Assembly: GCA_964354865.1 (NCBI GenBank)
Contig: CAYHBN010000001.1
Coordinates: 488 to 64,487, forward strand
DNA: 64,000 nt
Origin: an uncultured Candidatus Peribacteria bacterium
Lineage (GTDB): Bacteria > Patescibacteriota > Gracilibacteria > UBA1369 > UM-FILTER-53-11
Direction: 5' to 3'
The position numbers were made by a program, and so were the translations under genes. Numbering within the stretch: position 1 is the first letter of the stretch; each line of letters opens with the position of its first letter. Positions 1-64,000 of this stretch are shown piece by piece. The notes under the pieces were generated by a model that did no database searches, was not told where the DNA came from, and saw only the letters and a program-made list of their open reading frames with translations.

Positions 1-1836
1 ACTATTTGAGTGCTCATCGACGTCTAAATCAGCGAGAATATGTTTCGTAAAATAGCCATCGGGCAAATTAACATGTGTGTGTTCTTCAGGATATTTATTA
101 ACCCCAACGATACTTTTTAAAACTTTTGGCTGAGCTGGTTTTGTGAGCTTATCTTTTAATGCACCAAAGCGCGCTTTGACCATACCCAAGGTACTTTTTT
201 TCTTTGAAAAGCGATCAATAAGTTGTAATGATTTTTCCGTAGTCAACAGAGGGGCAAAAGAATGGCGAAACGTCTCAGTGTCATCATTAATCTTAAAGAA
301 AAGTGCCGTAGTATTTGGCCCTGTTTTAAATTCTGCAACTTCAGTCGGTGGAAATAAACGTGGTGATACATCTTGGCCATGCACTTTGAATGCAATCTCG
401 GTATACCCTTCTGGGCCATGTGAATATGCTTTATATTCTAAAGATCTTTCATGTGCAACATAGGCTCCGGTTGAGAGCACAAGAGCGGCTATACGTCCGC
501 GCCCTGTTGATAAATCGCCTATAGATTGAAGAGAGGCCTCAAAAGTAATACGCAAGAAATCCCCCTGAGGAGTCTTAATAATATCAGCACTCTCTGCCTG
601 CGAATCAGCCGCAAGATCTATCAATGATCCAAGTAAATCAGCTTCATCAAGACGCTCAGCACCCACACGAATAGAAGGAGAACTTTTGCTTATATCCAGC
701 AGAAACCTTGAAGCAGTAGGTATCTCGGCTTTAGCCATACAATCATAGGTGTATTGAGAAAGAAGTTTTACTTTTTGTTGTCCTCTTCGTACACATTCAT
801 CAAACTCATTTTTGCTATTTGTAATAAGCGTATCTCCATATAATTCATGCCAAATCTCACCGATCATTTTCCTGTTCTCAATATTAAAGTCCCCTATTTC
901 AATGCGCCTCTCATCTTCATTACCCGTCTCAAAAATCCACTTCACTATTTCTGTTAAAAGCTTTTTATCTTTGAGCTGATTAATTGCCTCCTGAATGACT
1001 TCACGGTATTCGCCCTCTACCGTCTTTGAATCATGAGACCGACGTACATGAATAGAATTATCAACTTCGTCCTCGTGTGTCGAGTTAAATCCCTCAATAC
1101 TCCACCTAAAAAGTGCACGGGTGCCCCTGTAATACGTGATCATGTCTACATTTAAACCATCGACATAAAGCGAGGTATAACCATCCTCAGGAGGTGAAGA
1201 TGAATCGTTCAGACACTCAACTGTGCCTTGCCATACATTTGTAGAATGGCGAACTTTTTTTTGAGCATCAGCATTTGGCTCAACGATACAGGCACGAGGA
1301 AATTCAGGATTTGCAAAGAGATAGAGTGACGGAATTGCTTTGATTTCTTCTAAAAGTTTCTCGTCTGGATTACGTATGCTAAATACAGTTTTGCGCAAAT
1401 CATCCTCTTTGCGAGGAACACTTGTTCCGGTAAGGGTGAGCACCTGCGCCACACCACTCACGGTTTTTCCAATCTTTGTGCGAGCACTCCAGTTACGATC
1501 AAGATAGTTAGAGGTTACTTCTACCTCGTAACCGCGGCTCGTTAGGTAGGTCATCGCCGTTGTAGTACCTCTGCCATGCTCACCTTGTGTAGCACCAGTC
1601 GAAGGATGACGACAAATTACAATATCTTCAGGCGGCAATCCGGGGCCTGCGTTAAAAAAATCAATTGATGCCACACCATGAGAGGGAACATTTTTCCCAT
1701 TAAATTCAATTACACTCCCCTCGCTCATCATAAATAAAATACGAGGCGGTGGGGTGTTGTTGCGCCCATAGTCATACTGACCCTGCATTAACTCATAAAA
1801 GGCAACCGGGCGGCCCTCTTTATGTCGCTCTGCCAT
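1..1836 (-). CDS. hypothetical protein, 3' end cut by window edge (at least 612 aa); weak GHKL-ATPase-like motifs
   Basis: Absent from the supplied ORF track because it runs off the window. My line-by-line reverse-strand translation is stop-free from ATG (1836-1834) to nt 1: MAERHKEGRPVAFYELMQGQYDYGRNNTPPPRILFMMSEGSVIEFNGKNVPSHGVASIDFFNAGPGLPPEDIVICRHPSTGATQGEHGRGTTTAMTYL... FNAGPGLP and GEHGRGTT are spaced like the G1/G2 boxes of Bergerat-fold ATPases. Function is not established. Confidence 0.6.
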   Translation of the reverse strand, partial: MAERHKEGRPVAFYELMQGQYDYGRNNTPPPRILFMMSEGSVIEFNGKNVPSHGVASIDFFNAGPGLPPEDIVICRHPSTGATQGEHGRGTTTAMTYLTSRGYEVEVTSNYLDRNWSARTKIGKTVSGVAQVLTLTGTSVPRKEDDLRKTVFSIRNPDEKLLEEIKAIPSLYLFANPEFPRACIVEPNADAQKKVRHSTNVWQGTVECLNDSSSPPEDGYTSLYVDGLNVDMITYYRGTRALFRWSIEGFNSTHEDEVDNSIHVRRSHDSKTVEGEYREVIQEAINQLKDKKLLTEIVKWIFETGNEDERRIEIGDFNIENRKMIGEIWHELYGDTLITNSKNEFDECVRRGQQKVKLLSQYTYDCMAKAEIPTASRFLLDISKSSPSIRVGAERLDEADLLGSLIDLAADSQAESADIIKTPQGDFLRITFEASLQSIGDLSTGRGRIAALVLSTGAYVAHERSLEYKAYSHGPEGYTEIAFKVHGQDVSPRLFPPTEVAEFKTGPNTTALFFKINDDTETFRHSFAPLLTTEKSLQLIDRFSKKKSTLGMVKARFGALKDKLTKPAQPKVLKSIVGVNKYPEEHTHVNLPDGYFTKHILADLDVDEHSNS

Positions 1837-2009
1837 CGTATCGACTTCCCTTGTCTGAGGCCCAAAGCTGGACTGTATATAAAACGAGTCAGGAACACGA
1901 TGGGGCTCCAGATCAACAGAGCTGCCTACTACTGATTTTGTTTCAAATCCATCATGGAATTATACCACATATTGGTATTTTTGACTATTCCATGTTATTA
2001 TTGTATTGT

Positions 2010-2657
2010 ATGGGACAGATTCAAAAAGAAAGAGAGTCATTAGTATTACCATATAGCTATAAAGCTTCAGCCAAAGAGACTGGCGCTGCACGCGGCGAAA
2101 GCGCAACTATTACTACTCAAGTTAAGGTTGCCGTAAGTGCCGTTGGAGTTGGCAGTGCCCCAAAACAGACAGTTACACTCGATGTTGGCGTTGAGGCTCC
2201 AAAAGGATACCTACTTAACACTCTCCATTTACGTACAAACGCAGAAATAGCTGCAGAACTTAAAGCTATAGGTGCCGTAGGTGAGAAGCTTGGAAAACAA
2301 TATTTAGAGACACTTGATGCTGCATTATATTTTCAACCGCATAACTACGAAGAGTTTCGTCGAGGTGCGCTGCAGCTGTGTAAAACTATAGATATGAACG
2401 CCATAACACTTAATGATCTGTTAAGGAAAAACTACTCTTTTGAGCAGATTTCCATGATAATTTACGGAATGGGAATACTACTTAAGTCACGAGGTGCTGA
2501 TAATTGCTTCGAATGTAATCATGCAATAAGAGATGGACTTTCAGTTCTTAATCCAGCAAAAACTCAAAATCCCCCTTTGAACCAACCAAGGGTTGCAGTA
2601 CAAAAAAAGCCGGAAGGTGGATTTTTCAGGAATCTATTTAGGAAAAAAGATAAATAA
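2010..2657 (+). CDS. hypothetical protein (215 aa from ATG 2010)
   Basis: Track ORF 1749..2657 starts at a GTG that overlaps the 5' end of the minus-strand gene 1..1836. The internal ATGs at 1992 and 2010 are more plausible starts. TTGACT (1981-1986), 17 nt, then TATTGT (2004-2009) sits directly before ATG 2010. No family recognised. Confidence 0.45.
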   Translation: MGQIQKERESLVLPYSYKASAKETGAARGESATITTQVKVAVSAVGVGSAPKQTVTLDVGVEAPKGYLLNTLHLRTNAEIAAELKAIGAVGEKLGKQYLETLDAALYFQPHNYEEFRRGALQLCKTIDMNAITLNDLLRKNYSFEQISMIIYGMGILLKSRGADNCFECNHAIRDGLSVLNPAKTQNPPLNQPRVAVQKKPEGGFFRNLFRKKDK

Positions 2658-2678
2658 TAAAAAAATGAAGCTAAAGCT

Positions 2679-3152
2679 ATGAACATTCGCCAAGGCAAAA
2701 TCGAAGACTTTGAGAAACTGAACCATGAGTGGGCCTGGAATCCAGAAAAAGAGTGGCAGCAAAAAGCTCAGAAAGACTATATTAAAGGGATTCAAGCCGG
2801 CAGACAGGAGTTTTTAGTTATCGAGAACGAAGACCAGATTATCGGAGAATTTCATATCTACTGGAAAAAGAATGATACAGATGAAGCAGATGGAAAAAAG
2901 CGCGCCTATCTTTCTGCATTCCGTATACACCCTGAATTTAGACACCAAGGATTTGGGAAAAAACTCATGACCGCAGTACTTGAAAGAATCAAAGAGAAAG
3001 GATTTAGTGAGGTAACAATCGGTGCCTATAAACACGAACCAGAAATTCAAAAACTTTACGAAAAGTGGGGATTTACCGAATTTGTGAAGGAAGCGATTGA
3101 AGAAACAACTGACGGCAAACCAACCTATCTTTTGTTTTTGAAGAAACTATAA
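2679..3152 (+). CDS. GNAT family N-acetyltransferase
   Basis: 157 aa. Acetyl-CoA binding motif A in RIHPEFRHQGFGKKLMTAVLERIKEKGF, and C-terminal YEKWGFTEF, both typical of GNAT. Confidence 0.8.
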   Translation: MNIRQGKIEDFEKLNHEWAWNPEKEWQQKAQKDYIKGIQAGRQEFLVIENEDQIIGEFHIYWKKNDTDEADGKKRAYLSAFRIHPEFRHQGFGKKLMTAVLERIKEKGFSEVTIGAYKHEPEIQKLYEKWGFTEFVKEAIEETTDGKPTYLLFLKKL

Positions 3153-3277
3153 AAAACACGAACCGAAAGATTTGAGCGCGCGTAGCTTTTGCGAAGAGCG
3201 GGTCTTGCGGGTCCCGCGATTCGAAAAAGCGAGCTAAAGCGAAAATCTTGAGGTGAGTAACAGATATTTTGGAAGTA

Positions 3278-3324
3278 CTGAAACCTTTCTTAAAGGTTTC
3301 AGATAGTTTCACCGTGAGGTGAAA
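3278..3324. terminator. two adjacent strong hairpins downstream of tRNA-Arg (minus) and of the GNAT gene (plus)
   Basis: 3278-3302 CTGAAACCTTT-ctt-AAAGGTTTCAG is a perfect 11-bp stem. 3307-3324 TTTCACC-gtga-GGTGAAA is a 7-bp stem. Neither has a clear U-tract, so the terminator role is inferred from position only. Confidence 0.35.
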
Positions 3325-3331
3325 CGCAGTT

Positions 3332-3406
3332 TGGTGCACCCGAGAGGAATCGAACCTCTATCCACGGTTCCGAAGACCGTCGTTCTATCCGTTGAACTAC
3401 GGGTGC
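3332..3406 (-). tRNA. tRNA-Arg (anticodon UCG), CCA encoded
   Basis: The reverse complement folds as a cloverleaf. Acceptor: GCACCCG/CGGGTGC. D arm: GTTC-AACGGATA-GAAC. Anticodon arm: ACGGT-CTTCGGA-ACCGT (anticodon TCG). 4-nt variable loop. T arm: AGAGG-TTCGATT-CCTCT. Discriminator A, then CCA. Confidence 0.9.
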
Positions 3407-3542
3407 TTGATATCAAATTTGCAATGGGCTAAATTTGCCGTGTAACAATAATACGGGTTGTCGGTATTAACAAGTGGCTGAAAAAGATGAGCTAAATCAG
3501 GCATTGACAAAATAACGCCCACGTGTCACTATACACCCCCCT

Positions 3543-5453
3543 ATGAATACCCCCGCACCAGAATATCCAATGGATCGATGGAATCCGCTTGAAACAGAGG
3601 TTCGCCCTGATCAGGTCCATAGACCCATGCCTAGAAATAGGTATTCTAATAGTTACCAAATTCCAAAAGAAACGAACCTTGCCCGTGTCAGTGCATCAGA
3701 CTCAGATGAAGATTTTGCAAAACTTCTCAACAGAATTGATTTGAAAATTGCAGAAAAAAAAGCACGTGAGCAACAGGAAGCAAGAGATTTTATTGAGTCT
3801 ATTAAAAGGAAAACCGCAGCAGCAAATGGAAAAGTGGTAACTGCATTCGGCGCTGTTTTACCTACGGGAGGCATATTTTCAGATACGAATCAAACGCAAG
3901 CATTGGTTCCAGGTACACCTGAACCAATCCAAGAGAAAAAAGCACCGTATTCGAGAGAAGCATCACATAGAATGGTTCTCTCAAATCTCAACAATATAAT
4001 TACTGATTCACTCGCGTTTGCAAAACGTGCTACTGCCGTAGACGGCTATCATTATTCGTATGAGGGATTACATGCTGAGTACCGCAAAATTCTTTCTCTA
4101 CAAGCTGCTGGTATTTTAACGGAGCAAGATGTTTTGAATATTCAAAATGCAGTTGACCAACGCCTCAAATTTGCCGGGGTATGCGAATATGCCCGTGACA
4201 TCCTTATGCCTTGGAATGTAGAGAATGTGCCTCCATCAAAATTCTTCACACAAATTTCCTCATTTAAGGATGATTTACCAGGAATATTTAGCGAAAACCC
4301 AGAAACCCCGTCACAGGCAAACGCCCTTAATAGAACTCATGCACAACCGTTAGCTCGAGAACCACTAACTCCTGAAGCTGCACGCGCACCGGTTGTACCA
4401 AGAACCACAGAAGCTCCATTTTCAGCATCTCAAACTATACCAGCTGGCATTACCGTGTTACGTGATTTCACCATGGAGACAGGCCCACAAGAACATGCCG
4501 CAGTGAATATTCCTGTTTCAGGGCCACCACCGGTGCCAAGTGTTCAAGAACACGAGGTACTTATACTAGGTGCGTCAGCAACAAATCCTGAGGCAATCGT
4601 AGCTGCAGCCGTGCCTCAAATTACAAATGAATTAGAATGGTACGACTTAACACCTGAGCAATTATTGGCACAGGCAGAATATGTAGAAGCATTGACGACT
4701 AGTGCTGCCTATAATAAGCCAGAAGCTCAAACCCCTGCAGAAGAGACTGAAGTAGATACAACTCCCCTCACGCCAACCGCACCAATAGAGCTACGACGAC
4801 ACACTGCACTGGAACGAGCAAAACCTAGATCAGCATATCATCAACACGTGCAGAGATTTGTTGAGAAGTATGGTAGGGCAGCAATGATAGCGAGTATGCT
4901 TGGTGGATCAATAAATGCAAGTGACACACCACAGACTGCTAACCCTCCTCTTGGTGCAGAGATGAATTTTATAAGCCCAGCAATGAAAGAAGTGAGTGAA
5001 AATCTTCCGGTAACTTTTTCAAAAGCAGCAAAAAAAGGAGCCCCAAGCTTTTTCGAGAATTTGGCAAAACAAGCTAAATCATTATTTGTAAAACAACAAC
5101 CAGTACAAGAACTCACAGACTACGAGAAAAAATATCTCGCAACACACCAATCACGTGTGGATTCAGCGCGCGAAAAAGCGGCGCAATGGCAAGCTGGCAA
5201 TCGCGTACAAGAATTTGAGATGGTAACACCAATTACGAATCACGAGCTCAAAATGCTCGATAGAACTGAAGCAACCGTATTGGGAGAAACTACCGTCAAT
5301 CGCCTCTATGCAAAAAAAGACGTCATGATTTCTATGGGTGAAAACGTAAATCCTGCCATCAACCTGTACAAAACACCCACATCTGCGGCGAAAGAACAGC
5401 CAAAATCACTCTTTGGCAAATTAGGTTCAAAGGTAAAATCTTGGTTTGCGTAA
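3543..5453 (+). CDS. hypothetical protein, Pro/Ala/Glu-rich (636 aa)
   Basis: Long ORF with the only long frame in the region. Low-complexity central part. No motif recognised. C-rich leader CACCCCCCCT immediately before the ATG. Confidence 0.6.
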   Translation: MNTPAPEYPMDRWNPLETEVRPDQVHRPMPRNRYSNSYQIPKETNLARVSASDSDEDFAKLLNRIDLKIAEKKAREQQEARDFIESIKRKTAAANGKVVTAFGAVLPTGGIFSDTNQTQALVPGTPEPIQEKKAPYSREASHRMVLSNLNNIITDSLAFAKRATAVDGYHYSYEGLHAEYRKILSLQAAGILTEQDVLNIQNAVDQRLKFAGVCEYARDILMPWNVENVPPSKFFTQISSFKDDLPGIFSENPETPSQANALNRTHAQPLAREPLTPEAARAPVVPRTTEAPFSASQTIPAGITVLRDFTMETGPQEHAAVNIPVSGPPPVPSVQEHEVLILGASATNPEAIVAAAVPQITNELEWYDLTPEQLLAQAEYVEALTTSAAYNKPEAQTPAEETEVDTTPLTPTAPIELRRHTALERAKPRSAYHQHVQRFVEKYGRAAMIASMLGGSINASDTPQTANPPLGAEMNFISPAMKEVSENLPVTFSKAAKKGAPSFFENLAKQAKSLFVKQQPVQELTDYEKKYLATHQSRVDSAREKAAQWQAGNRVQEFEMVTPITNHELKMLDRTEATVLGETTVNRLYAKKDVMISMGENVNPAINLYKTPTSAAKEQPKSLFGKLGSKVKSWFA

Positions 5454-5513
5454 GCCACGGAATCGCATAATTTGAGAGTGTGCTACACTACGCTTCGTCT
5501 TTAGAAAAACTTC

Positions 5514-6551
5514 ATGAAGATCTTTGTCGATAAAATCCTCTCAGTTACCAAAAACGTACCCCTGACGCACCAGGTACAGATTACCGATGTTATTCCGGCC
5601 AAAGACGGCACCTTGATTGCCGTTGAGGTTCTTGATAACAAAAAGCTGTATAACAAAGTTGAGTTACGCACTGGTCGTTTTTCAACGGTAAAGAAAGGAG
5701 ACACACTCGTTGTTACGCTCGGCCAACGAAGAGCATTAATGGGCTTTGTGGGAGGCATTCCTAAATCGATAAAAAAAGGCGATGTCATTCATCTTCTCAA
5801 TATGGGAGGTGTTGCCGGCATTTGTACAAGTTCAAGCACGCACGAAGTTGGAAAACCACTTCGCTTAAAAGTTCTCGGTGCCCTCTGTGATGACAAAAAA
5901 AAGGTTTTGAGCATTAAAGATTCTGTGCTTTTTAAACCAGAAAAAAAACTTCGCATAACCGTCCCGATTATTGCCGTTTCAGGAACGAGCATGAATGTTG
6001 GAAAAACATCGGTTGCGGCAGAAATTATTCGACAAGCAACTAAAAAAGGATATCGAATTGCAGCGGCAAAACTCGCAGGAATCGCAGCGTTACGCGATAC
6101 AGAGGCCATGGAAGATTACGGCGCATGTGGCGTTACCTCTTTTCTCGATGGCGGTTACTCATCGACAATTGGACTCAATGGCAGTGCTGCTCCCTTGTCG
6201 TTTGGGGCATTAAATTTTTTAGCAGAGACAACCATGCCCGATGCGATTGTGGTTGAACTTGGCGATGGTTTGCTCGGTGACTATGGAGTAATGTCTCTCT
6301 TAAAAGATGCTGGATTTAGAAAAGCAGTTACCGTACACATTGGTTGTGCACATGACCCTGTGGGTGCGGTTAAACTAAGCGAAATTTGCAAAAAATTAAA
6401 GGTTCCACTTTCATTAATTTCGGGGCCTGTAACCGATAACAGCGTTGGAGTGGATTTCGTCAACAAAGCAATTAAGATCCCCGGCATCAATGCGTTGTAT
6501 AATGGTGAAGAACTATTTGCGACCATTGAACCACTTTGCTTTAAAAAATGA
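5514..6551 (+). CDS. P-loop-containing hypothetical protein (possibly DUF1611/DgcN-like)
   Basis: 345 aa. Walker-A-like VSGTSMNVGKTSVAAEI lies after a roughly 150-aa N-terminal domain. The stop overlaps the start of the priA-like gene (ATGA at 6548-6551). The family call comes from remembered motif resemblance only. Confidence 0.55.
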   Translation: MKIFVDKILSVTKNVPLTHQVQITDVIPAKDGTLIAVEVLDNKKLYNKVELRTGRFSTVKKGDTLVVTLGQRRALMGFVGGIPKSIKKGDVIHLLNMGGVAGICTSSSTHEVGKPLRLKVLGALCDDKKKVLSIKDSVLFKPEKKLRITVPIIAVSGTSMNVGKTSVAAEIIRQATKKGYRIAAAKLAGIAALRDTEAMEDYGACGVTSFLDGGYSSTIGLNGSAAPLSFGALNFLAETTMPDAIVVELGDGLLGDYGVMSLLKDAGFRKAVTVHIGCAHDPVGAVKLSEICKKLKVPLSLISGPVTDNSVGVDFVNKAIKIPGINALYNGEELFATIEPLCFKK

Positions 6552-8218
6552 ATGACACCACTACCAAGGAACAGCTGAGCTACGCGTCGGTTATTCCGCT
6601 GCGGCGGGTACCTGAGCGTTTTGCCGTACTTTCATATTCATATGAAAAGTCGCTCAATCTTTCTCGTGGCGATGTGGTAAAAATGCCCTTTGGAAAAAGC
6701 GAAATTTTTGGTGTGGTGATTTCGACTCAACAGTTCAAACCAAGTTTTTCGGTAAAACAAATATCAACAATACTCCCCTACCAATTAGGCGAAAAAACGC
6801 TTTCGGCAATAGATCAAATTCATGCGCACTACCATGTTTCGTACGCTCAAATTGTGCAGCTATTTATATCGTCTACGACGCTTGAGGCATTGAACAAAAA
6901 AAGTATACAAGATGATTTATTAGGGATTTTTGAAGAAACAAAAAACTATATAGAAGCTGCGCCATCACAAGAAGTGCAGTTCCCCTACCGGCTTTATATT
7001 GAAAAATCAGCGAATGACCGAAGTGAGCTTTTAACAAAATTATTATCACGTGCAACAGGCACGACACTCATTGTACTACCCGAGCAGTACGCACTCTCAC
7101 ACATAGAAAAACGGCTTACCGATGCTAATATAAACTTCGTCTCCTATCATGGAGAAATCAACGCACGAAAACGAGCGACCATTTGGCTCAAGGCTCTCAA
7201 TGGTATTCCACAGACCATAGTCACCACTCGCATTGGGCTGTTTCTGCCATTCAGGGAGTTATCGAATATTATTTTATTTGACGAAGACAACGAGTCTTAT
7301 GAAGAGATTCGCAGCCCGCACTATCACGCCGTTGATATCGCTCGCTTGCTTACCGAGACCTATGGTGCGGCCATGAGTACCGTGGTTCCTGCTCCGCTGT
7401 TTGAAACATGGCATGCCTGTGAATCGAATCCTAAAACGCATACCGTTTTTCAACTTACCCAAACAAACGATACTCCTACACAGGTTACTATCGTACCGAT
7501 GACCGAAGAAAGAATGTCGGGGAATCACAGTGCGCTCTCTGAAATCGCACTTCAAAAAATTGCCGCAACACTCGCACAGCATAAACAGGTTTTGCTTTTT
7601 ATTAACCGTCGAGGTGTCGTCAGTATGACTGTCTGCAAAGAGTGTGATGCCATTGCCTCGTGCCCACGCTGCCAGACCGCACTCACCACCCACCGCAATG
7701 GCGAGTTCAAGTGTCATCGCTGCAACTTCAACTCTGAGATTCTTTCTGCATGTAAAAATTGCGGCAGCCTTCGTCAAAAATCGATTGGGCTTGGTACCCA
7801 GGGTATAGAGGATCTATTGAACAAAATATTTGCTCAAGCGAAGATAATTCGCCTCGACTCAGACTCGGTAAAAGGCTCAAAAGAGCGAAAATTCGCCCTG
7901 AGCTTCGATGAGCTCGACAGCGCCGACATTATCGTAGCAACAAAAATTATCGATAAACCGCTCGATCTACCACGGCTCGCCACCTCAATTGCGGTGGTGC
8001 CCGACTCGCTGCTTCATATTCCTCATTTTCGCGCCGAAGAGAAGGCATTACAAACTCTCGCGCGGCTCAAAGTGAACACAAAAGAAAACCTTATTTTGCA
8101 AACATACCTGCCCGACTCTGCGGTATATCAAGCGCTCGAAACAGGGAACCTCATGCCGTTTTATACGCAAGAACGAGACACTCGAAAACTGCTTAAACTG
8201 GCTCCATTCAACGAATAG
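6548..8218 (+). CDS. priA: primosomal protein N' (PriA)-like, helicase motifs degenerate
   Basis: PriA-type Cys-rich region CKECDAIASCPRCQTALTTHRNGEFKCHRCNF...CKNCGS (7634-7768). Colinear with E. coli PriA (LFINRRG, GLGTQ). The Walker A position reads IEKSANDRSELL and DEEH reads DEDN. Confidence 0.7.
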   Translation: MNDTTTKEQLSYASVIPLRRVPERFAVLSYSYEKSLNLSRGDVVKMPFGKSEIFGVVISTQQFKPSFSVKQISTILPYQLGEKTLSAIDQIHAHYHVSYAQIVQLFISSTTLEALNKKSIQDDLLGIFEETKNYIEAAPSQEVQFPYRLYIEKSANDRSELLTKLLSRATGTTLIVLPEQYALSHIEKRLTDANINFVSYHGEINARKRATIWLKALNGIPQTIVTTRIGLFLPFRELSNIILFDEDNESYEEIRSPHYHAVDIARLLTETYGAAMSTVVPAPLFETWHACESNPKTHTVFQLTQTNDTPTQVTIVPMTEERMSGNHSALSEIALQKIAATLAQHKQVLLFINRRGVVSMTVCKECDAIASCPRCQTALTTHRNGEFKCHRCNFNSEILSACKNCGSLRQKSIGLGTQGIEDLLNKIFAQAKIIRLDSDSVKGSKERKFALSFDELDSADIIVATKIIDKPLDLPRLATSIAVVPDSLLHIPHFRAEEKALQTLARLKVNTKENLILQTYLPDSAVYQALETGNLMPFYTQERDTRKLLKLAPFNE

Positions 8219-8232
8219 TGCACTATAAAAAA

Positions 8233-8631
8233 CTACACCTTCACTGGCGCTGAATCACGACGTCTATCTTCACGCCACAGAGGATTCAAGTGATAATTAT
8301 CAGGATTTCGACCCTCTCCACCTCCACGTTTTTTAGGTGTCTCAATTTTGGGTTCACATGAGAAGTTTCCTTCACCATCACTAATAAGCTTGCCATGACA
8401 GTTCTTTCTCATCTCTTCAAGAGAATTCGGATCACGTTGATGCCTCTCAGCGGGCTCAGGCAAAACACTCGATTTTGGAATCATCGAAATACTCGCGCCA
8501 ATTACCCCTAGAAAGACAAGCGCCGCAATTGCATCTCTCACAGGAACTTGAACACTACCAATCGCGAGCATTGATGGTCGCGGATGATTATCTGCAGAAG
8601 AGATGCTCAATTTTGTTCTTTCTATACCCAT
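8233..8631 (-). CDS. hypothetical small membrane-anchored protein
   Basis: 132 aa with one hydrophobic helix (AIAALVFLGVIGASISMI). No family recognised. The overlapping plus ORF 8475..8744 looks less protein-like. Confidence 0.4.
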   Translation of the reverse strand: MGIERTKLSISSADNHPRPSMLAIGSVQVPVRDAIAALVFLGVIGASISMIPKSSVLPEPAERHQRDPNSLEEMRKNCHGKLISDGEGNFSCEPKIETPKKRGGGEGRNPDNYHLNPLWREDRRRDSAPVKV

Positions 8632-8740
8632 ATGAGCTAGAATGCAATATAGGCTATTTATTTAATTTGTCAAGCTATTTGCTTGCTAAAAACATTCTGA
8701 AACTTACCTTATCCGAGGCATTTTACTACACTAGCCGAGT

Positions 8741-9712
8741 ATGAGAATTTTATCTGGCATGCAGCCATCGGGCAAAGCCCACATTGGCAACTATTTAGGA
8801 GCAATGCGACAGCACGTTGCAATGCAAAACGAGGGCGATTGTTTTTACTTTTTGGCTAATTATCATGCACTTACTACCATTCGCGATAGTGCTCGATTGA
8901 AAGAATTAACCTTTGATCTTGCGGTCGATTATTTGGCGCTCGGCATCGATCCTACAAAAACGACGTTTTTTATGCAGAGCGATGTTCCCGAACTTACCGA
9001 ACTTACATGGATATTCGATACCATTAGTCCCGTAGGTCTTCTCGAACGAGCACACGCCTGGAAAGACGCAAAACAGAAAGGGAAAAAAGATATGACCGTG
9101 GGACTCTTCAATTATCCTGTATTAATGGCATGCGATATTTTAATATATAGCCCGGACAAAGTTCCCGTTGGCCAAGACCAAAAACAACACGTCGAAATTA
9201 CCAACGATATCGCCGGCTACTTTAACAACACGTTCGGCGAAACATTTAAACAAGTTGAAGTCGTCATAAAAGAAGATGTCGCCGTGGTACCTGGTACCGA
9301 CGGACAAAAAATGAGCAAGAGCTATGGCAATACCATCGACATATTTACCGACGAAGCGACACTTAAAAAACAGGTGATGGGTATTAAGACCGATTCACTT
9401 GGCGTTGCCGATCCAAAAAATCCAAATGAGTGTATTCCGTTTCAACTCCTCTCTCATTTTGCCTCGCCAGAAATCGTTAAAAGTGTTGAAGAAAAATTAC
9501 GAAATGGAGGCTTCGGATACGGTGATTTAAAAAAACAACTTCTCGAGACACTTCTTGCCTACTTTGCCGATGCACGTGCGCGTAGAGCTGAACTATTAAA
9601 AAATCCAAGCTACGTTCATGACGTACTCGCGCAGGGGGGTAAAAAAGCTCGCGCAGTCGCACAAACAAAAATGGCAGAGGTAAGAAAAAAAGTTGGCCTT
9701 GACCTGTTATAA
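8741..9712 (+). CDS. trpS: tryptophan--tRNA ligase
   Basis: Class I aaRS motifs: GKAHIGNYLG (HIGH-type) and KMSKS. 323 aa is a typical TrpRS length. Confidence 0.95.
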   Translation: MRILSGMQPSGKAHIGNYLGAMRQHVAMQNEGDCFYFLANYHALTTIRDSARLKELTFDLAVDYLALGIDPTKTTFFMQSDVPELTELTWIFDTISPVGLLERAHAWKDAKQKGKKDMTVGLFNYPVLMACDILIYSPDKVPVGQDQKQHVEITNDIAGYFNNTFGETFKQVEVVIKEDVAVVPGTDGQKMSKSYGNTIDIFTDEATLKKQVMGIKTDSLGVADPKNPNECIPFQLLSHFASPEIVKSVEEKLRNGGFGYGDLKKQLLETLLAYFADARARRAELLKNPSYVHDVLAQGGKKARAVAQTKMAEVRKKVGLDLL

Positions 9713-11353
<1,641 letters not shown>

Positions 11354-11370
11354 AATCCATATTAGTAGAT

Positions 11371-12795
11371 ATGCGATACCACTACATAGCCTTGAGTCAA
11401 GACTCTCGTGAGTTAAGCGGGATTATTGAAGCTGCCGATGAGCCACAGGCACGAGTAAAACTCAATGAGTTAGGCATGTCTGTCGTCTCGCTCACCGTGG
11501 TGAATGAAGATGTTCCGCTTGTGGCGAAAAATGCCGGAGAACCAGGTACAAAAGTGGCCTCGCCGCTTTTTGAATTTGAAGCGTTTGATCAAAATAATAA
11601 AAAAGTTGTTGGCACCATTGCCGCGCAAGATGACTTACGCGCATTCACACGGTTATTGAATGAATATCGACTTTCTGTTTACTACATTGCAAATAGCACA
11701 CTCGACTCTGCGAGCAAGAAAAAAGCCCGCACCCTCGGTACTGCCGAGTTGCAAACAAGGTATGATAAAGAAAAAACTGTGAGCAACACACCGAAGAGCA
11801 GCATGCTTTCTCTTCAGTCAAATGATAAAAATAATCAAGCAGCTGCAGCTGATGAAGCTGCAAAAAACGAGGCTGAAAAAAATCAGCTTGTTAAAATTGT
11901 TGACGAAACAATTGCACGTATAAATGTTTTCTTACAGACAAATGGAGCACTTATTAAACAAGAAGAACGAGATATAATTACGAGTGACATAAATCAACTA
12001 TTGCGTATTAAAGACTCTTCTAATCTTGAACACACAAAAGCTACGTGTGAAAAAATGCTTTCGCATATTCAGAAACAAGAGCTCTTTATTAACGAAAGAG
12101 AAAAAATCAAAGAAAGCGCTCAACTGAAACTCGAAACAAGTAAGCTTCTCGACGAACTCAATGCAGGTAGTCTGCAAAAGTCGATTTATATAAATGACAT
12201 TATCTCTAAATGGGCCAAAAATCCTTTATTTAAATACATAGCCTCAATTTTTCAAACGTGGTTTCCGCCCCTGACCGATGTCATGAGAGATAAAAAAGCC
12301 CAGATTGCAACCACTCAAAGTCACATTGTTACCTATACAAAAACCCTCATCTTTGGCTCATCGACAGCATTACGAGCTGAAGCCTGGGAATCAATCAAAT
12401 CACTTCGCACCCAAAAAAAACGACTTCAACTTGAATTTAAAGCACTTGTTTATGAAGAGTCGCGCATTTTTGAAGCACATTCACAGATTGACAAAAAACA
12501 AGATTCAATGGCTTACGGCTCTCTCTCGGGTTTTTTGATGAGTTTTTACCTTGTCACTTACTTTTTGAGTTTTCCTTTTACAATAAAGAAGAATCCACTA
12601 TCTGCGACTTTTCCCGATAGCATCTTTTTTTATGGGACAACATATATTAAGGCACTAACGCTAGTGCTTTTTATGTATTATTGCGTGAAAACTTTCTTTA
12701 GCCAAAACCCCCGCTATAATAACGCAGTCGCAAAATCTATAGGCTCTGTATTGGCTGCAGCCTGTTATCTACTTATTGCGGTGAACCTCTTTTAA
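11371..12795 (+). CDS. hypothetical membrane protein with two GspF/PilC-N-terminus-like modules
   Basis: 474 aa. Residues 1-45 and about 65-108 each fit the [FY]xYxAxxxxGxxxxGxIxAxxxxxAxxxLxxxG pattern found at T2SS-F/PilC N-termini. Coiled-coil middle. Three C-terminal hydrophobic helices. Confidence 0.55.
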   Translation: MRYHYIALSQDSRELSGIIEAADEPQARVKLNELGMSVVSLTVVNEDVPLVAKNAGEPGTKVASPLFEFEAFDQNNKKVVGTIAAQDDLRAFTRLLNEYRLSVYYIANSTLDSASKKKARTLGTAELQTRYDKEKTVSNTPKSSMLSLQSNDKNNQAAAADEAAKNEAEKNQLVKIVDETIARINVFLQTNGALIKQEERDIITSDINQLLRIKDSSNLEHTKATCEKMLSHIQKQELFINEREKIKESAQLKLETSKLLDELNAGSLQKSIYINDIISKWAKNPLFKYIASIFQTWFPPLTDVMRDKKAQIATTQSHIVTYTKTLIFGSSTALRAEAWESIKSLRTQKKRLQLEFKALVYEESRIFEAHSQIDKKQDSMAYGSLSGFLMSFYLVTYFLSFPFTIKKNPLSATFPDSIFFYGTTYIKALTLVLFMYYCVKTFFSQNPRYNNAVAKSIGSVLAAACYLLIAVNLF

Positions 12796-12799
12796 TTCC

Positions 12800-13669
12800 A
12801 TGTATCCCATTCTGTTCGAACTTGGTTCGGTAATCATTTACTCACTGTGGTTTTTCGTGACTATTGGATTCATCGTGGGCTCAATAGTTTTTACAAATTT
12901 ATGTAAGCGCAATCGTGTCGCTATTTCGCTCTTTACGGACAACGCGTTCAGTATCTTTCTTACCGGTCTTTTGTTCGGAAGAATAACGTATGTGCTCTTT
13001 CATTGGAGTTCATTCTTTTTTTCATATGATGTTCAAGAATTTTTAGGATTACTAGGCATCTGGGACAAAGGAATATCTTTCTGGGGAACAGTCATTGGAG
13101 TATTTTTTGCACTCTATCGAAAAAGAAAAAACACCGAAGAACCACTCTTAGCATTGCTTGATCAACTTGCTCCTGCGCTGCTCGTTGGTATGATGTTCGG
13201 TGAATTCGGCGCCTTCTTAGATGGATCCCTCTATGGAACGCCTACTACACTGACCATTGGTGTGACCTTTAAAAGTGCGTATGTAAAATATATTTCCCCC
13301 ATTCATCCGACACAGCTGTACGCATTAGCATACACGACGATTATTTTACTTTTGACACTACACCTTTTGAAAAAAAGCCGCAGTGCAACAGTTCACGGGA
13401 TTGTAACAGAAGTGACCATGACACTCATGAGTGCAGGTATTTTTATAGAAGAATTTTTCAGAGGAGACGATGTATTCACCCTTTTTGGTATTAGAATGGG
13501 ATTTTATGTAAGTGCGATTATTTTTATTTTTGGTGTAATACTTTTGAGAAAAAGAATCAAAAATCCCGAGCTATATGACCCCGATGGAGTGCTCTGTTGT
13601 GTTACTTCACCTCTGAAGTCACTGTTGGCGAGGCTGCGCTTGCGCTCAAAGAAGTTGCCGGTTCAATAA
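12800..13669 (+). CDS. lgt: prolipoprotein diacylglyceryl transferase (Lgt)-like
   Basis: Colinear with E. coli Lgt blocks: GRITYVLF, IWDKGISFWGTVIG, GEFGAFLDGSLYG, HPTQLYA, EFFRGDD. Several positions that are catalytic in E. coli look substituted (SFHGG to SFWGT, GRLGNF to GEFGAF), so activity is uncertain. Confidence 0.6.
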   Translation: MYPILFELGSVIIYSLWFFVTIGFIVGSIVFTNLCKRNRVAISLFTDNAFSIFLTGLLFGRITYVLFHWSSFFFSYDVQEFLGLLGIWDKGISFWGTVIGVFFALYRKRKNTEEPLLALLDQLAPALLVGMMFGEFGAFLDGSLYGTPTTLTIGVTFKSAYVKYISPIHPTQLYALAYTTIILLLTLHLLKKSRSATVHGIVTEVTMTLMSAGIFIEEFFRGDDVFTLFGIRMGFYVSAIIFIFGVILLRKRIKNPELYDPDGVLCCVTSPLKSLLARLRLRSKKLPVQ

Positions 13670-14957
13670 TCGTATTAATTATTTCAGAGATGCTCGATGA
13701 TCCTTTATTCAGAGGATCAAAGTTAAGCGTGAGTTCTTTCTTCTGACTCGTTGTTAACCACGAGAATCCATTATTTTTGCTTAAAAGATAGGGTTCATCA
13801 AGAGTATCAATTACAAGGCAAGACTCTCCCCATTGATCGCATACAGAGAGCGTATTTGTTCCATTTACCAAGAGAAGCCAAAAAGTATCACCCAATCTTC
13901 TTACCAAAGAAGCGTGTTCAAAAATCGGCGCTGATTGAAAATGCTGATATGTTTTTTTCTTCAAATCCATAAGAACCAATTCCCCATCTTGAATAAACTG
14001 AAAACTATCATCTTCATCGATAAGTGCGGCGCTTGCTATATCGCTAAAAAGTTTTTCACCACGAGCATCAGCTACCAGTATAGAAGAGACTGATTTTATG
14101 TTTTTTTCATTAGTCCTATCTTCTACAACAAGAGTAAAAAGGTAGTTTGATTTACCGCGTTGAACATCGGTGATTGCGGTTAATTCGTATGGCGCAGCTA
14201 TCGTTAATGGCTTAGCAAAGTCAGTCTCTGAATCAGCTGAAGATTCTATAAGAGTTAATTCGCCCTCATCATTAATTACAAAGAGCGTTTCTTCAAACTC
14301 AAACATATCGCGAATTTCTGCCAGCTTCACCAGATTTTTTTTATCTGTTACTGCCCATACTACTGAATCGGTGCCCAAGACAAAAAGCGTTTCATTAACA
14401 TATGCAAACTTTTTAATTTTTTTAATGGTAAAAGGACTTTTGAGAATGAAAGTTGATTTCTCTAAAGCTTCGCCGCGATTAAAAATGTGCACGGTTAATG
14501 ATTTTTTATCAGCATCTATACCAAAAAGGTGAGACTGATTACTCCTGAGGTCAGTAAAAACTTTCGAAGTCTCTTCATCTTTTCTCAAAATATCAGTCGA
14601 GGTAGAAATTCCAGTACTCGGAATCAACCACGGTCTCCCCAGCCTAATCAATTCATCCGCTTTGAGAAAAATCGATTTTTGCCAGGTGTGAAAGCCATCT
14701 TGTGAAAGTGCAACGGTATACGAACCGGGCACGAGCCTAAGCTCGTTCTGTGCAGGAATTTGTGGTTGACCATCGAGAGATTGATTAAAATCAGACATAG
14801 AACCGTCGAAAAGAATCACACTTTTTCTCACAATTTGCTGAGAAGAAGTATCAAACTGATATCCATACACAAAAAAGATGGCGATGACCAACGTTATAAC
14901 AAAAACAACAACAGTACCAATTCTCAAAACTTTGGCTTGGGCTTCGCCTCCATTCAT
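13602..14957 (-). CDS. hypothetical N-terminally anchored protein (PEGA-like segment)
   Basis: 451 aa. N-terminal TM (IGTVVVFVITLVIAIFFVY). LRLVPGSYTVALSQDGFHTWQKSIFL resembles a PEGA domain. The 3' end overlaps the lgt-like gene by 68 nt (convergent). Confidence 0.6.
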   Translation of the reverse strand: MNGGEAQAKVLRIGTVVVFVITLVIAIFFVYGYQFDTSSQQIVRKSVILFDGSMSDFNQSLDGQPQIPAQNELRLVPGSYTVALSQDGFHTWQKSIFLKADELIRLGRPWLIPSTGISTSTDILRKDEETSKVFTDLRSNQSHLFGIDADKKSLTVHIFNRGEALEKSTFILKSPFTIKKIKKFAYVNETLFVLGTDSVVWAVTDKKNLVKLAEIRDMFEFEETLFVINDEGELTLIESSADSETDFAKPLTIAAPYELTAITDVQRGKSNYLFTLVVEDRTNEKNIKSVSSILVADARGEKLFSDIASAALIDEDDSFQFIQDGELVLMDLKKKTYQHFQSAPIFEHASLVRRLGDTFWLLLVNGTNTLSVCDQWGESCLVIDTLDEPYLLSKNNGFSWLTTSQKKELTLNFDPLNKGSSSISEIINTIIEPATSLSASAASPTVTSEVK

Positions 14958-14968
14958 AGATGTTGGGC

Positions 14969-15472
14969 TTATTTAATCTTAATGATCTTGTATTCGATCA
15001 AACCAGCTGGAGCTGATACTTTTACAATATCACCGGTCTTTCTTTCAAGAAGAGCTTTTCCAACAGGAGATACATTTGAGACTTTATGCTGTATAGGATC
15101 AGCTTCAGTCGAACCAACGATAGTATATTCTTCTTCGTCTGATTTTTTATTCGACATGTTTTGAATCACAACCGTTGAACCAAGTTGTACGCTTGCGGCT
15201 TTGTGACTTGAGCTGTCAATAATTTTTGCGTATTTGATCTTCTCCTCTATTTCAATAATTCGGCCTTCAACAAAAGCTTGCTCATTTTTAGCCTCTTCGT
15301 ACTCAGCGTTTTCAGAGAGATCTCCGTAACTGATTGCTTCTTTAAGGCGTTCAGCTACCTCGACACGTTTAACATCTTTAAGATTTGTAAGTTCTTCTTT
15401 AAGTTTTTCGAGACCTTCTTTCGTTACTAAAATGAATTTGTCATCTGATATTGTTGCTTGTGAATCTTGCAT
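14969..15472 (-). CDS. greA: transcription elongation factor GreA
   Basis: 167 aa. N-terminal coiled coil (LTKEGLEKLKEELTNL...EAISYGDLSENAEYEEAK) and a C-terminal GreA/B domain. Confidence 0.9.
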   Translation of the reverse strand: MQDSQATISDDKFILVTKEGLEKLKEELTNLKDVKRVEVAERLKEAISYGDLSENAEYEEAKNEQAFVEGRIIEIEEKIKYAKIIDSSSHKAASVQLGSTVVIQNMSNKKSDEEEYTIVGSTEADPIQHKVSNVSPVGKALLERKTGDIVKVSAPAGLIEYKIIKIK

Positions 15473-15530
15473 GGGAGGGAGAGTTAGAGATTTAGGGAGT
15501 CAGAGAACTAGAGAGAGAGTTCTCAGGGAA

Positions 15531-16670
15531 TTAGAGAGCAAGTGGGCGGATTTTAACGCTTTTTGGATGTTCTTTCAACTTTTGTAACACTTTCGCTTCG
15601 ATCTGACGAATGCGTTCGCGAGTAACACGAAATTCCTGGCCGACCTCTTCAAGGGTATGGCCAACACCATCTTTTAAGCCAAAGCGCATTTCTATAATCT
15701 TTTTCTCACGAGGAGAAAGATACTGAAGCATTTCGTGAATATACTCTTTAATCAATTGGCGGTTTGTCGCTTCTGCAGGTGATAATGCCTCGTCGTCTTC
15801 AATAAAGTCACCTAGTTTCGAGTCTTCTTCGGTACCAACCGGCGCTTCGAGAGAAACGATATCTTGAGAAATTTTCAAAATGTGACGAACTTTCTTTTCG
15901 TCCATATCCATTTCAGCAGCGAGCTCTTCTACAAGCGGTTCACGACCAAGTTCTTGTACCAAGCGGCGCTGTGCGTGCGTGAGCTTATTGATAGTCTCAA
16001 CCATATGAACCGGAATACGAATGGTTCGTGCTTGATCGGCAATAGCACGAGTAATAGCCTGACGAATCCACCATGTTGCATAGGTAGAAAATTTAAAACC
16101 ACGATCTGGATCGAACTTTTCAACGGCTCTAAACAAACCAATATTCCCCTCTTGAATAAGATCCAAGAAAGAAAGTCCACGGCCGATATATTTCTTTGCG
16201 ATAGAAACAACCAAACGAAGGTTAGCCTCAGCCAACTTTTGCTTTGCAGATTGGTCATTTTTGCGAATACGTTTTGCAAGTTCAATTTCTTCTTTTGCAT
16301 TCAACAGTTTCACCTTTCCGATTTCGCACAAATACATACGAATAGAATCATTTGCGATTTCTGATAATTCGGCGGTTGCTTTTACCGGATCTTCAACTGG
16401 TTCCTCCACATCTTGATCACCACCTTCATCTTTCCAAATCATGCTGTCTTTTACATCGAGAACTTCGATGCCAAGCTCCATGAAAAGGGTATACAGCTCA
16501 TCTAAAAGAACCACATTTGCTTCGAGGTTGGGGACTGCTTTTAATAACTCTTGTTGAGTTACGAATTTCTGTTCTCTACCTTTTTTAATGAGTTCTTGAA
16601 CTGCTTTAGGGAAACGTGCGAGTTGTTCGTCACTAGGACCAGAGATAAACTTCTTAATTTTTTTAGCCAT
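15531..16670 (-). CDS. rpoD: RNA polymerase sigma-70 factor RpoD
   Basis: Region 2 ([39 protein letters not shown]), region 3, and region 4.2 ([20 protein letters not shown]). Confidence 0.95.
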
Positions 16671-16676
16671 AGAGAG

Positions 16677-18554
16677 TTACGTGTGAATTGAAAGTCTGTG
16701 TTCGTACGAGAGCAAGTGTTCGTACTCTGCAAGTATCTGCTCCTTTTGCTCGTTGCTAGGAGAGGTTCTCAAGTTGTTAAGGTACTGCGCTTTTTGCTGT
16801 GATACGTATGAACGAGCAAGTTGGAGAGCAATCGCAACCACTTCTTGTGCGGCGTCGTGCTCACTGAGCGTGCGTTCGGCATCGCTCTGCATTTGTTCTA
16901 CGTACAACATCAACATGTCTGCGCGTGCTTTAATCGCTTGTGCAGGCTCAATTTGCCCACCCGAGCATTGATTATACTGATCAAGAAGCCACCTGTAAAC
17001 ACTTTGAAGCTCCGGGTCAAGAAAAATTTCTGGAGTCACCATCTGATTGATAAGACTAAGACTAGAAGGATATGTCAACAGAAGTCCGAGTAAATACTCA
17101 CTCTTTTGCATTTTTTTTTCGTCTTTTTGCGCAGCCGTACGAGTATCAGGAGGAGGTACTGCTCGATCACCATGTGGTTCCTGTTTTTTCGAAAAAGCAT
17201 AACTACCTCGACGATCACCGGCAAATTGCGTTTCAGTTTTTGAATCTCGGTGCGATCGCTTATATTGCTGCAACTCGTTATAAAGGGCATCAACCGAAAC
17301 CAATAATTTTGAAGAAGCTTGCTTAATCCACTCATCGACAAACAGTGGGCTCTGCACGCGTGCAATAAAAGCGACAAGCGCCTGAGCGGCGGTAACGCGT
17401 TGATCGAGCCGCTCCGTGCCATAAATCGTGGCAAAATACTCAATTAAAAAATCTGACATCTGTTTTGGCTTTTGAATTGCATCAATAAATAACTGTGGAT
17501 TTTTCGTACACATTTCATCGGGGTCTTTTGCCAAGTCATCCCACACCGCAACTGCAATGTTAAAACCTAACGGTAGCGCTAAATCGAAGGCTCGGAGTGT
17601 AGCCTGTTTGCCTGCTGAATCGGCATCGAAAGAAAATATTAAAGTATCGGTGTGTCTTTTAATAAGTTCAAGATGCTCTTGTGTAAAGGCCGTGCCACTC
17701 GTCGCAACGACGTTATGAACACCTGCTTGGTACGCCGCAATCATATCCATATATCCTTCTACAAAAACGACTGAACCGGCGGTACGAATCGCATTTTTTG
17801 CCTCGAAAAATCCATATAAAATACTACTCTTATGATAAATCGGCGTTTCGGGCGAATTTAAATATTTTGGCTCGTCTTCTTTAGAAAGGGCACGACCACC
17901 AAACGCACAGACTTTGCCCAGCGGAGTCGAAATAGGAAACATCAAACGATTTCTAAATCGATCGAAGTGCACAGAGTTATCGGTGTTTCGCGAGAGCACA
18001 AGACCCGAAAGCTCGCACTCGTCTTTAGAAAATCCTTCTTTAATAAGGAGCCGATACAGGGCATCGCTATTACCCGTCGCCGGTGCATACCCAAGGTGAA
18101 AGTTTTTAATTGTTTCTTCACTCACACCGCGCGCCTGAATGTATGAAAGCGCATGAGAACCAACGGGACTTCGCAGCTGTTCTTCAAAAAAATACTGCGC
18201 TATTTCGTGCATTTCGATAAATCTATCTTTCTGTGATTTTTGTTCACGGATTTTTTCGCGCTGCTCATGAGAAACCGATGGCAACTCAACATGGGCTTTT
18301 TCAGCCAACATTTTGAGCGCTTCGACAAATTCTATTCCCTCAATTTCTTGTACAAATTTAAAGTGATCACCACCTTTTCGACAACCAAAACAATACGCAA
18401 GCTGCTTTTCGGTACTCACATAAAAACTCGGGCTTCTCTCGCTGTGAAATGGGCATAATCCTTTAAAATTTCGCCCCACTTTTTTAAGCTGCACATACTG
18501 AGCAACGAGGTCTTCAATGGGCAGACGATTTTTAATCTCTTGAACGTGATCCAT
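16677..18554 (-). CDS. dnaG: DNA primase DnaG
   Basis: Zn-ribbon CPFHSERSPSF...CFGC and a TOPRIM domain (VEGYMDMIA, FDADSAGKQA). I place the start at ATG 18554 (MDHVQEIKNRLPIEDL). The track ORF's extra 64 N-terminal codons run into the upstream gene. Confidence 0.9.
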   Translation of the reverse strand: MDHVQEIKNRLPIEDLVAQYVQLKKVGRNFKGLCPFHSERSPSFYVSTEKQLAYCFGCRKGGDHFKFVQEIEGIEFVEALKMLAEKAHVELPSVSHEQREKIREQKSQKDRFIEMHEIAQYFFEEQLRSPVGSHALSYIQARGVSEETIKNFHLGYAPATGNSDALYRLLIKEGFSKDECELSGLVLSRNTDNSVHFDRFRNRLMFPISTPLGKVCAFGGRALSKEDEPKYLNSPETPIYHKSSILYGFFEAKNAIRTAGSVVFVEGYMDMIAAYQAGVHNVVATSGTAFTQEHLELIKRHTDTLIFSFDADSAGKQATLRAFDLALPLGFNIAVAVWDDLAKDPDEMCTKNPQLFIDAIQKPKQMSDFLIEYFATIYGTERLDQRVTAAQALVAFIARVQSPLFVDEWIKQASSKLLVSVDALYNELQQYKRSHRDSKTETQFAGDRRGSYAFSKKQEPHGDRAVPPPDTRTAAQKDEKKMQKSEYLLGLLLTYPSSLSLINQMVTPEIFLDPELQSVYRWLLDQYNQCSGGQIEPAQAIKARADMLMLYVEQMQSDAERTLSEHDAAQEVVAIALQLARSYVSQQKAQYLNNLRTSPSNEQKEQILAEYEHLLSYEHRLSIHT

Positions 18555-18637
18555 GGGGGGAGAGAGGGAAAAGATGAGCAGAAGCGAAGATCCGAGAGGA
18601 CAGAGAGGAAAGGGAACAAAGAGGAGAGAGATTTTTT

Positions 18638-19675
18638 TTATTTTCTTGTGACACGCTTCTGCACCAATCCCATCACCACTGCGATACCGACAAATGCGGC
18701 AAGTTTCGTGACTGTAGAGGGCAAAAACAGGGCAACCGCACCACACAGCATACAGACGACATATATAAAGACAAGCGTTTTGCGTTCACTCAATCCTGCC
18801 TCAATAAGACGATGATGTAAGTGCGTATAATCACCTTTAAACGGTGACTGCCCCTTCATAATTCGGCGAACAATAACGATCAATGCATCGAGTACCGGAA
18901 AACCCATTACCAACAATGCCGTCGCCATTTTGCCACCAGCTAATATCGAAATTACGCCGATCATGAATCCTAAAAACATACTGCCGGTATCACCCATTAA
19001 TAACTTTGGAGGAGAAAAATCGAAGAACCAAAAAATGAAGGTAGATGCAGCTAAACCAGCGGACAAAATAATGACGAGTGTTTGGTCTACGACGTGAAAC
19101 TGCTTAAGCGACAATATGAGCAACGTCGCAAACGTAATCGTCGAAACGCCCGAGGCAAGCCCAGGAACTCCATCGAGCCAGTTCATGACATTCATAGAAA
19201 GTACTAACCACCCTACAACGAGGGCGGCCGAGAGAAGCCAAATTGTCTGGCCAAAAATTTGAATACTCATACCGTCGAGTAACAGTGGAGCCCCAAAAGG
19301 ATTTGAAAGCTGTTGAACCTGTACTCCACCCCACACCACAATCAGCGCTACCATTATCTGAACAGAAAGCCGGAATATGGGTCTTAGGCGAAATCGATCA
19401 TCGAGAAAGCTAACCAAGGTAATGAGTGTGCCAGCGAATAACACTGAAGCAAGCTTCAAACTAATTTCCTCACCCAATTGTTGAACAAAAAAAGTAGTCA
19501 ACAAAATGACGACCGGCAGAAAAACGAGACCAACACTATACGGGATTGGGGCTCGCGAAATGCCGTATTCATGCGGTTTATCGACGAGTCCAAGGCGAGG
19601 AAAAAGCTTTCGAGCAATTTTAATAAGCACGAAAGTCACAACTGCCGAAATGTACGCGATAAGCCAGGGTGACAT
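18638..19675 (-). CDS. glycosyltransferase family 4 polyprenyl-phosphate sugar-1-P transferase (MraY/WecA family)
   Basis: Polytopic membrane protein with NVMNWLDGVPGLASG and GDTGSMFLGF motifs. No MraY-specific PTMGG seen, so WecA-like is as likely as MraY. Confidence 0.8.
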   Translation of the reverse strand: MSPWLIAYISAVVTFVLIKIARKLFPRLGLVDKPHEYGISRAPIPYSVGLVFLPVVILLTTFFVQQLGEEISLKLASVLFAGTLITLVSFLDDRFRLRPIFRLSVQIMVALIVVWGGVQVQQLSNPFGAPLLLDGMSIQIFGQTIWLLSAALVVGWLVLSMNVMNWLDGVPGLASGVSTITFATLLILSLKQFHVVDQTLVIILSAGLAASTFIFWFFDFSPPKLLMGDTGSMFLGFMIGVISILAGGKMATALLVMGFPVLDALIVIVRRIMKGQSPFKGDYTHLHHRLIEAGLSERKTLVFIYVVCMLCGAVALFLPSTVTKLAAFVGIAVVMGLVQKRVTRK

Positions 19676-19681
19676 GGGCGA

Positions 19682-19690
19682 AGTATAGCA
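19682..19690 (-). promoter_or_regulatory. extended -10 (TGCTATACT) 6 nt upstream of the GT4 gene ATG; leaderless candidate
   Basis: The minus strand reads TGCTATACT-tcgccc-ATG. This is the same architecture as at htpX. Confidence 0.4.
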
Positions 19691-19784
19691 CGCGCAAAAA
19701 AGGACAATTACTCCAAGTGACTTGAGCGCAGTATAGGGAAAAATATTTTTTGTTCGTAATAGGTGAGCGCCGTTATTTACAGAA

Positions 19785-20954
19785 TTTTACTTTTTTATTT
19801 ATTATTGTATTTAACTCTTTTTATGAGTATGCACTTCTTGAAATATTCGGCGCAAATTTGCAAGTCATAAAGCTTGATATTATGGCCTTGGCTAGCCATA
19901 ATTAGCGCGTCGATAGATTGTATTATTTTATAAATATTCTGCTATGAATATCGAAACAATTTCAGACGGACAATTATACAAAATGTGCAGGAATTTTGGC
20001 TCACAGGCACTCGAAGCTCGTCGTAAATTTATCGGACTATTGCCAGAGGTAAATCGTCGCAGATTGTATGAGAAAAAAGGATTTTCTTCGATCTTTCATG
20101 TCGCGGCGGTGCTCGCAGGTGTGAGCAAAGAACAAGTGAGATTAGCTATAAACCTTGGTACGCGTTTTGAAAATATGCCTCAATTGAGAGAAATTCTCGT
20201 TGAAGGGCGCACGAGTATTAATAAATTGTCTCGAGTCGTCTCGATTGCAACGATCGAAAATCAAGCTGAACTTGCCGAAAAAGTACTGATTTTATCGAAA
20301 GTCGCGCTCGAAGTTTTTGTGCGAGATTATTTGATTGAAAAAAATCGTGAGGCGCAAAGTGCGTATGTGAATAACGAAATCGAAGAAGGACTTTTTACAA
20401 ACCAAAACGCCGACGTAGCAAGCGTTCAAAATCAAGATGGCTTGTATAAACCAGAAACCGAGGCAAAATGTCTGCCCGGGCAGACCAGTAATCCTATAAA
20501 TTCTGCAAAACCTGCCCAACTCATCAGCTACATTGAAACCCCTATGTTAAGCGATACCGTGAAACAGGCTCTCAACGAGCTGCAAGAAAAAGGAATTAAT
20601 ATTGATCAAATCATTTTAGAGGCGCTCGAAAAACGAAAAGCTGATTTAGCGCAGAGAACGGCGGTACAAATAGAAAAAGCAGAAGCAAAATTAATCGAGC
20701 AAATTGTCGAGGGGAAAACGATCTCACCTCACGTTCCTGTTGCTTCAAAACGGCTTTTAAAAGAGGAACACGGCGATCGTTGTTCTGTCCCATTCTGCAA
20801 AAACAAAGCAAAAGTTATTCATCACACTAACCGTTTTTCAATAAGTAAGTCTCATGATCCGCGTTATCTGGCTCCATTATGCGACCCGCATCATCAAATC
20901 GCACATGCGGTAGATGTGAAGGCGACGGAGATGCGAAAAAATAATGGCATTTAA
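19785..20954. repeat. copy A of a diverged ~1.2-kb inverted repeat (HNH-type gene plus ~160 bp upstream)
   Basis: Aligns by eye with the reverse complement of 35857-37030. The shared upstream blocks TTTTACTTTTTT and GAGTATGCACTT sit at matching distances from the ATG. Confidence 0.7.
19944..20954 (+). CDS. HNH-type nuclease domain protein (paralogue A)
   Basis: C-terminal CSVPFCKNKAKVIHHTNRFSISKSHDPRYLAPLCDPHHQIAHA fits an HNH/His-Me finger. The N-terminal helical region is shared with 35857..36870. Confidence 0.75.
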   Translation: MNIETISDGQLYKMCRNFGSQALEARRKFIGLLPEVNRRRLYEKKGFSSIFHVAAVLAGVSKEQVRLAINLGTRFENMPQLREILVEGRTSINKLSRVVSIATIENQAELAEKVLILSKVALEVFVRDYLIEKNREAQSAYVNNEIEEGLFTNQNADVASVQNQDGLYKPETEAKCLPGQTSNPINSAKPAQLISYIETPMLSDTVKQALNELQEKGINIDQIILEALEKRKADLAQRTAVQIEKAEAKLIEQIVEGKTISPHVPVASKRLLKEEHGDRCSVPFCKNKAKVIHHTNRFSISKSHDPRYLAPLCDPHHQIAHAVDVKATEMRKNNGI

Positions 20955-21742
20955 TTGGCACGCGGTGAAAAAGGCGTTACCACAAGCTTCTCTGCATCTT
21001 CAACTCGATACTCCCCTATCTTCGTGCGCCGAAGTTCTTTTACATACCCACCGCAGCCAAGCAATTGACCGAGGTCGTGCGCGATAGAGCGAATGTAGGT
21101 TCCCTTTGAACACGCAATTCGCAGTGAAACAAATGGCCACTCGTATTTAATTACTTCAATCGAAGAGACATGTACTGTTCGTGGCTCAAGCTTAACCTCT
21201 TTACCCGCACGAGCTAAATCGTACGCACGCTGTCCTTTCACTTTAAGCGCAGAATAAATAGGTGGCGTTTGTTGAATGTCGCCACGAAATGACTCAAGTG
21301 CTTGATCAAATTTTGTGTTCGGGTAAGTGGTGAGCGGGGAAAACAAATTAGCGGGAACCGCGCTGCATGAAAAAAGAGAATCACAAACGGGGATATGGGT
21401 ACAAGGGGGAAGGTTTGGCCCATCCTTGTGGGTACAGGGAAAGTTTGTCGCCGCGAACGGCGCCAAATTCCCATCAGCATCATACGTATCAGAAACTTTT
21501 CCAAACTCAATTTCGACTTCATACTCTTTTGGCAATCCCATAAACTCAGAAATGCGTTTTGTGGCTTTACCGCAGGCAATAATCAATAGCCCCGTGGCAA
21601 GCGGGTCGAGCGTACCCGCATGCCCCATCTTTCGAATATTTAGTTTTTTTCGCAACTCACGAATAACCCCAAACGAGGTAATACCTTTTGGTTTATCGAT
21701 GAATAAGATTGAGCCTGTCTCTAGAGTGTCCATAATGAACAT
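20951..21742 (-). CDS. truB: tRNA pseudouridine(55) synthase TruB (no PUA domain)
   Basis: GHAGTLDPLATGLL (catalytic Asp), QTPPIYSALK, CSKGTYIRS. Start taken at ATG 21742 (MFIMDTLE...), with ATG 21733 as an alternative. Confidence 0.85.
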   Translation of the reverse strand: MFIMDTLETGSILFIDKPKGITSFGVIRELRKKLNIRKMGHAGTLDPLATGLLIIACGKATKRISEFMGLPKEYEVEIEFGKVSDTYDADGNLAPFAATNFPCTHKDGPNLPPCTHIPVCDSLFSCSAVPANLFSPLTTYPNTKFDQALESFRGDIQQTPPIYSALKVKGQRAYDLARAGKEVKLEPRTVHVSSIEVIKYEWPFVSLRIACSKGTYIRSIAHDLGQLLGCGGYVKELRRTKIGEYRVEDAEKLVVTPFSPRAN

Positions 21743-21748
21743 GCTATC

Positions 21749-22789
21749 ATGCCCAACCTCATTATGAGAAATGCACCGGAAAAAACATTGCGAGCTGAAG
21801 CCCATGCCTTGCTACCAAAGCTCGTAGAAGGAAAAATCCCCTTTTTACGCGATAGAGCAATTAGTCGTTTATATGATGTGCTCATGGGTTTTTCCGACAA
21901 AGATATGGTCGGATCACTTACCTCAATGCGCACCAACGACAATGGATTTGCGCTCTCTCCAGCTCATGCAAGCCTATGCCTTGTAGATAAACAGCGAACT
22001 CACCTTTTTTCAAAAGGAGTATACGAAGCTATACATTCCAAGATTAAGAAACTAAATGGTAAACGCAAAGTTCGAGTACTCTATGCGGGGTCTGGACCAT
22101 TTGCGACATTGGCCCTTGCCTCGATGAAAGCATTTCCACCAAATGAAGTGAGCTTTAATATCCTCGATATAAATGAATTCTCTCTAAACAATACAGAACA
22201 GGTATTTGATATTCTTGGATTTGAAAATCATATAGAAAGATTTACTCATGCTGATGCTGCATTATATGAACCATCTGAAACCTACGACATAATAATTTCA
22301 GAGACGATGAATGCAGGACTCAACAATGAGCCTTTGATTCCTATTTACCATAATCTTAAAAAATACCTTGAACCAGATGGAGATTTTATACCGGAAGATG
22401 TAGCTCTAGGATTAGCCTTTGAAAGAAGTGGATTTTTTAGCAGATTTCAAACACCACCGCTACGACGACTCACCGATGAAGCTACCGATCCTTGTCTCAT
22501 TAGCCTACAGTACACCCCCAGTCGAGATCTTTACGATTGTTCCTATGTATCGATAAGCACAACCGTAGAAGTGTATGGTGAGCTATGCTTAAAACCAAAT
22601 AAATCAATAATCACCAGAGACCAACTTGTGGGGCTTTTAGACCCATACATCCGTGCCGGAAAAACGATCTCTGTTTCGTATGATTCGCGAAAACCACTTC
22701 AATTTGCTCATAGAATTGACCAACCTCCAAAAATAATCTTCAATCAATCTGGCGATAAAAATGCAGTATACGATACTGATTTTTATTAG
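21749..22789 (+). CDS. putative class I SAM-dependent methyltransferase
   Basis: VRVLYAGSGPFATLAL (motif I-like) and YDIIISETM (post-I/II-like). The start is uncertain, because only 6 nt separate it from the divergent truB start. Confidence 0.45.
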   Translation: MPNLIMRNAPEKTLRAEAHALLPKLVEGKIPFLRDRAISRLYDVLMGFSDKDMVGSLTSMRTNDNGFALSPAHASLCLVDKQRTHLFSKGVYEAIHSKIKKLNGKRKVRVLYAGSGPFATLALASMKAFPPNEVSFNILDINEFSLNNTEQVFDILGFENHIERFTHADAALYEPSETYDIIISETMNAGLNNEPLIPIYHNLKKYLEPDGDFIPEDVALGLAFERSGFFSRFQTPPLRRLTDEATDPCLISLQYTPSRDLYDCSYVSISTTVEVYGELCLKPNKSIITRDQLVGLLDPYIRAGKTISVSYDSRKPLQFAHRIDQPPKIIFNQSGDKNAVYDTDFY

Positions 22790-24090
22790 AGAGAAACTTC
22801 TACTGCATCACTCAAAATTTCGCGTGCAACTTTTCGGTCGTCCCACTCGATTTTTTTGCCGTCGATAATTTGAATTGGCTCGCAGCCCTTGCCTGCGATA
22901 ATCACGGTATCACCCTCACGTGCCATGGTAAGCGCCAATCGAATTGCCTCGCGGCGATCGCGGATTTTCCACAGTCCCTCGCTCTCTTTGCGTTTAATTC
23001 CTTCACACACATTGTTAATAATTGTCATACGATCTTCGGTATATGAATCGTCGTCGGTCACCACAATCATGTCGGCGTATTTGTCGGCAATTGCCCCCAT
23101 TAATGGCCGTTTGCCCGCATCGCGTCCACCACCCGTACAGCCGAACACAAGCCATAGTTTGCGCTTGGTCAAAGGCTTAAACAGCTCGAGCACCCGTTCG
23201 AGCGACTCTTCGGTATGCGCATAATCGACAAGCACGGTGAAAGGCTGACCAACATCGATTCGCTCAAGTCGACCCGGAATTACAAATTCCTGCTCTAATC
23301 CTTTTTTAATGGATTTTAAATTCACACCACAGCTAATTGCAGCCCCAGCCGCTGCCAAGGCATTGCGCACATTAAATTCTCCCGGCAATTTAAAGTCGAT
23401 CGTCTCAGAGCCATTTGGAACACGAATCGTAAAAGTACAACCAACCGCCGAGTACTTCATATCTTCTGCATGTAAAAATCCTTTTGAAATACCGAAGGCA
23501 AGCTCCCTGTCTTTCGGAAACTGTGCAAAATACGGATACTGATCATCTTCAATCGGCAACACCGCAACTTTTTCAATACCGTGTTTTCGCTCACTATCTC
23601 CTAAAATTTTAAACAAGAGACCTTTTGCGTGCATGTAATTTTCAAAGCTCCCATGATACTCAAGGTGATCATTTTGAATATTGGTGAGAACAGCGGTGTC
23701 GTAATTCACTCCCCATAATCTGGCTTGCACCAAGGCATGCGAGGTAACCTCTAAGATCGCCACATCGCAGTGATCGTCAACCATCATCCTTAATAATTTC
23801 TGTAATCGAAAGCGACCTTGTGTTGATTGTTTGGTGTCATTAATCCACTTTAAATTCCCCACTTGAAAACCAATCGTCGAGGCAACGCCTACTTTTAAAC
23901 CCGCAGATTCAAGAATTTTTGCCGTAATGTGTGTAACCGTCGATTTTCCTTTTGTTCCGGTAATGGCAATGACGCGAAGCCGCTGAGCTGGAAATCCGTA
24001 TCGAATGGCAGCCAAAATCGCGATCAACTTATAATAGAGATGAAGTAGTGGATTGTGGTCAGAGATAAGCCCGCGTAAAAAACGTAGCAT
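22786..24090 (-). CDS. murE: Mur ligase family protein, MurE-like with short N-terminus
   Basis: P-loop ITGTKGKST, DHLEYHGSFENYMHAKGLLF, and a C-terminal domain. The position of the MurE DNPR motif reads DDSY (VVTDDDSYTED). Confidence 0.7.
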   Translation of the reverse strand: MLRFLRGLISDHNPLLHLYYKLIAILAAIRYGFPAQRLRVIAITGTKGKSTVTHITAKILESAGLKVGVASTIGFQVGNLKWINDTKQSTQGRFRLQKLLRMMVDDHCDVAILEVTSHALVQARLWGVNYDTAVLTNIQNDHLEYHGSFENYMHAKGLLFKILGDSERKHGIEKVAVLPIEDDQYPYFAQFPKDRELAFGISKGFLHAEDMKYSAVGCTFTIRVPNGSETIDFKLPGEFNVRNALAAAGAAISCGVNLKSIKKGLEQEFVIPGRLERIDVGQPFTVLVDYAHTEESLERVLELFKPLTKRKLWLVFGCTGGGRDAGKRPLMGAIADKYADMIVVTDDDSYTEDRMTIINNVCEGIKRKESEGLWKIRDRREAIRLALTMAREGDTVIIAGKGCEPIQIIDGKKIEWDDRKVAREILSDAVEVSL

Positions 24091-24128
24091 GGTTGTAGTG
24101 TATCGGGGTTCGTGGTGATCGTCAAAAA

Positions 24129-24137
24129 TGGTATAAT
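24129..24137 (+). promoter_or_regulatory. extended -10 TGGTATAAT upstream of 24173 ORF
   Basis: Exact TGnTATAAT, 35 nt before the ATG. The same 9-mer recurs at 39860 and 63332. Confidence 0.4.
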
Positions 24138-24172
24138 AGACAGAACCATTAATTAATTAAAAATAAAAATCT

Positions 24173-24691
24173 ATGGACGCAACCTTTGAAGCAAAAAATG
24201 CAGCACCTGAACAACGAGAAGTTTTTAGTGAAAGCCTAAAAGAGAAAGAAACACCACAAGAGCGCCATGAAAGATTGGTTGAAGAAGCAGCCATGAAAGA
24301 AGAACAGGAACACTTTGAAGCGCAGTACGAAAAACTAGAAAAAGCCCTCGCCGAAAAACAAGCAGAGCTTACCTCACTTATTGAACGCGCACGTGATGGC
24401 GAAGAGGTAAAAGGCGAAGAGGTAGAAGCCGCGCTACAAATTAAAGGTGAAAAAGGTATTGCTGAAGCATTGGCAAAATCAGTAAACGAGATTGGAAAAA
24501 CCGCGACGGTTATCACTCCTATTACTGAAGTAGTAGAAGCGTTGGGAATTATGGTCAAAGACGAACTTTCCACAGCCACACAGGGACGAATTGCACAAAA
24601 AGAGTTTGCAGAAAAAAGAAGCTGGTATCACACCACCGAAGACGGCAAAACACGGCTCGCGGAGATTGAAAAAGAAGTGAGCGCGAAATAA
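24173..24691 (+). CDS. hypothetical acidic coiled-coil protein
   Basis: 172 aa, Glu/Lys/Ala-rich. The antisense ORF 24157..24579 is Ser/Ala-rich, as expected for a mirror of a GAA/GAG-rich gene. Confidence 0.5.
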   Translation: MDATFEAKNAAPEQREVFSESLKEKETPQERHERLVEEAAMKEEQEHFEAQYEKLEKALAEKQAELTSLIERARDGEEVKGEEVEAALQIKGEKGIAEALAKSVNEIGKTATVITPITEVVEALGIMVKDELSTATQGRIAQKEFAEKRSWYHTTEDGKTRLAEIEKEVSAK

Positions 24692-24733
24692 AGATGCCTA
24701 CTCTGCATCTGTATATTGATACGTACTTGTTTA

Positions 24734-25153
24734 TTATTTTAACAAGCTCCTTCCCCTCTCAATATCCTTTTCAATCTGCACTCGAAGCTCGTCGATCGTC
24801 GCAAAGTTTTCAATAGGACGAAGATACTCACCCATTTCAATTTCAACGCTCGCCCCATACCAATCTTCATTAAAATCAAAAACGTGAATTTCGAAGGAGT
24901 CAGAGGCGGCAACTGCAGGGCGCGGGCCATAATGAGCGACTCCCGCCCTACACTCAGATTTAGGTTTTCCCGGGAAAACGTTAATGTCCTGTGACAAATT
25001 TTCCGGACTGGTACGGCGCACCTTCACCGCATAAATCCCCTGCTCTAGTTTTTCAAATTCAGGCTGATTCGGCGCAACTTGAATATTCATCGTCGGCGGC
25101 AGCCCGTGTTTTTTGCCAATTTTTTGGCCGTGAATGACTGTTCCGATAATCAT
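24734..25153 (-). CDS. monofunctional riboflavin kinase (RibF C-terminal-domain type)
   Basis: GTVIHGQKIGKKHGLPPTMNI, GIYAVKV, FEIHVFDFNEDWYG and LRPIENFATIDELRVQIEKD match the riboflavin kinase domain. There is no FAD-synthetase domain. Confidence 0.7.
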   Translation of the reverse strand: MIIGTVIHGQKIGKKHGLPPTMNIQVAPNQPEFEKLEQGIYAVKVRRTSPENLSQDINVFPGKPKSECRAGVAHYGPRPAVAASDSFEIHVFDFNEDWYGASVEIEMGEYLRPIENFATIDELRVQIEKDIERGRSLLK

Positions 25154-25169
25154 ATTAAAACGCTACGCG

Positions 25170-25874
25170 TTACGCGCTAAATTTCTGCATCGCTTTCGCA
25201 AATTCGACCAAAACGGCACGAGGGTCAGCCGACTTGGTAACTCCCGAGGCGACTAAAATTCCCTGTGCGCCCATTTCGAGGGCAATTCGTACGTCTTCGC
25301 CATTCTTAATTCCTGCGCCAACAATAACGGGCACTCCTTTAATCTCTGCAACCGCTCTGCGAATAATGTCGGGATTCGAGGTAGAAACCGACACATCGCC
25401 GCCAATCAATTCAGGTGGTTCAATTGCAACCGCATCTGGTTTAAGTGCAGCGATATTTTTGCCTTCTTCAACGGTCGCAGCGCAAACACAAGTGAAAAAT
25501 CCGACCTCACGGGCACGATTGAGGCTATCTGCCATATATATAAAAGGTATTCGCTTTTCAGCATGATTCAAGAGCGAGCCATCTGCACCCGCCATTTTGA
25601 GAGCCTCGGGCACAATATGTCCCGTAAATTGACCATGAGTCACACAGTCAAAATGATGGGCAAAAACGGGGATTTCAACCTGTGAGGCGATCATCCAAAT
25701 GTCCGTTGCCTGAGGCGCCACGGCGAAGCAAACTCCATATTCTTTCGCCACTTCTTCGTGAATTTTGGCGAGAGCCAAAGCCGCCATGCCCGTCGCGCTC
25801 TGATACGCCTTAAAATTAGTGATCAAAATGGGAAATCTAATCTGTTGTATGGTTGTTTTTGGTGCGTCGGTCAT
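25170..25874 (-). CDS. tpiA: triosephosphate isomerase, short archaeal type
   Basis: 234 aa. ILITNFKAY, LLNHAEKR, AVAIEPPELIG and GAGIKNGEDVRIALEMGAQGILVASGV are colinear with archaeal TIMs such as the M. jannaschii enzyme. Confidence 0.85.
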   Translation of the reverse strand: MTDAPKTTIQQIRFPILITNFKAYQSATGMAALALAKIHEEVAKEYGVCFAVAPQATDIWMIASQVEIPVFAHHFDCVTHGQFTGHIVPEALKMAGADGSLLNHAEKRIPFIYMADSLNRAREVGFFTCVCAATVEEGKNIAALKPDAVAIEPPELIGGDVSVSTSNPDIIRRAVAEIKGVPVIVGAGIKNGEDVRIALEMGAQGILVASGVTKSADPRAVLVEFAKAMQKFSA

Positions 25875-25881
25875 ACCAATG

Positions 25882-25910
25882 TTGACAAATTGTAAAGTTG
25901 ATGATATAGT
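25882..25910 (+). promoter_or_regulatory. sigma-70-type promoter TTGACA-17 nt-TATAGT
   Basis: TTGACA (25882-25887), a 17-nt spacer, then TATAGT (25905-25910), about 55 nt upstream of ATG 25966. Confidence 0.5.
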
Positions 25911-25965
25911 CCTATCTTCTGTTGACTCAAACGAGTCACTTTATACCCTAATTCTACACACTTTT

Positions 25966-26649
25966 ATGTCTAAAATGAACTATCTTGGTACCGCAGCCCT
26001 TGCCTCAGTCCTCTCTCTCGCTCCTGCACACGCAGAAGCTGCAAAGCGAAAAGACACCGTAAAAGACGAAAATGCCGAAAAAATTGGTAGTTTTCAGCTA
26101 AAAATAGGCGCTATGGCCGGTTTTGTGATTGATCCTGTTGAAGTGGCTATTGGTGGCCATATGCATACCACAAATCCGAATGAAAATGCGGCGCTCGACG
26201 CACATGTGGCTTTGCACCTTAACGATGATTTTAAACTTGGTGTAAAGTTTCAAAATGATACACATAAAACAGGCCCCGACGAAGCGAGTCTTGGTGGCTT
26301 TATAAACACTAAATTCGGCCATCGTGATTTATTAGGATTCGATGCAGGCGTACAATTCAAACTTCAGCGACATGCGGGAGATGTAAGCCAAATTGCGGGA
26401 TTCGATACACGATTTACCGGTGAATTTTATAATGGAATGTATATCGGAGCTGGAGCTGAAGGCGAATTTCACCCAGAACGCAAAAATACCTGTGTATTAG
26501 GTGAAATTGGTTATCGTGGTATGGATGTGGGCGGCCAACATGGGCTTGAAATTGGTATGAATGCTGGTCCTTGTTCAGTAGATACGGGTAACATTAATGC
26601 ATCTGAAGTCGGGTTTCATTTATCTTTGATTCCAAACTTCGGCAAATAA
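25966..26649 (+). CDS. secreted beta-rich protein (small porin-like composition)
   Basis: Start chosen at ATG 25966. MSKMNYLGTAALASVLSLAPAHA/EA looks like a signal peptide. The remainder is made of short alternating Gly/aromatic/polar segments. Confidence 0.6.
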   Translation: MSKMNYLGTAALASVLSLAPAHAEAAKRKDTVKDENAEKIGSFQLKIGAMAGFVIDPVEVAIGGHMHTTNPNENAALDAHVALHLNDDFKLGVKFQNDTHKTGPDEASLGGFINTKFGHRDLLGFDAGVQFKLQRHAGDVSQIAGFDTRFTGEFYNGMYIGAGAEGEFHPERKNTCVLGEIGYRGMDVGGQHGLEIGMNAGPCSVDTGNINASEVGFHLSLIPNFGK

Positions 26650-26676
26650 TTAATGGTAAAAATCGTCGAAACTGAA

Positions 26677-26707
26677 AGGGGTGTGCGGCCATAGGCTTCA
26701 CACTCCT
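26677..26707 (+). terminator. hairpin after the beta-rich protein gene
   Basis: AGGGGTGTG-13 nt-CACACTCCT gives a 9-bp stem with one G-T pair. There is no U-tract, so this is weak. Confidence 0.25.
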
Positions 26708-26716
26708 ATTAAAAAA

Positions 26717-26725
26717 TGGTATACT
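26717..26725 (+). promoter_or_regulatory. extended -10 TGGTATACT upstream of the 1790-aa gene
   Basis: TGnTATACT, 25 nt before ATG 26751, followed by an A/T-rich leader. Confidence 0.4.
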
Positions 26726-26750
26726 AATAAGATTAATAAAAATTAAAACT

Positions 26751-29700
26751 ATGGGTGCACAACAAGAAAATGCAGACCGAGCACAAGCGGTGCTCACACT
26801 CGAGAACTTGCGAGCAGATCAAGACGCAATTCCAAGTACTCCACCTATTGATGGGAATAAACCAATGGCGGCAGAAATAACTACCGCAATTACAAGGGCT
26901 ATTAAAGATAAATATGGAGTCTATACATCTGAAGCTTTTGTTCGTGAAAACATACCACAAGCGGTACTCGCGCAAATGACCGGTGATGTAGATTTATATG
27001 ATGATTTGAACGATGAATGGGATGATATTACCTATGCAAATTTCGATCCAAAAAAACTGATGTTTAGTTTTCATGAAGCAGATGGTGACCTTATTGCAGA
27101 CTTCAATCTCGAACCAGTTTTAAAACCATTCCTTGAGAAAAATTTTGAAGATAAAATTCTTCAACGACGAAGAGCAGCGCAGGTAAGAGGCTACGATCGT
27201 CGCAGAGATATGGCAGATGCAGTAGGACAATTAAATCTGCTCCCACTCAAATACAACGAAGGTTCTAATCGTCCAAATGTACCAAAGAAAGAAAAAGATG
27301 AAGTAGATAAACCGGCAGCAGGCCAAGCAAAGTCAGAAGGCCAGGCAGATCCAAAAAAACCAGAGGGAGTGAATGTTCCGCCTACGCCACCGGCTCCAGA
27401 AAAAGCTCCAGAAGTTCCCGCTTACGAAGAAAAACCGAGCGATGACATGCTCAAAACATACGAGATTAAACGACAAAAACGCGAGAATGTTTTGACATCG
27501 ACCGTTCGTGAAAGACCAGATATTGTTTTAAAAACTCGTGCTGAACTTGACCCGGCAATGGTGCGCGATGCCACCGACGAAAATCCAGATACGTTCGATA
27601 AAAGCTGGAGAAATTTCAACAACTTCTCAGAAATGGAGCAGTTGATGAAAGAAGATTACGCAAAAGAAACTGGCTATAGCGTGAATCCATTTGTAGTTGC
27701 GGGATTCAACACCGATGCACTCAAAGACCTTATTAAACAAGACGCGATAAAAGACAATACGCTTTCATTCGATGAAATTTCAACTCGTGTGTTTACAGAT
27801 CGATATTACCAATTTAAAGAAGTATTAACCACGTATGGTGTTACTGAAGAATGTTTTGACCTTCTTGAGTCAGACGTTGGCAGCGATGTCGACGAAATTG
27901 ACGATCCGCTCGACGAAGACACACTTTTAGAATCATTTCAAAAAGTATCAAAAAATAATGATCGACTTTCTAACGTGAAAGACCAAGGTGAAATTAAAGA
28001 TGCAGGAATTCGAAAACTATACCCATATAAGGAGCAGATAAAAAATGTTACTCAAGTATTGGGCGATTACTGCGCCGCAATCACGACTCTTATTAACTAT
28101 TTGCAGAATGCAAAGTTAAATGTGGGCGAGGAGCTTGAAGATGAAAAGACACTCGATAAAGATCATTCTCCTGTCGCCGTGGCGCTCCGAGAATTATTCT
28201 TGAATAATAATGGAGATCACAATTTACGACGATACGACGATGAACTACATGAAGTTCTAGGATTAGGAGAAAATCCACCAAAAGCAAAATTTAAAGACTT
28301 GAATGGAAACGTCGCCTTTGTAGATGGTGACTGGTTTAACCAAAAACAATCAGCCGAGACAGCGTACAAATTGGCGTATGAAGCGGCACAACCACCACTT
28401 GGAAAAAACGGTGAAATTCCTGAAGGTCTTGACCCGGAAGCAACTAAAATTTATATAAATCACTTACTAAATATTGGTGCAACGACAATTCCTGCAATTA
28501 AAGCAAATGAAAGTATTGGTAAAATTATCGAAGATTTGAAAGAAGCGGGAGTAACGGTACCGCCAGACAATACAGTCATCGATTTCAAAAACGATCCAGC
28601 GATGGATCAGCATAATTTATACAAAGCACTTGAAGTTCACCGTATTTCAGAGCTCACTGAAGATCGCGTTTCTCCTGCTCCAAAAGCAAAATTCAAGGCA
28701 CGTCATTTATTAATGCGCGTTGGTTCAGTGGTATACCAAAAAGAGCAAGAACAAGCCAATAGAGATGTCATTCTCGACAACAAAAGAAAGACACTCAACC
28801 TAAAAAAAGAGCAGGTCGCAAGTATTATGGAGGGACTGAAAGCGACGGGAAAATTTAATCAAGAAGAGTTACAACAAGTTGAACAACGAATGCTTTTGGG
28901 CATTATGCTTGTTGGTAATGTAAAAGCTGATAACGTGTCTCAAGTTATCAATGGTATTGGTGTAAGCGGAGGAATCCCGATCGACCTTGGTCACGACGTG
29001 ACTTTGACCGTTGGCGGCGCCGCAATGGTTGGCAATGGATTTGGATTGAACGCCGGAATTGGTAAAAAATTCACTGTTGAAAAGGGAACGACTATTACAT
29101 TAAGCGGTGGTCCCGGAATTAACTTTGGAGAAAAAACGGTTGTCGGTTTATCGGGCAACGTTTCACTCACAAAAGAGCTCGAAAGTTGCGACCTCTATGT
29201 AGAAGCTGGTACAACTGCGGGCTTCGATGTCGATAACGGCAAATTATTCCCAGGATTCAACGCAGCAGTTGGCTTTAACCGAACTCGCGCAGCAGTGGCA
29301 GAAAATTATAAAGCATCTATCGATACCGCATATAGCGATGCGGGCATTAATAAGTTAGATGCAATGACTCCCGAAGCACGTTATGAAGAAGTTTTGAAAA
29401 ATCCTACTAAATACCCAGGTCTCGGTGACTTGGCACTCCGACTAAAACAAGCAAGTACGCAAGGTACAACCGGAAAAATTATGCCAGGGATGAATGAGCG
29501 CATTTTTGCGGATTCATACGAAGCTTTCAAAAAAGAAAAGAGAGAGCATTCAATGCAAGAGGCCGTTGATGGCGTAACGTTTGCAGGATTAAAATTAGGA
29601 GTTGCAACAACGGTAATGCCATCTCCGTTCCCACCATTCTTTCCCGTTTCAATTCCAACTCCGAATATTGGTGTTGAATTTAATTTATGGAAACGAAAGT

Positions 29701-32123
29701 TAACGTACATTTCAACAACTCCGGAAAAGAAAATTAATGGATTAGCAGCAGATGCTATTCAACAAAAAATCATTGAGAACCTTTCAAAACAAGGCAGCGA
29801 AGTGATGCAAATAAACGGTCCTGTTATTGATCTAAAATCTTCAGGAACGATTGTGTACTTACCGGGCGCCGGTACAGATGGCAAAGGCGAGTATGTTTTA
29901 TCAGATGTAACTGCAATTGATTTTTCACAGTTCGTCACAAAAAATCCTGACCAACTTGGCCAAATTAAACAAGAACTGGCTCAAAATGCCGGCATGAGTG
30001 TGAAAGAAGCAAAGCCAGGACAACTCACCTTAACTCCTTATGAAGCACACGGACAAATTGACGTTTACGCAGACCCAAGTTTGCCGAAAGATGTGTATGT
30101 TACATGGAAAAACGGCGACATGATTTTGTCGGCACCAAACAATGCAAATTTAAAAATTGCACGTTTCGATAAAACACTTCCATTACAAGATAACGGTGTC
30201 GTTGAAATATCAACGATAGTTATTACTGACAAAAATAATTTTGACTTTAATGCGATTCAACAACTTGCAACACACCGACTTACAAAATTCCCTGGGCGTG
30301 CGTGGGTAAGGAGCCGCGTGAACGAAGCACTTAATCCAAATGCGCCTACCACAAGCGCAATCGTTGACTACACCACCTTTACACAAGATATTGAACCAAC
30401 ACTGAAAGACCGTGTTCAGTCTGGCCCCGTTGACGATAAAGAATATCGAGATCGCCAAACAGAAGCCGACAAGGCACTGCTTCACGAACTTACGCGAGGG
30501 CAGGCGACCGCTCCTAATTATTCGATCGATCCACGTGTAAAGAGTTATGTTGAAAGACTTGAAAAGGAATACGACAAAGAAAAAAATCCAAAGAAGTACC
30601 CTAAAATGTTAGGAGACGAGTTACAGAAACACAAAGAAGATATTGCAGTTCTTCAAACAATTAAGGCGTACATCACCGAAGGATACGTAGTTGGAAAAAA
30701 CTTCAAACCAATCACCTCTCACGATGACATTCAGAGCCTTGAACGAGTAATTAATGTAGCGCTTGAAAAAGAAGGGCTTCCAAAAATACCTAATCATCAA
30801 GAGTTTGCCTTTGTTATTCGCCGATTTACCGATGCAACTTTCTTGCAGTTCGACGAAGAAGTAAAACCAAAAGATAGAGATGCGTTCTACAAAAAGAAGT
30901 TTGAGAACTATGACATGCCGATGTTTATCAAAGCGCTCGAAGCAGATCCTGATCCAACGCTGCGATTTACAGAAGAAGAGGGCAAGGCCGTAAGGGATTT
31001 GCTCATGGCAAACTTGAGCCGAATCGACTTTAATGCTACACCCGAAGAAATTAAAAATGGTACGTTCTTAATGCAAGATGTCGGCAATAAAATCCTCAAA
31101 ATAAAAGGTGAAGCACGCTATGTTTTCCAGAATGTTCCCGGCGCTCGCAATGAAGGAGTTTTGGGACGCATGGATATTAACACCACCGACGCGGGAATTA
31201 CAAAAAAACTCGCCCAGTATCTCATTAGAAAGAACTCTCCGTATAAAGAACGCACTGCTGTAGGAGTACAAGTCAATGAAAAAACCGATGCTCCAATTGA
31301 GAAAAAACGCGAGATGGCGCATGAATTTAGATCAATCTTTTCACAACGAGTAATGACCGTGTTGCCAGCAATGTTGACCGACGTAGAAATGCATCAGATT
31401 ACAAAATTCGTGCATGATCCAGATGGATTTGCGCTCAATCAAAAAGATCACGACGCACACCACAATACAGACGTAATGCGCTTTGATACCATTAATAAAG
31501 TGCTTGGATATTTAGACACGATTAGAGCCGCCGAACTTGCGGGACAAAAAACCGTAAAACTTTCCGAAAACTTCGAAATGCACATAATGCCAATTGCCTA
31601 TATTGGTGCGTACTCAGTTTGTACCAACTATATTAAGGCGCTTGAAGATGAACTGTTTGTGCTTGTTGGTAAAGAGACAAACACCGTACGAATTCCGCAT
31701 TGGACCGGAGCAATGACCGAACTCGCAATACTGGCCAAAACAGATGAAAAATTCAGAATCTTCGCCGTTGTACTTGGTTTGGCAGTGCCAATTCCACGAG
31801 CATCGAAAGAAGTTGGTGAGGAAGATGAAACAACGACAACCTGTGAGGGAGATGACTGTCCTAAAGAAGGCGACGGTCCAGGTGGCATTATTGGTGAAGG
31901 GGGCGATACTAGAGAAGGCGGTGGCGACTTCAGAATTAGAATTCCTCGCCTCACGTTCAAGGTTCCGAACCTCGATGAGCAGCCGAAGCCAATTGCGGGT
32001 GTACACCTCTCTGGTGGCGGCCTCAATGCAAATTTAAAAGCTATCAATACAATCTCTACAAGTGATACCGCAAGCGCAGGTCTCATTAAACCAACCGGAG
32101 ATGACGATACAAACGTAAACTAA
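26751..32123 (+). CDS. giant hypothetical protein (1790 aa)
   Basis: Uninterrupted 5.4-kb ORF. No signal peptide or TM seen. Acidic and Lys-rich N-terminal third, a Gly-rich beta-like block (28953-29285), and a Gly/Asp/Glu-rich tail containing CEGDDC. Confidence 0.8.
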   Translation: MGAQQENADRAQAVLTLENLRADQDAIPSTPPIDGNKPMAAEITTAITRAIKDKYGVYTSEAFVRENIPQAVLAQMTGDVDLYDDLNDEWDDITYANFDPKKLMFSFHEADGDLIADFNLEPVLKPFLEKNFEDKILQRRRAAQVRGYDRRRDMADAVGQLNLLPLKYNEGSNRPNVPKKEKDEVDKPAAGQAKSEGQADPKKPEGVNVPPTPPAPEKAPEVPAYEEKPSDDMLKTYEIKRQKRENVLTSTVRERPDIVLKTRAELDPAMVRDATDENPDTFDKSWRNFNNFSEMEQLMKEDYAKETGYSVNPFVVAGFNTDALKDLIKQDAIKDNTLSFDEISTRVFTDRYYQFKEVLTTYGVTEECFDLLESDVGSDVDEIDDPLDEDTLLESFQKVSKNNDRLSNVKDQGEIKDAGIRKLYPYKEQIKNVTQVLGDYCAAITTLINYLQNAKLNVGEELEDEKTLDKDHSPVAVALRELFLNNNGDHNLRRYDDELHEVLGLGENPPKAKFKDLNGNVAFVDGDWFNQKQSAETAYKLAYEAAQPPLGKNGEIPEGLDPEATKIYINHLLNIGATTIPAIKANESIGKIIEDLKEAGVTVPPDNTVIDFKNDPAMDQHNLYKALEVHRISELTEDRVSPAPKAKFKARHLLMRVGSVVYQKEQEQANRDVILDNKRKTLNLKKEQVASIMEGLKATGKFNQEELQQVEQRMLLGIMLVGNVKADNVSQVINGIGVSGGIPIDLGHDVTLTVGGAAMVGNGFGLNAGIGKKFTVEKGTTITLSGGPGINFGEKTVVGLSGNVSLTKELESCDLYVEAGTTAGFDVDNGKLFPGFNAAVGFNRTRAAVAENYKASIDTAYSDAGINKLDAMTPEARYEEVLKNPTKYPGLGDLALRLKQASTQGTTGKIMPGMNERIFADSYEAFKKEKREHSMQEAVDGVTFAGLKLGVATTVMPSPFPPFFPVSIPTPNIGVEFNLWKRKLTYISTTPEKKINGLAADAIQQKIIENLSKQGSEVMQINGPVIDLKSSGTIVYLPGAGTDGKGEYVLSDVTAIDFSQFVTKNPDQLGQIKQELAQNAGMSVKEAKPGQLTLTPYEAHGQIDVYADPSLPKDVYVTWKNGDMILSAPNNANLKIARFDKTLPLQDNGVVEISTIVITDKNNFDFNAIQQLATHRLTKFPGRAWVRSRVNEALNPNAPTTSAIVDYTTFTQDIEPTLKDRVQSGPVDDKEYRDRQTEADKALLHELTRGQATAPNYSIDPRVKSYVERLEKEYDKEKNPKKYPKMLGDELQKHKEDIAVLQTIKAYITEGYVVGKNFKPITSHDDIQSLERVINVALEKEGLPKIPNHQEFAFVIRRFTDATFLQFDEEVKPKDRDAFYKKKFENYDMPMFIKALEADPDPTLRFTEEEGKAVRDLLMANLSRIDFNATPEEIKNGTFLMQDVGNKILKIKGEARYVFQNVPGARNEGVLGRMDINTTDAGITKKLAQYLIRKNSPYKERTAVGVQVNEKTDAPIEKKREMAHEFRSIFSQRVMTVLPAMLTDVEMHQITKFVHDPDGFALNQKDHDAHHNTDVMRFDTINKVLGYLDTIRAAELAGQKTVKLSENFEMHIMPIAYIGAYSVCTNYIKALEDELFVLVGKETNTVRIPHWTGAMTELAILAKTDEKFRIFAVVLGLAVPIPRASKEVGEEDETTTTCEGDDCPKEGDGPGGIIGEGGDTREGGGDFRIRIPRLTFKVPNLDEQPKPIAGVHLSGGGLNANLKAINTISTSDTASAGLIKPTGDDDTNVN

Positions 32124-32131
32124 CTAGTACT

Positions 32132-32302
32132 ATGAAAAAATATATTATTATCGCACTAGTAGTAACAGTTCTGATAGCTGGACTCTACCTAACTATGAAA
32201 ATGATTAATGGCCAACCTAAAAGCCAGGCAAAGCTCCCAAGTACAAATAACTATGCCATGAATAAAACAGGATCAGCAGGAATAATAAAATCAAAAGAAT
32301 AA
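32132..32302 (+). CDS. small single-pass membrane protein (56 aa), below ORF-track cutoff
   Basis: ATG 32132, TAA 32300-32302: MKKYIIIALVVTVLIAGLYLTMKMINGQPKSQAKLPSTNNYAMNKTGSAGIIKSKE. It fills the gap between the two large genes. Confidence 0.45.
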   Translation: MKKYIIIALVVTVLIAGLYLTMKMINGQPKSQAKLPSTNNYAMNKTGSAGIIKSKE

Positions 32303-32322
32303 ATAAACGCAAATTAATTCAC

Positions 32323-35300
32323 ATGCTTCTCAGAAATAAAACAAAAATTCTCGTTTCACTCTCAATCATGCTCATAAGCATGTTAAGTACATCAGTTGTA
32401 TATGCTGATACTATTTATGGCCGCAGCTGTGAAATACGAGTATTCCCCTTTAATCCACAAGGACAGCTAAAAGAGTACGATGCTGCTGAGGATTTCCTGA
32501 CTCCTCCGGTCATTGATGAAGGGAACACAAATGCATGTTCACAACACCTCGATTTCACACATGCAAATGGGTACGGACCTACGGGGCCATATCATCCACA
32601 AAATCCTATTCCTCTTGAAGAAAGTACGATCAGCGAAAATGCTACCGAGATAACAGTGCCAACAGCGTATCATGAACATGCATTTTTCAATGACTACACA
32701 ATCGCACAAAATGATCGATATTATTACAAAGCAGCTTTAAATAAATTCTTGATCGTAGCATACGTAGACGATAATCAAGATGGTATAGATAACATTAAAA
32801 CAGATCATATCGTATGCGACATGCCGTTTCCACCGGACGTAAGTGCAGAAACAAAAGCTCGCATTAAACCAATAATTGAAAGTTGTAATACAAATGGGAA
32901 TCCATTGCCGATCCTCGGAGGTACAAACATTTTAAGAGAAGATACTCGATCTGACAGTGGTAAAAAAATAGTAAAAGTTACTTGGACATTCGGAATAAAT
33001 GACGACGAAGATTCACCGGCAGTATTTGCAGAAAATGTTCCAAATGATGGCGGGAATTTTACCGTTTATGATGTGACTGATGGCAATCCCGCAAGCTTAC
33101 AAGTAGATTTAACAAATGAATACAATAGAACGTTAGGCTTTAACGGAGCTGGATTTGGACTCAATCTACAGTCAGCCAACAATATTCAAGAAGATGCATG
33201 GAGTGCAACTACGGTATCGTATGCATATATTCAAAATTATCGCATTCCAAAAGCGACATACTCAGAAGAGACAGCCGGACTGGGATACGATGAAAATCAC
33301 AACGGATGGCAATTAATTCCAAATCCCGACCCATCAAAGAATCCAGAATCAAATATTAGAATGCCTGTTGGATCCCTCACTTCAATCTGGCGACAACCCA
33401 CTCCCGATATTCCAGAAACACCAACCTCAAAACTCACACTGATTAAACAAGTTCTCGATGAAAATAATGCTGTAGTAAACGACAACCCAGACCTTATTCA
33501 GTCATTCAATCTCTACGCAGAAAAAACCGACCCAGCACAAGCTGAAGCGATGAATGCAGCACCTCGAGGACGACCGGTATCTAATCCTCAAAATCAACCT
33601 GCTCGTCAAAGACGAGCACCCGTTCAACCGAAAAGATTATCACTAGGCGGAAGTATTTTCGAACTTGCTCATGACCTTGTTGGCATACCGCTCGAAATGC
33701 AAATGGCCTTCGGTGACCGCGTAAATTACAAGAGCGGTGAAACGCACGATGTCGAAGCTGACAGCACCTATACCATTGGTGAAGAACAAAAAGAGGGATA
33801 CACGTTACAGAAAATTGAATGTAAAAATAGCGCAAGAGCAGATGATACGTATGGACGTCTTGGCGCAAATCATCAAACACTTATTCCTGCGGGAATCGAT
33901 GTCACATGCCGACTTACCAACAAATCAACTGACTCTGGTGAAGAAACATGTCCAGATGGAAGCCCAATCCCAGAAAACGGAGTATGCGAAAATCCCCCAC
34001 TCGAGTGTCCTGATGGACAAGTACTTAATATTACAAGCGGACTATGTGTACCTATTATCTGTGAAGAAAATGAACACCTCGTCGGCAACGAATGTGTTCC
34101 CGATAATCCAGAAGGACCAGTCTGCGATCCTGGATATTTCTCCAATGGAGTAGAGTGCGTACCAAATATTCCAATAGAACCAATTTGTCCTCCAGGATTT
34201 GTTCAAGGCCCGCTCGGCTGTGTGCAATTTAACCCACCATCAGGTGGCGTCCCCGCTGGTAGCTTCGATAAAACGGTAAGCACGCTAAATGACGGCCCAC
34301 TCTCGGTCATTCAACAAGGAGACAGTGCAAAATATAAACTCACGTTTACAGCAACACAAAGAAATGTTGACTCAGTAACTATCAAAGATGAATCGTTTGG
34401 CTATAATAAGGATTTTTCCGCAGCGCGCGAAACAGGATTCAAAGGCAGCCTCTTTAGATTACAACCAATTTTTGATGGCAAACTCTTTAGAGTCATTAAA
34501 AAAATTCCTGGATATCCAGATAACATTATTGAGCGTTGTAATCCAATCATCAATGTATTTCCCGACGGCTCACAAAGCTGTTACACAAGCAACGATTTTG
34601 TTGCAGGCATAACTGTCAAAGATGTACGCCAAGGAACGAGCGTTTCAGTTGAATTAGTTGCTCAACTCATCAATTCAAGAATTAATCCCGCTGTGTGTGC
34701 AAACGAAATTGCACGTGGCAACACCGGATTCTGTGGCGAACAATTCCACAACATTGCGAGTGCAGTCGACAGCGAGGGGCGTAATTATTCAGATTTTGCA
34801 GACCTCTTTACGCCATGCCCATATTTGCTTACACGTGGTTTGGGCGACATTATTCTTGAACAAGGATTTACCTACGGCAGCGACATTACCGCATGTTTTT
34901 CATTGCCGAATATTGAAGGCGAAATTATTGAACCTTTATTCCCTATCGAAGAAGAAGAAATTGTAAAAGGAGGTAAAGAAGCACCATCGCCAGCACCGCT
35001 CATTCCTTCAAACTTACTTTGTAAAAATAGTAATAAAGACGGTGGCGCTGTTTCTCAATACAGCAATCCAATCAAAAATCTTTCAAGTGGATTATGTGAG
35101 TTACAGCAATCAATTTCACAAAGCCTCACGTCAGATGCAATTCGTCAAGCAATCAGTGATAATATTGTGAGGTTTACCAGGGAGAATGCGAACTTGAATA
35201 TTGCTACCATTAGAGGTGAAGATATTAATGAAGTAAATACTGTCACCCTAAGTAATCAAAATTATAAAGTGTATAAAACAAATAATGCCCTTGAAGTAAA

Positions 35301-35763
35301 AAATGTATCACCGGTGAAAGAAGGATCACGAACCTTCATCATTCAAGGCAAAGACCTTACTATTTCGAGCAACATAGTCTTCGACGAACAAGTTGTGCGC
35401 AACGCTTCATTCAAAGAGACCCCTTCAATCGCATTCATCGTTATCGGTGGCGACATAAAAATTGCACCGAATGTCACTCACCTCGATGGTGTGTATGTAT
35501 CGATCAAAGATCCTAAAAAACCAAATGGCCCAGGAGGACAAATTACTGGCACTGGCGCGGCTGATTTAGGGGTTTCGTCACTCGAATTCAACGGCGCAAT
35601 CGTGGGCGACATTGAACCACTCTTTAAGTCTCGCACCTTCGCCGGTGACGCAAAAAAGAATCAAGGAACAATCGTTATAAATTACGGCGCATGGTTGTAC
35701 TACAACTTGCCACCCGTCTTGCGCGACTTGGTAAATCTTCAGCAAGAGCAAATGGCGCGGTAA
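32323..35763 (+). CDS. large secreted protein with Cys-pair mini-repeats (1146 aa)
   Basis: Signal peptide MLLRNKTKILVSLSIMLISMLSTSVVYA/DT. Five tandem C-x10-12-C units (33949-34221). TLIKQV...YTIGEEQKEGYTLQKIEC resembles prealbumin-fold surface domains. Confidence 0.8.
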   Translation: MLLRNKTKILVSLSIMLISMLSTSVVYADTIYGRSCEIRVFPFNPQGQLKEYDAAEDFLTPPVIDEGNTNACSQHLDFTHANGYGPTGPYHPQNPIPLEESTISENATEITVPTAYHEHAFFNDYTIAQNDRYYYKAALNKFLIVAYVDDNQDGIDNIKTDHIVCDMPFPPDVSAETKARIKPIIESCNTNGNPLPILGGTNILREDTRSDSGKKIVKVTWTFGINDDEDSPAVFAENVPNDGGNFTVYDVTDGNPASLQVDLTNEYNRTLGFNGAGFGLNLQSANNIQEDAWSATTVSYAYIQNYRIPKATYSEETAGLGYDENHNGWQLIPNPDPSKNPESNIRMPVGSLTSIWRQPTPDIPETPTSKLTLIKQVLDENNAVVNDNPDLIQSFNLYAEKTDPAQAEAMNAAPRGRPVSNPQNQPARQRRAPVQPKRLSLGGSIFELAHDLVGIPLEMQMAFGDRVNYKSGETHDVEADSTYTIGEEQKEGYTLQKIECKNSARADDTYGRLGANHQTLIPAGIDVTCRLTNKSTDSGEETCPDGSPIPENGVCENPPLECPDGQVLNITSGLCVPIICEENEHLVGNECVPDNPEGPVCDPGYFSNGVECVPNIPIEPICPPGFVQGPLGCVQFNPPSGGVPAGSFDKTVSTLNDGPLSVIQQGDSAKYKLTFTATQRNVDSVTIKDESFGYNKDFSAARETGFKGSLFRLQPIFDGKLFRVIKKIPGYPDNIIERCNPIINVFPDGSQSCYTSNDFVAGITVKDVRQGTSVSVELVAQLINSRINPAVCANEIARGNTGFCGEQFHNIASAVDSEGRNYSDFADLFTPCPYLLTRGLGDIILEQGFTYGSDITACFSLPNIEGEIIEPLFPIEEEEIVKGGKEAPSPAPLIPSNLLCKNSNKDGGAVSQYSNPIKNLSSGLCELQQSISQSLTSDAIRQAISDNIVRFTRENANLNIATIRGEDINEVNTVTLSNQNYKVYKTNNALEVKNVSPVKEGSRTFIIQGKDLTISSNIVFDEQVVRNASFKETPSIAFIVIGGDIKIAPNVTHLDGVYVSIKDPKKPNGPGGQITGTGAADLGVSSLEFNGAIVGDIEPLFKSRTFAGDAKKNQGTIVINYGAWLYYNLPPVLRDLVNLQQEQMAR

Positions 35764-35856
35764 TGGCTTGCCGTCATTTCAAAAATGTCCTTGCATCCGT
35801 ATTATTTACGTTTTGCTATAACTACTTTGAAACTGTGCGCTTTGACTAACTCAACC

Positions 35857-36870
35857 TCACTCGCGCATTTTATTTCGCCGCATCTCCGATGCTTTAACAT
35901 CGACCGCATGTGCAATTTGGTGATGAGGGTCGCACAGTGGGGCTAGGTAACGAGGATCGTGTGAATGGCTAATTGAAAATCGATTTGTATGGTGAATAAC
36001 TTTCGCTATATTTTTGCAAAATGGAATTGAGCACATTTCCCCGTGTTCATCTTTCAATAGGCGTTCAGTTGCGACGGGAATATAATGAGAAATTGGTTTT
36101 CCTTCGACAATTTGCTCGATTAATTTCTGCTCAGCTTTCTCTACTTGCACCGCTGTTCTCTGCTCTAAATCCTTTTTTCGTTTTTCAAGCGCCTCTAAAA
36201 TGATTTGATCAATGTTAATTCCTTTTTCTTGCAGTTCGTTGAGTTGTTTCTTCACTTCGTCGCCCAAAATTGGGGTTTTAATGTATGTGATGAGTTGTGC
36301 GGGTTTTGTAGAATTTATGGAGTCATCGATCTGCCCGGGCAGACATTTTGCCTCGGTTTCTGGCTTAGGAAAACCATCTTGATTTTGACCGCTTGCCGCA
36401 TCGGTGTTTTGGTTTGTAAAAAGTCCTTCTTCTATTTCGTTATTCAACTGCGCACTTTGTGCAATGCGATTTTTTTTAATCAAATAATCTCTGACAAAAA
36501 CATCGAGCGCGGCTTTCGATAAAATAAGTACTTTTTCGGCAAGTTCAACCTGATTTTCGACCGTTGCGATCGAGACGACTCGTGACAATTTATTAACACT
36601 CGCGAGCCCTTCAACTAAAATTCCTCTCAATTGTGGCATATTCTCGAATCGATTATCGAGGTTTATCACTAATCTCACTTGTTCTTTGCTCACTCCCGCA
36701 ATCACCGCTGCAAAGTGAAAAAGTGATACAAACTTTTTTGTTTCGTACAGGCGACGCGCGTTTACTTCTGGCAAAAGACCGATGAATTTGTTTCGCGCCA
36801 AAAGTGCCTCACGTCCAAATTTCCGGCACATTTCGTACAACTGACCGTCTGAAATTGTTTGAATATTCAT
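35857..36870 (-). CDS. HNH-type nuclease domain protein (paralogue B)
   Basis: Start at ATG 36870 (MNIQTISDGQLYEMCRKFG), aligned with paralogue A. C-terminal CSIPFCKNIAKVIHHTNRFSISHSHDPRYLAPLCDPHHQIAHA. Confidence 0.75.
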   Translation of the reverse strand: MNIQTISDGQLYEMCRKFGREALLARNKFIGLLPEVNARRLYETKKFVSLFHFAAVIAGVSKEQVRLVINLDNRFENMPQLRGILVEGLASVNKLSRVVSIATVENQVELAEKVLILSKAALDVFVRDYLIKKNRIAQSAQLNNEIEEGLFTNQNTDAASGQNQDGFPKPETEAKCLPGQIDDSINSTKPAQLITYIKTPILGDEVKKQLNELQEKGINIDQIILEALEKRKKDLEQRTAVQVEKAEQKLIEQIVEGKPISHYIPVATERLLKDEHGEMCSIPFCKNIAKVIHHTNRFSISHSHDPRYLAPLCDPHHQIAHAVDVKASEMRRNKMRE

Positions 36871-37030
36871 AACACAATATTTGTTAAAAAAATACAACCT
36901 ACCGACGAACCAATTATGGCCACTACAAGCCAAAATGTCACGCTTTCCGACTTGCAAATCAGAGCGGAATATTTCAAAAAGTGCATACTCACAAACCATG
37001 CACTCTGCAATATATTTCAAAAAAGTAAAA
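35857..37030. repeat. copy B of the diverged ~1.2-kb inverted repeat
   Basis: The reverse complement aligns with 19785-20954, including the upstream non-coding blocks. Confidence 0.7.
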
Positions 37031-37187
37031 CACCAACGCTGCATAACATTATCGCTCAATATTTCTCAATAAAACGCAAACGCCATAGCAAAACGTTCCC
37101 GGGAACAACAGACCTCGAAAATTTCGAGTTAAAATCCCAAAATCCACTCACCTCCCACCCCTCCCCTTTTTCTGCTAAACTCGCTGC

Positions 37188-38156
37188 ATGCCAGCTTTCT
37201 TTTTCTACGGCGACGACACTCACAGCTTGAGCCAAAAAATCTCGTTTTGGAAAATTGAATTTGAAAAAAAATATGGAGATTTAAATACCGCATTTTACGA
37301 AGGATCACAGTACAAACCGGCCGAAATAATCGACGCCGCAAGTTCAGTTCCCTTTTTAGCAGACAAACGATTAGTGATTGTAAAAAACGCACTGAATGAA
37401 TTTGAATCAGAAGAGCTCGAACCACTTGGCACATTTTTGCCAAACATCCCCGACTCGACCGTAGTCATTTTTGCCGAACTTCGTGGCGTCGACAAACGTC
37501 TTTCTCTCTACAAAAAACTCATCAAAAACGCGCAGTGTACAGAGTTTAAAAAAATCGAAGGGGGTGCACTTAAACTGTGGATTTCGCAACAAGCGCACAA
37601 AGTAGGCGGCGAGATCGAGTCAAATGCATGCCAGCACCTTGCCGACATCGTTGGTGGCGATTTATTCCGCCTCGAAAATGAAATTGTGAAACTCGTTAAT
37701 TACGCAGCCAACCGCCCCGTGACGGTGAAAGATGTCGATAAAATGGTCGTGAGCACACTTACCACAAGCATCTTTAAACTTACCGACGCGCTCTCGCAAA
37801 AAAACAATAAAAATGCGCTCAACGAACTTCACACGCTCATCGAAAGTGGCGAAGCTATGCATGGAATCCTCTCTATGATCATGCGCCAATTTAGAATTAT
37901 TACCGAAATTAAAGATTTGTCCGATCGCAAAAAATCACGCGAAGAAATTGTGAGTGTAACAAAAGAACATCCGTTTGTAGTTTCAAACACGCTCAACCAA
38001 ACACGGAATTTCACTATGCCACAGCTCAAAAAAGCATACGATCTGCTGCTCGACATTGATACGCGCCTTAAAACTGGTGGCATAAAAATTACCACCGGCG
38101 ATAACCGAGAATTTGTTTTAGCGCTCGATCGATTGGTCGTCGATTTGTGCCGGTAG
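37188..38156 (+). CDS. holA: DNA polymerase III delta subunit
   Basis: 322 aa. N-terminal FFFYGDDTHSL, and a size and helical C-terminal half typical of HolA. No strict motif exists for this family. Confidence 0.7.
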   Translation: MPAFFFYGDDTHSLSQKISFWKIEFEKKYGDLNTAFYEGSQYKPAEIIDAASSVPFLADKRLVIVKNALNEFESEELEPLGTFLPNIPDSTVVIFAELRGVDKRLSLYKKLIKNAQCTEFKKIEGGALKLWISQQAHKVGGEIESNACQHLADIVGGDLFRLENEIVKLVNYAANRPVTVKDVDKMVVSTLTTSIFKLTDALSQKNNKNALNELHTLIESGEAMHGILSMIMRQFRIITEIKDLSDRKKSREEIVSVTKEHPFVVSNTLNQTRNFTMPQLKKAYDLLLDIDTRLKTGGIKITTGDNREFVLALDRLVVDLCR

Positions 38157-38352
38157 TGATACGCAGTGTCACATTTGTCCCCGCTGCTCCTCTATTTCAT
38201 CTAACTCAACTGAGTCTGCCAAAATATCGATGACTAAGAGGGATATCTTTAAGATGGCGTGGGGTTTTTCAGGTAGAAATAAGTAAAAGAAACGACGGTT
38301 GACAATATACGCATATTAGTTCATATTAGTACCTTTTAATATACATAGGTAT

Positions 38353-38988
38353 ATGGGTATCGATACAGTAGTAAGGCGAAATGCTCACGAAATTCTGGTT
38401 ATTAACGGCGTAGATGATTTAGGTGGTTATGATAGCCGAATTATCAAAAATATTTTTATTGAGATTAGACGCGCAATTAAAAGACAGAAATTAGTATTCT
38501 TTTCTCCATGCGAAAGCTTAGAATCGTGGGACGATAGGGTGGGTAAACATTTAGAAATAAGCCAAGACAAGAAATTCCGTGATTTAGTGAATGAAGTTAA
38601 AATTGGAGAATACAATAGGCTAGTACGCTGTATAGATACGATAGAGAATTTTGGAGATTATTTGAGGAATCTTGATAATTATGGAAAGTTAGTATTTAGA
38701 GTTGGAGGATCAACCTGCACAGTGGCAATGCCAACCTATTACGTCACTTCACTGAATGGAGCATCAAGAGAAGGATACACGGTATTATCGTCTTGTGTTC
38801 CACATGCATGTTATGAAATACAGCGTTGCTTAAATGAAAATGGTGTTATAGATAATTTAGGACCAATTTACCTTGATCCCAAAATAAGCACGGGCGAATT
38901 TGGTATAACCCGAAGTGATGCAGAAACCGGACTTTTTAGATACGAAGGAAACTTAAGAGGCAGAAATGTATTCACCTTTGAACAATAA
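38353..38988 (+). CDS. hypothetical protein, compositionally atypical (A/T-rich codons)
   Basis: 211 aa. Visibly richer in ATA/AGA/AGG/TTA codons than its neighbours. Preceded by TTGACA (38309-38314) and an A/T-rich leader. No family recognised. Confidence 0.55.
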   Translation: MGIDTVVRRNAHEILVINGVDDLGGYDSRIIKNIFIEIRRAIKRQKLVFFSPCESLESWDDRVGKHLEISQDKKFRDLVNEVKIGEYNRLVRCIDTIENFGDYLRNLDNYGKLVFRVGGSTCTVAMPTYYVTSLNGASREGYTVLSSCVPHACYEIQRCLNENGVIDNLGPIYLDPKISTGEFGITRSDAETGLFRYEGNLRGRNVFTFEQ

Positions 38989-38993
38989 TCTTT

Positions 38994-39839
38994 TTACTCT
39001 TCAACCTCCCCACTCTCCAACCTTCGAATCCTCTCCTCGATTGGTGGATGTGTTGAAAAAAGATTTACCATGAATGAAGCGTGGAATGGATTTACTATAA
39101 ATAAATGTGCGGTAGCTTCGTATTTTGGTTCGTTTGGTAAGGGATGCGCCTTTGCTCCCATGTGTAATTTTCGCAGTGCAGATGCCAATGCATGTGGCTC
39201 GCCACACAACTTGCTACCCGTTGAATCTGCCAAATATTCACGCGAACGAGAAATCGCCATTTGAATGAGCGCCGCAATAATGGGAGTCACGATAACAAAA
39301 AATATAAGACCAATTGCACCGCCCTCGCGGTCGCTCGTGCGTCGTCCTCCACTAAAGTACGCAAATTGAGCAAGATACGAAAGCGCACCAGCCAAAGTTG
39401 CCGCCACACTCGACACCAAAATATCGCGGTTAGTGACGTGTGAAATTTCGTGTGCAAGAACGCCACGAAGTTCGCGCTCGCTGAGTAACTCCAAAATTCC
39501 GGTAGTCACCGCAACGACCGCATGCTCTTTATTTCGCCCTGTTGCAAAAGCATTCGGCTCGCGCATATCTACAATAAAAATCCGTGGCATCGGAATACTC
39601 GCCGCCATAGAAAGTTCATGCACTATTTTGTGAAGTGCAGGATACGCATGCTGCTCTGCCGGCTTCGCCCCATACATCGCCAAAACCAGTTTGTCTGAAA
39701 ACCAGTACGATCCCATATTCATGAGCGCCGAAAATCCAAGCGCATACATCGCCCCATTTTGCCCGCCAAAGTAATAACCCGCACCCACAATAAGGCCAGT
39801 TAAAACGCCAAGCAGTAATATCGTTTTTAATCTATTCAT
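38994..39839 (-). CDS. htpX: zinc metalloprotease HtpX (M48)
   Basis: HEISHV (HExxH), four hydrophobic helices, and a conserved C-terminal STHPPIEERI. Confidence 0.9.
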   Translation of the reverse strand: MNRLKTILLLGVLTGLIVGAGYYFGGQNGAMYALGFSALMNMGSYWFSDKLVLAMYGAKPAEQHAYPALHKIVHELSMAASIPMPRIFIVDMREPNAFATGRNKEHAVVAVTTGILELLSERELRGVLAHEISHVTNRDILVSSVAATLAGALSYLAQFAYFSGGRRTSDREGGAIGLIFFVIVTPIIAALIQMAISRSREYLADSTGSKLCGEPHALASALRKLHMGAKAHPLPNEPKYEATAHLFIVNPFHASFMVNLFSTHPPIEERIRRLESGEVEE

Positions 39840-39845
39840 GGAGCC

Positions 39846-39854
39846 ATTATAGCA
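39846..39854 (-). promoter_or_regulatory. extended -10 TGCTATAAT 6 nt upstream of htpX ATG; leaderless candidate
   Basis: The minus strand reads TGCTATAAT-ggctcc-ATG. Confidence 0.45.
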
Positions 39855-39859
39855 CTATT

Positions 39860-39868
39860 TGGTATAAT
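39860..39868 (+). promoter_or_regulatory. extended -10 TGGTATAAT 9 nt upstream of ATG 39878; leaderless or near-leaderless candidate
   Basis: The plus strand reads TGGTATAAT-agattttgt-ATG. Confidence 0.45.
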
Positions 39869-39877
39869 AGATTTTGT

Positions 39878-41527
39878 ATGGAAGAAATTCGCACCTGTGC
39901 ACTGTCAGGAAACAAATTCACACTCGATGAACAGGATTTGGAGCATTACAAAAAACTGAACCTACCTTTACCGACACTCTGCCCGCAAGAGCGATTACGA
40001 AGACGGCTGACCTGGCGCAATGATCGAACTTTTTATAAACGTGATTGTGATTCATGCAAAAAATCAATCCTCTCACTCTATACACCAGATTCTCCCTATA
40101 CTATTTATTGTCCTACTTGCTGGTGGAGCGATTCATGGGATGCGTACTCACTTGGCAGAACATATGATTTTTCACGAGCTTTTTTAGAGCAATATGAAGA
40201 TTTAATGAGAATTGTTCCTCGCCTCGGTGTCGATCTAGTTAACTGCGAAAATAGTGAGTTTTGCAATTACTGCGGTGATGACAAAAACTGCTATTACGAC
40301 ATTGCCGGTGAAGCAAACGAAGATTGTTACTACAATCTTTTCACTAAATACTCGAAAAATAGCGTAGATAACACCTTTCTGTATCACTCAACACTCTGCT
40401 ACGAATGTATTTCATGCTCAAATTGTTATAACTGTTTTTATTCAACGTATTGCAACGACTCAAATGATCTCTATTTTTGCTACGACATGAGGGGCTGTAA
40501 CAACTGCTTATTTTCGTACAATTTGAGGAACAAGGAATACTACATAATGAATGAACCGTACACTAAAGAGGAGTATTTCAAAAAATTAGCTGAGTTTCAG
40601 TTATCTACTGTTAACGGGCAAGAAAATGCCCGAACTAGCTGGAATGAATACCGAAAACAAAATGCACTGCATCGTGACATGTATCTGACCAACACAGAAA
40701 ATTGCACCGGCGATATGATCTCAAATTCAAAAAATACACATTTTGGTTTCAACGCTACAAATTGTGAGGATTCTAAATTCCTCTTCGACGTATTAGATGC
40801 GAAAGACTGCTATGACCTAAATTATTCACTCTACAAACCAGAACTTTCAACCGAGCTTATTAGCACGCTCAATCTAACGTACAGTGCGTACAATCTTGCG
40901 AGCCACTACTGCAGCAGTATTTTCTACTGCGACATGTGCAATAACTCTAAAAATCTTTTTGGATGTATTGGGATAAATCGTGGTGAAAATTGTATTTTGA
41001 ACATGAAATACTCGATTGAAGAGTATGAAGATTTGAAGGCAAAGATAATTGAACAGATGAAGGCAGATGGCAGTTACGGTGAATTTTTCCCAATGTCACT
41101 TTCACCACATGCATATAACGAAACCGTCGCTCAAGATTATTTTCCACTAACAAAAGATGAGGCGTTAAAAATGGGATTACGTTGGAAAGATACAGATAAA
41201 CGTGAATACAAATCATCTAATGCAGTGATTCCCGATAATATAGCCGATGCTGCTGATTCCCTCTCTCAAGCAATATTGGCATGTAACGTTTGTAACAAAA
41301 ATTACAAGGTAATCAAACAAGAGTTAGCTTTTTACCGACAGCAACAAATCCCCATTCCGCGGGAATGCCCAGAGTGTCGTCATCAAAAACGCAGCCACGC
41401 AAGAAATCCTCGAGTGCTTTTCGAACGAACATGTTCACAGTGCGCAAAAAATATTCAGAGCACCTTCTCACCCGACCAGAGCGAAAAAGTGGTATGCGAA
41501 GAATGCTATCGGGCTGCGGTATATTAA
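39878..41527 (+). CDS. Cys-rich protein with homologous zinc-ribbon-like modules at both termini
   Basis: 549 aa. The N-terminal module (CALSGNKF...LPLPTLCPQERLRRRLTWRNDRTFYKRDCDSCKKSI...YCPTCW) and the C-terminal module (CNVCNKNY...IPIPRECPECRHQKRSHARNPRVLFERTCSQCAKNI...VCEECY) align. The middle has many CxxC/NC repeats. Confidence 0.7.
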   Translation: MEEIRTCALSGNKFTLDEQDLEHYKKLNLPLPTLCPQERLRRRLTWRNDRTFYKRDCDSCKKSILSLYTPDSPYTIYCPTCWWSDSWDAYSLGRTYDFSRAFLEQYEDLMRIVPRLGVDLVNCENSEFCNYCGDDKNCYYDIAGEANEDCYYNLFTKYSKNSVDNTFLYHSTLCYECISCSNCYNCFYSTYCNDSNDLYFCYDMRGCNNCLFSYNLRNKEYYIMNEPYTKEEYFKKLAEFQLSTVNGQENARTSWNEYRKQNALHRDMYLTNTENCTGDMISNSKNTHFGFNATNCEDSKFLFDVLDAKDCYDLNYSLYKPELSTELISTLNLTYSAYNLASHYCSSIFYCDMCNNSKNLFGCIGINRGENCILNMKYSIEEYEDLKAKIIEQMKADGSYGEFFPMSLSPHAYNETVAQDYFPLTKDEALKMGLRWKDTDKREYKSSNAVIPDNIADAADSLSQAILACNVCNKNYKVIKQELAFYRQQQIPIPRECPECRHQKRSHARNPRVLFERTCSQCAKNIQSTFSPDQSEKVVCEECYRAAVY

Positions 41528-41535
41528 AAAAACTA

Positions 41536-43008
41536 TCACATCGCCCTCGCCGTGTGCCACTCGGTCGCCTGCTGATACACATGGCCAACCTGTAACAACT
41601 TTGCCTCGCTAAAGTGGGGGCCGATAATTTGCATACCGATCGGCATTTTATTTGAGCCAAAGCCCACGGGAACCGCGAGACCTGGGAGTCCGGCAACATT
41701 CGCCGACACGGTAAAAATATCTTCAAGATACATTTTGACAGGATCATTCGCGTGCTCGCCAATTTTAAATGCCGTCGAAGGAGTCACCGGCGTAATGATG
41801 ACATCGACATCTTTAAATGCTTCTTCAAAATCACGAATTACCAACGTACGAACTTTTTGCGCCTTCGTATAATACGCATCGTAATAACCAGACGAAAGCG
41901 TGTAGGTACCAATCATAATACGGCGCTTAATCTCGGATCCAAAGCCTTCACCTCGTGTTTTGTAATAGTACTCTTCTAAATCTTTTGGCGTTGCAGAAGG
42001 ACCAGGCCCCATGCGAATACCATCGTAACGAGACATGTTAGCGCTCACTTCAGAAGGACTCAAAACGTAATACACCGCTAAACCATAAGGGCTATGAGGC
42101 AAACTGATTTCTTTAATCTTCGCGCCTTTTTTAACCAACAAATCAATCGCCGCTCGAACAGCGCTATCTACCTCGGGGTCTGTACCCGCAATAAAATATT
42201 CTTTTGGTAAACCAATGGTCATGCCTGCAACATCGGCGTTTGCGAGCGCGCCCAAATAGTCATCGACGGGCACCTTTGGCGTGGTGGTATCGTGATCATC
42301 GTGCCCCGCAATTTCTTGCAAAACTGCCGCTGCGTCCCACACGGTCTTTGTCATTGGCCCAACCGTATCAAGTGACGACGCCATTGAAATAACGCCAAAA
42401 CGAGACACACGTCCGTAGGTTACTTTTAAACCGGTAATGCCACAGTACGCCGCAGGTTGGCGAATAGATCCACCAGTATCGGTACCCAAAGAATAAATAC
42501 ATTCATCAGCTGCAATTGCCGCAGACGAGCCACCAGAAGAACCGCCCGGGGTACGTTCTAAATCCCACGGATTATGAGTGGTGCCATAACAAGATGTTTC
42601 AGTTGAAGATCCGCAGGTAAGCTCATCAGTATTCGTTTTACCGAGCATCACCATGCCTGCGTGTGCGAGTTTTTTAACCACCGTCGCGTCATATGCCGGC
42701 TTAAAATCCTTTAAAATATTTGAGGCCGCTGTCGTATTAATTCCCTTTGTACAAAAGACATCTTTTAATGCAACCGGAATTCCCGTCAAAACACTTGGTG
42801 CTTTTCCTGAAGCAAACAATGAATCTGCTGCACGAGCCTCTTCTAAGGCACTTTTTTCACAAACAGTCGTATAGGCATGCACACCACCATCATATTTTTT
42901 AATGGAGTCGAGACATGACTGCGCGAGCTCTACCGCTGAAAACTTTTTTTCGCGTAGACCTGCGGCGGCTTCTTGAATGGTAAGAGAGGAGAGATTCATG
43001 TCATTCAA
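41536..43008 (-). CDS. gatA: Glu/Asp-tRNA amidotransferase subunit A
   Basis: Amidase signature GGSSGGSSAAIAA. 490 aa. Overlaps gatC by 8 nt. Confidence 0.95.
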   Translation of the reverse strand: MNDMNLSSLTIQEAAAGLREKKFSAVELAQSCLDSIKKYDGGVHAYTTVCEKSALEEARAADSLFASGKAPSVLTGIPVALKDVFCTKGINTTAASNILKDFKPAYDATVVKKLAHAGMVMLGKTNTDELTCGSSTETSCYGTTHNPWDLERTPGGSSGGSSAAIAADECIYSLGTDTGGSIRQPAAYCGITGLKVTYGRVSRFGVISMASSLDTVGPMTKTVWDAAAVLQEIAGHDDHDTTTPKVPVDDYLGALANADVAGMTIGLPKEYFIAGTDPEVDSAVRAAIDLLVKKGAKIKEISLPHSPYGLAVYYVLSPSEVSANMSRYDGIRMGPGPSATPKDLEEYYYKTRGEGFGSEIKRRIMIGTYTLSSGYYDAYYTKAQKVRTLVIRDFEEAFKDVDVIITPVTPSTAFKIGEHANDPVKMYLEDIFTVSANVAGLPGLAVPVGFGSNKMPIGMQIIGPHFSEAKLLQVGHVYQQATEWHTARAM

Positions 43009-43297
43009 ACACGTTAGGCACTAAAATAGAGTGTGTTGATTCGTCAAAATTTCGTGAACTTGCCAACAGATCATCGGCATTTGCCAACGGCTCACGTAAA
43101 ATTTCATCAGTTCTAAAACAATTCAAAAGTCCCGTCACCTGCGCAGTCGGCTCCACTCCATCGGTATTTACTTCGTTCAGCTTATCGATGTACGAAATAA
43201 TCCCCGAAAGCTGCACTTGGTATTTTTCAACCTCGGCATCGCTTATTCCAAGACGCGCCAACTTCGCAATTTTAAGGACTTGTTCACGAGTTAACAT
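43001..43297 (-). CDS. gatC: Glu/Asp-tRNA amidotransferase subunit C
   Basis: About 98 aa. MLTREQVLKIAKLARLGISDAEVEKY is a typical GatC N-terminus. I prefer ATG 43297 over the track's GTG 43303. Confidence 0.85.
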   Translation of the reverse strand: MLTREQVLKIAKLARLGISDAEVEKYQVQLSGIISYIDKLNEVNTDGVEPTAQVTGLLNCFRTDEILREPLANADDLLASSRNFDESTHSILVPNVFE

Positions 43298-43405
43298 ACG
43301 CACAATAAGATAAACGAGTAAGAACGAGAAAACAAGGAATTAGCATGACTAGAGAGAGAGATCACGCACAATACACCTTCCCTTTTTACTTTCAGCTTTC
43401 CGCTT

Positions 43406-43411
43406 TATACT
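43406..43411 (+). promoter_or_regulatory. -10 TATACT 7 nt upstream of ATG 43419; leaderless candidate
   Basis: The plus strand reads TTTATACT-atgcccc-ATG. Confidence 0.3.
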
Positions 43412-43418
43412 ATGCCCC

Positions 43419-43742
43419 ATGGAGCTCTACGACAACATTCGTAAAATATCGTTTTGGTTTTTCGCCCTTGTAGGACTCACCCATTTTTTAGCCGGACTTC
43501 TCTACGTTAACGGGTACTACAGCCCCTACAGTGGAATCGTAAATCGCGTGACCTATATTCCTTTTTACGTTGCAGCCTACACCTTCTTTTACGCACAACT
43601 AAAACACTACCTCATTGAAAATGGCATTGACCGACGATGGCTTTCTGGTCTACTTTTAGGCATCGGCTGCGTAGCTTTCATCGTACTATTAACAGTTGAA
43701 CTCCTCGCACCCGACTCTTCCACTCCTCTTTTGAGATCATGA
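43419..43742 (+). CDS. hypothetical small membrane protein
   Basis: 107 aa with three hydrophobic helices. ATGA overlap with the next gene. Confidence 0.5.
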   Translation: MELYDNIRKISFWFFALVGLTHFLAGLLYVNGYYSPYSGIVNRVTYIPFYVAAYTFFYAQLKHYLIENGIDRRWLSGLLLGIGCVAFIVLLTVELLAPDSSTPLLRS

Positions 43743-44176
43743 GCACTACTCGCGTTTTAACTTTCGGCACCTTTGATCATTTTCACGATGGTCACGCTTT
43801 TTACCTTTCTGAAGCCAAAAAACACGGCGATGAGTTAATTGTCGTCATTGCGCGCGACGAAACGGTTAAAGCAATAAAAGGTGCAGAATCTGATTTTGGA
43901 GAAAAAGTACGCAAAAAAGCTGTTGAAGCATGTGGCATTGCAACGACCGTCGTGCTTGGAGATAAAAACGACAAATACAAAGTGATTAAAAAGTATAAGC
44001 CAACGACTATTGCGCTCGGTTACGACCAATATGCTTTTACGCAACGACTTCAAAAATTCCTGATCGACGAGGGGTTGAACACAAATATTGTTCGGATTGA
44101 ATCCTATAAACCAAGTGAATATAAATCAACAATCATAAAAGCTAAGTTAAAACACAGCGGCGAAAAGCACGAATAA
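43739..44176 (+). CDS. RibL-type (archaeal-like) FMN adenylyltransferase / cytidylyltransferase-family protein
   Basis: VLTFGTFDHFHDGHAFYLSEAKKHGDELIVVIARDETVKAIKG is colinear with archaeal RibL (GTFDxxHxGH ... GDELIVxxARDETV). 145 aa. Confidence 0.6.
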   Translation: MSTTRVLTFGTFDHFHDGHAFYLSEAKKHGDELIVVIARDETVKAIKGAESDFGEKVRKKAVEACGIATTVVLGDKNDKYKVIKKYKPTTIALGYDQYAFTQRLQKFLIDEGLNTNIVRIESYKPSEYKSTIIKAKLKHSGEKHE

Positions 44177-44201
44177 TCTTGATGGTAGTGCATACATCAT
44201 G

Positions 44202-44226
44202 TACCGTTACCGTAACGGTAATTTTT
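44202..44226 (+). terminator. hairpin plus T-run after the RibL-like gene
   Basis: TACCGTT-accgt-AACGGTA followed by ATTTTT. Confidence 0.45.
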
Positions 44227-44230
44227 CAAT

Positions 44231-45082
44231 ATGAAACTTATACAAAAAAGCATCTCGGCATTTCTAGGCAATTGGATGACGACGATTCCTGCCACCATAA
44301 TAATTGCTATTTTGCTCACGCTTTTTCACGCACTCATTCTTGTACATAACGGCGCAGAGAAGCTTGTTACTAATCTCGAAAGCAAAGTTACTCTTACCTT
44401 TTATATTAAAGAAAAAGCGAATCCATTTGAGGTAAGTTCTCTTATTAAGGATTTAGAGACACACACCGATCTGATAACGAAAATTAACTATACCTCATCG
44501 CAAGACGCATTAAATCTTTTAAATAAAGCATTTTCACTCGACACCTCACTCATTGAAAAATACAACGTACAGCTGCCAGCAAGTATTGTGGTAACACCGA
44601 CACAAGTTGACTCACTCGATGCCGTTACCACGCTCGTGAGAACATCAGCAAAAAACCTTTTACATCCAACAAAAAACAGCGACCACGCAACAAGCAAAGC
44701 GACAGATGATCTTAAAGCATTCTTAACTCAACTTGAAAGTGCAACCACCCGTGTACTCTCGTTCTTTTTAGTATTATTCGGATTCGGTGGCATTTTACTC
44801 ATCACCAGCACCATTCACATTACCATGGCACACCGCCAACATGAATTAACGATCATGCACTACATTGGTGCACACGAGCATACCATTGTTGCACCATTTA
44901 TTATTGAAGGAGTTATTATTGGAGTTTCGGCATTTATTCTCAATCTTATTTTTATTTTGATTTTGCCATTTGGAGATTTAACTACGGCCGTTGCTCAAAA
45001 TGCACTTATCGCCGAATTTTTGTTTAGCTGCTCACTCACAACGTTGGTAAGCTACTTGGCTACCGTTCGCGTTTTAAAATAA
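44231..45082 (+). CDS. ftsX: FtsX-like permease
   Basis: 283 aa with FtsX topology: an N-terminal TM, an extracytoplasmic domain of about 130 aa, and three C-terminal TMs. No ftsE is adjacent. Confidence 0.55.
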   Translation: MKLIQKSISAFLGNWMTTIPATIIIAILLTLFHALILVHNGAEKLVTNLESKVTLTFYIKEKANPFEVSSLIKDLETHTDLITKINYTSSQDALNLLNKAFSLDTSLIEKYNVQLPASIVVTPTQVDSLDAVTTLVRTSAKNLLHPTKNSDHATSKATDDLKAFLTQLESATTRVLSFFLVLFGFGGILLITSTIHITMAHRQHELTIMHYIGAHEHTIVAPFIIEGVIIGVSAFILNLIFILILPFGDLTTAVAQNALIAEFLFSCSLTTLVSYLATVRVLK

Positions 45083-45091
45083 TTAGCCGCT

Positions 45092-45667
45092 ATGTTGCAC
45101 ACAAAACTTGAGGGCATCATTTTAAAAACAAGTCCGTTTAAAGAGTACGATAAAGTGATTGTGTTCTTTTCACCAAACGACGGAGTGGTACGCGTTATTG
45201 GCAAAGGAGTACGCAGACCACGCAGTCAACGGAGCTATCATCTCGACTTATTCAGTATGGTGAACGTTGAATTGGAGTGCTCGGGTAAAACAACTCCCCT
45301 GTTATATTTACGCGAAATACACACCACCGAACATTTTAAAATTATTAAGGGTGATCCCGCACGCTACAGCGCCGCAGGAGTGATTGCACTTTTCATTTAT
45401 CGCATGTTGCCCGAAGGGGCGCGAAATCAACAAGAACTCTACACACTCACTATCAAAGCACTGAACACACTAAACACTCTAGAAAATACCGACCCCGACA
45501 AAACAGTACTTACCTATTTATTAAAGGCGGTAAAACTACTCGGACACCTCGAAGACCGAATGAAATCAACTATCCTTGAAAGCGAACTTCTCTCTCAACT
45601 TGAATCACTTGACCCTCAGTTCACTTTGCAAGCACGCCGTACGCTTTCGATTTTTTCAAGCTTATAA
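45092..45667 (+). CDS. recO: DNA repair protein RecO (short form)
   Basis: N-terminal OB-fold pattern LEGIILKTSPFKEYDKVIVFFSPNDGVVRVIGKGVRRPRS. 191 aa, with no zinc finger seen. Confidence 0.55.
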   Translation: MLHTKLEGIILKTSPFKEYDKVIVFFSPNDGVVRVIGKGVRRPRSQRSYHLDLFSMVNVELECSGKTTPLLYLREIHTTEHFKIIKGDPARYSAAGVIALFIYRMLPEGARNQQELYTLTIKALNTLNTLENTDPDKTVLTYLLKAVKLLGHLEDRMKSTILESELLSQLESLDPQFTLQARRTLSIFSSL

Positions 45668-47946
45668 AGTAATCGTTCAAGCTGTTCAAAGTCGTTAATT
45701 TCAAGCAAAAAATTAATCATTGCGTGGTTGTCGAGTGGTGGATCTTGAAAAAAGTGAAGAATATTTACATTCTCATTCGCGATAGTAACCGTAATATCAC
45801 GCACAAGTCCCATTCGATCGTCAGCTTCAATTAACACTTGTACTGCATAGGTTTCATCGAGAGCGGACTCCGCCTCATCCTGAAGACCTTCGGTGCCAAT
45901 TCGAACCGGCACAATTCGTGCAGGATCAGAGTTTTTAATGACACCACATTTTCTCTTATGAATTGAAACGCCCTTACCTTTCGTAATAAAACCAATAAGA
46001 TCATCATTCACCGTAGCATTACAACATTTTACAAAATAATAAGGCATATTTTTTGCGCCACCAATAATGACGAGCTTCTTTTTTTCAACTGCTTCAAGCT
46101 TCGCTGCCTTTCGACTCTTTTTAAGTTCTTTTTTATCTACAAATACTGACTGATTCTCAACGTTTTTATCTGCAATTACCTGTGAGGCACCAAGCAATTC
46201 TTTCATGGTAAAAATCTTGCGAAGAACAGTGCTTGTCAGTAAAGAGCCACGGCCTATCTCGGCCAAAATTTCTTGGCGCTCTTTCAATGGCACTTTTTTA
46301 CCATCATATACTTTCAAGACTGATAAACTCATATCAAGTGGCGGCCTACCCAACTGCTTTAGCTTTTCATTAAGCATGTCTTTTCCGTCTTTTATATTCT
46401 TATCGTCATCGCGTGTTCTAAACCACGATTTTACTCGATTTATTGCATGTGTCGTCTTTACAAAAGAAAGCCAAGATTGGCTCGGCATTGAATTTTTTCT
46501 TGTAACAATATCAACCACTTCTCCATTTTTCAGTTGATAATCAATGGGAACCATACTGCCATTTACCTTTGCGCCAATACAGTGATTCCCCACTTCAGTA
46601 TGCACGCTATACGCGAAATCAATAGGAGTTGCGCCGGCGGGCAAATCCTTTACATCGCCACGTGGAGTAAGTACGAAAATACGATCTTGCAACACATCGG
46701 CATGCAAATGAGAAAGGAGTTCTTGGTTATTTTGAACCTCTTGGCCAATTTTATTCAAATCGGTTATCCAGCCTTTTTGCTGCTCGAAAACCTCATTTTC
46801 TTCATCATCTCCTTCAGAACCTGAGTGATCTAATTTATTAGGATCAATTGAGAAATCGTTTTTTGTAATAACTCCCTTTTCTTCATAAATCCAGTGAGCC
46901 GCAATTCCATACTCAGATGCGTTATGCATAGCGAGACTTCGAATTTGAATTTCAGTTGGTCTATTATAATTTTTAGGACCCAGCCCGATAACCGTAGTAT
47001 GTAAACTTTTATATCCATTCACCTTTGGCACGGCAACATAATCTTTAAAACGATTTGCAAGCGGTGTGAAATGGTTGTGAATAATGCCAAGCGTCGTATA
47101 AATGTGACCCGTATACTCTTTGCCGTTTCTATACATATCCGGCAAAATAATGCGCATTGCAAAAACATCGAAAATTTCGTCAACGAGCGTCTTATTTTTC
47201 TTTTTCAACTTTCTATAAATGGAGTACAGGCCCTTCACTCGACCATCTACTTTCGCTTGAATACCCTCTTTACTCAGCATTTCATAAAGTGTTTTTTGCG
47301 AAGATTCAATAAATTTCTCGCGCCAACGTTCGGCTTTTTCAATTTGAGAATGAATATCGTCGTATGCTTCTGGTTGCAAATATTTAAAACATAAATCTTC
47401 AAGCTCTGTTTTGAGTTTATAGATACCCAAACGAGCGGCGATCGGCGCATATACATTCATCGTTTCTTGCGCGATACGAATTTGCTTATGAGGCAACACG
47501 TGATCAAGTGTCTTCATATTATGAAGACGGTCACACAATTTCAACATAACCACGCGAATATCGTCGGCCATTGCTAAAAATAGTTTGCGCAAATTTTCAA
47601 TTTGAGGGTCATTTAACTTTGAGCGAACTTTGCTCAATTTAACGAGTCCCCAACATAACTTACTCACCGTCGATCCAAAACGTGCCTCAATATCTTCTAT
47701 CGTAAATGAAGTATCTTCAGCGACATCGTGAAGAAGTGCCGTAATAATCGAATCTTCATCGGGATGATAGTCGATCAAAATATTGGCTACATTAAGAGGA
47801 TGAATAATGTAGGGCTCACCAGAAAAACGCGTTTGCCCCTCGTGCGCTTTCGCCGCAAAATCGTAGGCACGCTTAATTCGATCTGCATTCAAATGTGGCA
47901 GGTATTCTTTCGCCCGAGCAATTATTGTTTCTACGGTAACCATCAA
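45616..47946 (-). CDS. rel: bifunctional (p)ppGpp synthetase/hydrolase (RelA/SpoT homologue)
   Basis: HD hydrolase domain (HPLNVA...LLHDVAEDT), synthetase domain (YKSLHTTV, EIQIRS), TGS and C-terminal ACT-like regions. 776 aa. Confidence 0.9.
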   Translation of the reverse strand: MMVTVETIIARAKEYLPHLNADRIKRAYDFAAKAHEGQTRFSGEPYIIHPLNVANILIDYHPDEDSIITALLHDVAEDTSFTIEDIEARFGSTVSKLCWGLVKLSKVRSKLNDPQIENLRKLFLAMADDIRVVMLKLCDRLHNMKTLDHVLPHKQIRIAQETMNVYAPIAARLGIYKLKTELEDLCFKYLQPEAYDDIHSQIEKAERWREKFIESSQKTLYEMLSKEGIQAKVDGRVKGLYSIYRKLKKKNKTLVDEIFDVFAMRIILPDMYRNGKEYTGHIYTTLGIIHNHFTPLANRFKDYVAVPKVNGYKSLHTTVIGLGPKNYNRPTEIQIRSLAMHNASEYGIAAHWIYEEKGVITKNDFSIDPNKLDHSGSEGDDEENEVFEQQKGWITDLNKIGQEVQNNQELLSHLHADVLQDRIFVLTPRGDVKDLPAGATPIDFAYSVHTEVGNHCIGAKVNGSMVPIDYQLKNGEVVDIVTRKNSMPSQSWLSFVKTTHAINRVKSWFRTRDDDKNIKDGKDMLNEKLKQLGRPPLDMSLSVLKVYDGKKVPLKERQEILAEIGRGSLLTSTVLRKIFTMKELLGASQVIADKNVENQSVFVDKKELKKSRKAAKLEAVEKKKLVIIGGAKNMPYYFVKCCNATVNDDLIGFITKGKGVSIHKRKCGVIKNSDPARIVPVRIGTEGLQDEAESALDETYAVQVLIEADDRMGLVRDITVTIANENVNILHFFQDPPLDNHAMINFLLEINDFEQLERLLYKLEKIESVRRACKVN

Positions 47947-48002
47947 TCGTGAATGATACCAGATGCTCTTCTAATAACCAAATTCACAAAATCCGGTGCT
48001 TC

Positions 48003-50225
48003 TTAAAATCCTCCGCCCGGTGCGGTTATATAATCTGTACCGCTCACGTCTTTAAATTCTTGTGGAGAGATAATTGGCACAATACCTGTTCTGCCACTCG
48101 TCGGAATCGGCGAACTCGATGAACGAATTGGTGCGCCTGAATCTTGTACGGGAACAATAAGTTCTAGGTCTGAACCCGCTACATCGTAAATTTTAAGACC
48201 AGAAATGAGCGGCTCTTGATTTAACTCAAGATCACGAATACGACGCTCGAAACGAGGAAGCGCATTGGTATATAAGGTTTGTAATCGTTGCAATGCCCGA
48301 TAGCGCGCTTTAAGCGTAACGACTTGCTGAGCGGTGCGCGTAAAATCAGACAATAATCCTTCAGCGACTTGACCGTTAAGTGCCGTCATTTGTGCAAAAA
48401 ATGCGGTTTCTGTCGTCGTTTGTTGAGCGGTACGTTTTGTTAGCTCACTATTTGTAATGTCGATTTCTTGCTGCACATCTCCAAGCGTTTCATTCGCCTC
48501 TTTATATAACTGATTCATAAGTAATAACTGTGACTTTAAACGTGCACGACGATCGGTCGATTGATTCAGAAGTTTATTTATATCTACTTGGTATGCATTT
48601 TCTAAAAGTTTGAACTGCGTAATATATTTAGCAAAAGGAGTGACCGCACGTGCTGCTTCTCCAATTGCAATACCAGCCTGAACGCCAATATCGGTAATAT
48701 AAATTGGTTCAGCCGCAATTCCCTGACCCACTTGTACTGATCCAGCGATACCACTATCAATAGTATTTTCAGTCGGTTGTTTTGGGACTGGTCTAGGCGT
48801 TTGTTCAGTTTGTGAATTAGAACCACCGAGTCCTACCTTTTGTAATATAACTCCGCCATACGAAACCCATGCCAAATGAATGGCATACACAAGCCCAATA
48901 AAGACTGCGATGTATATAATGAGTCTCACTATTTTTGCAGGAGTAATACCAAGTTCATTAATAAGTTCTTTAACCTGCGCAATAAATCCTTCTCCGTCAT
49001 CTATACTTGGAACATCTTCTTTTTTCTTAATACTACTTAACAAATCGGCCGCCGCTAAAGCGGATGCATCGTCATCTTCTTCAATAAATTCTGCTTCGAT
49101 AGCTTCTTGTTTATCAATTTTCTTCACAGGCTCTGGCCGTGCTGGCATCGGTGCCGGTGCAGGCCGTGGAGCCTGCGGCGCAGGAGCCTGTACTGGTTGA
49201 ACAGGACGTGGGGGAGCCGGAGCAACAGGCGGCGTTTGAGGACGAGGCGGCTGTGGAGCAACTGGCGTTGGTGCTTGTGGTCGTGGTGGTTCGACAGAAC
49301 CACTTGCCGGGTACCCGCTTTGCGGACGCGGTGGTACCGGAACCGACGGAGTCGGCACAACGGGAGCTGGACGCGGTGGCTGAGGTACTGGTGGAGCTGG
49401 TTGAAAAACAGGCTGTGCTGGTGCAACAGGCCGAGGCGGTTGAGGGGTAACAGGTGTTGATTGAACAGGACGAGGCGGCATAGGAGCTACTTGCGGCTGC
49501 GCGAGCACGGGCGCCTGGGGCGCAACCGGCGTTTGCGGCATTGGCCGCGGTGGTTGTGGGGCAACTGAAATGGGTGCAGCGCTTTGCGTCGGCGCAACCG
49601 GCATGTTTGGTTTTGGTGGAATCGGACCAGGAGGAGGTACGGGACGTGAAGTTGGTATCGGTGAAAGTGGCTGATGTGCTGTCGGCGTTGGCGCAATTGG
49701 TCTCGGCGGCAGTGGCGAAGGCGTCGGAGCAGAAACCGTTACGGGCGGATTTGGGGCCACTGGTCGTGGTGCTTGAGGCGCGAGAGTCGGCACAACAGGA
49801 ACCGTTTGAAGTATTGGTCTCGGCGGCAGTGGCGCTATCGGAGTTGGTGTTACCAGTGATGGTGCAATTTGCGGTGCAGTTGAAACTACCGGCAGCGGTT
49901 GCGGCGGTAATGGCACAGCAGCTGAAGGTGTAGCTACTACAAGAGCAGGTTCCGGTGCGGGTGTCGGCACAGCAACAACTGGTGCGGGCTTATCTAACTG
50001 CGCAGGTTTTACCTGCGGATTCGTCTCTCCAATTGCGATATCATCACTCGCCCACATTGAAAGCAGATCATCGACCGTATTTTCTTTTTTGGGCGATGGT
50101 TGTTGCGCTGATTGCGTTGTCGCTGGCACGATCGGTGTATTTATAGGCGCAGCCGTACCACCCGACGCAGTGGTCGAGTCACCCCCTGTTACCGCTCCTG
50201 TTTGTTGACTTTGTTCATCTGCCAT
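48003..50225 (-). CDS. hypothetical protein: long Pro-rich repeat region, one TM, coiled-coil C-terminal half
   Basis: 740 aa. About 290 aa of PQPPRP / PPRPV-type repeats (roughly 49130-50000), then the TM LIIYIAVFIGLVYAIHLAWV. The many overlapping ORFs here are by-products of the repeat. Confidence 0.7.
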   Translation of the reverse strand: MADEQSQQTGAVTGGDSTTASGGTAAPINTPIVPATTQSAQQPSPKKENTVDDLLSMWASDDIAIGETNPQVKPAQLDKPAPVVAVPTPAPEPALVVATPSAAVPLPPQPLPVVSTAPQIAPSLVTPTPIAPLPPRPILQTVPVVPTLAPQAPRPVAPNPPVTVSAPTPSPLPPRPIAPTPTAHQPLSPIPTSRPVPPPGPIPPKPNMPVAPTQSAAPISVAPQPPRPMPQTPVAPQAPVLAQPQVAPMPPRPVQSTPVTPQPPRPVAPAQPVFQPAPPVPQPPRPAPVVPTPSVPVPPRPQSGYPASGSVEPPRPQAPTPVAPQPPRPQTPPVAPAPPRPVQPVQAPAPQAPRPAPAPMPARPEPVKKIDKQEAIEAEFIEEDDDASALAAADLLSSIKKKEDVPSIDDGEGFIAQVKELINELGITPAKIVRLIIYIAVFIGLVYAIHLAWVSYGGVILQKVGLGGSNSQTEQTPRPVPKQPTENTIDSGIAGSVQVGQGIAAEPIYITDIGVQAGIAIGEAARAVTPFAKYITQFKLLENAYQVDINKLLNQSTDRRARLKSQLLLMNQLYKEANETLGDVQQEIDITNSELTKRTAQQTTTETAFFAQMTALNGQVAEGLLSDFTRTAQQVVTLKARYRALQRLQTLYTNALPRFERRIRDLELNQEPLISGLKIYDVAGSDLELIVPVQDSGAPIRSSSSPIPTSGRTGIVPIISPQEFKDVSGTDYITAPGGGF

Positions 50226-50238
50226 AATTTATCTAGTT

Positions 50239-50247
50239 AGTATACCA
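50239..50247 (-). promoter_or_regulatory. extended -10 TGGTATACT upstream of the Pro-rich protein gene
   Basis: The minus strand reads TGGTATACT-aactagataaatt-ATG. Confidence 0.4.
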
Positions 50248-50378
50248 GAAATATGCATATTTTTCGAGGGGATTTGACAACGTGTCAATCGATTACACTT
50301 GGCCTGCTTCATCATGCTAATTACAATGTTTTGCCGAGCTACCCATCAATAATCATTAATCTTTATAACAATCTGTCT

Positions 50379-52436
50379 ATGATTACCTACTTAGCAATTG
50401 GTGCTGCAGTCGTTTCTCTCGTTTACGCGATTATCCTCTCTGTTTTGACCTTAAAGAACTCAAAGGGTTCTGCAAAAATGGTAGAAATCGCCTCATATAT
50501 TCAAGAAGGTGCTCAAGCGTACCTTGGCCGACAATCAAAAGCAATTGCGGTCGTGGCATTAGTAATCTTTGTTGTACTTCTACTCGCCTTTAAAACGAAT
50601 GGCATGTTACTCGCCGGCGGATTTTTAATTGGTGCCTTTTTCTCAGGACTTGCTGGCTATATTGGTATGTCTATTTCGGTTCGAGCAAACGTTCGAACTG
50701 CAGAGGCAGCTCATAAAGGATTAGCAAAAGCGCTCAAGGTAGCATTTATGGGAGGTTCAGTTACAGGATTTTCTGTCGTTGGTCTCGCACTCCTTGGTGT
50801 AAGCAGCTTGTACTTGGTATTTCAAAAAGTAAGCGGTCTTCCATTTAACGAAGTTCCACAACTCTTAATCGGATTTGGATTTGGCGCATCACTCGTTTCA
50901 CTCTTCGCTCGTGTTGGTGGCGGTATCTTTACAAAAGCAGCAGACGTCGGTGCAGACTTAGTAGGAAAAGTTGAGGCAGGAATTCCAGAAGATGATCCTC
51001 GAAACCCAGCTGTAATTGCCGATAACGTTGGGGACAACGTCGGTGACTGTGCAGGTATGGGCGCTGATTTATTTGAGACATACGCCGTTACGTTAATTTC
51101 AGGAATGATTCTTGCCGCATCGGTTATCGGTACACAGACCTCAGTTGAATATCCTCTTGCACTCGGCATTATCGCTGTTTTTGCATCTATCATCGGTAGC
51201 TTTTTCGTTCGCCTCGGAAAAAAGAAGAACATCATGGGCGCTCTTTATAAAGGCATGATAGTAACAGGACTTGTCTCAGCAATCGGTTTCTATTTTGTCA
51301 CTGATTACATGTTCAATGACATGTACATTTTCTTCGCATCACTCGTTGGACTCTTGGTTACTCTTCTCGTTACGGTCATTACTGAATACTACACATCGAC
51401 TGAATACGGTCCGGTGAAAGAGGTTGCCGACGCAAGTGTCACTGGTGCTGCTACTAACATCATCGCTGGCTTGGCTGTTGGTCTTCGATCAACATTTGCT
51501 CCCGTTCTCGTTATCGTTGGTGCAATCGTTGGTGCATATATGCTTGGTGCAAGTTCATCACTCGCAAACGGAATTTACGGTATTGCCGTAGCAGCAATCG
51601 CAATGCTCTCTACAACGGGCATGGTGATCGCCGTTGACTCATATGGGCCTATTACTGACAATGCAGGAGGAATCGCCGAAATGTCACACCTTCCAAAAGA
51701 AGTTCGTGAGCACACCGACGCACTCGACGCTGTTGGCAATACAACAAAAGCTGTTACAAAAGGTTACGCAATCGCCTCTGCTGCACTCGCAGCGCTCGTT
51801 CTCTTTCAAGCATATACCGAAGAAATTAATAAAGCGTCACTTGAAACTCTTGGTGGCACGCTCATCTTCGACATTAGCAATCACTTAGTACTCGTTGGTC
51901 TTTTGATCGGTGGACTTTTACCATTCGTCTTCTCTGCATCACTTATGACGGCGGTTGGTCGTGCTGCTCAGCAAGTTGTTGAAGAAGTTCGCCGCCAATT
52001 CCGTGAAATTAAAGGAATCATGGAGGGCAAGAACAAGCCAGAGTACGGCCGTTGTGTAGATATCGTTACAAAGGCAGCGCTAAAAGAAATGATATTCCCG
52101 GGCATTTTGGCCGTTACTGCGCCAATCGTTGTAGGTCTTATTTTTGGTCCGTTAGCACTTGGTGGATTACTCGTCGGTGTGATTATCTCTGGCCTTATGC
52201 TTGGTCTTCAAATGTGTACTGGTGGTGCCGCATGGGATAATTCTAAGAAATATATTGAGGCTGGCAATCACGGAGGCAAAGGCTCAGACGCTCACAAGGC
52301 AGCAGTTGTTGGAGACACGGTTGGTGATCCATTCAAAGACACCGCTGGTCCAGCTCTCAACGCACTCATTAAAGTTATCAACACGGTTGCATTACTCGCT
52401 GGTACCTTTATTGCAAGCAACAGTCTTTTGGGATAA
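50379..52436 (+). CDS. hppA: membrane-bound proton/sodium-translocating pyrophosphatase
   Basis: Polytopic. [38 protein letters not shown] and [11 protein letters not shown] motifs. Start moved to ATG 50379 ([11 protein letters not shown]). Confidence 0.9.
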
Positions 52437-52464
52437 TTACGTAATTAACTCTTAGCCAAATTCG

Positions 52465-52767
52465 ATGAACGATCAAAATCAATTTATCTCTGCAATCCCT
52501 GGTGTGCGCGACATGCGTTCACACCAGGGATTGGTTCAAGGTGCCGATAGCAGCCGCCCACTCAAAGCCACACTCACGGCACTCGATGGCAACTATGCCC
52601 TACTAGAACTTTCTGATTCTCATGAAGTTATTAAATGGCCCAAAACAAAAATCCCCGCCGAGGCAAAAATCGGAGACAGTTTGTTGCTCGAAGCCGTATC
52701 TCTTTCAAAGTTAAAAGAAGAAGAACTCGCACGAATGAGACAACTTCTTGAGGATTTGATAAATTAA
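52465..52767 (+). CDS. hypothetical small protein
   Basis: 100 aa. Weak resemblance to DUF3006-type proteins (ALLELSDSHEVIKWPKTKIP). Confidence 0.4.
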   Translation: MNDQNQFISAIPGVRDMRSHQGLVQGADSSRPLKATLTALDGNYALLELSDSHEVIKWPKTKIPAEAKIGDSLLLEAVSLSKLKEEELARMRQLLEDLIN

Positions 52768-52777
52768 AAACTTTCAT

Positions 52778-53134
52778 ATGAAAAATTTAGCACCAAATAT
52801 CACACGTGAACGTCTTGTTATAGAGGGTTTCTTTTCTATTAAGGTAGATGAAGAAGTTATTAAAGACTATTTCAATAAAATAACCTCCGAGCTCAGTTTA
52901 AGAATGTACGGAGAGCCAATCATCTTTTCACCAGGTGGAATGGGCAAAGAAGAAAATCAAGGCTATGACGCTTTTGTTCCGCTCATTGATTCAGGCATTT
53001 CACTGTATGTTTGGGGGAATCAGAAGTTTATGTCTGCCATTATTTATACGTGTAAGACTTTTGACCAAAAAAAAGCCATTCAAGTGACTAAGGATTTTTT
53101 TAATGTCGCAGAGATTGAATCAATGTTCTTTTAG
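52778..53134 (+). CDS. S-adenosylmethionine decarboxylase (SpeH)-like small protein
   Basis: 118 aa. GYDAFVPLIDSGISLYVWGNQKFMSAIIYTCK aligns with [32 protein letters not shown] of small AdoMetDC proenzymes, but the ES cleavage site reads DS and other residues differ. Confidence 0.35.
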   Translation: MKNLAPNITRERLVIEGFFSIKVDEEVIKDYFNKITSELSLRMYGEPIIFSPGGMGKEENQGYDAFVPLIDSGISLYVWGNQKFMSAIIYTCKTFDQKKAIQVTKDFFNVAEIESMFF

Positions 53135-53362
53135 CTGAGTGTCACCGGGGACAGTTTTCGGTAGGACAATATTTGATAAAATATTTTTTCAGTGTTTAGT
53201 TTAGATTCCGTACCGGTACGGTGAAAGTGTGCACGTGCACACTAATCTCCCATGAAAAAGACAATTTGTAAAATTTGTTATATTAACTTGTTCCCGGGAA
53301 GACTTTTTTTATTTAAAGGTTTTTGAGAGAAATGAACGCGGGGCTTTGTGACATGGGAGATA

Positions 53363-53523
53363 TTTAGGAAAGTTTTTGGGGAAGGGGCGGGTGAGGGAAA
53401 TAGTATAGCCACCATTTTTTGGGATCACGTATCCCAAAAAATAGCGAAGCCCGTACATGTTAGGGCGAGCGACCTTGTGGCTATATTTCCCTCACCCGTC
53501 CCGAACCTAAAGACTTTCCTAAA
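53363..53523 (+). other. ~160-nt long-stem hairpin: candidate structured RNA or MITE-like palindromic element
   Basis: The arms 53363-53410 and 53477-53523 pair over about 45 bp, with one 3-nt bulge, one 3x3 internal loop, and three G-T pairs that are compatible only on the plus strand. An inner perfect hairpin TTTTTTGGGAT-cacgt-ATCCCAAAAAA lies at 53415-53441. Confidence 0.4.
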
Positions 53524-53578
53524 AACCTCGAACAAGGAACCGCGGCCATTCACTCTCAAATCCCCCGTTTAAATATAG

Positions 53579-53615
53579 AAAAAAAATCCCCCGCACTCTT
53601 TTGAGATACGAGGGA
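53579..53615 (-). terminator. rho-independent terminator of rplY/ctc
   Basis: The minus strand reads TCCCTCG-loop-CGGGGGA followed by T8. The U-G pair works only on the minus-strand RNA. Confidence 0.6.
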
Positions 53616-53638
53616 CTTTAAGTTTATAACGAGGTCTA

Positions 53639-54295
53639 CTATTTCTTATCAGCGCCCTTCTCAGCAGCGGGAGCACCAGCAGCTGGAGCAGCAGCGGCAC
53701 CTTCGGCAGGAGTAGCGGCAGCAGCTTTTGAAGCTTCAGCCTCAACCTTGATGTGGCTTGCGGTAACAACCGTGTCTTCCATCGCATCGAGAACAGTAAT
53801 ACCTGCAGGGAATTTAATATCTTTAACGTGAACCGCAGTATGAAAGTCAACGATAAGTGAAATATCAACCTGAATTGAATGAACCAAATCTTTAGGCAAA
53901 CACTTAATTTTAAGTTCATGTTTATGAACATCGAGAATACCACCAAGAGTTTTAATCGCAGGTGAAACACCGATGAACTCAACTTTAACTGAAGCGGTAA
54001 CCATCTTATTCATATCGATTACTAAAAAATCAATATGTTGGTAAAAATCGCTTACCGGATCGTACGTTACCTCTTTAACAAGAACAGGATGCTCCTTGCC
54101 ATTTACCTTGAGCTGCACAATCGTATTAGTACCGGCCTTAATATAGACCTTCCTAAATGACTGATAATCAACATCAAGCATTTCAGGCTTTGACCCAGCT
54201 CCATATACAACAGCAGGAACTCTGCCAGTTGCGCGGATAGCCTTTGCCTTAATTGTAGCACTGCGAACCGATGCGTCTAAAAGTAGATTTTCCAT
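53639..54295 (-). CDS. rplY: 50S ribosomal protein L25/general stress protein Ctc
   Basis: N-terminal RATGRVPAVVYG. Two-domain Ctc form with an Ala-rich C-terminal tail. 218 aa. Confidence 0.9.
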   Translation of the reverse strand: MENLLLDASVRSATIKAKAIRATGRVPAVVYGAGSKPEMLDVDYQSFRKVYIKAGTNTIVQLKVNGKEHPVLVKEVTYDPVSDFYQHIDFLVIDMNKMVTASVKVEFIGVSPAIKTLGGILDVHKHELKIKCLPKDLVHSIQVDISLIVDFHTAVHVKDIKFPAGITVLDAMEDTVVTASHIKVEAEASKAAAATPAEGAAAAPAAGAPAAEKGADKK

Positions 54296-54340
54296 AAGCA
54301 GGAGGATTTTAGTGGAGGGTAGTCAGTAAGTCAAATCTTT

Positions 54341-54646
54341 TCACATTCCAAGTTGGCTAAATACTCCCTTCATGCGCTCTGAACCAATTTCCTGGGCTTT
54401 TTTAATACCTTTATTCGTCGCTTTTGAGAAACTAACCTCAAGTTGCTTTTTTCCAGAATCAGTTGATTTTGCCTTTTCCCAGGCATCAGATGCAATCGAC
54501 ACCGCAATAATCTCTTGCTCACCTGTCACCGTAACCGTTATTCCCCCATCTTCAGCCTCAATATGGGTCTTTTTCAACTCCTCCTTAATGGCTTTAGCTT
54601 GTTTTTGAAGGTTATACGCGTCTTTTGCTTTATCGAAAATTCCCAT
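54341..54646 (-). CDS. ybaB: YbaB/EbfC family nucleoid-associated protein
   Basis: 101 aa. KQAKAIKEELKKTHIEAEDGGITVTVTGEQEIIAVSI matches the YbaB pattern. Confidence 0.75.
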   Translation of the reverse strand: MGIFDKAKDAYNLQKQAKAIKEELKKTHIEAEDGGITVTVTGEQEIIAVSIASDAWEKAKSTDSGKKQLEVSFSKATNKGIKKAQEIGSERMKGVFSQLGM

Positions 54647-54787
54647 AGAAAAGTGAAATTAAAAAATAGTTATAATAAGTTGAAGTGGGAACACTTTAAT
54701 ACCTTTTTGGTGCACTGTAAAATAGCGCGAAGAGAAGCATTGCCATATGTGCAATATTATTGTACAATTAAAGATAACAAAATAATT

Positions 54788-55630
54788 ATGCGCATGAAAA
54801 AACTACATGCCTGTGTTGCCTGGATTCACCAGTATCGAATTGCGAACGGTTTAATTTCAGTACTCGTGTTGCTCACCTTTTTCGGTAATGCACTTGCGAC
54901 ACAAACTCTGTCAAAAAACGACTCCACAACTTCTCAACTTTCAACAATTGATACAAAATTCCTACTGAGAGATATTCAATTTGAAGCCCAACAGAGCAAA
55001 CGTGATATTCAACGAATAGATGATGAGTTTAGAAAAACGCTCACCGCAGTAAAAGATACACATTTTACCTGCAGCGCACTCTCTGATGTACTTTCAGAAA
55101 GGAATTCATTTGAATTACTTGTAAAGACAAATGAAAAACTCACCGCAAACTCGACACGATCAGAAATACTCGTTGCATACCAATACTACGCACGAATTAG
55201 AGGATCAGCTGAGGCATTGGGCGTTCGATCACAACTCTACGGAGGAGAAAAAAATCCAGCGACGCAAAAACAAATTGCAGGCACCATAAATGAATTACAA
55301 GCGTGCCGATCTATTGCAACGGTACTTAACAAAACGTGTGAGGTATATACGACAACTCTCGATGCAAGCAAAAATATGCCCAAAGAAAGCGCGAAACTCT
55401 ATGCGAGCGCCGCAAGTGAGATTGAAAAACAATGTTTAAATCCAAATGAAATTCTTTCAAAAGCGAATCTAACGATTACAGATGTCTCACAGCAAAAACT
55501 TGCCGAGAAACTTTTTGGCTCATCGTCAGTCTCAAAAAAAATAAAGAGGATTAACCGAAAAACAGAGATACACTCTAAAATAGGAAATAGAAACACTCTC
55601 TTTACAATGCTGGAGTCTCTACTGGAGTAG
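54788..55630 (+). CDS. hypothetical signal-anchored protein
   Basis: Start moved to ATG 54788 (MRMKKLH...GLISVLVLLTFFGNALA). The track ORF's upstream part is antisense to ybaB. Confidence 0.5.
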   Translation: MRMKKLHACVAWIHQYRIANGLISVLVLLTFFGNALATQTLSKNDSTTSQLSTIDTKFLLRDIQFEAQQSKRDIQRIDDEFRKTLTAVKDTHFTCSALSDVLSERNSFELLVKTNEKLTANSTRSEILVAYQYYARIRGSAEALGVRSQLYGGEKNPATQKQIAGTINELQACRSIATVLNKTCEVYTTTLDASKNMPKESAKLYASAASEIEKQCLNPNEILSKANLTITDVSQQKLAEKLFGSSSVSKKIKRINRKTEIHSKIGNRNTLFTMLESLLE

Positions 55631-57131
55631 GTGTAACAATCGGAGCCTCATTTCTCGTTATCGTAAACTGAGTAATAGGCGTTTTACGGCCGTCTTGATC
55701 AATACCATAGACGTTGAATTGATTAGCCCCAATATTTAAATTTCCATATTCTTTTTTTGCATAATACGACCAAACGCCGCTGTCAGGAACGTAGCGCGAA
55801 AGGGCAAAGTCGTTCACGAATACTTTTACAATTCCTTTACCAATAGTACCCGAGATAAGGACCGACGCTTCAGTTGTTGCATTTGAAGTGCTCCCATTAA
55901 AGCTCATCGCCTTTGGCGCAGACAAGTCAGCGGTTACCTTTGGTCTATTGTAATTAACGACGAGCTCGGCAGACTCACTTCTATTACCCTCTTTATCGAT
56001 TGCAACAAAAGAATAGCGATTATCTCCAGCTACAATGTTTCCCAACTCAGGTGCAACAGCATAATTCCATTGAACGCTGCCTGCTTTATATCGTTGCAAA
56101 ATATATGGTTCAGGGCGACCGGCAATGTATGTGGTGACCTCTAATTGCTTTGTTAATGGTGAAACCGTACCCGAAATGGTAACTGAACCGGTCGTAGTAA
56201 TTCTGTCTTCAGGTGTAGGTGACTTAATTTCTGGAGATGCAAAAACCTCAGAAACTTCGTCAGTTGAAGTGCTCGTTGTGTCTGCTAAAACAGGGTTCGT
56301 CGAGCTTGATAGTCCATTCAATGCGTTATCACCATTGGCAAGTGCATCTAAAACTGCACCGCTATTTACCTGCGTTGAATCCTGTAAACGATTCCACTTA
56401 TACCACTCAGTATCTCTAAATGAATCAGACAAAAGAGCTAACAACTGTACCGGCCGTCGGTTTTGAATTTGTCGAATTTCTTCTTGTCCTACAGAAATCT
56501 CTTGACCGAATTGTACGTTGAGCGTGTCGGCAATACGGATTGTTTCTTTATCATCTGGCTCAGGAACCCGAATTATAGCTTGTACCGTTCCAGAGATTAC
56601 ATGAACAGATTCTCGCGCCCCGGCAGAGACATCAAATACGGTTCCTAGTGTTGTGACTTCTATATGTTCAGTTGAAACAGTAAATGATGAATTAACTGCT
56701 TGGTTTTCACTCGCCTTTACCCATACATCTCCGGTTGAAACATTTAGACCAAGCTCATCTTGGCCATCGCGCGTTTTTAAGTCGGTCAATTCAATAGAAG
56801 TTTCAGAGCTCAAACGTACGGCGCTGCCATTTAAAAGAGTGAGAACAACACGTGAACCAGGCTCAGTTCTTATTGAATCACCTTCGTGTAATACAGCACC
56901 GGTCATTGCATCAGCCCACTCATCAACTCCCCAAATGCGCATTTGTGCACGCCCTGAAATTATTTCAACGGCTGCTTTATTCTCAAGCGCTTGTCGACGT
57001 TTTTCGCTGAAATAAGAGAAAATCTGGAACACCAACACACCGATTAATACAATAACGATGAGAGAAATGAACGGCAATAAAGCCGAGGATTTTTTGGGAC
57101 GGTTGTTTCTTGCGTAATAGTAGGGCTGCAT
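55602..57131 (-). CDS. FecR-domain membrane-anchored protein with Ig-like C-terminal repeats
   Basis: TM LLPFISLIVIVLIGVLVFQIF. GDSIRTEPGSRVVLTLLNGSAVRLSSETSIEL fits a FecR domain. Start taken at ATG 57131. Confidence 0.55.
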   Translation of the reverse strand: MQPYYYARNNRPKKSSALLPFISLIVIVLIGVLVFQIFSYFSEKRRQALENKAAVEIISGRAQMRIWGVDEWADAMTGAVLHEGDSIRTEPGSRVVLTLLNGSAVRLSSETSIELTDLKTRDGQDELGLNVSTGDVWVKASENQAVNSSFTVSTEHIEVTTLGTVFDVSAGARESVHVISGTVQAIIRVPEPDDKETIRIADTLNVQFGQEISVGQEEIRQIQNRRPVQLLALLSDSFRDTEWYKWNRLQDSTQVNSGAVLDALANGDNALNGLSSSTNPVLADTTSTSTDEVSEVFASPEIKSPTPEDRITTTGSVTISGTVSPLTKQLEVTTYIAGRPEPYILQRYKAGSVQWNYAVAPELGNIVAGDNRYSFVAIDKEGNRSESAELVVNYNRPKVTADLSAPKAMSFNGSTSNATTEASVLISGTIGKGIVKVFVNDFALSRYVPDSGVWSYYAKKEYGNLNIGANQFNVYGIDQDGRKTPITQFTITRNEAPIVTPTPVETPAL

Positions 57132-57222
57132 AGGTTCGTTGGGCAGTATAGTAGACAGAAAGTTACAGTACAAGCGGAGTAATAGTGTAGAATACTAATA
57201 AATCCGTTATGTCACTTTTTAA

Positions 57223-58503
57223 TCAGATTGACAATCCAATGGATATTCCGCTACCTACTAATCGCCCGCCGGCCCAACTAGCCTGTAAATTAAAGCCACC
57301 GGTAAAACCATCTATGTCTAAAATTTCTCCGGCAAAATAGAGTCCTGGGCAGATTTTCGATTGAAAAGTTTTAGGATCAACCTCGCTCGTCGGCACACCT
57401 CCCGCTGTCACAAACTCCTCGCCTGCGCCACGCCCGATAATAGTGAGCCGAGCCTTTTTCATAAAGTCGACGAGGGCGCGGCGTTCTTCGCGAGAAACAC
57501 GACTTGTGTATTTGCCGCCATCGATACCCGTTGACTCAAAGGCAGCAAGTGCGAGTGATTTGGGCAAAAACATATCAATTAAATTGAAAATTATTTTTTT
57601 CGGGTGAGCAAGAATGGCTTCATCAAGGCGTGCAGAAAGAGCGGCCTCTTTCTCTGGTGGAAAAAAATCAACCGACAAAAAAAGTGGCGTTGGTTTTGTA
57701 ATTGGATCGAATGCAGAGTATGCCGAAAGTGCAAAAATTGCAGGGCCGCTGACTCCTTTGTGGGTAAAGACAAAATCACCGGTGAAATTCCATGTCTCTG
57801 TTCCCTTTAATGTGAGTACCGCGTTTTCTATAGAAACACCCGCACAGTTTTTAGGCCACTGCTCTTGAACAAAAAAACTGTTCAAGCTAGGCCCCAGTGG
57901 GGTGAGCGTATGCCCAAGTTTTTGCGCAAAGTAGTATCCATCGCCGGTAGAACCGGTGTGTCGATATGCTTGCCCACCCGTAGTCACAATCATGTTTTTT
58001 GCAAAATAATGTTCGCCCTTTTCAGAAATTAATTCGAATTGATACTCCTCATTTTTGTTATGAACAAGCTCCGTAATTGAGGTTGCGAGTTTTACCTCTA
58101 TTTGTTTTTTATGCTTCTGTGAACTAAAAAGTTGTTCAAATACTCCAAGGACATCTTTTCCATTATCTGAGACGGGAAACACACGTTGATCTTCTTCTTT
58201 CTTAAGAGGCACACCATGAGCCTCAAACCACTCTCTTACTTTTAAGGGAGGAAACTCATACATGGCATACGACAAAAACCTGCTCCCACGCGGATATTTT
58301 TTCAACACCTCTTTAATATCTTCAACTCCGGTAGTTACATTGCAGCGGCCACCCCCAGAAATCAGAACTTTTTGCCCAAGTTGCGCGTTTTTTTCGAACA
58401 AGCAAACCGAAGATTTTCCATGCTCTAAAACACTCGCAGCTGCCATCATGCCCGCCGCTCCCCCACCTATAATCGCAATGTCATATTTTTCAGTTGAATC
58501 CAC
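57223..58503 (-). CDS. HI0933/BaiN-family FAD-dependent oxidoreductase
   Basis: DIAIIGGGAAGMMAA dinucleotide fold, GGGRCNVT, and C-terminal GGFNLQASWAGG. Confidence 0.8.
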   Translation of the reverse strand: MDSTEKYDIAIIGGGAAGMMAAASVLEHGKSSVCLFEKNAQLGQKVLISGGGRCNVTTGVEDIKEVLKKYPRGSRFLSYAMYEFPPLKVREWFEAHGVPLKKEEDQRVFPVSDNGKDVLGVFEQLFSSQKHKKQIEVKLATSITELVHNKNEEYQFELISEKGEHYFAKNMIVTTGGQAYRHTGSTGDGYYFAQKLGHTLTPLGPSLNSFFVQEQWPKNCAGVSIENAVLTLKGTETWNFTGDFVFTHKGVSGPAIFALSAYSAFDPITKPTPLFLSVDFFPPEKEAALSARLDEAILAHPKKIIFNLIDMFLPKSLALAAFESTGIDGGKYTSRVSREERRALVDFMKKARLTIIGRGAGEEFVTAGGVPTSEVDPKTFQSKICPGLYFAGEILDIDGFTGGFNLQASWAGGRLVGSGISIGLSI

Positions 58504-58519
58504 GATGTATGTTATACCA

Positions 58520-59941
58520 CTAAAGTCCTATTTCTCGCTTCAATGCATGAATATCTTGCAAAAGCTTTGAGTCTTTATTTAATTGGTTTTTAACTTTATT
58601 ACACGAGTGCAAAACGGTCGTGTGATTTCGACCCGAGAAATATTCACCAATCGTATCGTATGAACAGCCCAAAATTTCGTAAATGAGGTACATACAGATC
58701 TGTCGAGGCAACATAACCTCGCGACGACGAATCGAGCCCTTCATCTGCTCAGAAGGCATTCTATAGTAGTCCGAGACCAATTGAATAATATCGTCAGCGT
58801 TACGTACACTTTGCTTTGACTCTGCCTGTAATTTCGTCACACCCGTGAGCTCGGGAATGCCGGGTGCCTGCCGATAAATCATTGCCGCGATAGACTTAAC
58901 AGTCGGTGTAGAATTCGCCAATCTCATTTCGGCAATTGCCTGTTTTAAAACTCCTTCAAGTTCACGAATTGAGTTATGTACATTCTGGGCAATAAAATCC
59001 AAAACATCAGGAGCGACAATCACGCCTTCTTGGCTACACTTGTTTTGCAAAATAGCGAGACGAGTCTCGTAGTCCGGAAAATGCGCCTCGGCCACCATAC
59101 CCATCTCGAAGCGACTCTGTAATCGAGCCTCAATGCCATGAAGCTCTTTAGGAGGGCGATCAGAGCTTATAATAATCTGCTTATTTGCGTTATAGAGCTC
59201 GTTAAACAAATGAAAAAACTCTTCTTGAGTACGATCTTTTTCAGCGAGGAGTTGAATATCGTCAACGATCAAACAATCAACTGAACGGTAGCGGGCCTTA
59301 AAATCATGCGCATTATATTTTTTAATTGCATCAACAACCTCATTCAAAAATCGCTCAGCGGTAAAATAAACCAAGGTTTTATTCGGAAAGTTTTTGAGCA
59401 TCTCACGGCCAGTCCCCTGCAATAAATGTGTTTTACCAAGTCCTACTCCACCATAAATAAAAAGCGGATTCCACTGACTACCAGGATTTGTCGCCACTGC
59501 ACTACAAGCCGCATGAACCAATCGATTATGTTTGCCGACGATAAAGCTGTGCAACGAGTACTTATTATTGAGCATGATGCTCGTATTTTCTTCATTCACC
59601 TTCACCTCTTGTTTATTCGGCAACTTTCGAGCTTTCTTTGATTGCGGTACGACTGACCCAACCGTAACTTTTCGGTTATCATCAATGTCAGTTAGCGTGC
59701 TCTCTACTTGTATACGAAGTGCGATAACTTCTGGATCTTCTTTTTTCAAAAGTTCGAGCAAATTTTCTTTTTGGTGCTTTTCAATCCAACTCAATGCGTA
59801 CGAATTTGGTACACCAACAACAACGAGCCCATTCGAATAGGTCAAGATTGCAGTGTCTGCAAACCATGTAATGAACTGATCGTGCCGAATATCGGGATAT
59901 AAAGCGGTCAAAACTGAACGCCAGAGTTCCTTGGGTTCCAT
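58520..59941 (-). CDS. dnaA: chromosomal replication initiator DnaA
   Basis: Walker A GGVGLGKTHLLQ, Walker B LIVDDIQ, sensor motifs, and a C-terminal DNA-binding domain (NHTTVLHSCNKV). Confidence 0.95.
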   Translation of the reverse strand: MEPKELWRSVLTALYPDIRHDQFITWFADTAILTYSNGLVVVGVPNSYALSWIEKHQKENLLELLKKEDPEVIALRIQVESTLTDIDDNRKVTVGSVVPQSKKARKLPNKQEVKVNEENTSIMLNNKYSLHSFIVGKHNRLVHAACSAVATNPGSQWNPLFIYGGVGLGKTHLLQGTGREMLKNFPNKTLVYFTAERFLNEVVDAIKKYNAHDFKARYRSVDCLIVDDIQLLAEKDRTQEEFFHLFNELYNANKQIIISSDRPPKELHGIEARLQSRFEMGMVAEAHFPDYETRLAILQNKCSQEGVIVAPDVLDFIAQNVHNSIRELEGVLKQAIAEMRLANSTPTVKSIAAMIYRQAPGIPELTGVTKLQAESKQSVRNADDIIQLVSDYYRMPSEQMKGSIRRREVMLPRQICMYLIYEILGCSYDTIGEYFSGRNHTTVLHSCNKVKNQLNKDSKLLQDIHALKREIGL

Positions 59942-60003
59942 GAGGGCTTTACTATAAATAATATTGGCAGGATTTAGAAGCTCACAACAAGTGAATCTGT
60001 TGA

Positions 60004-61572
60004 CTAAAACAACTTAACAATGTCGCTGTACGTGATGACAATGATCATCAGCATGAGCAAGACAAATCCGACCATATGAATGAGTGATTCAAAGCGTGAA
60101 CTGACCTTGCGACCTGTTATTGCCTCAACCAAAATAAAGAAGAGTCGGCCGCCGTCAAGTGCAGGAATTGGCAGCACATTCATTACGGCAAGAGACAAAG
60201 ACAAGAGCGCGGTAAAGCGCAATAATGCAAAGAATCCTTCTTGTACAAAGGTATGTGTGTAGTACGCAATTTGAACAGGTCCACCAATATCACCAGGGAC
60301 TGAGAACGTTCCAACAAGTGACCGAATTGTATTTACAAACGCCGTGATAGTTACACCCGTAAGACGAATACTTTCTGAGACCGCTTGTTTGAGTGCGCCC
60401 CATGGACCAAGTTTAATATCACCGATTTCTAAAAGAGAAGTAACAACGCCATTGCTGTAGAGAGAAAAATCATCTCGATTAAAAAAGGTAACTTCTGAAA
60501 GAGCGACACCAAGTTTCGTCTTTGGTTCAATACGTGACTTAATGGTTACTATTGCCTCGTTTCTAACGATCTTATATTCCTTTTCTACACCTTCAGCTTG
60601 AGCAACAATGTCTTTTACCTCTTGCGCTGAAATAACGCGTTGTCCACCAATTGAAACAATGCGATCCCCTTTTTGAAAACCAAAAGCAACCGCAGGAGTA
60701 TTAGGTAAAACATCGGTAATCACCACACGACCTTCAAAGTTTTGTGAATACTCTTTCTTCATGACAACGGTGTCACGCAAGAACTCTATCGTTACTTTTT
60801 CTTTATTAAAGAGAGCATTTTGAAACGCATTGAGATCATATATCTGCGCCCCATCAACCGTTAAAATTGCATCTCCTTTTTTAAATCCTGCTACATTTGC
60901 GGCCCCACCTTCTTTGACACCATACACAGTAAGGCGTGGAATATTAGCAACCGGCTTCAAATCTATGCCTAATGAATGACCATCAATCAATGGAATATGA
61001 ACTTTACTAACGTTAGTGCCATCACTTGAGCGAAGAATTAAATCAACATCTTTCGTAGCTCCTTTTTTCGAAAGCGGCGCAACCTGAGTTGCACTAGTAA
61101 TCGCAACATCATTTATAGAAAGAACTCGATCTCCTTTTTCAATACCGGAGTTCTTGAGAGAATCATCAATTTTCGAGACGTACACGCCTGGTCCCGTTTT
61201 CACAACGCCACTATCGATTGCGGCATATAAATCATCTTGAGAAACCAAGAGAGGCTCAATACCGAACATAAAACCAATCGTTAACAAGAATACCGCGAGC
61301 AAAAAGTTCATAATAACACCTGCAAGGACAATCTTCGATCGTACCCATGTTGACTGATGAACAAAGCTTTGTGGATCTTTAACCATCTTAGGATCACTCG
61401 AATCTTCACCATGCAATTTTACAAATCCGCCAAATGGAATCGCATTTAACGTATAGAGAGTATCCCCCACTTTCTTCTTAAATAGACGAGGAGGAAAACC
61501 AAAACCGAACTCTAATACTTTTACACCTGCGCGACGTGCCTGTGCAAAATGTCCGTACTCATGAATAATCAC
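60004..61572 (-). CDS. rseP: RIP site-2 metalloprotease RseP
   Basis: HEYGHF (HExxH), PDZ-like repeats, and NVLPIPALDGG. The GTG at 61572 leaves only 3 residues before HExxH. The frame stays open upstream to the frr stop codon (see finding). Confidence 0.8.
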   Translation of the reverse strand: MIIHEYGHFAQARRAGVKVLEFGFGFPPRLFKKKVGDTLYTLNAIPFGGFVKLHGEDSSDPKMVKDPQSFVHQSTWVRSKIVLAGVIMNFLLAVFLLTIGFMFGIEPLLVSQDDLYAAIDSGVVKTGPGVYVSKIDDSLKNSGIEKGDRVLSINDVAITSATQVAPLSKKGATKDVDLILRSSDGTNVSKVHIPLIDGHSLGIDLKPVANIPRLTVYGVKEGGAANVAGFKKGDAILTVDGAQIYDLNAFQNALFNKEKVTIEFLRDTVVMKKEYSQNFEGRVVITDVLPNTPAVAFGFQKGDRIVSIGGQRVISAQEVKDIVAQAEGVEKEYKIVRNEAIVTIKSRIEPKTKLGVALSEVTFFNRDDFSLYSNGVVTSLLEIGDIKLGPWGALKQAVSESIRLTGVTITAFVNTIRSLVGTFSVPGDIGGPVQIAYYTHTFVQEGFFALLRFTALLSLSLAVMNVLPIPALDGGRLFFILVEAITGRKVSSRFESLIHMVGFVLLMLMIIVITYSDIVKLF

Positions 61573-61635
61573 GATTAACGAGAAAATAACGACTACCGCA
61601 ATAATGGTGAGAAAAGTAAGTATGGGAGAAAATGG

Positions 61636-62208
61636 TTAAATAGTCATGATATCTGCTTCTTTTTTCTTCGAAATTTCATCGATGAGTCTGTTTGTTGCAT
61701 CGACTTTTTCTTGAAGGATTTTTTCTGAGTGGCGCTGTTCGTCTTCGGTAATTTCTTTTTTATCTGCAAGAGCTTTAAAACCACCATGCGATGAACCACG
61801 CGCAGTGCGAACAGAAATCTTTGCTTGCTCTGCAAGTTGACCAACAACTTTTACCAAGTCTTTGCGGCGCTCTTCAGTAAGAGCTGGCATGACGAGTCGA
61901 ATAAGAGTTCCATCATTTGTAGGATTTAAACCAATGTTCGAAGCCAAGATTGCTTTTTCAACAGCACCCATAAGTGAACGATCCCATACCTGAATGGCAA
62001 GAGTTCGAGCGTCAGGAATCGAGATTGAGGCAACCCCTTTCATAGGTGTCATTGCGCCGTATGCATCGACGTAAATATCTTCAATCAGCGATGCCGAAGC
62101 ACGCCCGATTTGTAGTTTTGAGAACTCGTGTTTTAAGTGAGTAATTGCAGTTTCGAAATCTTGTTGTGCTTTTGTAATGAGTTCTGAGGTAGACATAGAA
62201 GGGGGCAT
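61636..62208 (-). CDS. frr: ribosome recycling factor
   Basis: 190 aa. GRASASLIEDIYVDAYG and LVMPALTEERRKDLVK are typical of Frr. Confidence 0.95.
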   Translation of the reverse strand: MPPSMSTSELITKAQQDFETAITHLKHEFSKLQIGRASASLIEDIYVDAYGAMTPMKGVASISIPDARTLAIQVWDRSLMGAVEKAILASNIGLNPTNDGTLIRLVMPALTEERRKDLVKVVGQLAEQAKISVRTARGSSHGGFKALADKKEITEDEQRHSEKILQEKVDATNRLIDEISKKKEADIMTI

Positions 62209-62240
62209 AAGAGGTTAAGAGAGCAAGCGAGAATGAGGTT

Positions 62241-62957
62241 TTATTTATTATTTACAATTAAAGTACCAATATTTTCGCCTTTAACAACCTTCATAATATT
62301 GCCTTTTTGCTGAAGGTCAAAGACGTAGATTGGCACGTTACTTTCTTTGCAGAGTGAAACAGCCGACTGATCCATAAATGCCAAATCCATTGAAAGCACT
62401 TCTTGGTAGGTCAAGGTTTCGAAGCGTTTTGCGTCACTGTGTTTTTTAGGATCTTTATCGTATACACCATCTACCTTTGTTGCTTTTAGTAAAACATCAC
62501 AGTCGGTTTCAAGTGCACGAAGCGCAGCTGCTGAATCGGTCGTAAAAAATGGGTTTCCTGTTCCACCTGCACAAATAACAATTCTCCCCTTTTCTAAATG
62601 TCTAACCACACGACGGCGAAGGTATGGCTCAGCAATTTGTGGCACATCGATAGCCGAAGAAACGCGACAAATATAGCCGAGCTTTTCAAAACTACTTTGC
62701 ATAGCAACCGCATTCATTATCGTACCGAGCATACCAATGTTGTCAGAGGTCACACGTTCAATGCCAGTATCAACGTGATCGCGATACCGCCAAATATTAC
62801 CCGCGCCGACAACAATAATTACCTGAACACCAAGATCAACGACCTCACCAACTTCTTTGCAGAGGGCTGAAAGAACGGTGTGATCGATGCCACTTTGTTT
62901 AGAGCCAAGCAACACTTCACCTGAAAGCTTGAGCATGATTCGTTTATATTTCGGCAT
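62241..62957 (-). CDS. pyrH: UMP kinase
   Basis: YKRIMLKLSGE, VGAGNIWRY and GGTGNPFFTTDSAAALRA. Confidence 0.95.
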   Translation of the reverse strand: MPKYKRIMLKLSGEVLLGSKQSGIDHTVLSALCKEVGEVVDLGVQVIIVVGAGNIWRYRDHVDTGIERVTSDNIGMLGTIMNAVAMQSSFEKLGYICRVSSAIDVPQIAEPYLRRRVVRHLEKGRIVICAGGTGNPFFTTDSAAALRALETDCDVLLKATKVDGVYDKDPKKHSDAKRFETLTYQEVLSMDLAFMDQSAVSLCKESNVPIYVFDLQQKGNIMKVVKGENIGTLIVNNK

Positions 62958-62960
62958 AGT

Positions 62961-63314
62961 CTAAAAGCGTAAAATTAAGTAGGTAATTATAATTCCGACG
63001 ATTATACCCGAAATGACCCAAATCGGTATTCGAGGATTATGTGTCTCAACCTCTTCGTGCGCACTCGCTAGATCGGTCAACAGATTCGAGCTCATAATAA
63101 TGTCTTCATCTTTATATTTGCTCAAAACTCCCTCAAAATCGTGAGTTGCAACTAATTGAACAAATTTTTCAAACTTTACCTTAATTTTATCTGATGGTTC
63201 AGGTGTGGGGGCTAGTGCCTTTTCATGAGAATACGCCATCGATTTCACCGAAAACTCAGTAGGTTTTGACGAATCAGAAGGGATTTTTATATCATTCATA
63301 AGATCGAAACGCAC
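62961..63314 (-). CDS. hypothetical C-terminally anchored small protein
   Basis: 117 aa. C-terminal TM IPIWVISGIIVGIIITYLIL. The start may be ATG 63299 instead of GTG 63314. Confidence 0.45.
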   Translation of the reverse strand: MRFDLMNDIKIPSDSSKPTEFSVKSMAYSHEKALAPTPEPSDKIKVKFEKFVQLVATHDFEGVLSKYKDEDIIMSSNLLTDLASAHEEVETHNPRIPIWVISGIIVGIIITYLILRF

Positions 63315-63331
63315 TATATCACAGAAAATTA

Positions 63332-63340
63332 TGGTATAAT
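63332..63340 (+). promoter_or_regulatory. extended -10 TGGTATAAT upstream of 63344 ORF
   Basis: It lies only 3 nt before ATG 63344, so the in-frame ATG at 63368 may be the true start. Confidence 0.35.
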
Positions 63341-63343
63341 AGT

Positions 63344-63862
63344 ATGATAGTTTTTAACATAAAAAATATGGTTGATGTACCAAAAACATTTGTAAAAGAA
63401 ACCTCAGATGGACTCAATGCAGCGATCACTCACACTGGCGCACAAAAAGCGATAGATGCTATGTGCACTGAAGGCGCTGACCGTTCAGGAAAAGCACTAC
63501 AATGCCTCACTAAATTCACCCCAGATAAAGGCAAACAAGAGCAACTCAAAGAGAACACCATCGACAAAGGAAAAACAAATGCAAAAGAATTACTTACCGC
63601 TCTTCGAGATGCGGCTCATGTAGAAAACAAAACAGTAGAGATATACGCACTTTCTGGGCTGCTCGGAATCGATGTTAAAGAGTATATGGATCCAGGAAGC
63701 AACATAGACAAAGCTGTTTCTAAAATAAATGAAGATGGACTCTATAATGCAGCTTACTACGGTGTCGATGCTCAAATTGCTCGCTGGAATGGAACACCAA
63801 GTTCTCCAACAAACGAACAAGACGCGGGAGCAGCCGTTGCAGCGAACGAAGAGCAGAAGTAA
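63344..63862 (+). CDS. hypothetical protein
   Basis: 172-aa ORF. No family recognised. Confidence 0.5.
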   Translation: MIVFNIKNMVDVPKTFVKETSDGLNAAITHTGAQKAIDAMCTEGADRSGKALQCLTKFTPDKGKQEQLKENTIDKGKTNAKELLTALRDAAHVENKTVEIYALSGLLGIDVKEYMDPGSNIDKAVSKINEDGLYNAAYYGVDAQIARWNGTPSSPTNEQDAGAAVAANEEQK

Positions 63863-63881
63863 TAAACAAACAACATACTAC

Positions 63882-63916
63882 AAAAAATCCCCGATACATC
63901 GTCGGGGATTTTTTGT
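63882..63916. terminator. bidirectional rho-independent terminator
   Basis: AAAAAATCCCCGA-tacatcg-TCGGGGATTTTTTG. An A-run and a T-run flank a 7-9-bp stem. It lies between convergent genes. Confidence 0.6.
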
Positions 63917-63967
63917 TTCGTTACCTCGGGCTTTCACCACTACTCATCAAATAACCTCCCGGGGCGG

Positions 63968-64000
63968 CTACATTCCCATGCCACCCATTCCGCCCATACC
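63968..64000 (-). CDS. groEL: probable 3' end of groEL (only last 10 codons in window)
   Basis: The reverse strand reads GGT ATG GGC GGA ATG GGT GGC ATG GGA ATG TAG, which is GMGGMGGMGM-stop. This is the GGM-repeat tail characteristic of GroEL. Only 33 nt are available. Confidence 0.4.
   Translation of the reverse strand, partial: GMGGMGGMGM

What the first reader, a model, noticed from the sequence alone, without database searches (positions are those of the whole stretch)
19785..37030. Diverged 1.2-kb inverted repeats (HNH-type paralogues plus their upstream regions) bracket a 14.9-kb segment
Genes 19944-20954 (+) and 35857-36870 (-) encode colinear proteins that are identical at most positions by eye. 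Examples are MNI[EQ]TISDGQLY.MCR.FG, VSKEQVRL.INL..RFENMPQLR and a near-identical C-terminal HNH block. About 160 bp upstream of each ATG is also homologous, with GAGTATGCACTT 119/120 nt and TTTTACTTTTTT about 150 nt from the starts. The copies face each other across truB, a methyltransferase-like gene, the murE-like gene, ribK, tpiA and the giant-protein locus. Inverted repeats of this size are substrates for recombination-driven inversion, and they may also mark the spread of a selfish HNH gene family.
Basis: seen in the sequence. Interest (0 to 1): 0.6.

Follow-up and report, generated by a model that had tools for sequence, protein, structure and literature searches.

The report
Old HNH paralogues carrying in-gene palindromes
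The two inverted repeats are anciently diverged copies of an undescribed nuclease gene family from candidate-phyla bacteria. Each copy keeps its own promoter region and a perfect DNA palindrome written into its coding sequence, probably its own binding site, so the pair is not a likely switch for flipping the 14.9-kb segment.

Summary
Arms 19785-20954 (+) and 35857-37030 (-) are about 80% identical and encode proteins that are 81% identical, and about 160 nt of upstream DNA is also homologous.

The inversion reading is not supported. The copies are old (dS about 0.95, dN/dS 0.13, longest identical run 34 nt). Both junctions are conserved in related genomes. Only assembled contigs were available, and they break at the repeat.

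The genes belong to a large unannotated Peregrinibacteria/Gracilibacteria family (556 clusters at 50% identity). The architecture is a ParB/Noc-like helix-turn-helix domain, a disordered linker, a coiled coil and an HNH nuclease. Each gene carries a conserved promoter leader.

The unexpected result lies in the linker-coding DNA. A dyad GGCTT-N4-AAGCC sits exactly 32 nt before a perfect CG-centred palindrome. In 68 of 75 genes the palindrome is perfect. Its centre switches symmetrically (CCCGGG, CACGTG, TACGTA, CGCGCG), so amino acids change in reverse-complement codon pairs. Residue 67 of the recognition helix covaries with palindrome base ±6.

The gene unit is present or absent between tpiA and ribK in close relatives, and solo modules exist.

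Most likely the protein binds its own gene. Whether that serves autoregulation or mobility is unresolved.

The parts
19785..19943 (+). Leader of copy A. It holds the conserved box TGAGTATGCACTTCTTGAAATA (19824-19845), a sigma-70-like promoter (TTGATA 19874-19879, 17 nt, CATAAT 19897-19902) and the dyad ATTATGGC-N8-GCCATAAT (19879-19902), which overlaps the spacer and the -10 box.
   Evidence: The 111-nt ungapped core of the leader (19820-19930) is 79% identical to copy B, against 62% at third codon positions.
19944..20954 (+). Copy A coding sequence (P0001, 336 aa). Helical N-domain 1-150 with a helix-turn-helix at residues 50-74, disordered linker 151-196, long helix 220-256, and an HNH motif at residues 280-321.
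20091..20165 (+). Copy A helix-turn-helix (residues 50-74). The putative recognition helix is S61-N70 and includes L67.
   Evidence: Secondary structure. Residue 67 covaries with palindrome base ±6.
20439..20452 (+). P1 dyad of copy A, GGCTTGTATAAACC (9 of 10 matches to GGCTT-N4-AAGCC). It encodes part of DGLYKP.
20470..20485 (+). P2 of copy A: the perfect 16-bp palindrome GTCTGCCCGGGCAGAC, centred on CG at a codon boundary, encoding C-L-P-G-Q-T. Its centre lies 32 nt from the P1 centre.
20781..20906 (+). HNH (His-Me finger) motif of copy A. Invariant residues are C280, C285, H293, H294, P306, C313, H316 and H317.
35857..36870 (-). Copy B coding sequence (P0002, 337 aa) with the same architecture. 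The ATG at 36870 is supported by the family alignment; the longer TTG-started ORF that reaches 37059 is not.
36330..36343 (-). P2 of copy B: the perfect 14-bp palindrome TCTGCCCGGGCAGA.
36362..36375 (-). P1 dyad of copy B (GGCTTAGGAAAACC on the + strand, 9 of 10 matches), 32 nt centre-to-centre from P2.
36871..37030 (-). Leader of copy B. It holds the conserved box (36970-36991), a promoter (GTGACA 36941-36936, 17 nt, CATAAT 36918-36913) and a dyad (36913-36936).
20955..35856 (.). The 14.9-kb bracketed segment: truB, an ORF without a Pfam hit, a Mur ligase, a 172-aa ORF, ribK, tpiA, a 276-aa ORF, and giant proteins of 1790 and 1146 aa. These are ordinary chromosomal genes and do not belong to the element.
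   Evidence: The gene order is colinear with L090, L093 and L003.

Best explanation
The two arms are ancient paralogues of one self-contained gene unit, made of a leader of about 160 nt or more plus the coding sequence. They belong to a large, unannotated family found in Peregrinibacteria and Gracilibacteria. The protein has a ParB/Noc-like helix-turn-helix DNA-binding domain, a disordered linker, a coiled coil and an HNH nuclease.

The upstream homology is the family's own promoter region. It has a dyad over the -10 box and is kept by selection. The DNA encoding the disordered linker contains a bipartite dyad module that is conserved as nucleic acid, not as protein. P1 (GGCTT-N4-AAGCC) is followed 32 nt later, about three helical turns, by P2, a perfect CG-centred palindrome.

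The most likely mechanism is that a dimer of the protein binds its own gene through the helix-turn-helix. It would bind at P2/P1 and at the related dyad in the leader. This would give cis self-recognition and probably autorepression, as ParB/Noc dimers bind palindromic parS/NBS sites and as I-TevI represses its own promoter.

Shown here: the paralogy and its age, purifying selection on both copies, the conserved leader, DNA-level conservation and symmetric covariation of P1/P2, covariation of recognition-helix residue 67 with P2 base ±6, and gain/loss of the unit.

Inferred: actual binding, the regulatory outcome, and what the HNH domain cuts.

The 14.9-kb segment is ordinary chromosome that happens to lie between two old copies. 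It is not an invertible element.
For: Age and selection: dS 0.95, dN 0.12, dN/dS 0.13. Identity at the three codon positions is 85/91/62%. The longest exact run is 34 nt.

Leader: the 111-nt leader core is 79% identical, above the level at synonymous sites. The same motifs occur in L001 and L002, whose protein is only 53% identical. In other clades the homology between gene pairs likewise covers 150-290 nt of leader plus the coding sequence and stops at the stop codon.

Family: 720 or more homologues, named only as hypothetical or HNH proteins of Peregrinibacteria/Gracilibacteria. There are 556 clusters at 50% identity with E<=1e-30. No curated Pfam family matched above its cutoff, and there were no NCBIfam, PADLOC or PDB-sequence hits. 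No neighbouring gene recurs.

Fold: pLDDT 88 for the full protein and 96.7 for the N-domain. The top 16 PDB matches of the N-domain model are all ParB/Noc/Spo0J DNA-binding domains (probability up to 1.00, TM 0.43-0.63).

P2: 68 of 75 non-identical genes have a perfect palindrome of 10 bp or more at a codon boundary with a CG centre. The inner codon pair is reverse-complement symmetric in 68/68 genes, with six types. The second pair is symmetric in 61/68. In the structured domains of the same genes, used as a control, the longest palindrome arm is mostly 3-5 nt. The centre changes at least 23 times on the tree, even between sister genes. Mismatches in the outer arms are not enriched for G·U.

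P1: there is strong synonymous-codon bias. GGC is used 56/58 times against a background of 0.29, AAG 35/39 against 0.25, GAG 18/18 against 0.33, and CCA 37/47 against 0.25. A GGC-N8-GCC dyad, in most cases of the same GGCTT-N4-AAGCC form, also lies in the leader of about 35 of 76 genes.

The P2-type pattern occurs only inside the two genes in the window.

Residue 67 is Arg in 14/14 genes with G at position -6. It is not Arg in 43/47 genes with C there (Fisher 1.4e-10). About 5 of 6 independent contrasts go the same way and none goes the opposite way.

Precedents: ParB/Noc DNA-binding-domain dimers insert the recognition helix into palindromic parS/NBS sites (PMC7383237). I-TevI acts as an autorepressor at an operator (PMC2988022).
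Against: No binding or expression data exist. RNA runs hold none of the sequence.

Foldseek E-values are 0.1-1 and the TM-scores are moderate, so the ParB/Noc resemblance is at fold level only.

The centre of P2 (±2, ±3) switches faster than the protein could co-evolve, and two centre types coexist in one gene (L012, L086). The protein therefore cannot read those bases specifically, and simple dimer binding does not explain why they must stay symmetric.

The residue-67 correlation rests on about 6 well-supported contrasts (sign test p about 0.03-0.06). It could instead reflect coevolution within the protein, with the linker Leu/Val.

Autoregulation alone does not explain why a site should sit inside the coding sequence, nor the role of the conserved nuclease.

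In the window copies the leader dyad is ATGGC-N8-GCCAT, only loosely like P1.
Confidence: 0.55

Rival explanations
1. Selfish mobile nuclease gene, in the manner of a homing endonuclease. The P1-P2 module is the nuclease's recognition and cleavage target. Solo modules in intergenic DNA would be landing pads or remnants. The unit spreads or is replaced at such sites, and the leader dyad only damps expression.
For: The family is multi-copy and stands alone in varied contexts. There is a clean presence/absence between tpiA and ribK: a 1317-nt unit in L003, a 188-nt spacer in L093 (flanks 93-95% identical) and a 16-nt gap in the window. The L093 spacer holds a solo module with the same 32-nt spacing and a stop codon in the old frame (NGFNEPKY*LKNVHVNSF). 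It is not derived from the L003 gene. Intact modules also lie in the leaders of L042 and L089, including a 26-bp perfect palindrome. Some genes have tandem P2 units. The HNH catalytic residues are invariant.
Against: Both window copies are old positional residents. Site A is shared with L090 and site B with the distant L005/L006. dN/dS of 0.13 at dS of about 1 shows long-term function rather than decay. A target inside the element's own ORF is the reverse of homing topology. Break repair from a central site would copy outward on both sides and could not close. No target-site duplications or terminal repeats were seen. There are no PADLOC or phage-family hits beyond generic HNH.
Confidence: 0.25
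2. The palindromes act in the mRNA, not the DNA. P1 and P2 would form hairpins that pause ribosomes, attenuate or terminate transcription between the two domains, or serve as RNase III sites.
For: P2 is flagged as terminator-like, though on the antisense strand of each window copy. In many family members it is flanked by A- and T-runs (AAAAGTCTG...CAGACTTTT). A separate hairpin at the 5' end of the transcript in one clade tolerates G·U pairs (GGTGAG/CTTACC), so RNA structure is used elsewhere in the unit.
Against: The symmetry reaches positions ±1 to ±3, which would lie in the loop of any hairpin and should be free to vary. All are Watson-Crick in 68/75 genes, and ±2 and ±3 covary. Outer-arm mismatches are not enriched for G·U (20 of 86, about the chance level). 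The same P1-type dyad lies upstream of the promoter in many leaders, where it would not be transcribed. Solo modules persist in non-coding DNA. The window copies have no T-tract after P2 in the sense direction.
Confidence: 0.1
3. One reading: the 1.2-kb inverted repeats are substrates for recombination-driven inversion of the 14.9-kb segment. This would happen either by general homologous recombination or by a site-specific event at the shared palindrome.
For: The arms are inverted and share a 34-nt identical run (20451-20484) that contains P2. Contigs in runs X3 and X4 show an 'opposite strands' joint 20487->36294.
Against: Identity is 80%, synonymous sites are saturated, and there is no conversion tract or identity step at P2. 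The joint has only 33-37 nt on its short side and starts right after the shared 34-mer, where a k=31 assembly graph branches. A loose end at the same place in X1 equals the third paralogue L001. Both junctions are conserved in relatives. No invertase gene was found among the neighbours scanned.
Confidence: 0.05

Closest known systems
ParB / Noc DNA-binding domains with their palindromic parS / NBS sites (PMC7383237)
   Same: The N-domain is a helical helix-turn-helix fold whose 16 best PDB matches are all ParB/Noc/Spo0J. The candidate site is a 14-24-bp perfect palindrome with a CCCGGG or CACGTG centre. By my own knowledge those are the centres of NBS and parS. From the paper I confirmed only the parS sequence GATGTTTCACGTGAAACATC and the NBS half ...GGGAAATA. 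A recognition-helix residue covaries with a half-site base.
   Different: There is no ParB/Srx CTPase N-terminal domain and no Pfam ParB hit. The domain is fused to an HNH nuclease. The site lies in the protein's own ORF in every member. The central bases vary freely but symmetrically. The family is multi-copy in each genome.
Free-standing or intron-encoded homing endonucleases that also repress their own promoter (I-TevI; T4 MobE, an HNH enzyme) (PMC2988022, PMC2790892)
   Same: A two-part protein with a DNA-binding module, a long linker and a nuclease. The gene stands alone between housekeeping genes and shows presence/absence polymorphism. An operator-like dyad overlaps the gene's own promoter.
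   Different: The domain order is reversed (helix-turn-helix at the N-terminus, HNH at the C-terminus). The hosts are chromosomes of CPR bacteria, not phages. The candidate target lies inside the gene itself. The copies are long-lived, under purifying selection and positionally conserved.
DUF222-HNH proteins (the mycobacterial REP13E12 repeat family). From my own knowledge; other first-stage notes use this label.
   Same: A multi-copy family with a helical N-terminal region, a C-terminal HNH and unknown function. Some members carry NCBI's name 'HNH endonuclease signature motif containing protein'.
   Different: No DUF222 (PF02720) hit for P0001/P0002 at E<=0.1, nor for any of 70 members at E<=0.01. 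Whether REP13E12 genes carry an in-frame palindrome was not examined.
Rickettsia palindromic elements, which are in-frame palindromic DNA inside protein-coding genes. From my own knowledge.
   Same: A DNA-level palindromic sequence is tolerated inside an ORF, in a part of the protein that is structurally permissive.
   Different: Here the palindrome is confined to one gene family, always at the same position and in the same frame. It is not scattered across unrelated genes.

Membership tests
HNH (His-Me finger) nuclease | A ββα-metal motif with Cys/His zinc ligands and a catalytic His | tested here: met
   C280, C285, H293, H294, P306, C313, H316 and H317 are invariant in 70 sequences. PHROG HNH families match at E 3e-6 to 2.5e-7. 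There are weak Pfam HNH/HNHc_6 hits. The model shows β-β-α at residues 291-335, and IscB and Cas HNH appear among the fold matches.
HNH (His-Me finger) nuclease | Nuclease activity | not testable with these tools
   Needs a biochemical assay.
ParB/Noc family | A helix-turn-helix DNA-binding domain of the ParB type | tested here: inconclusive
   The top 16 PDB matches of the N-domain model are all ParB/Noc/Spo0J (probability 0.6-1.0, TM 0.38-0.63), but E is 0.13-1.3 and the profile search of PDB sequences finds no ParB.
ParB/Noc family | An N-terminal ParB/Srx CTP-binding domain | tested here: not met
   The protein begins directly with the helical domain. No ParBc Pfam hit in P0001, P0002 or 70 members.
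ParB/Noc family | Binds a palindrome of about 16 bp as a dimer | not testable with these tools
   Only indirect evidence: residue 67 covaries with P2 base ±6.
DUF222-HNH (REP13E12) | A match to Pfam DUF222 (PF02720) | tested here: not met
   No hit.
Homing endonuclease gene | Presence/absence of the gene at an otherwise conserved locus | tested here: met
   L003 (unit present), L093 (flanks 93-95% identical, unit absent), and the window and L090 (tpiA and ribK adjacent).
Homing endonuclease gene | Cleaves the empty allele at a site that the insertion disrupts | tested here: inconclusive
   The candidate site lies inside the gene and is not split by it. The 'empty' L093 spacer carries a solo module. 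There are no cleavage data.
Invertible DNA segment | Inverted repeats similar enough for recombination, or bound by an invertase encoded nearby | tested here: not met
   Identity is 80% and the longest exact run is 34 nt. No recombinase was found among the 10 neighbouring proteins scanned.
Invertible DNA segment | Both orientations present in reads | tested here: inconclusive
   Only Logan contigs exist, and they break at the repeat. The single 'opposite strands' joint has a 33-37-nt side next to the shared 34-mer.
IscB / HEARO (omega RNA) systems | A RuvC domain plus an upstream structured RNA | tested here: not met
   No RuvC domain. No Rfam hit in the leader even at E<=0.1.

The most novel reading that the evidence does not exclude
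A nuclease gene family that carries its own recognition palindrome inside its reading frame. The protein-coding halves flank a cis-acting DNA module that can also exist alone. The module would be the unit of recognition for a new kind of selfish maintenance or copy mechanism, with solo modules serving as landing pads. Its perfect symmetry would be regenerated mechanistically, by templated or hairpin-type repair at the cut site, rather than by ordinary selection on two half-sites.
Probability: 0.2. Interest if true: 0.85.

Novelty: new variant of a known kind. Interest (0 to 1): 0.62.

Why it matters
The finding as submitted, an inversion substrate, turns out to be ordinary: two old paralogues.

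What lies underneath is not described in any family library or paper I could search. It is a very large family of helix-turn-helix-HNH genes in candidate-phyla bacteria, in which a stretch of coding sequence is conserved as DNA rather than as protein. The conservation is clean enough that amino acids change only in reverse-complement codon pairs (Pro/Gly, His/Val, Tyr/Val, Arg/Ala).

This gives a directly testable protein-DNA pairing, residue 67 against base ±6. It is also a natural example of overlapping codes in a disordered linker. It may open a view onto how selfish or regulatory nucleases persist in the tiny genomes of uncultivated bacteria.

It also warns annotators that the conserved 'K-S-L-P-G-Q' motif in these proteins is a DNA signal, not a peptide motif.

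Tried and rejected
Tools and scans that gave little or nothing:
- The single genome-contig scan, made with one protein, returned only one locus.

Library searches with no useful hit:
- Pfam, NCBIfam, PADLOC and PDB sequence searches gave no family beyond weak HNH matches.
- Rfam gave nothing in the leader.
- Literature searches for Peregrinibacteria + HNH, for CPR + HNH + palindrome, and for DUF222 + HNH found nothing relevant.

Reads:
- DNA runs are held only as contigs, which break at the repeat.
- RNA runs hold none of the sequence.

Ideas tested and dropped:
- A conserved partner gene: clustering of neighbouring ORFs found none.
- A recombination breakpoint at P2 among copies A, B and L001: sliding-window identity shows no step there.
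- That the HTH co-evolves with the centre of P2: the centre switches at least 23 times on the tree, between sister genes and even within one gene.
- That the 1.2-kb gap without a long ORF at 52437-53638 is a decayed family copy: tblastn with 70 family proteins finds nothing there.
- That 12 loci lacking an ORF in my scan use genetic code 25: they do not. My sequence pattern simply missed variant motifs.

Full report
**1. The observation**

The inverted repeat is real. The repeat finder reports arms 19923-20944 / 35870-36891 (1022 nt, 80%) and 19820-19930 / 36885-36995 (111 nt, 79%), separated by 14.9 kb. The alignment places the 5' boundary at TTTTACTTTTTT (19785 / about 37030). The 3' boundary lies a few codons before the stop codons. 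The proteins, P0001 (19944-20954 +) and P0002 (35857-36870 -), are 81% identical without gaps. The genes between the arms are truB, an ORF with no Pfam hit, a Mur ligase, riboflavin kinase, TIM and two giant proteins. A family-4 glycosyltransferase (MraY-like) and holA lie outside the arms.

**2. Age of the duplication**

Identity by codon position is 85, 91 and 62%. The Nei-Gojobori estimates are dS 0.95, dN 0.12 and dN/dS 0.13. The longest identical run is 34 nt, at 20451-20484. The copies are therefore old and both are under purifying selection. They have not been homogenised, and sliding-window identity among A, B and a third paralogue shows no conversion tract.

The 111-nt core of the non-coding leader is 79% identical. 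That is well above the level at synonymous sites (about 46% identical, pS 0.54), so the leader is itself under selection.

**3. Inversion**

Only assembled Logan contigs were available for the runs that hold the sequence, and they break at the repeat.

One 'opposite strands' joint (20487->36294) appears in two low-coverage runs. It has only 33-37 nt on its short side and begins right after the shared 34-mer. In the best run a loose end at the same position equals the sequence of a third paralogue, L001/P0004. I read the joint as an artefact of the assembly graph or of paralogy.

Comparative evidence argues for stability.
- L090 (truB 80% identical) is colinear from tpiA to truB and ends in a convergent HNH-family gene, as at site A.
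- L005/L006 are distant (holA 37% identical, homologous giant protein). They have holA | HNH | giant proteins, as at site B.

No recombinase was found among the neighbours scanned. I put active inversion at about 5%.

**4. The family**

P0001 has 720 or more homologues. Where these are named at all, they are hypothetical or HNH proteins of Peregrinibacteria, Gracilibacteria or Patescibacteria. A profile search finds 556 clusters at 50% identity with E<=1e-30. Pfam, NCBIfam, PADLOC and PDB sequence searches give nothing beyond weak HNH matches, and PHROGs matches only generic HNH families.

AlphaFold models are confident: pLDDT 88 for the whole protein and 96.7 for the N-domain. They show a helical N-domain with a helix-turn-helix at residues 50-74, a disordered linker (151-196), a long helix (220-256) and a ββα HNH motif. 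The 16 best PDB matches of the N-domain model are all ParB/Noc/Spo0J DNA-binding domains. The probabilities are high, but the TM-scores are moderate (0.43-0.63) and E is 0.1 or above. The HNH zinc and catalytic residues are invariant. No neighbouring gene recurs across loci.

**5. The leader**

In the window copies the leader holds three elements:
- a conserved box (19824-19845 / 36970-36991);
- a promoter (TTGATA-17-CATAAT in A, GTGACA-17-CATAAT in B);
- a dyad, ATTATGGC-N8-GCCATAAT, across the spacer and the -10 box.

The same motifs occur upstream of L001 and of L002, whose protein is only 53% identical. In other clades, gene pairs share 150-290 nt of leader plus the coding sequence, and the homology stops at the stop codon. 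A 16-gene clade shows a conserved GGCTT-N4-AAGCC dyad, a promoter, and a 5' hairpin, GGTGAG-N6-CTCACC, that tolerates G·U pairs. Rfam finds nothing in the leader.

**6. The in-gene palindromes**

In 68 of 75 non-identical family genes, the linker-coding DNA holds a perfect palindrome of 10-24 bp. It is centred on CG at a codon boundary and is always in the same frame (AAA AGT CTG CCC GGG CAG ACT TTT). The inner codon pair is reverse-complement symmetric in 68/68 genes, with six types: CCC/GGG 34, CAC/GTG 13, CGC/GCG 10, TAC/GTA 8, TCC/GGA 2 and TTC/GAA 1. The second pair is symmetric in 61/68. In the structured domains of the same genes, the longest palindrome arm is mostly 3-5 nt.

Amino acids therefore change as Pro/Gly, His/Val, Tyr/Val and Arg/Ala pairs. 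That is a nucleic-acid constraint, not a protein one.

The centre type changes at least 23 times on the family tree, including between sister genes. Two centre types can sit in tandem in one gene (L012, L086). The symmetry includes positions ±1 to ±3, which would form the loop of any hairpin. Mismatches in the outer arms are not enriched for G·U. I therefore favour a duplex-DNA dyad over an RNA hairpin.

Exactly 32 nt upstream, centre to centre, lies a second dyad, P1 (GGCTT-N4-AAGCC, encoding N-G-L-x-[K/E]-P). It shows strong synonymous-codon bias: GGC 56/58, AAG 35/39, GAG 18/18 and CCA 37/47, against backgrounds of 0.25-0.33. A GGC-N8-GCC dyad, in most cases of the GGCTT-N4-AAGCC form, recurs in the leader of about 35 of 76 genes.

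The P2-type pattern occurs only inside the two genes in the window. In the other loci it lies almost only inside family genes.

**7. Link to the protein**

Residue 67 lies in the putative recognition helix (S61-N70). It is Arg in 14 of 14 genes whose P2 arm has G at -6 (GTG...CAC). It is not Arg in 43 of 47 genes with C there (CTG...CAG); Fisher p is 1.4e-10. On well-supported branches about 5 of 6 independent contrasts go the same way and none goes the opposite way, giving a sign-test p of about 0.03-0.06.

This is what direct readout of P2 by the protein's own helix-turn-helix would produce. ParB/Noc DNA-binding-domain dimers recognise palindromic parS/NBS sites in this way (PMC7383237). The evidence remains correlative.

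**8. Gain and loss**

tpiA and ribK are adjacent in the window (16-nt gap) and in L090. In L003 they are separated by a full 1.3-kb unit. In L093, whose flanks are 93-95% identical to L003, they are separated by a 188-nt spacer.

That spacer holds a solo module, ATGGCTTTAATGAGCC-(32 nt centre to centre)-TGTTCACGTGAACA. In the family's frame it reads NGFNEPKY*LKNVHVNSF, and it is not derived from the L003 gene. Intact modules also lie in the leaders of L042 and L089.

The unit therefore turns over at some loci while other copies stay in place across deep divergence.

**9. Reading**

Best supported (about 0.55): the arms are old copies of a self-recognising helix-turn-helix-HNH gene unit. The protein binds dyads in its own leader and coding sequence, giving autoregulation or cis recognition. 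Partial precedents are I-TevI, which represses its own promoter at an operator (PMC2988022), and ParB/Noc with their palindromic sites.

Rivals:
- a selfish, mobile nuclease whose target is the module (0.25);
- RNA-level hairpins (0.1);
- an active invertible segment (0.05).

Three things remain unexplained: why the centre of P2 must stay perfectly symmetric while its sequence drifts quickly, why the site sits inside the ORF, and what the nuclease cuts.

**10. Limits**

- No raw reads and no RNA evidence were available.
- All functional statements are inferences from sequence.

Noticed in passing
window 53135-53638: A 500-nt intergenic region with a cluster of CG-centred perfect palindromes: CCGTACCGGTACGG at 53208-53221 and AGTGTGCACGTGCACACT at 53226-53243. 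The half-site of the second matches the 'GTG-arm' P2 type of other family members. A TTCCCGGGAA follows, and then a hairpin of about 170 nt (53360-53527) that Rfam matches only to miRNA-precursor models, below their thresholds. These could be trans sites for a family protein or an unknown RNA gene.
   Followed up: partly
window, whole: There is an excess of CG-centred perfect palindromes with arms of 7 nt or more: 8 observed against 1.17 expected, reached in 0 of 200 first-order Markov simulations. Besides the two P2 sites and the two at 53208 and 53226, they lie at 14667 and 52434 (both AT-rich), 24964 and 56932.
   Followed up: partly
window 24964-24979: GTTTTCCCGGGAAAAC, a perfect 16-bp palindrome inside ribK. 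By my own knowledge it resembles the Noc-binding-site core TTTCCCGGGAAA. No P1 partner lies at the 32-nt spacing.
   Followed up: no
window 37095-37106: GTTCCCGGGAAC, a 12-bp palindrome between the end of the copy B leader and holA.
   Followed up: no
L001 (ENA contig, 2134 nt) and run X1: A third close paralogue (P0004; 78% identical to P0001 over the whole protein, 87-88% to both window copies over the conserved domains). It has the same P2 (GTCTGCCCGGGCAGAC) and a longer linker, and it is present in the run that best holds the window. It may be a third copy in the same genome.
   Followed up: partly
L093:1741-1927: A solo P1-32 nt-P2 module (centre CACGTG) with an in-frame stop. It occupies the tpiA-ribK spacer where the close relative L003 has a full gene.
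   Followed up: yes
L089:650-676 and L042:159-224: Intact P1-P2 modules in the 5' leaders of family genes. L089 has a 26-bp perfect palindrome, AAAAAGTCTGCGCGCGCAGACTTTTT.
   Followed up: partly
L012, L086, L021, L022, L029 (linker regions): Tandem P2 units within one gene, with different centres (CCCGGG + CGCGCG; TACGTA + CCCGGG). Secondary copies have an asymmetric chimeric centre (GTCTGTACGGGCAGAC), and this is conserved among three related genes.
   Followed up: partly
window 20951-20954: Copy A and truB are convergent and their 3' ends overlap by 4 nt. L090 shows the same convergent arrangement.
   Followed up: partly
As called, it overlaps the 5' end of truB by 57 nt. A homologous 350-aa gene sits at the same place in L090.
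   Followed up: no

Follow-up and report, generated by a model that had tools for sequence, protein, structure and literature searches.

A conserved gene module of Candidatus Peregrinibacteria with a possible role in building a cell-surface and attachment structure

Introduction

Peregrinibacteria reportedly invest in exported proteins that are large, cysteine-rich and strain-variable and have been proposed to act in attachment, and in Candidatus Peribacter riflensis the repeats of these proteins have been likened to the Cys-rich repeats of Myxococcus (PMC4736985). Giant surface proteins of the related Vampirococcus have also been proposed for host attachment (PMC8080830). Three further groups of proteins invite comparison with the locus described here: the Gram-positive SpaA/Cna-B adhesins and pilins; the small porins KdgM and NanC (PDB 4fqe, 2wjr), whose roughly 12 amphipathic strands run up and down in an antiparallel barrel; and a set of 8–10-strand barrels that includes OpcA (1k24), the designed protein TMB2.3 (6x1k), and phage "outer membrane protein beta-barrel" domains.

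Here, we describe four genes, (a) to (d), from the genome of an uncultured Candidatus Peribacteria bacterium. The window, the whole stretch of DNA analyzed, is 64,000 nucleotides long (GCA_964354865.1 CAYHBN010000001.1:488-64487). The large exported Cys-rich proteins of Ca. Peribacter riflensis come from the same candidate phylum as the product of (d) and, compared by description, share with it large size, signal peptides and Cys-rich repeats. That source (PMC4736985) is, however, a general inventory, and the module of (b), (c) and (d), with its giant signal-less partner and small transmembrane (TM) peptide, is not described in it.

Organization of the locus

The genes of the locus are as follows.

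25966–26649, + strand: gene (a), a 227-aa secreted protein with a mature part predicted to be a barrel
26751–32123, + strand: gene (b), a 1790-aa acidic protein
32132–32302, + strand: gene (c), a 56-aa single-pass membrane peptide
32323–35763, + strand: gene (d), a 1146-aa secreted protein
35857–36870, − strand: an HNH-endonuclease-like gene between (d) and holA (PHROG HNH match, E 4e-5)

An earlier note on this DNA had described (a) to (d) as four tightly packed co-directional genes, with a hairpin and an extended −10 element in the gap at 26650–26750. ORF calls agree on all four coordinates and on the + strand, and the spacers in the window measure 101 nt (a–b), 8 nt (b–c) and 20 nt (c–d). 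All four genes are under purifying selection, with dN/dS of about 0.1–0.3 (0.2–0.3 for (a), 0.3–0.5 for (c)) at saturated dS. The HNH-like gene is 81% identical to 19944–20954 (+) of the window and is missing between (d) and holA in four related loci (L001, L006, L010 and L016); it is an insertion and lies outside the b-c-d module.

The hairpin and the extended −10 are both present and conserved in four genomes, and a second promoter-like site precedes (a).

25882–25910, + strand: promoter-like site of gene (a), TTGACA-17-TATAGT with TG (extended −10), 11 of 12 consensus positions
26697–26725, + strand: promoter-like site of b-c-d, TTCACA-17-TATACT with TG (TGGTATACT), 10 of 12 consensus positions, conserved in four genomes
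about 26677–26707, + strand: hairpin in the a–b spacer, dG −21.3 kcal/mol, z −3.7, matched by 0 of 200 shuffles

By consensus match, the site of (a) is the stronger. About 30 nt of its promoter region are 100% identical in the related locus L005, "third positions" included, so the longer start that NCBI gives for (a) reads promoter DNA as codons. The window, L005 and L001 all keep the hairpin and L002 keeps part of it; the 3′ arm of the hairpin shares sequence with the −35 element of the (b) promoter. A canonical intrinsic terminator was rejected for it because no U-tract follows. Since the spacers within b-c-d are 8 and 20 nt and a single conserved promoter lies upstream of (b), the three genes probably form one operon.

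Conserved synteny

Every related contig that spans (b), (c) and (d) has them next to each other, between tpiA and holA (nine distinct loci). The adjacency of (b) and (d) and the tpiA and holA flanks persist where the identity of (b) falls to 23–29%. A small TM ORF lies between (b) and (d) in all relatives examined, and no other gene ever intervenes; the gap is about 150–170 nt in distant loci and consists of short spacers (8 and 20 nt or less) in the close clade. The named relatives are all Candidatus Peregrinibacteria, a CPR lineage, which agrees with the CPR-type host supposed earlier. The co-occurrence in related genomes that the earlier note implied holds for (b), (c) and (d), which are found together wherever this can be tested. 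Its treatment of the four genes as one conserved set fails at (a), which is separately promoted and restricted to the four closest genomes (the window, orthologs in L001 and L005, and a 34-aa tail in L002). Gene (a) is missing from all more distant loci, and there tpiA directly abuts (b).

A search of (b) and (d) by tblastn against 50,697 phage records gave no matches, PHROG profiles matched none of (a), (b), (c) or the conserved ends of (d), and no relatives of the module were found in IMG/VR. Cargo of a phage or mobile element was rejected on the lack of phage or viral relatives and on the fixed chromosomal location. Judged by sequence, b-c-d appears to be a lineage-specific, vertically inherited module of Candidatus Peregrinibacteria, kept at a fixed chromosomal spot and belonging to no named family. 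The surrounding order of truB, Mur ligase, ribF, tpiA ... holA is also syntenic. Inherited adjacency, with no functional coupling, could account for a conserved order amid housekeeping genes.

The secreted protein (d)

The product of (d) carries a signal peptide (aa 1–28). A variable stalk separates its two conserved domains, N (about aa 30–370) and C (about aa 830–1146), the latter ending in QEQ(V/M)AR. Two features mark the middle of the protein.

33733–33924, + strand: SpaA-type prealbumin-like (Cna-B-like) domain, aa 471–534 (SpaA_4, PF24514, E 2e-5)
33949–34221, + strand: five Cys-pair mini-repeats C-x(10-12)-C, aa 543–633

The window copy scores 25.7 bits against SpaA_4, under the gathering cut-off of 27.3, and SpaA_2 (PF19403) is found in three of seven members of the (d) family at E values down to 2e-20. 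In homologs, the Cys-pair region is variable or gives way to poly-Pro or Ig-like repeats. These data indicate that (d) is secreted and carries stalk domains of adhesin type. The signal peptide and Cys-pair repeats had been reported before and are both present. The accompanying claim that none of the four proteins has recognizable domains or a named family stands for (a), (b), (c) and both ends of (d), and falls for the middle of (d), where SpaA_4 and SpaA_2 match.

The protein resembles the Gram-positive SpaA/Cna-B adhesins and pilins in its Sec signal peptide, at least one SpaA_2 or SpaA_4 domain, a variable-length stalk, and a modular adhesin-like layout with disulfide-rich inserts. In contrast to them, it has no LPxTG motif, C-terminal membrane anchor or pilin motif, and neither its N domain (about 340 aa) nor its C domain (about 320 aa) has a match in Pfam, NCBIfam or the PDB. 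A search for LPxT[GAN] found no occurrence in (d) or (b), and (d), whose last residues are ...LQQEQMAR, lacks both a hydrophobic tail and a C-terminal TM segment; a sortase-anchored LPxTG surface protein was therefore rejected for both. The absence of a recognizable anchor in (d) counts against an envelope or attachment reading.

The giant protein (b) and the membrane peptide (c)

As reported earlier, (b) has neither a signal peptide nor a TM helix: no 19-residue stretch exceeds a Kyte-Doolittle value of 1.6, and none of its homologs has a signal peptide. This lack of any signal for export or membrane association counts against an envelope reading of (b). Conservation is concentrated in three blocks (aa 1–165, 215–1255 and 1295–1685), followed by a low-complexity tail. 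Neither the sequence nor the family profile matched Pfam, NCBIfam or the PDB, and (b) can be regarded, on its sequence, as the founding member of a Peregrinibacteria-only family of 1500–1800-aa proteins. One region stands apart.

28953–29699, + strand: Gly-rich amphipathic β-meander in (b), with seven strands (aa 735–843), a helical insert (aa 845–940) and two strands (aa 943–983)

AlphaFold2 (AF2) models the meander with 9–10 strands at a local pLDDT of about 50–87, the mean pLDDT of the (a) and (b) models being 62–64. Hydrophobic residues alternate with small or polar ones along the strands, and the meander is the window of highest β-moment in (b) (z 4.9). Its Foldseek matches, among those listed, are exclusively TM β-barrels, all weak (E ≥ 0.06). 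Like the 8–10-strand barrels of OpcA, TMB2.3 and the phage domains, it has long antiparallel strands with one hydrophobic and one Gly/Ser/Thr face; unlike them, it lies midway along a signal-less 1790-aa chain, contains a helical insert of about 95 residues, and has no sequence or profile match. Dyad amphipathicity is expected in soluble β-sandwiches too.

Gene (c), proposed earlier as a 56-aa single-pass TM peptide, conforms to that description, with one hydrophobic stretch (residues 1–27) and a predicted topology in which the N-terminal Lys residues stay on the inner side and about 30 aa of tail project outward. Positional counterparts, ORFs of 47–77 aa with one TM segment, lie between (b) and (d) in six relatives (L001, L002, L006, L007, L009 and L010) at low sequence identity. 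Searches of Pfam, NCBIfam and PDB sequences gave no match for (c).

The small β-rich protein (a)

A cleavable signal peptide had been claimed for (a), and its n, h and AxA regions can be read directly from the sequence (aa 1–23, MSKMNYLGTAALASVLSLAPAHA/EA). The mature protein consists of about 204 aa of amphipathic β-strands, with a period-2 hydrophobic moment 4–5 standard deviations over shuffles and higher than that of every other ORF in the window. The best AF2 model is an 11–12-strand antiparallel up-and-down barrel (11 counted; pLDDT 62, pTM 0.55) with no core element predicted. Only one of the five models folded, the other four having a pLDDT of 27–38. The Foldseek matches listed for this model are exclusively membrane β-barrels and are weak (best E 7e-4, Tom40), and the best TM-scores, 0.46–0.52, are to the KdgM/NanC porins. 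Thus (a) does look like a small β-barrel, as had been suggested, at low model confidence.

The likeness to KdgM and NanC extends to a Sec signal peptide, about 200 mature residues, short turns alternating with longer loops, and a C-terminal Phe in two orthologs (...PHF in L001 and P0006; the window copy ends in ...PNFGK and L002 in ...VVPGL). The differences are a model of 11 rather than 12 strands, a host in a radiation believed to have no outer membrane, and the absence of an aromatic girdle, which follows from the lack of Trp and the few Tyr. Sequence similarity to any outer-membrane protein (OMP) family is also lacking: (a) matched nothing in Pfam (E of 1 or below), NCBIfam, or the PDB by sequence and profile (E of 10 or below), and it was not assigned to KdgM or any other OMP β-barrel family, as no profile matched.

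Proposed function of the module

The role that we infer for the b-c-d operon, with a probability of roughly 0.4, is to build a cell-envelope and surface or attachment structure of Candidatus Peregrinibacteria. The protein (d) would be exported by Sec and would have an adhesin-like layout: its stalk, which varies in length and is built from SpaA/Cna-B-type domains, from Cys-pair repeats locked by disulfides or from poly-Pro linkers, would expose a conserved distal domain. The bitopic peptide (c) would probably anchor or assemble the complex at the cytoplasmic membrane. The conserved giant (b) would form the base, physically associated with (c) and (d), and its Gly-rich amphipathic meander may associate with a membrane or insert into it. 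Gene (a) may be a later accessory of one clade, a strongly and separately promoted small secreted protein of barrel-like form.

That the four genes share no apparatus and are independent, lineage-specific and merely adjacent seems somewhat unlikely. Here, (b) would be a cytoplasmic scaffold with a soluble β-sandwich, (a) a soluble secreted β-sandwich or lipocalin-like protein, and (d) a stand-alone adhesin. The missing export signal of (b) fits such roles, as do the separate promoter of (a), its dispensability in most relatives, and a profile comparison of (a) with (b) that detects no homology (probability 0.8%). Soluble proteins also have amphipathic strands, and with the whole neighborhood syntenic the adjacency may be plain inheritance. 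Against this, the b-c-d order is kept down to about 25% identity, with short spacers in the close clade, and a b–d gap free of genes except for a small TM ORF is typical of operons with interacting products. In a soluble (a), moreover, filling the fully hydrophobic interior of an 11–12-strand barrel would be hard unless a core element were present, and the model shows no such element.

Possible membrane barrels in a CPR lineage

The surface-structure reading of b-c-d leaves room for a more specific idea, which we regard as unlikely: that a supposedly monoderm CPR lineage encodes real membrane β-barrels, one free-standing and 12-strand-like in (a), the other embedded in the signal-less (b). If so, either a previously unseen outer lipid layer exists or the barrels are exported into a host-cell membrane together with the adhesin (d).

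The export version would make (a) and the (b) meander a host-directed pore or insertion device, placed as β-barrels in a host or prey membrane, like β-pore-forming toxins or donated porins, with (d) binding the host and (c) aiding export. Through such a conduit, a CPR cell that is metabolically dependent could take up nutrients. CPR bacteria are thought to have no outer membrane of their own (PMC6744442), lack the known host-contact secretion systems (PMC9166423) and therefore need another route to host contents; the strands of (a) and (b) are hydrophobic on one face and Gly-rich or polar on the other, the structural likeness of both regions in Foldseek is solely to membrane barrels, and the near-consensus promoter of (a) suggests abundance. 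These points are outweighed by a (b) that has no secretion signal or known export route, by weak models and structural matches, and by the absence of (a) from most of the family, which makes it inessential to the module. Pore-forming toxins are also missing from the best 50 Foldseek matches of the (a) and (b) models, and neither these proteins nor their family profiles show homology to such toxins in Pfam, NCBIfam or the PDB; membership in the aerolysin, haemolysin/leukocidin, MACPF/CDC or binary-toxin B families was rejected on the same ground. We consider this device distinctly improbable.

A true porin-type (a) in a clade that is not plainly monoderm and has an outer lipid layer, with (b) adding a barrel, is very improbable: although the signal peptide, about 204 aa and 11–12 strands equal KdgM/NanC in size and strand number and the Phe ending of two of four (a) orthologs is like the OMP β-signal, the copies in the window and L002 end in FGK and PGL, the aromatic girdle is lacking, Pfam gives no match to any OMP family up to an E of 1, and published surveys find no PilQ, TonB system or Gram-negative envelope in CPR (PMC6744442). 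The 64-kb window contains no BamA-like gene. Host-inserted barrels, if real, would amount to a host-access device of a kind new to Patescibacteria. The low-confidence resemblance of (b) and (a) to outer-membrane-style barrels stands out because the lineage is believed to lack an outer membrane.

Gene layout and genomic setting

The window is a chromosomal stretch whose G+C content stays at 0.39–0.45 almost everywhere. Its housekeeping genes comprise tRNA-Arg, priA, a tyrS/trpS-type synthetase, pyrG, lgt, rpoD, dnaG, truB, a Mur ligase, riboflavin kinase, tpiA, holA, gatA, relA/spoT, an H+-PPase, dnaA and rseP. The earlier note had described four co-directional open reading frames (ORFs) in this stretch, and all of them were found:

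25966–26649, + strand: gene (a), small candidate beta-protein
26751–32123, + strand: gene (b), giant protein of 1790 aa
32132–32302, + strand: gene (c), membrane peptide of 56 aa
32323–35763, + strand: gene (d), secreted adhesin-like protein of 1146 aa

The spacers a-b, b-c and c-d measure 101, 8 and 20 nt, and none of the four genes is preceded by a Shine-Dalgarno-like leader. The cluster is near the replication origin region, with dnaA (58520–59941, minus strand) about 23 kb further downstream; cumulative GC skew declines steadily along the window without a clear turning point.

Conservation of the b-c-d unit

Genes (b), (c) and (d) form a lineage-restricted, vertically inherited trio that is maintained by selection. 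Among GTDB species representatives, the sole match was "MAG: Candidatus Peregrinibacteria bacterium isolate nzgw393". A full HMMER pass of (b) residues 601–1790 against 1.84 billion representative proteins recovered 18 further proteins of 1,500–1,760 aa, collinear and 23–29% identical, of which the two that are named are both hypothetical proteins of Candidatus Peregrinibacteria. The (b) family can be aligned over its entire length. A metagenome scan with the (d) alignment found eight loci, and one with the (b) alignment returned no match. Altogether roughly 20 homologs of (b) and 15 of (d) were recovered; the sources of SRR22388142 and SRR25018348 are examples of groundwater or enrichment samples in which these organisms occur. 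A word-indexed protein search gave three matches for (b), two for (a) and only the query itself for (d); since it missed the (d) homologs in the related contigs L001 and L002, its silence carries no weight as evidence of absence.

The contigs of the (b) relatives and the eight (d) loci share a common layout, in which truB, a Mur ligase, flavokinase and tpiA on the minus strand are followed by (b), a small ORF, (d) and usually holA. With local HMMs, (b) was placed directly upstream of (d) in nine distinct loci, that is, in every contig covering both. Between them, every locus read contains an ORF of 47–77 aa that has a Lys cluster at its N-terminus and a single hydrophobic segment. Gene (a) is confined to the window, L001 and a further related contig, L005, apart from a tail of 34 aa at the L002 edge; in distant loci tpiA abuts (b) at a distance of 65–125 bp. 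What is conserved is therefore the b-c-d unit, to which one clade has recently added (a). The view of the four genes as one set consequently does not hold, as (a) is both absent from distant loci and separately promoted.

All four genes are under purifying selection, with dN/dS values, read with dS saturated, of about 0.14 for (b), 0.10–0.18 for (d), 0.2–0.3 for (a) and 0.3–0.5 for (c). A phage or viral origin of the module was rejected, as it has no phage or viral relatives. Conserved across Peregrinibacteria at a fixed locus, the module behaves as core cell biology rather than accessory cargo. In one metagenomic relative (L016), (b) is split into two ORFs, 4916–7912 (999 aa) and 7916–9799 (628 aa), with the break at about profile position 1019; the gene may be naturally split or a pseudogene, or the break may stem from a sequencing error.

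Transcription signals and start codons

Of the promoter-like sites in the 12.5-kb region, the best is upstream of (a), at 25882–25910 (TTGACA-17-TATAGT, preceded by TG; 11 of 12 positions). It is kept at 100% identity, without wobble at third positions, in a relative whose (a) protein shows only 54% identity. The NCBI model of (a), a protein of 256 aa starting MLTNCKVDD, is 29 codons longer (window 25879–25965) and thus translates promoter DNA. Longer GTG and ATG starts were ruled out on the same ground, and the ATG at 25966 chosen in the earlier note is right. The NCBI model of (d), at 1127 aa, is 19 codons shorter (window 32323–32379) and loses a signal peptide that is present in every homolog. 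Both NCBI starts appear to be wrong, and the public annotation is hereby corrected for the start codons of two genes.

The a-b spacer holds a stable hairpin at about 26677–26707 (dG -21.3 kcal/mol, z -3.7) and a second promoter-like site, TTCACA-17-TGGTATACT, at 26697–26725, the -35 element of which is overlapped by the 3' arm of the hairpin. Hairpin and promoter are kept in four genomes, the most distant of which has a shorter stem and a G.U to A-U change. The hairpin is no canonical terminator, as no U-tract follows it. From these signals, (a) is promoted on its own, and b-c-d resemble a single operon.

The secreted protein (d) and the proposed role of the trio

Protein (d) has a Sec signal peptide, followed by a conserved N domain of about 340 aa with paired Cys and an invariant A-x-H-x-H-A-(F/Y)-x-N-D motif. 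In the window copy, the variable middle carries five C-x(10-12)-C repeats and a single prealbumin domain resembling SpaA_4, which scores 25.7 bits, below the cut-off of 27.3. The middle of homologs carries Ig-like repeats, long poly-Pro linkers or SpaA_2 domains (E 2e-20). The C domain, about 320 aa long and strongly conserved, has QEQ(V/M)AR as its last residues; (d) has no LPxTG motif and no C-terminal anchor. Judged from its sequence, the predicted layout is that of a stalked surface adhesin in which both ends are constrained and the reach is variable, at 990–1,400 aa among homologs.

Searches of Pfam, NCBIfam and PHROG with the four proteins and with the (b) and (d) family alignments found nothing but the SpaA domains in (d). 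None of the 20 aligned (b) family members matched Pfam, and the (b) family profile had no PDB match. Sequence and profile searches of the PDB with (a), (b), (d) and the alignments (E ≤ 1–10) gave no meaningful match; the marginal ones were two for (b) (E 0.3 and 0.64) and one for (d) (E 0.99), with none for (a) or the three alignments. The (a) family, the (b) family, (c) and the terminal domains of (d) are without characterised relatives, so the statement that no protein belongs to a named family stands for these and fails for the middle of (d). Similarities of (c) to YukC and NheA and of (b) to YpeB fell far under the cut-offs and were treated as transmembrane or composition similarity only. 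The LPSTN of (c) was rejected as a sortase signal, as it is not kept in orthologs.

The trio thus joins a clearly extracellular, adhesin-like protein (d), a bitopic membrane peptide (c) and a giant, signal-less protein (b) with a conserved amphipathic beta-meander. We infer from these features, with a probability of about 0.4, that b-c-d may build an envelope and surface structure that would serve attachment. This tentative reading is in line with the published view of Peregrinibacteria as investing in large, Cys-rich proteins that are exported (PMC4736985) and of related CPR predators as users of giant surface proteins (PMC8080830). The module is best classed with the known "lineage-specific large surface-protein loci of CPR bacteria". 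The apparatus proposed in the earlier note is partly supported: a secreted (d) is borne out, and a single four-gene set and a domain-free (d) are not.

What is known of how CPR/Patescibacteria cells attach to partners and draw nutrients from them comes mostly from type IV pili and a few cultured Saccharibacteria. Even a conservative reading of the module yields a defined giant-protein family with a partner set and a promoter.

Predicted beta-structure of (a) and (b)

Past its signal peptide, (a) is about 204 residues long, lacks Trp and is 13.7% Gly. Its period-2 hydrophobic moment lies 4–5 sd above shuffles and exceeds that of every other ORF of the window. With a two-sequence alignment, one of five AlphaFold2 models folded (pLDDT 62, pTM 0.55), giving 11 antiparallel strands with one face hydrophobic and the other charged or His/Gly. 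With Foldseek against the PDB, 48 of the 50 matches listed were transmembrane beta-barrels, the other two being low-probability fluorescent-protein barrels. The top matches were Tom40 and VDAC (E ~1e-3), and the best TM-scores (0.46–0.52) were to the 12-strand porins KdgM and NanC, as well as FapF, PcoB and a designed 12-strand barrel. The model is suggestive of a membrane beta-barrel, not conclusive. Gene (a) probably encodes an independently and strongly expressed small beta-protein.

Protein (b) is acidic (net charge -57), and no member of its family has a signal peptide or transmembrane helix. Five concordant AlphaFold2 models of residues 601–1700, built from 22 sequences (pLDDT 57–64), place seven consecutive long strands at 735–843, within the most conserved and most Gly-rich part, followed by a well-predicted helical insert at 845–940 (pLDDT 75–87) and two more strands at 943–983. 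Downstream are a beta domain (1080–1190) and a helical domain, best predicted at 1470–1620 (pLDDT 80–94). The meander strands are hydrophobic on one face and Gly/Ser/Thr on the other, and nowhere in the protein is the beta moment higher than in these Gly-rich strands (z 4.9). Foldseek searches of PDB and BFVD with the model gave no significant match. The non-significant top local matches were mostly membrane barrels, as were all high-probability ones; among these barrels are BtuB, OpcA (probability 1.0), Occ porins and the designed TMB2.3 in the PDB, and phage "outer membrane protein beta-barrel" domains in BFVD. Homology of (a) with the Gly-rich region of (b) was rejected (BLASTP E 0.8, hhalign probability 0.8%).

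Coming from a CPR lineage regarded as monoderm, these barrel-like predictions are of interest and, for that very reason, also open to doubt. Residue alternation as in (a) also occurs in soluble beta-proteins, and the genes may be independent neighbours encoding soluble beta-sandwiches; set beside the constant b-d adjacency, this alternative is somewhat unlikely. It would be really new for a monoderm CPR cell to contain or export membrane beta-barrels, a case that we consider unlikely. Were the meanders of (a) and (b) such barrels, either the simple monoderm view of CPR envelopes would be put in question or a mechanism of host-membrane insertion would come to light. A host-directed barrel or pore device, to which the barrel matches of the signal-less (b) would point at non-significant scores, appears quite improbable. 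A true outer-membrane-type porin, implying an outer layer, is very improbable despite the KdgM and NanC likeness of (a), the C-terminus of which reads PHF in two orthologs, FGK in the window and PGL in L002.

Other open reading frames of the window

Two HNH-endonuclease-like genes, at 19944–20954 (+ strand) and 35857–36870 (minus strand), are 81% identical, lie in inverted orientation and bracket about 15 kb including the entire cluster. At the site between (d) and holA where the second copy is inserted, relatives have none. The gene has the look of a selfish one that has multiplied within this genome, and the two copies could bring about inversion.

An ORF at 39878–41527 (+ strand, 549 aa) contains 6.6% Cys with N-terminal CxxC-like spacing and has no Pfam match, signal peptide or transmembrane segment. 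Another at 48003–50225 (minus strand, 740 aa, no Pfam match) coincides with the one G+C-rich patch in the window (0.50, compared with 0.39–0.45); its N-terminus is of low complexity (Thr, Ala, Gly, Gln, Pro), and it has one central hydrophobic stretch and no Cys. Further ORFs of 450–640 aa without a Pfam match, namely 3543–5453, 11371–12795 (C-terminal transmembrane segment) and 13602–14957 (N-terminal transmembrane segment), may encode other lineage-specific envelope proteins.

Follow-up and report, generated by a model that had tools for sequence, protein, structure and literature searches.

What kind of element fills the palindrome-rich gap at 53135–53638 of the 64-kb window (the whole stretch of DNA analysed here)? 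The gap separates an AdoMet_dc-family gene (52778–53134, plus strand; Pfam PF02675, 30.3 bits), which an earlier note on this DNA called SpeH-like and which we treat as context outside the element, from rplY (L25; 53639–54295, minus strand), and the convergent arrangement of the two genes given in that note was confirmed. The note left the choice between a structured RNA and a MITE; our tests lean towards the RNA, with no Rfam family recognised, one syntenic locus, base pairs kept between genomes and a plus-strand bias in two of three genomes. The reading that we prefer, to which we assign a probability of roughly 0.45, is that the element is a plus-strand structured RNA, either a 3′-UTR element or a 3′-UTR-derived small RNA. 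It is a lineage-specific long-hairpin intergenic element of a familiar kind and not a new kind of system. What the sequences show is the fold, its stability beyond chance, its conservation and its insertion history at one locus; that the element is transcribed, from which strand and between which ends, and what it may do, we infer.

All of the features listed in the earlier note are present, at or within 1–2 nt of where it had placed them. For the long hairpin at 53363–53523 (plus strand) it had proposed arms of about 45 bp, and the stem is indeed ∼45 bp long: the inverted-repeat arms (53357–53402 and 53484–53529, 46 nt) are 83% complementary by Watson-Crick pairing and ∼95% when G·U pairs are counted, and no other inverted repeat of this size occurs within the 64-kb window. 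The 3-nt bulge and 3×3 internal loop that had been described for the stem are seen in the minimum-energy fold as AUA and GAA/GAA. Folded as RNA, the plus strand of 53355–53530 (176 nt) reaches −99.6 kcal/mol against −47.4 ± 4.3 kcal/mol for shuffled sequences (z −12.1; 0/200), and the minus strand −87.3 kcal/mol. Pairing continues outward, between 53322–53334 and 53547–53560, so that the whole element is a ∼248-nt rod (53318–53565, plus strand) composed of a closing helix, interrupted lower helices, the long stem and an apical three-way junction; as RNA, this rod has a minimum free energy of −133.3 kcal/mol when the plus strand is folded and −114.4 kcal/mol for the minus strand, and the z-score of 53285–53580 is −11.7. 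At its base, the 5′ base block, B5 (TTTTGAGAGAAATGAACGCGG, 53321–53341, plus strand), forms the closing helix with CATTCACTCTCAAA (53547–53560), which is included in the 3′ base block, B3 (53524–53565, plus strand), and the two ends of the rod are 14-bp inverted repeats, TTTTGAGAGAAATG at 53321–53334 and CATTCACTCTCAAA. At its tip, the three-way junction joins a closing helix, GCCAC/GUGGC, to the hairpins P2 and P3. P2 (53414–53442, plus strand; 5-nt loop) is the inner hairpin that the earlier note gave as 11 bp at 53415–53441: it is perfect, as claimed, but has 12 bp (53414–53425 / 53431–53442). P3 (53444–53470, plus strand) is a short hairpin with a G/A internal loop and a 10-nt loop, GUACAUGUUA.

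By its L25 homologues the organism, an uncultured groundwater bacterium, belongs to Candidatus Peregrinibacteria (CPR). The gap is identical in three assemblies of the window strain, and a homologous element occupies the same locus in two related genomes, L004 (a Logan contig) and L019 (an NCBI contig; L020 is identical in the region). The H+-PPase relationships of these genomes are (window, (L019, L004)), then L007. The last of these, at 83% L25 identity, has no element but an 84-bp gap with one bidirectional terminator common to rplY and the DUF3006 gene, and the element is likewise absent at the locus in L006, L010, L013, L014 and L015, which have 16–130-bp gaps or another inserted gene. 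Its presence in the window, L004 and L019 and its absence from L007 and five more distant relatives mark it as a lineage-specific insertion. The rplY / DUF3006 gap seems to tolerate insertions in general; in L015 a TauE-family gene (9363–10124) has been inserted between the same convergent genes. The SpeH-like gene and ∼90 bp after it (52778–53225) are found in the window genome only, where the gene ends the plus-strand H+-PPase / DUF3006 operon, and in L004, L019 and L007 the DUF3006 gene is followed directly by the intergenic region. The gene together with 53135–53225 is a further, window-specific insertion.

Since its arrival the element has changed differently in the two relatives. In L019 the whole three-way junction and the inner arms are gone (P2 and P3 are deleted), as a single central deletion would explain. 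In L004 the lower helices are missing from both sides, with B3 reduced to a degenerate remnant, and its outer arms have diverged from those of L019 at about the neutral rate. The 14–21-nt B5 block is the only part common to all three genomes. The 5′ arm of the hairpin contains, at 53378–53397, a canonical G-quadruplex motif, GGGGAAGGGGCGGGTGAGGG, that the relatives have not kept, L019 having 3/4 G-tracts and L004 a looser version. Loop–loop kissing between P2 and P3, perfect in L004 and with one mismatch in the window, was discarded because it shows no covariation.

Next to the rod stands the intrinsic terminator of rplY (53579–53615, minus strand), a G+C-rich stem with a U8 run that is strong on the minus strand only (−21.2 kcal/mol, against −11.3 kcal/mol on the plus strand) and that precedes the element in that direction. 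In the relatives without the element this terminator also serves the plus-strand operon. Its sequence is near-invariant between the window (53579–53615), L004 (6690–6733) and L019 (3494–3530), and it is still recognisable in L006 (∼6684–6718; 65% L25 identity), a conservation that is unusually high for a terminator. Three Logan contigs (L005, L011 and L012) stop 29–31 nt past the rplY stop codon, at the terminator hairpin, and a fourth (L003) stops 139 nt past it, within the 3′ arm of the long hairpin; these contig ends probably reflect an artefact of assembly at inverted repeats and not a biological feature.

The earlier note could not match the hairpin to a known RNA family, and this held when Rfam was searched. 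At gathering thresholds Rfam 15 gave a sole match in the whole window, a tRNA at 3335–3406, and when the window gap, L004 and L019 were scanned permissively, only sub-threshold plant and animal miRNA precursors and other chance matches appeared, the best of which was MIR8643 with 37 bits against a gathering score of 135. Matches to miRNA precursors are to be expected for any long hairpin. ARAGORN found neither a tRNA nor a tmRNA in 53000–53800. The earlier note had also set aside a retron ncRNA for want of a nearby RT gene, and there is none among the genes around the gap, which encode H+-PPase, DUF3006, AdoMet_dc, L25, YbaB, FecR-domain, HI0933-like and DnaA proteins. A small protein gene was rejected as well: the long ORFs over the rod do not share a frame between the window and L019, the ATG in B5 opens ORFs of 11, 19 and 54 codons that are mutually dissimilar, and a spurious 74-aa ORF, which some gene callers predict over the hairpin, found only itself among 5.8 billion proteins.

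A known RNA with which the element invites comparison in outline is 6S RNA (RF00013 and related families), which is likewise rod-shaped and of 160–250 nt. The shortest version, that of L019 (161 nt), has a closing stem separated by an 11/8-nt internal loop from a ∼22-bp terminal stem, recalling 6S in both outline and size, and a divergent 6S-like RNA would be a rod whose internal bubble sequesters RNA polymerase. We consider this identity very improbable, since the Rfam 6S models gave no match up to an E-value of 10 in the window, L004 or L019, and since the internal loop found in that one orthologue varies in size and sequence, being mostly closed by pairing in the window and missing from L004, so that there is no conserved central bubble. 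The element also lacks the conservation of 6S RNA across relatives, and a housekeeping 6S would not be expected to be missing at the locus from L007 and all more distant relatives. A search of the literature on non-coding or 6S RNAs in Peregrinibacteria or CPR bacteria found nothing relevant.

Comparison of the three orthologues indicates that the rod has not simply drifted. The dS between the window and L004 is ∼0.97, and at four-fold sites the window has an identity of 0.50–0.52 with either relative, and L019 and L004 one of 0.61 with each other; neutral sites are therefore near saturation, and an unconstrained ancestral hairpin should have decayed. All three orthologues nevertheless fold as rods, with z-scores of −5.8 in L004 and −4.8 in L019. 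When the window fold was projected on a sequence-only alignment with L004, 84% of cells were paired, against 38–53% in controls in which the 3′ partners had been slid by 1–3 columns; with only three sequences known, 12 base pairs had changed on both sides between the window and L004 and were still paired, and the slid controls gave 2–6 two-sided changes. The P2 stem has a wholly different sequence in L004 and still pairs perfectly (GTTTTGGTCAT / ATGACCAAAAC), and the P3 stem shows compensatory changes between the window and L004, with the P3 sequence CCGTACATG(Y)TAGG identical in both. Primary sequence has been retained elsewhere in the rod. The window and L019 agree at 25/28 positions of the outer 5′ arm (p ∼1e-4) and at 35/42 of B3, with 34/35 in its core (p ∼2e-8 against a neutral value of 0.55), and the most conserved piece, B5, has 20–21/24 identical positions in each pairwise comparison of the three genomes. 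The element is thus under selection or concerted maintenance, and hairpin-templated repair of a DNA palindrome could be an alternative source of the two-sided pair changes.

The main rival account of the locus makes the element a MITE-like non-autonomous mobile palindrome, or the relic of one, that was inserted beside the rplY terminator and has been eroding differently in each lineage, with the RNA fold as a by-product. We regard this as unlikely, and the evidence pulls in both directions. A lineage-specific insertion of 160–250 bp into a convergent gap that has accepted others (the SpeH-like gene in the window, the TauE gene in L015) would suit a mobile element, as would the central deletion in L019 and the symmetric shortening in L004. 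The inverted-repeat ends, TTTTGAGAGAAATG and CATTCACTCTCAAA, are the same in L019 and degenerate in L004 and would also suit it, but they do not discriminate, because inverted repetition runs through the entire element. In each of the three genomes the rod is bordered by short direct repeats rich in A+T (TTTAAA for the window, TTAAGA for L019, AATAAAAAT for L004); these are not convincing target-site duplications, however, because they differ between the orthologues and are of low complexity. The history of the rod would suit mobility too: identity in the flanks follows the species tree (77% between L019 and L004, 67–68% between the window and either), whereas identity in the rod conflicts with it (83–89% between the window and L019, 38–61% between L019 and L004), so that the rod of the window is nearest to that of L019 while the flanks and the PPase tree place L019 nearest to L004. 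That a promoter and a terminator for the element are not established speaks for a mobile palindrome too. On the other side of the balance, the inserted DNA, when compared with relatives that have short gaps, also takes in ∼95 bp that lie left of the inverted repeats, and a dead insertion would not be expected to keep arm and base blocks 89–97% identical where neutral sites are at 50%.

The number of copies bears on the same choice. The earlier note had raised BLASTN as a means of finding further copies, and within the 215 kb searched there is a single syntenic locus in three genomes: BLAST with each of the three rods recovered the orthologous locus only, and neither BLAST nor a covariance model found a second copy in the 64-kb window or in the 215 kb formed by the window and related genomes. 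An exact scan of JGI metagenomes for the core motif found nothing, and exact-motif scans of IMG/VR and BLAST against plasmid and phage collections were equally empty. Exact matches to the B5 motif in JGI metagenomes were three chance occurrences on unrelated high-G+C contigs, and the covariance model rejects them. None of the neighbouring ORFs checked in the window was found to encode a transposase. These results, which leave the element with one known locus and no partner transposase among those ORFs, count against a mobile palindrome. Elsewhere in the window there is a 1,022-bp inverted duplication (19923–20944 and 35870–36891, 80% identity, 15 kb apart) that spans a pair of paralogous genes (336 and 400 aa), neither of which matches Pfam, and that carries the palindrome TCTGCCCGGGCAGA in each copy.

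If the element is an RNA, the sequence favours the plus strand. The earlier note had counted three G-T pairs in the long stem as an argument for a plus-strand RNA; the excess on that strand stands, with G·U pairs in the minimum-energy fold numbering four for the plus strand against one for the minus, and with L004 added to the window the counts are 4+3 against 1+0. The plus strand also folds better, by 12–19 kcal/mol in the window and by ∼14 kcal/mol in L004; L019 has no strand preference (−58.3 kcal/mol plus, −60.8 kcal/mol minus). Neither a consensus scan nor hairpin folding found an intrinsic terminator on the plus strand of the gap, and the long hairpin is not itself one, as there is no U-run after it on either strand and the terminator scan was empty. 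Upstream of the rod, a candidate promoter on the plus strand may be read at 53258–53284, consisting of AAGACA, 15 nt and TGTTATATT (53276–53284, of the extended −10 type). The same layout, AGAC-N15-T(A/T)T(A/T)YT, is present in L004 and L019, and the stretch resembles the −10 boxes that stand directly upstream of many start codons in the window genome. A consensus promoter scan did not call it and passed no promoter in the gap, and the minus strand of the gap offers −10-like boxes as well. The genes of the window have no Shine-Dalgarno sequences, and a TATAAT-like box, often TGnTATAAT, ends 5–12 nt before many of their starts (for example 39878, 63344, 39839, 58503, 50225, 19675 and 43419), a pattern in the sequence that suggests that leaderless mRNAs may be widespread in this genome.

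Between the SpeH-like gene and the rod the gap holds several smaller palindromes. The two short ones nearest the gene do not belong to the conserved hairpin: one is specific to the window and the other is swapped for a different palindrome in the relatives. The first, the perfect 14-bp palindrome CCGTACCGGTACGG (53208–53221), was correctly described in the earlier note; it lies within the window-specific spacer (53135–53225) that arrived with the SpeH-like gene and has no counterpart in the L004 or L019 alignments, and as RNA it is a weak hairpin (−4.4 kcal/mol, z ∼0). The second had been given as 16 bp at 53227–53242; a perfect palindrome is present there, but its true length is 18 bp (AGTGTGCACGTGCACACT, 53226–53243). 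L004 and L019 have a different palindrome, GTTCGCGCGAAC, at the homologous position, right behind the last gene of the operon. As RNA, AGTGTGCACGTGCACACT forms a hairpin of −10.5 kcal/mol with no U-run, and it may serve as a 3′-end hairpin or as a protein-binding site. Neither palindrome is remarkable singly, the window having 11 perfect palindromes of at least 14 bp against ∼4 expected from shuffles, several of them centred on CCCGGG; the pair, 5 bp apart within one gap, is unusual. The long-range pairing proposed between 53245–53254 and 53352–53361 was recovered as ATCTCCCATG with CATGGGAGAT. Further along, the palindrome TTCCCGGGAA is followed by a run of seven T (53291–53310), an arrangement kept in L004 and split by a 23-nt insertion in L019. 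We rejected this CCCGGG palindrome and T-run as a terminator, as it forms no stable RNA hairpin (−0.5 kcal/mol).

Such a density of perfect palindromes, built of 4–6-bp self-complementary units (GTGCAC twice, GTAC, CCCGGG, ACATGT and CCGCGG), raises the question of whether the element works as DNA, either as a group of palindromic sites for protein binding or as a cruciform, with a part in chromosome biology near the origin or in regulation of the neighbouring operons. The gene dnaA (58520–59941) is only 5 kb from the gap, and the hairpin region is also very stable when folded as single-stranded DNA (−69.4 kcal/mol, z −10.4). The palindrome GTTCCCGGGAAC moreover occurs in two intergenic regions, at 37093–37104 and, as GTTCCCGGGAA, at 53290–53300 in the gap; the copy at 37.1 kb lies between divergent genes, one of which encodes DNA polymerase III delta, and GTTCCCGGGAAC may be an operator for an unknown regulator. 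We nonetheless hold a DNA-level role for the element to be decidedly unlikely. An origin or partition site, which the proximity of dnaA had prompted us to consider, was rejected: the gap contains no DnaA-box cluster (boxes with ≤1 mismatch) and no parS-like site (≤3 mismatches), and there is no GC-skew switch in the window. The small palindromes vary in sequence between orthologues, close relatives that lack the element must still replicate and segregate their chromosomes, and the plus-strand asymmetry in G·U pairs would be meaningless for duplex DNA.

For the plus-strand RNA that we prefer, the following course of events can be proposed. In an ancestor common to the three sampled Peregrinibacteria, a ∼250-bp element entered the interval that separates the H+-PPase / DUF3006 operon from a terminator formerly common to the operon and rplY, and it would now be expressed as a plus-strand RNA. 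Because the element lies upstream of the old terminator for transcripts of the operon and beyond it for those of rplY, read-through from the operon would give the plus strand by default, and the extended −10-like box at 53276–53284 could add a separate start. The RNA would fold as a long rod, with the closing helix (53322–53334 / 53547–53560), the ∼45-bp stem and the three-way junction at its tip, and would act most plausibly as a protein-binding or transcript-stabilising module. This reading is not secure, since the insertion is recent and absent from the closest outgroup, the tip, which looks the most conserved, has been lost in L019 and the lower helices in L004, the history of the rod is discordant with that of its flanks, the element ends in 14-bp inverted repeats, and neither a promoter nor a plus-strand terminator is established. 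Its absence from L007 and all more distant relatives indicates that it is dispensable on a short timescale, which counts against this reading. A bolder version, which we think quite unlikely, would make the rod, produced from the 3′ end of the H+-PPase operon, the founding example of an undescribed, modular class of rod-shaped regulatory RNAs in CPR bacteria, in which the conserved G-rich 5′ arm, the base helix and the apical junction would be separate protein- or RNA-binding modules that lineages lose independently.

Two groups of known systems resemble the element most closely. Bacterial small RNAs that are derived from or embedded in 3′ UTRs are alike in their position, between the last gene of an operon and the ancestral terminator, and in their stable structure with conserved single-stranded loops and stems that change with pairs kept; in contrast, the element, with its ∼250 nt and 45-bp near-perfect stem, is far longer and more duplex-like than typical members. 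The ERIC elements of enterobacteria and the Correia elements of Neisseria are intergenic palindromic repeats that are transcribed as long hairpins. With these and with MITE-like elements it has in common a size of 100–250 bp, inverted-repeat termini, a lack of coding capacity, a place beside terminators, a rod-shaped fold and a patchy occurrence among close relatives. Those families are defined by many dispersed copies, however, whereas the element has one locus and no other in 215 kb or in the scanned collections; it also differs from MITEs in having no convincing target-site duplication and no partner transposase among the ORFs checked.

CPR bacteria cannot be cultured alone, and to our knowledge almost nothing is known of non-coding RNAs or small mobile elements in them. 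The reach of the present finding is limited to one locus in three genomes; within that reach, a constrained structured element confined to a few close genomes would offer a manageable system in which to follow the origin and decay of such elements in very small genomes.
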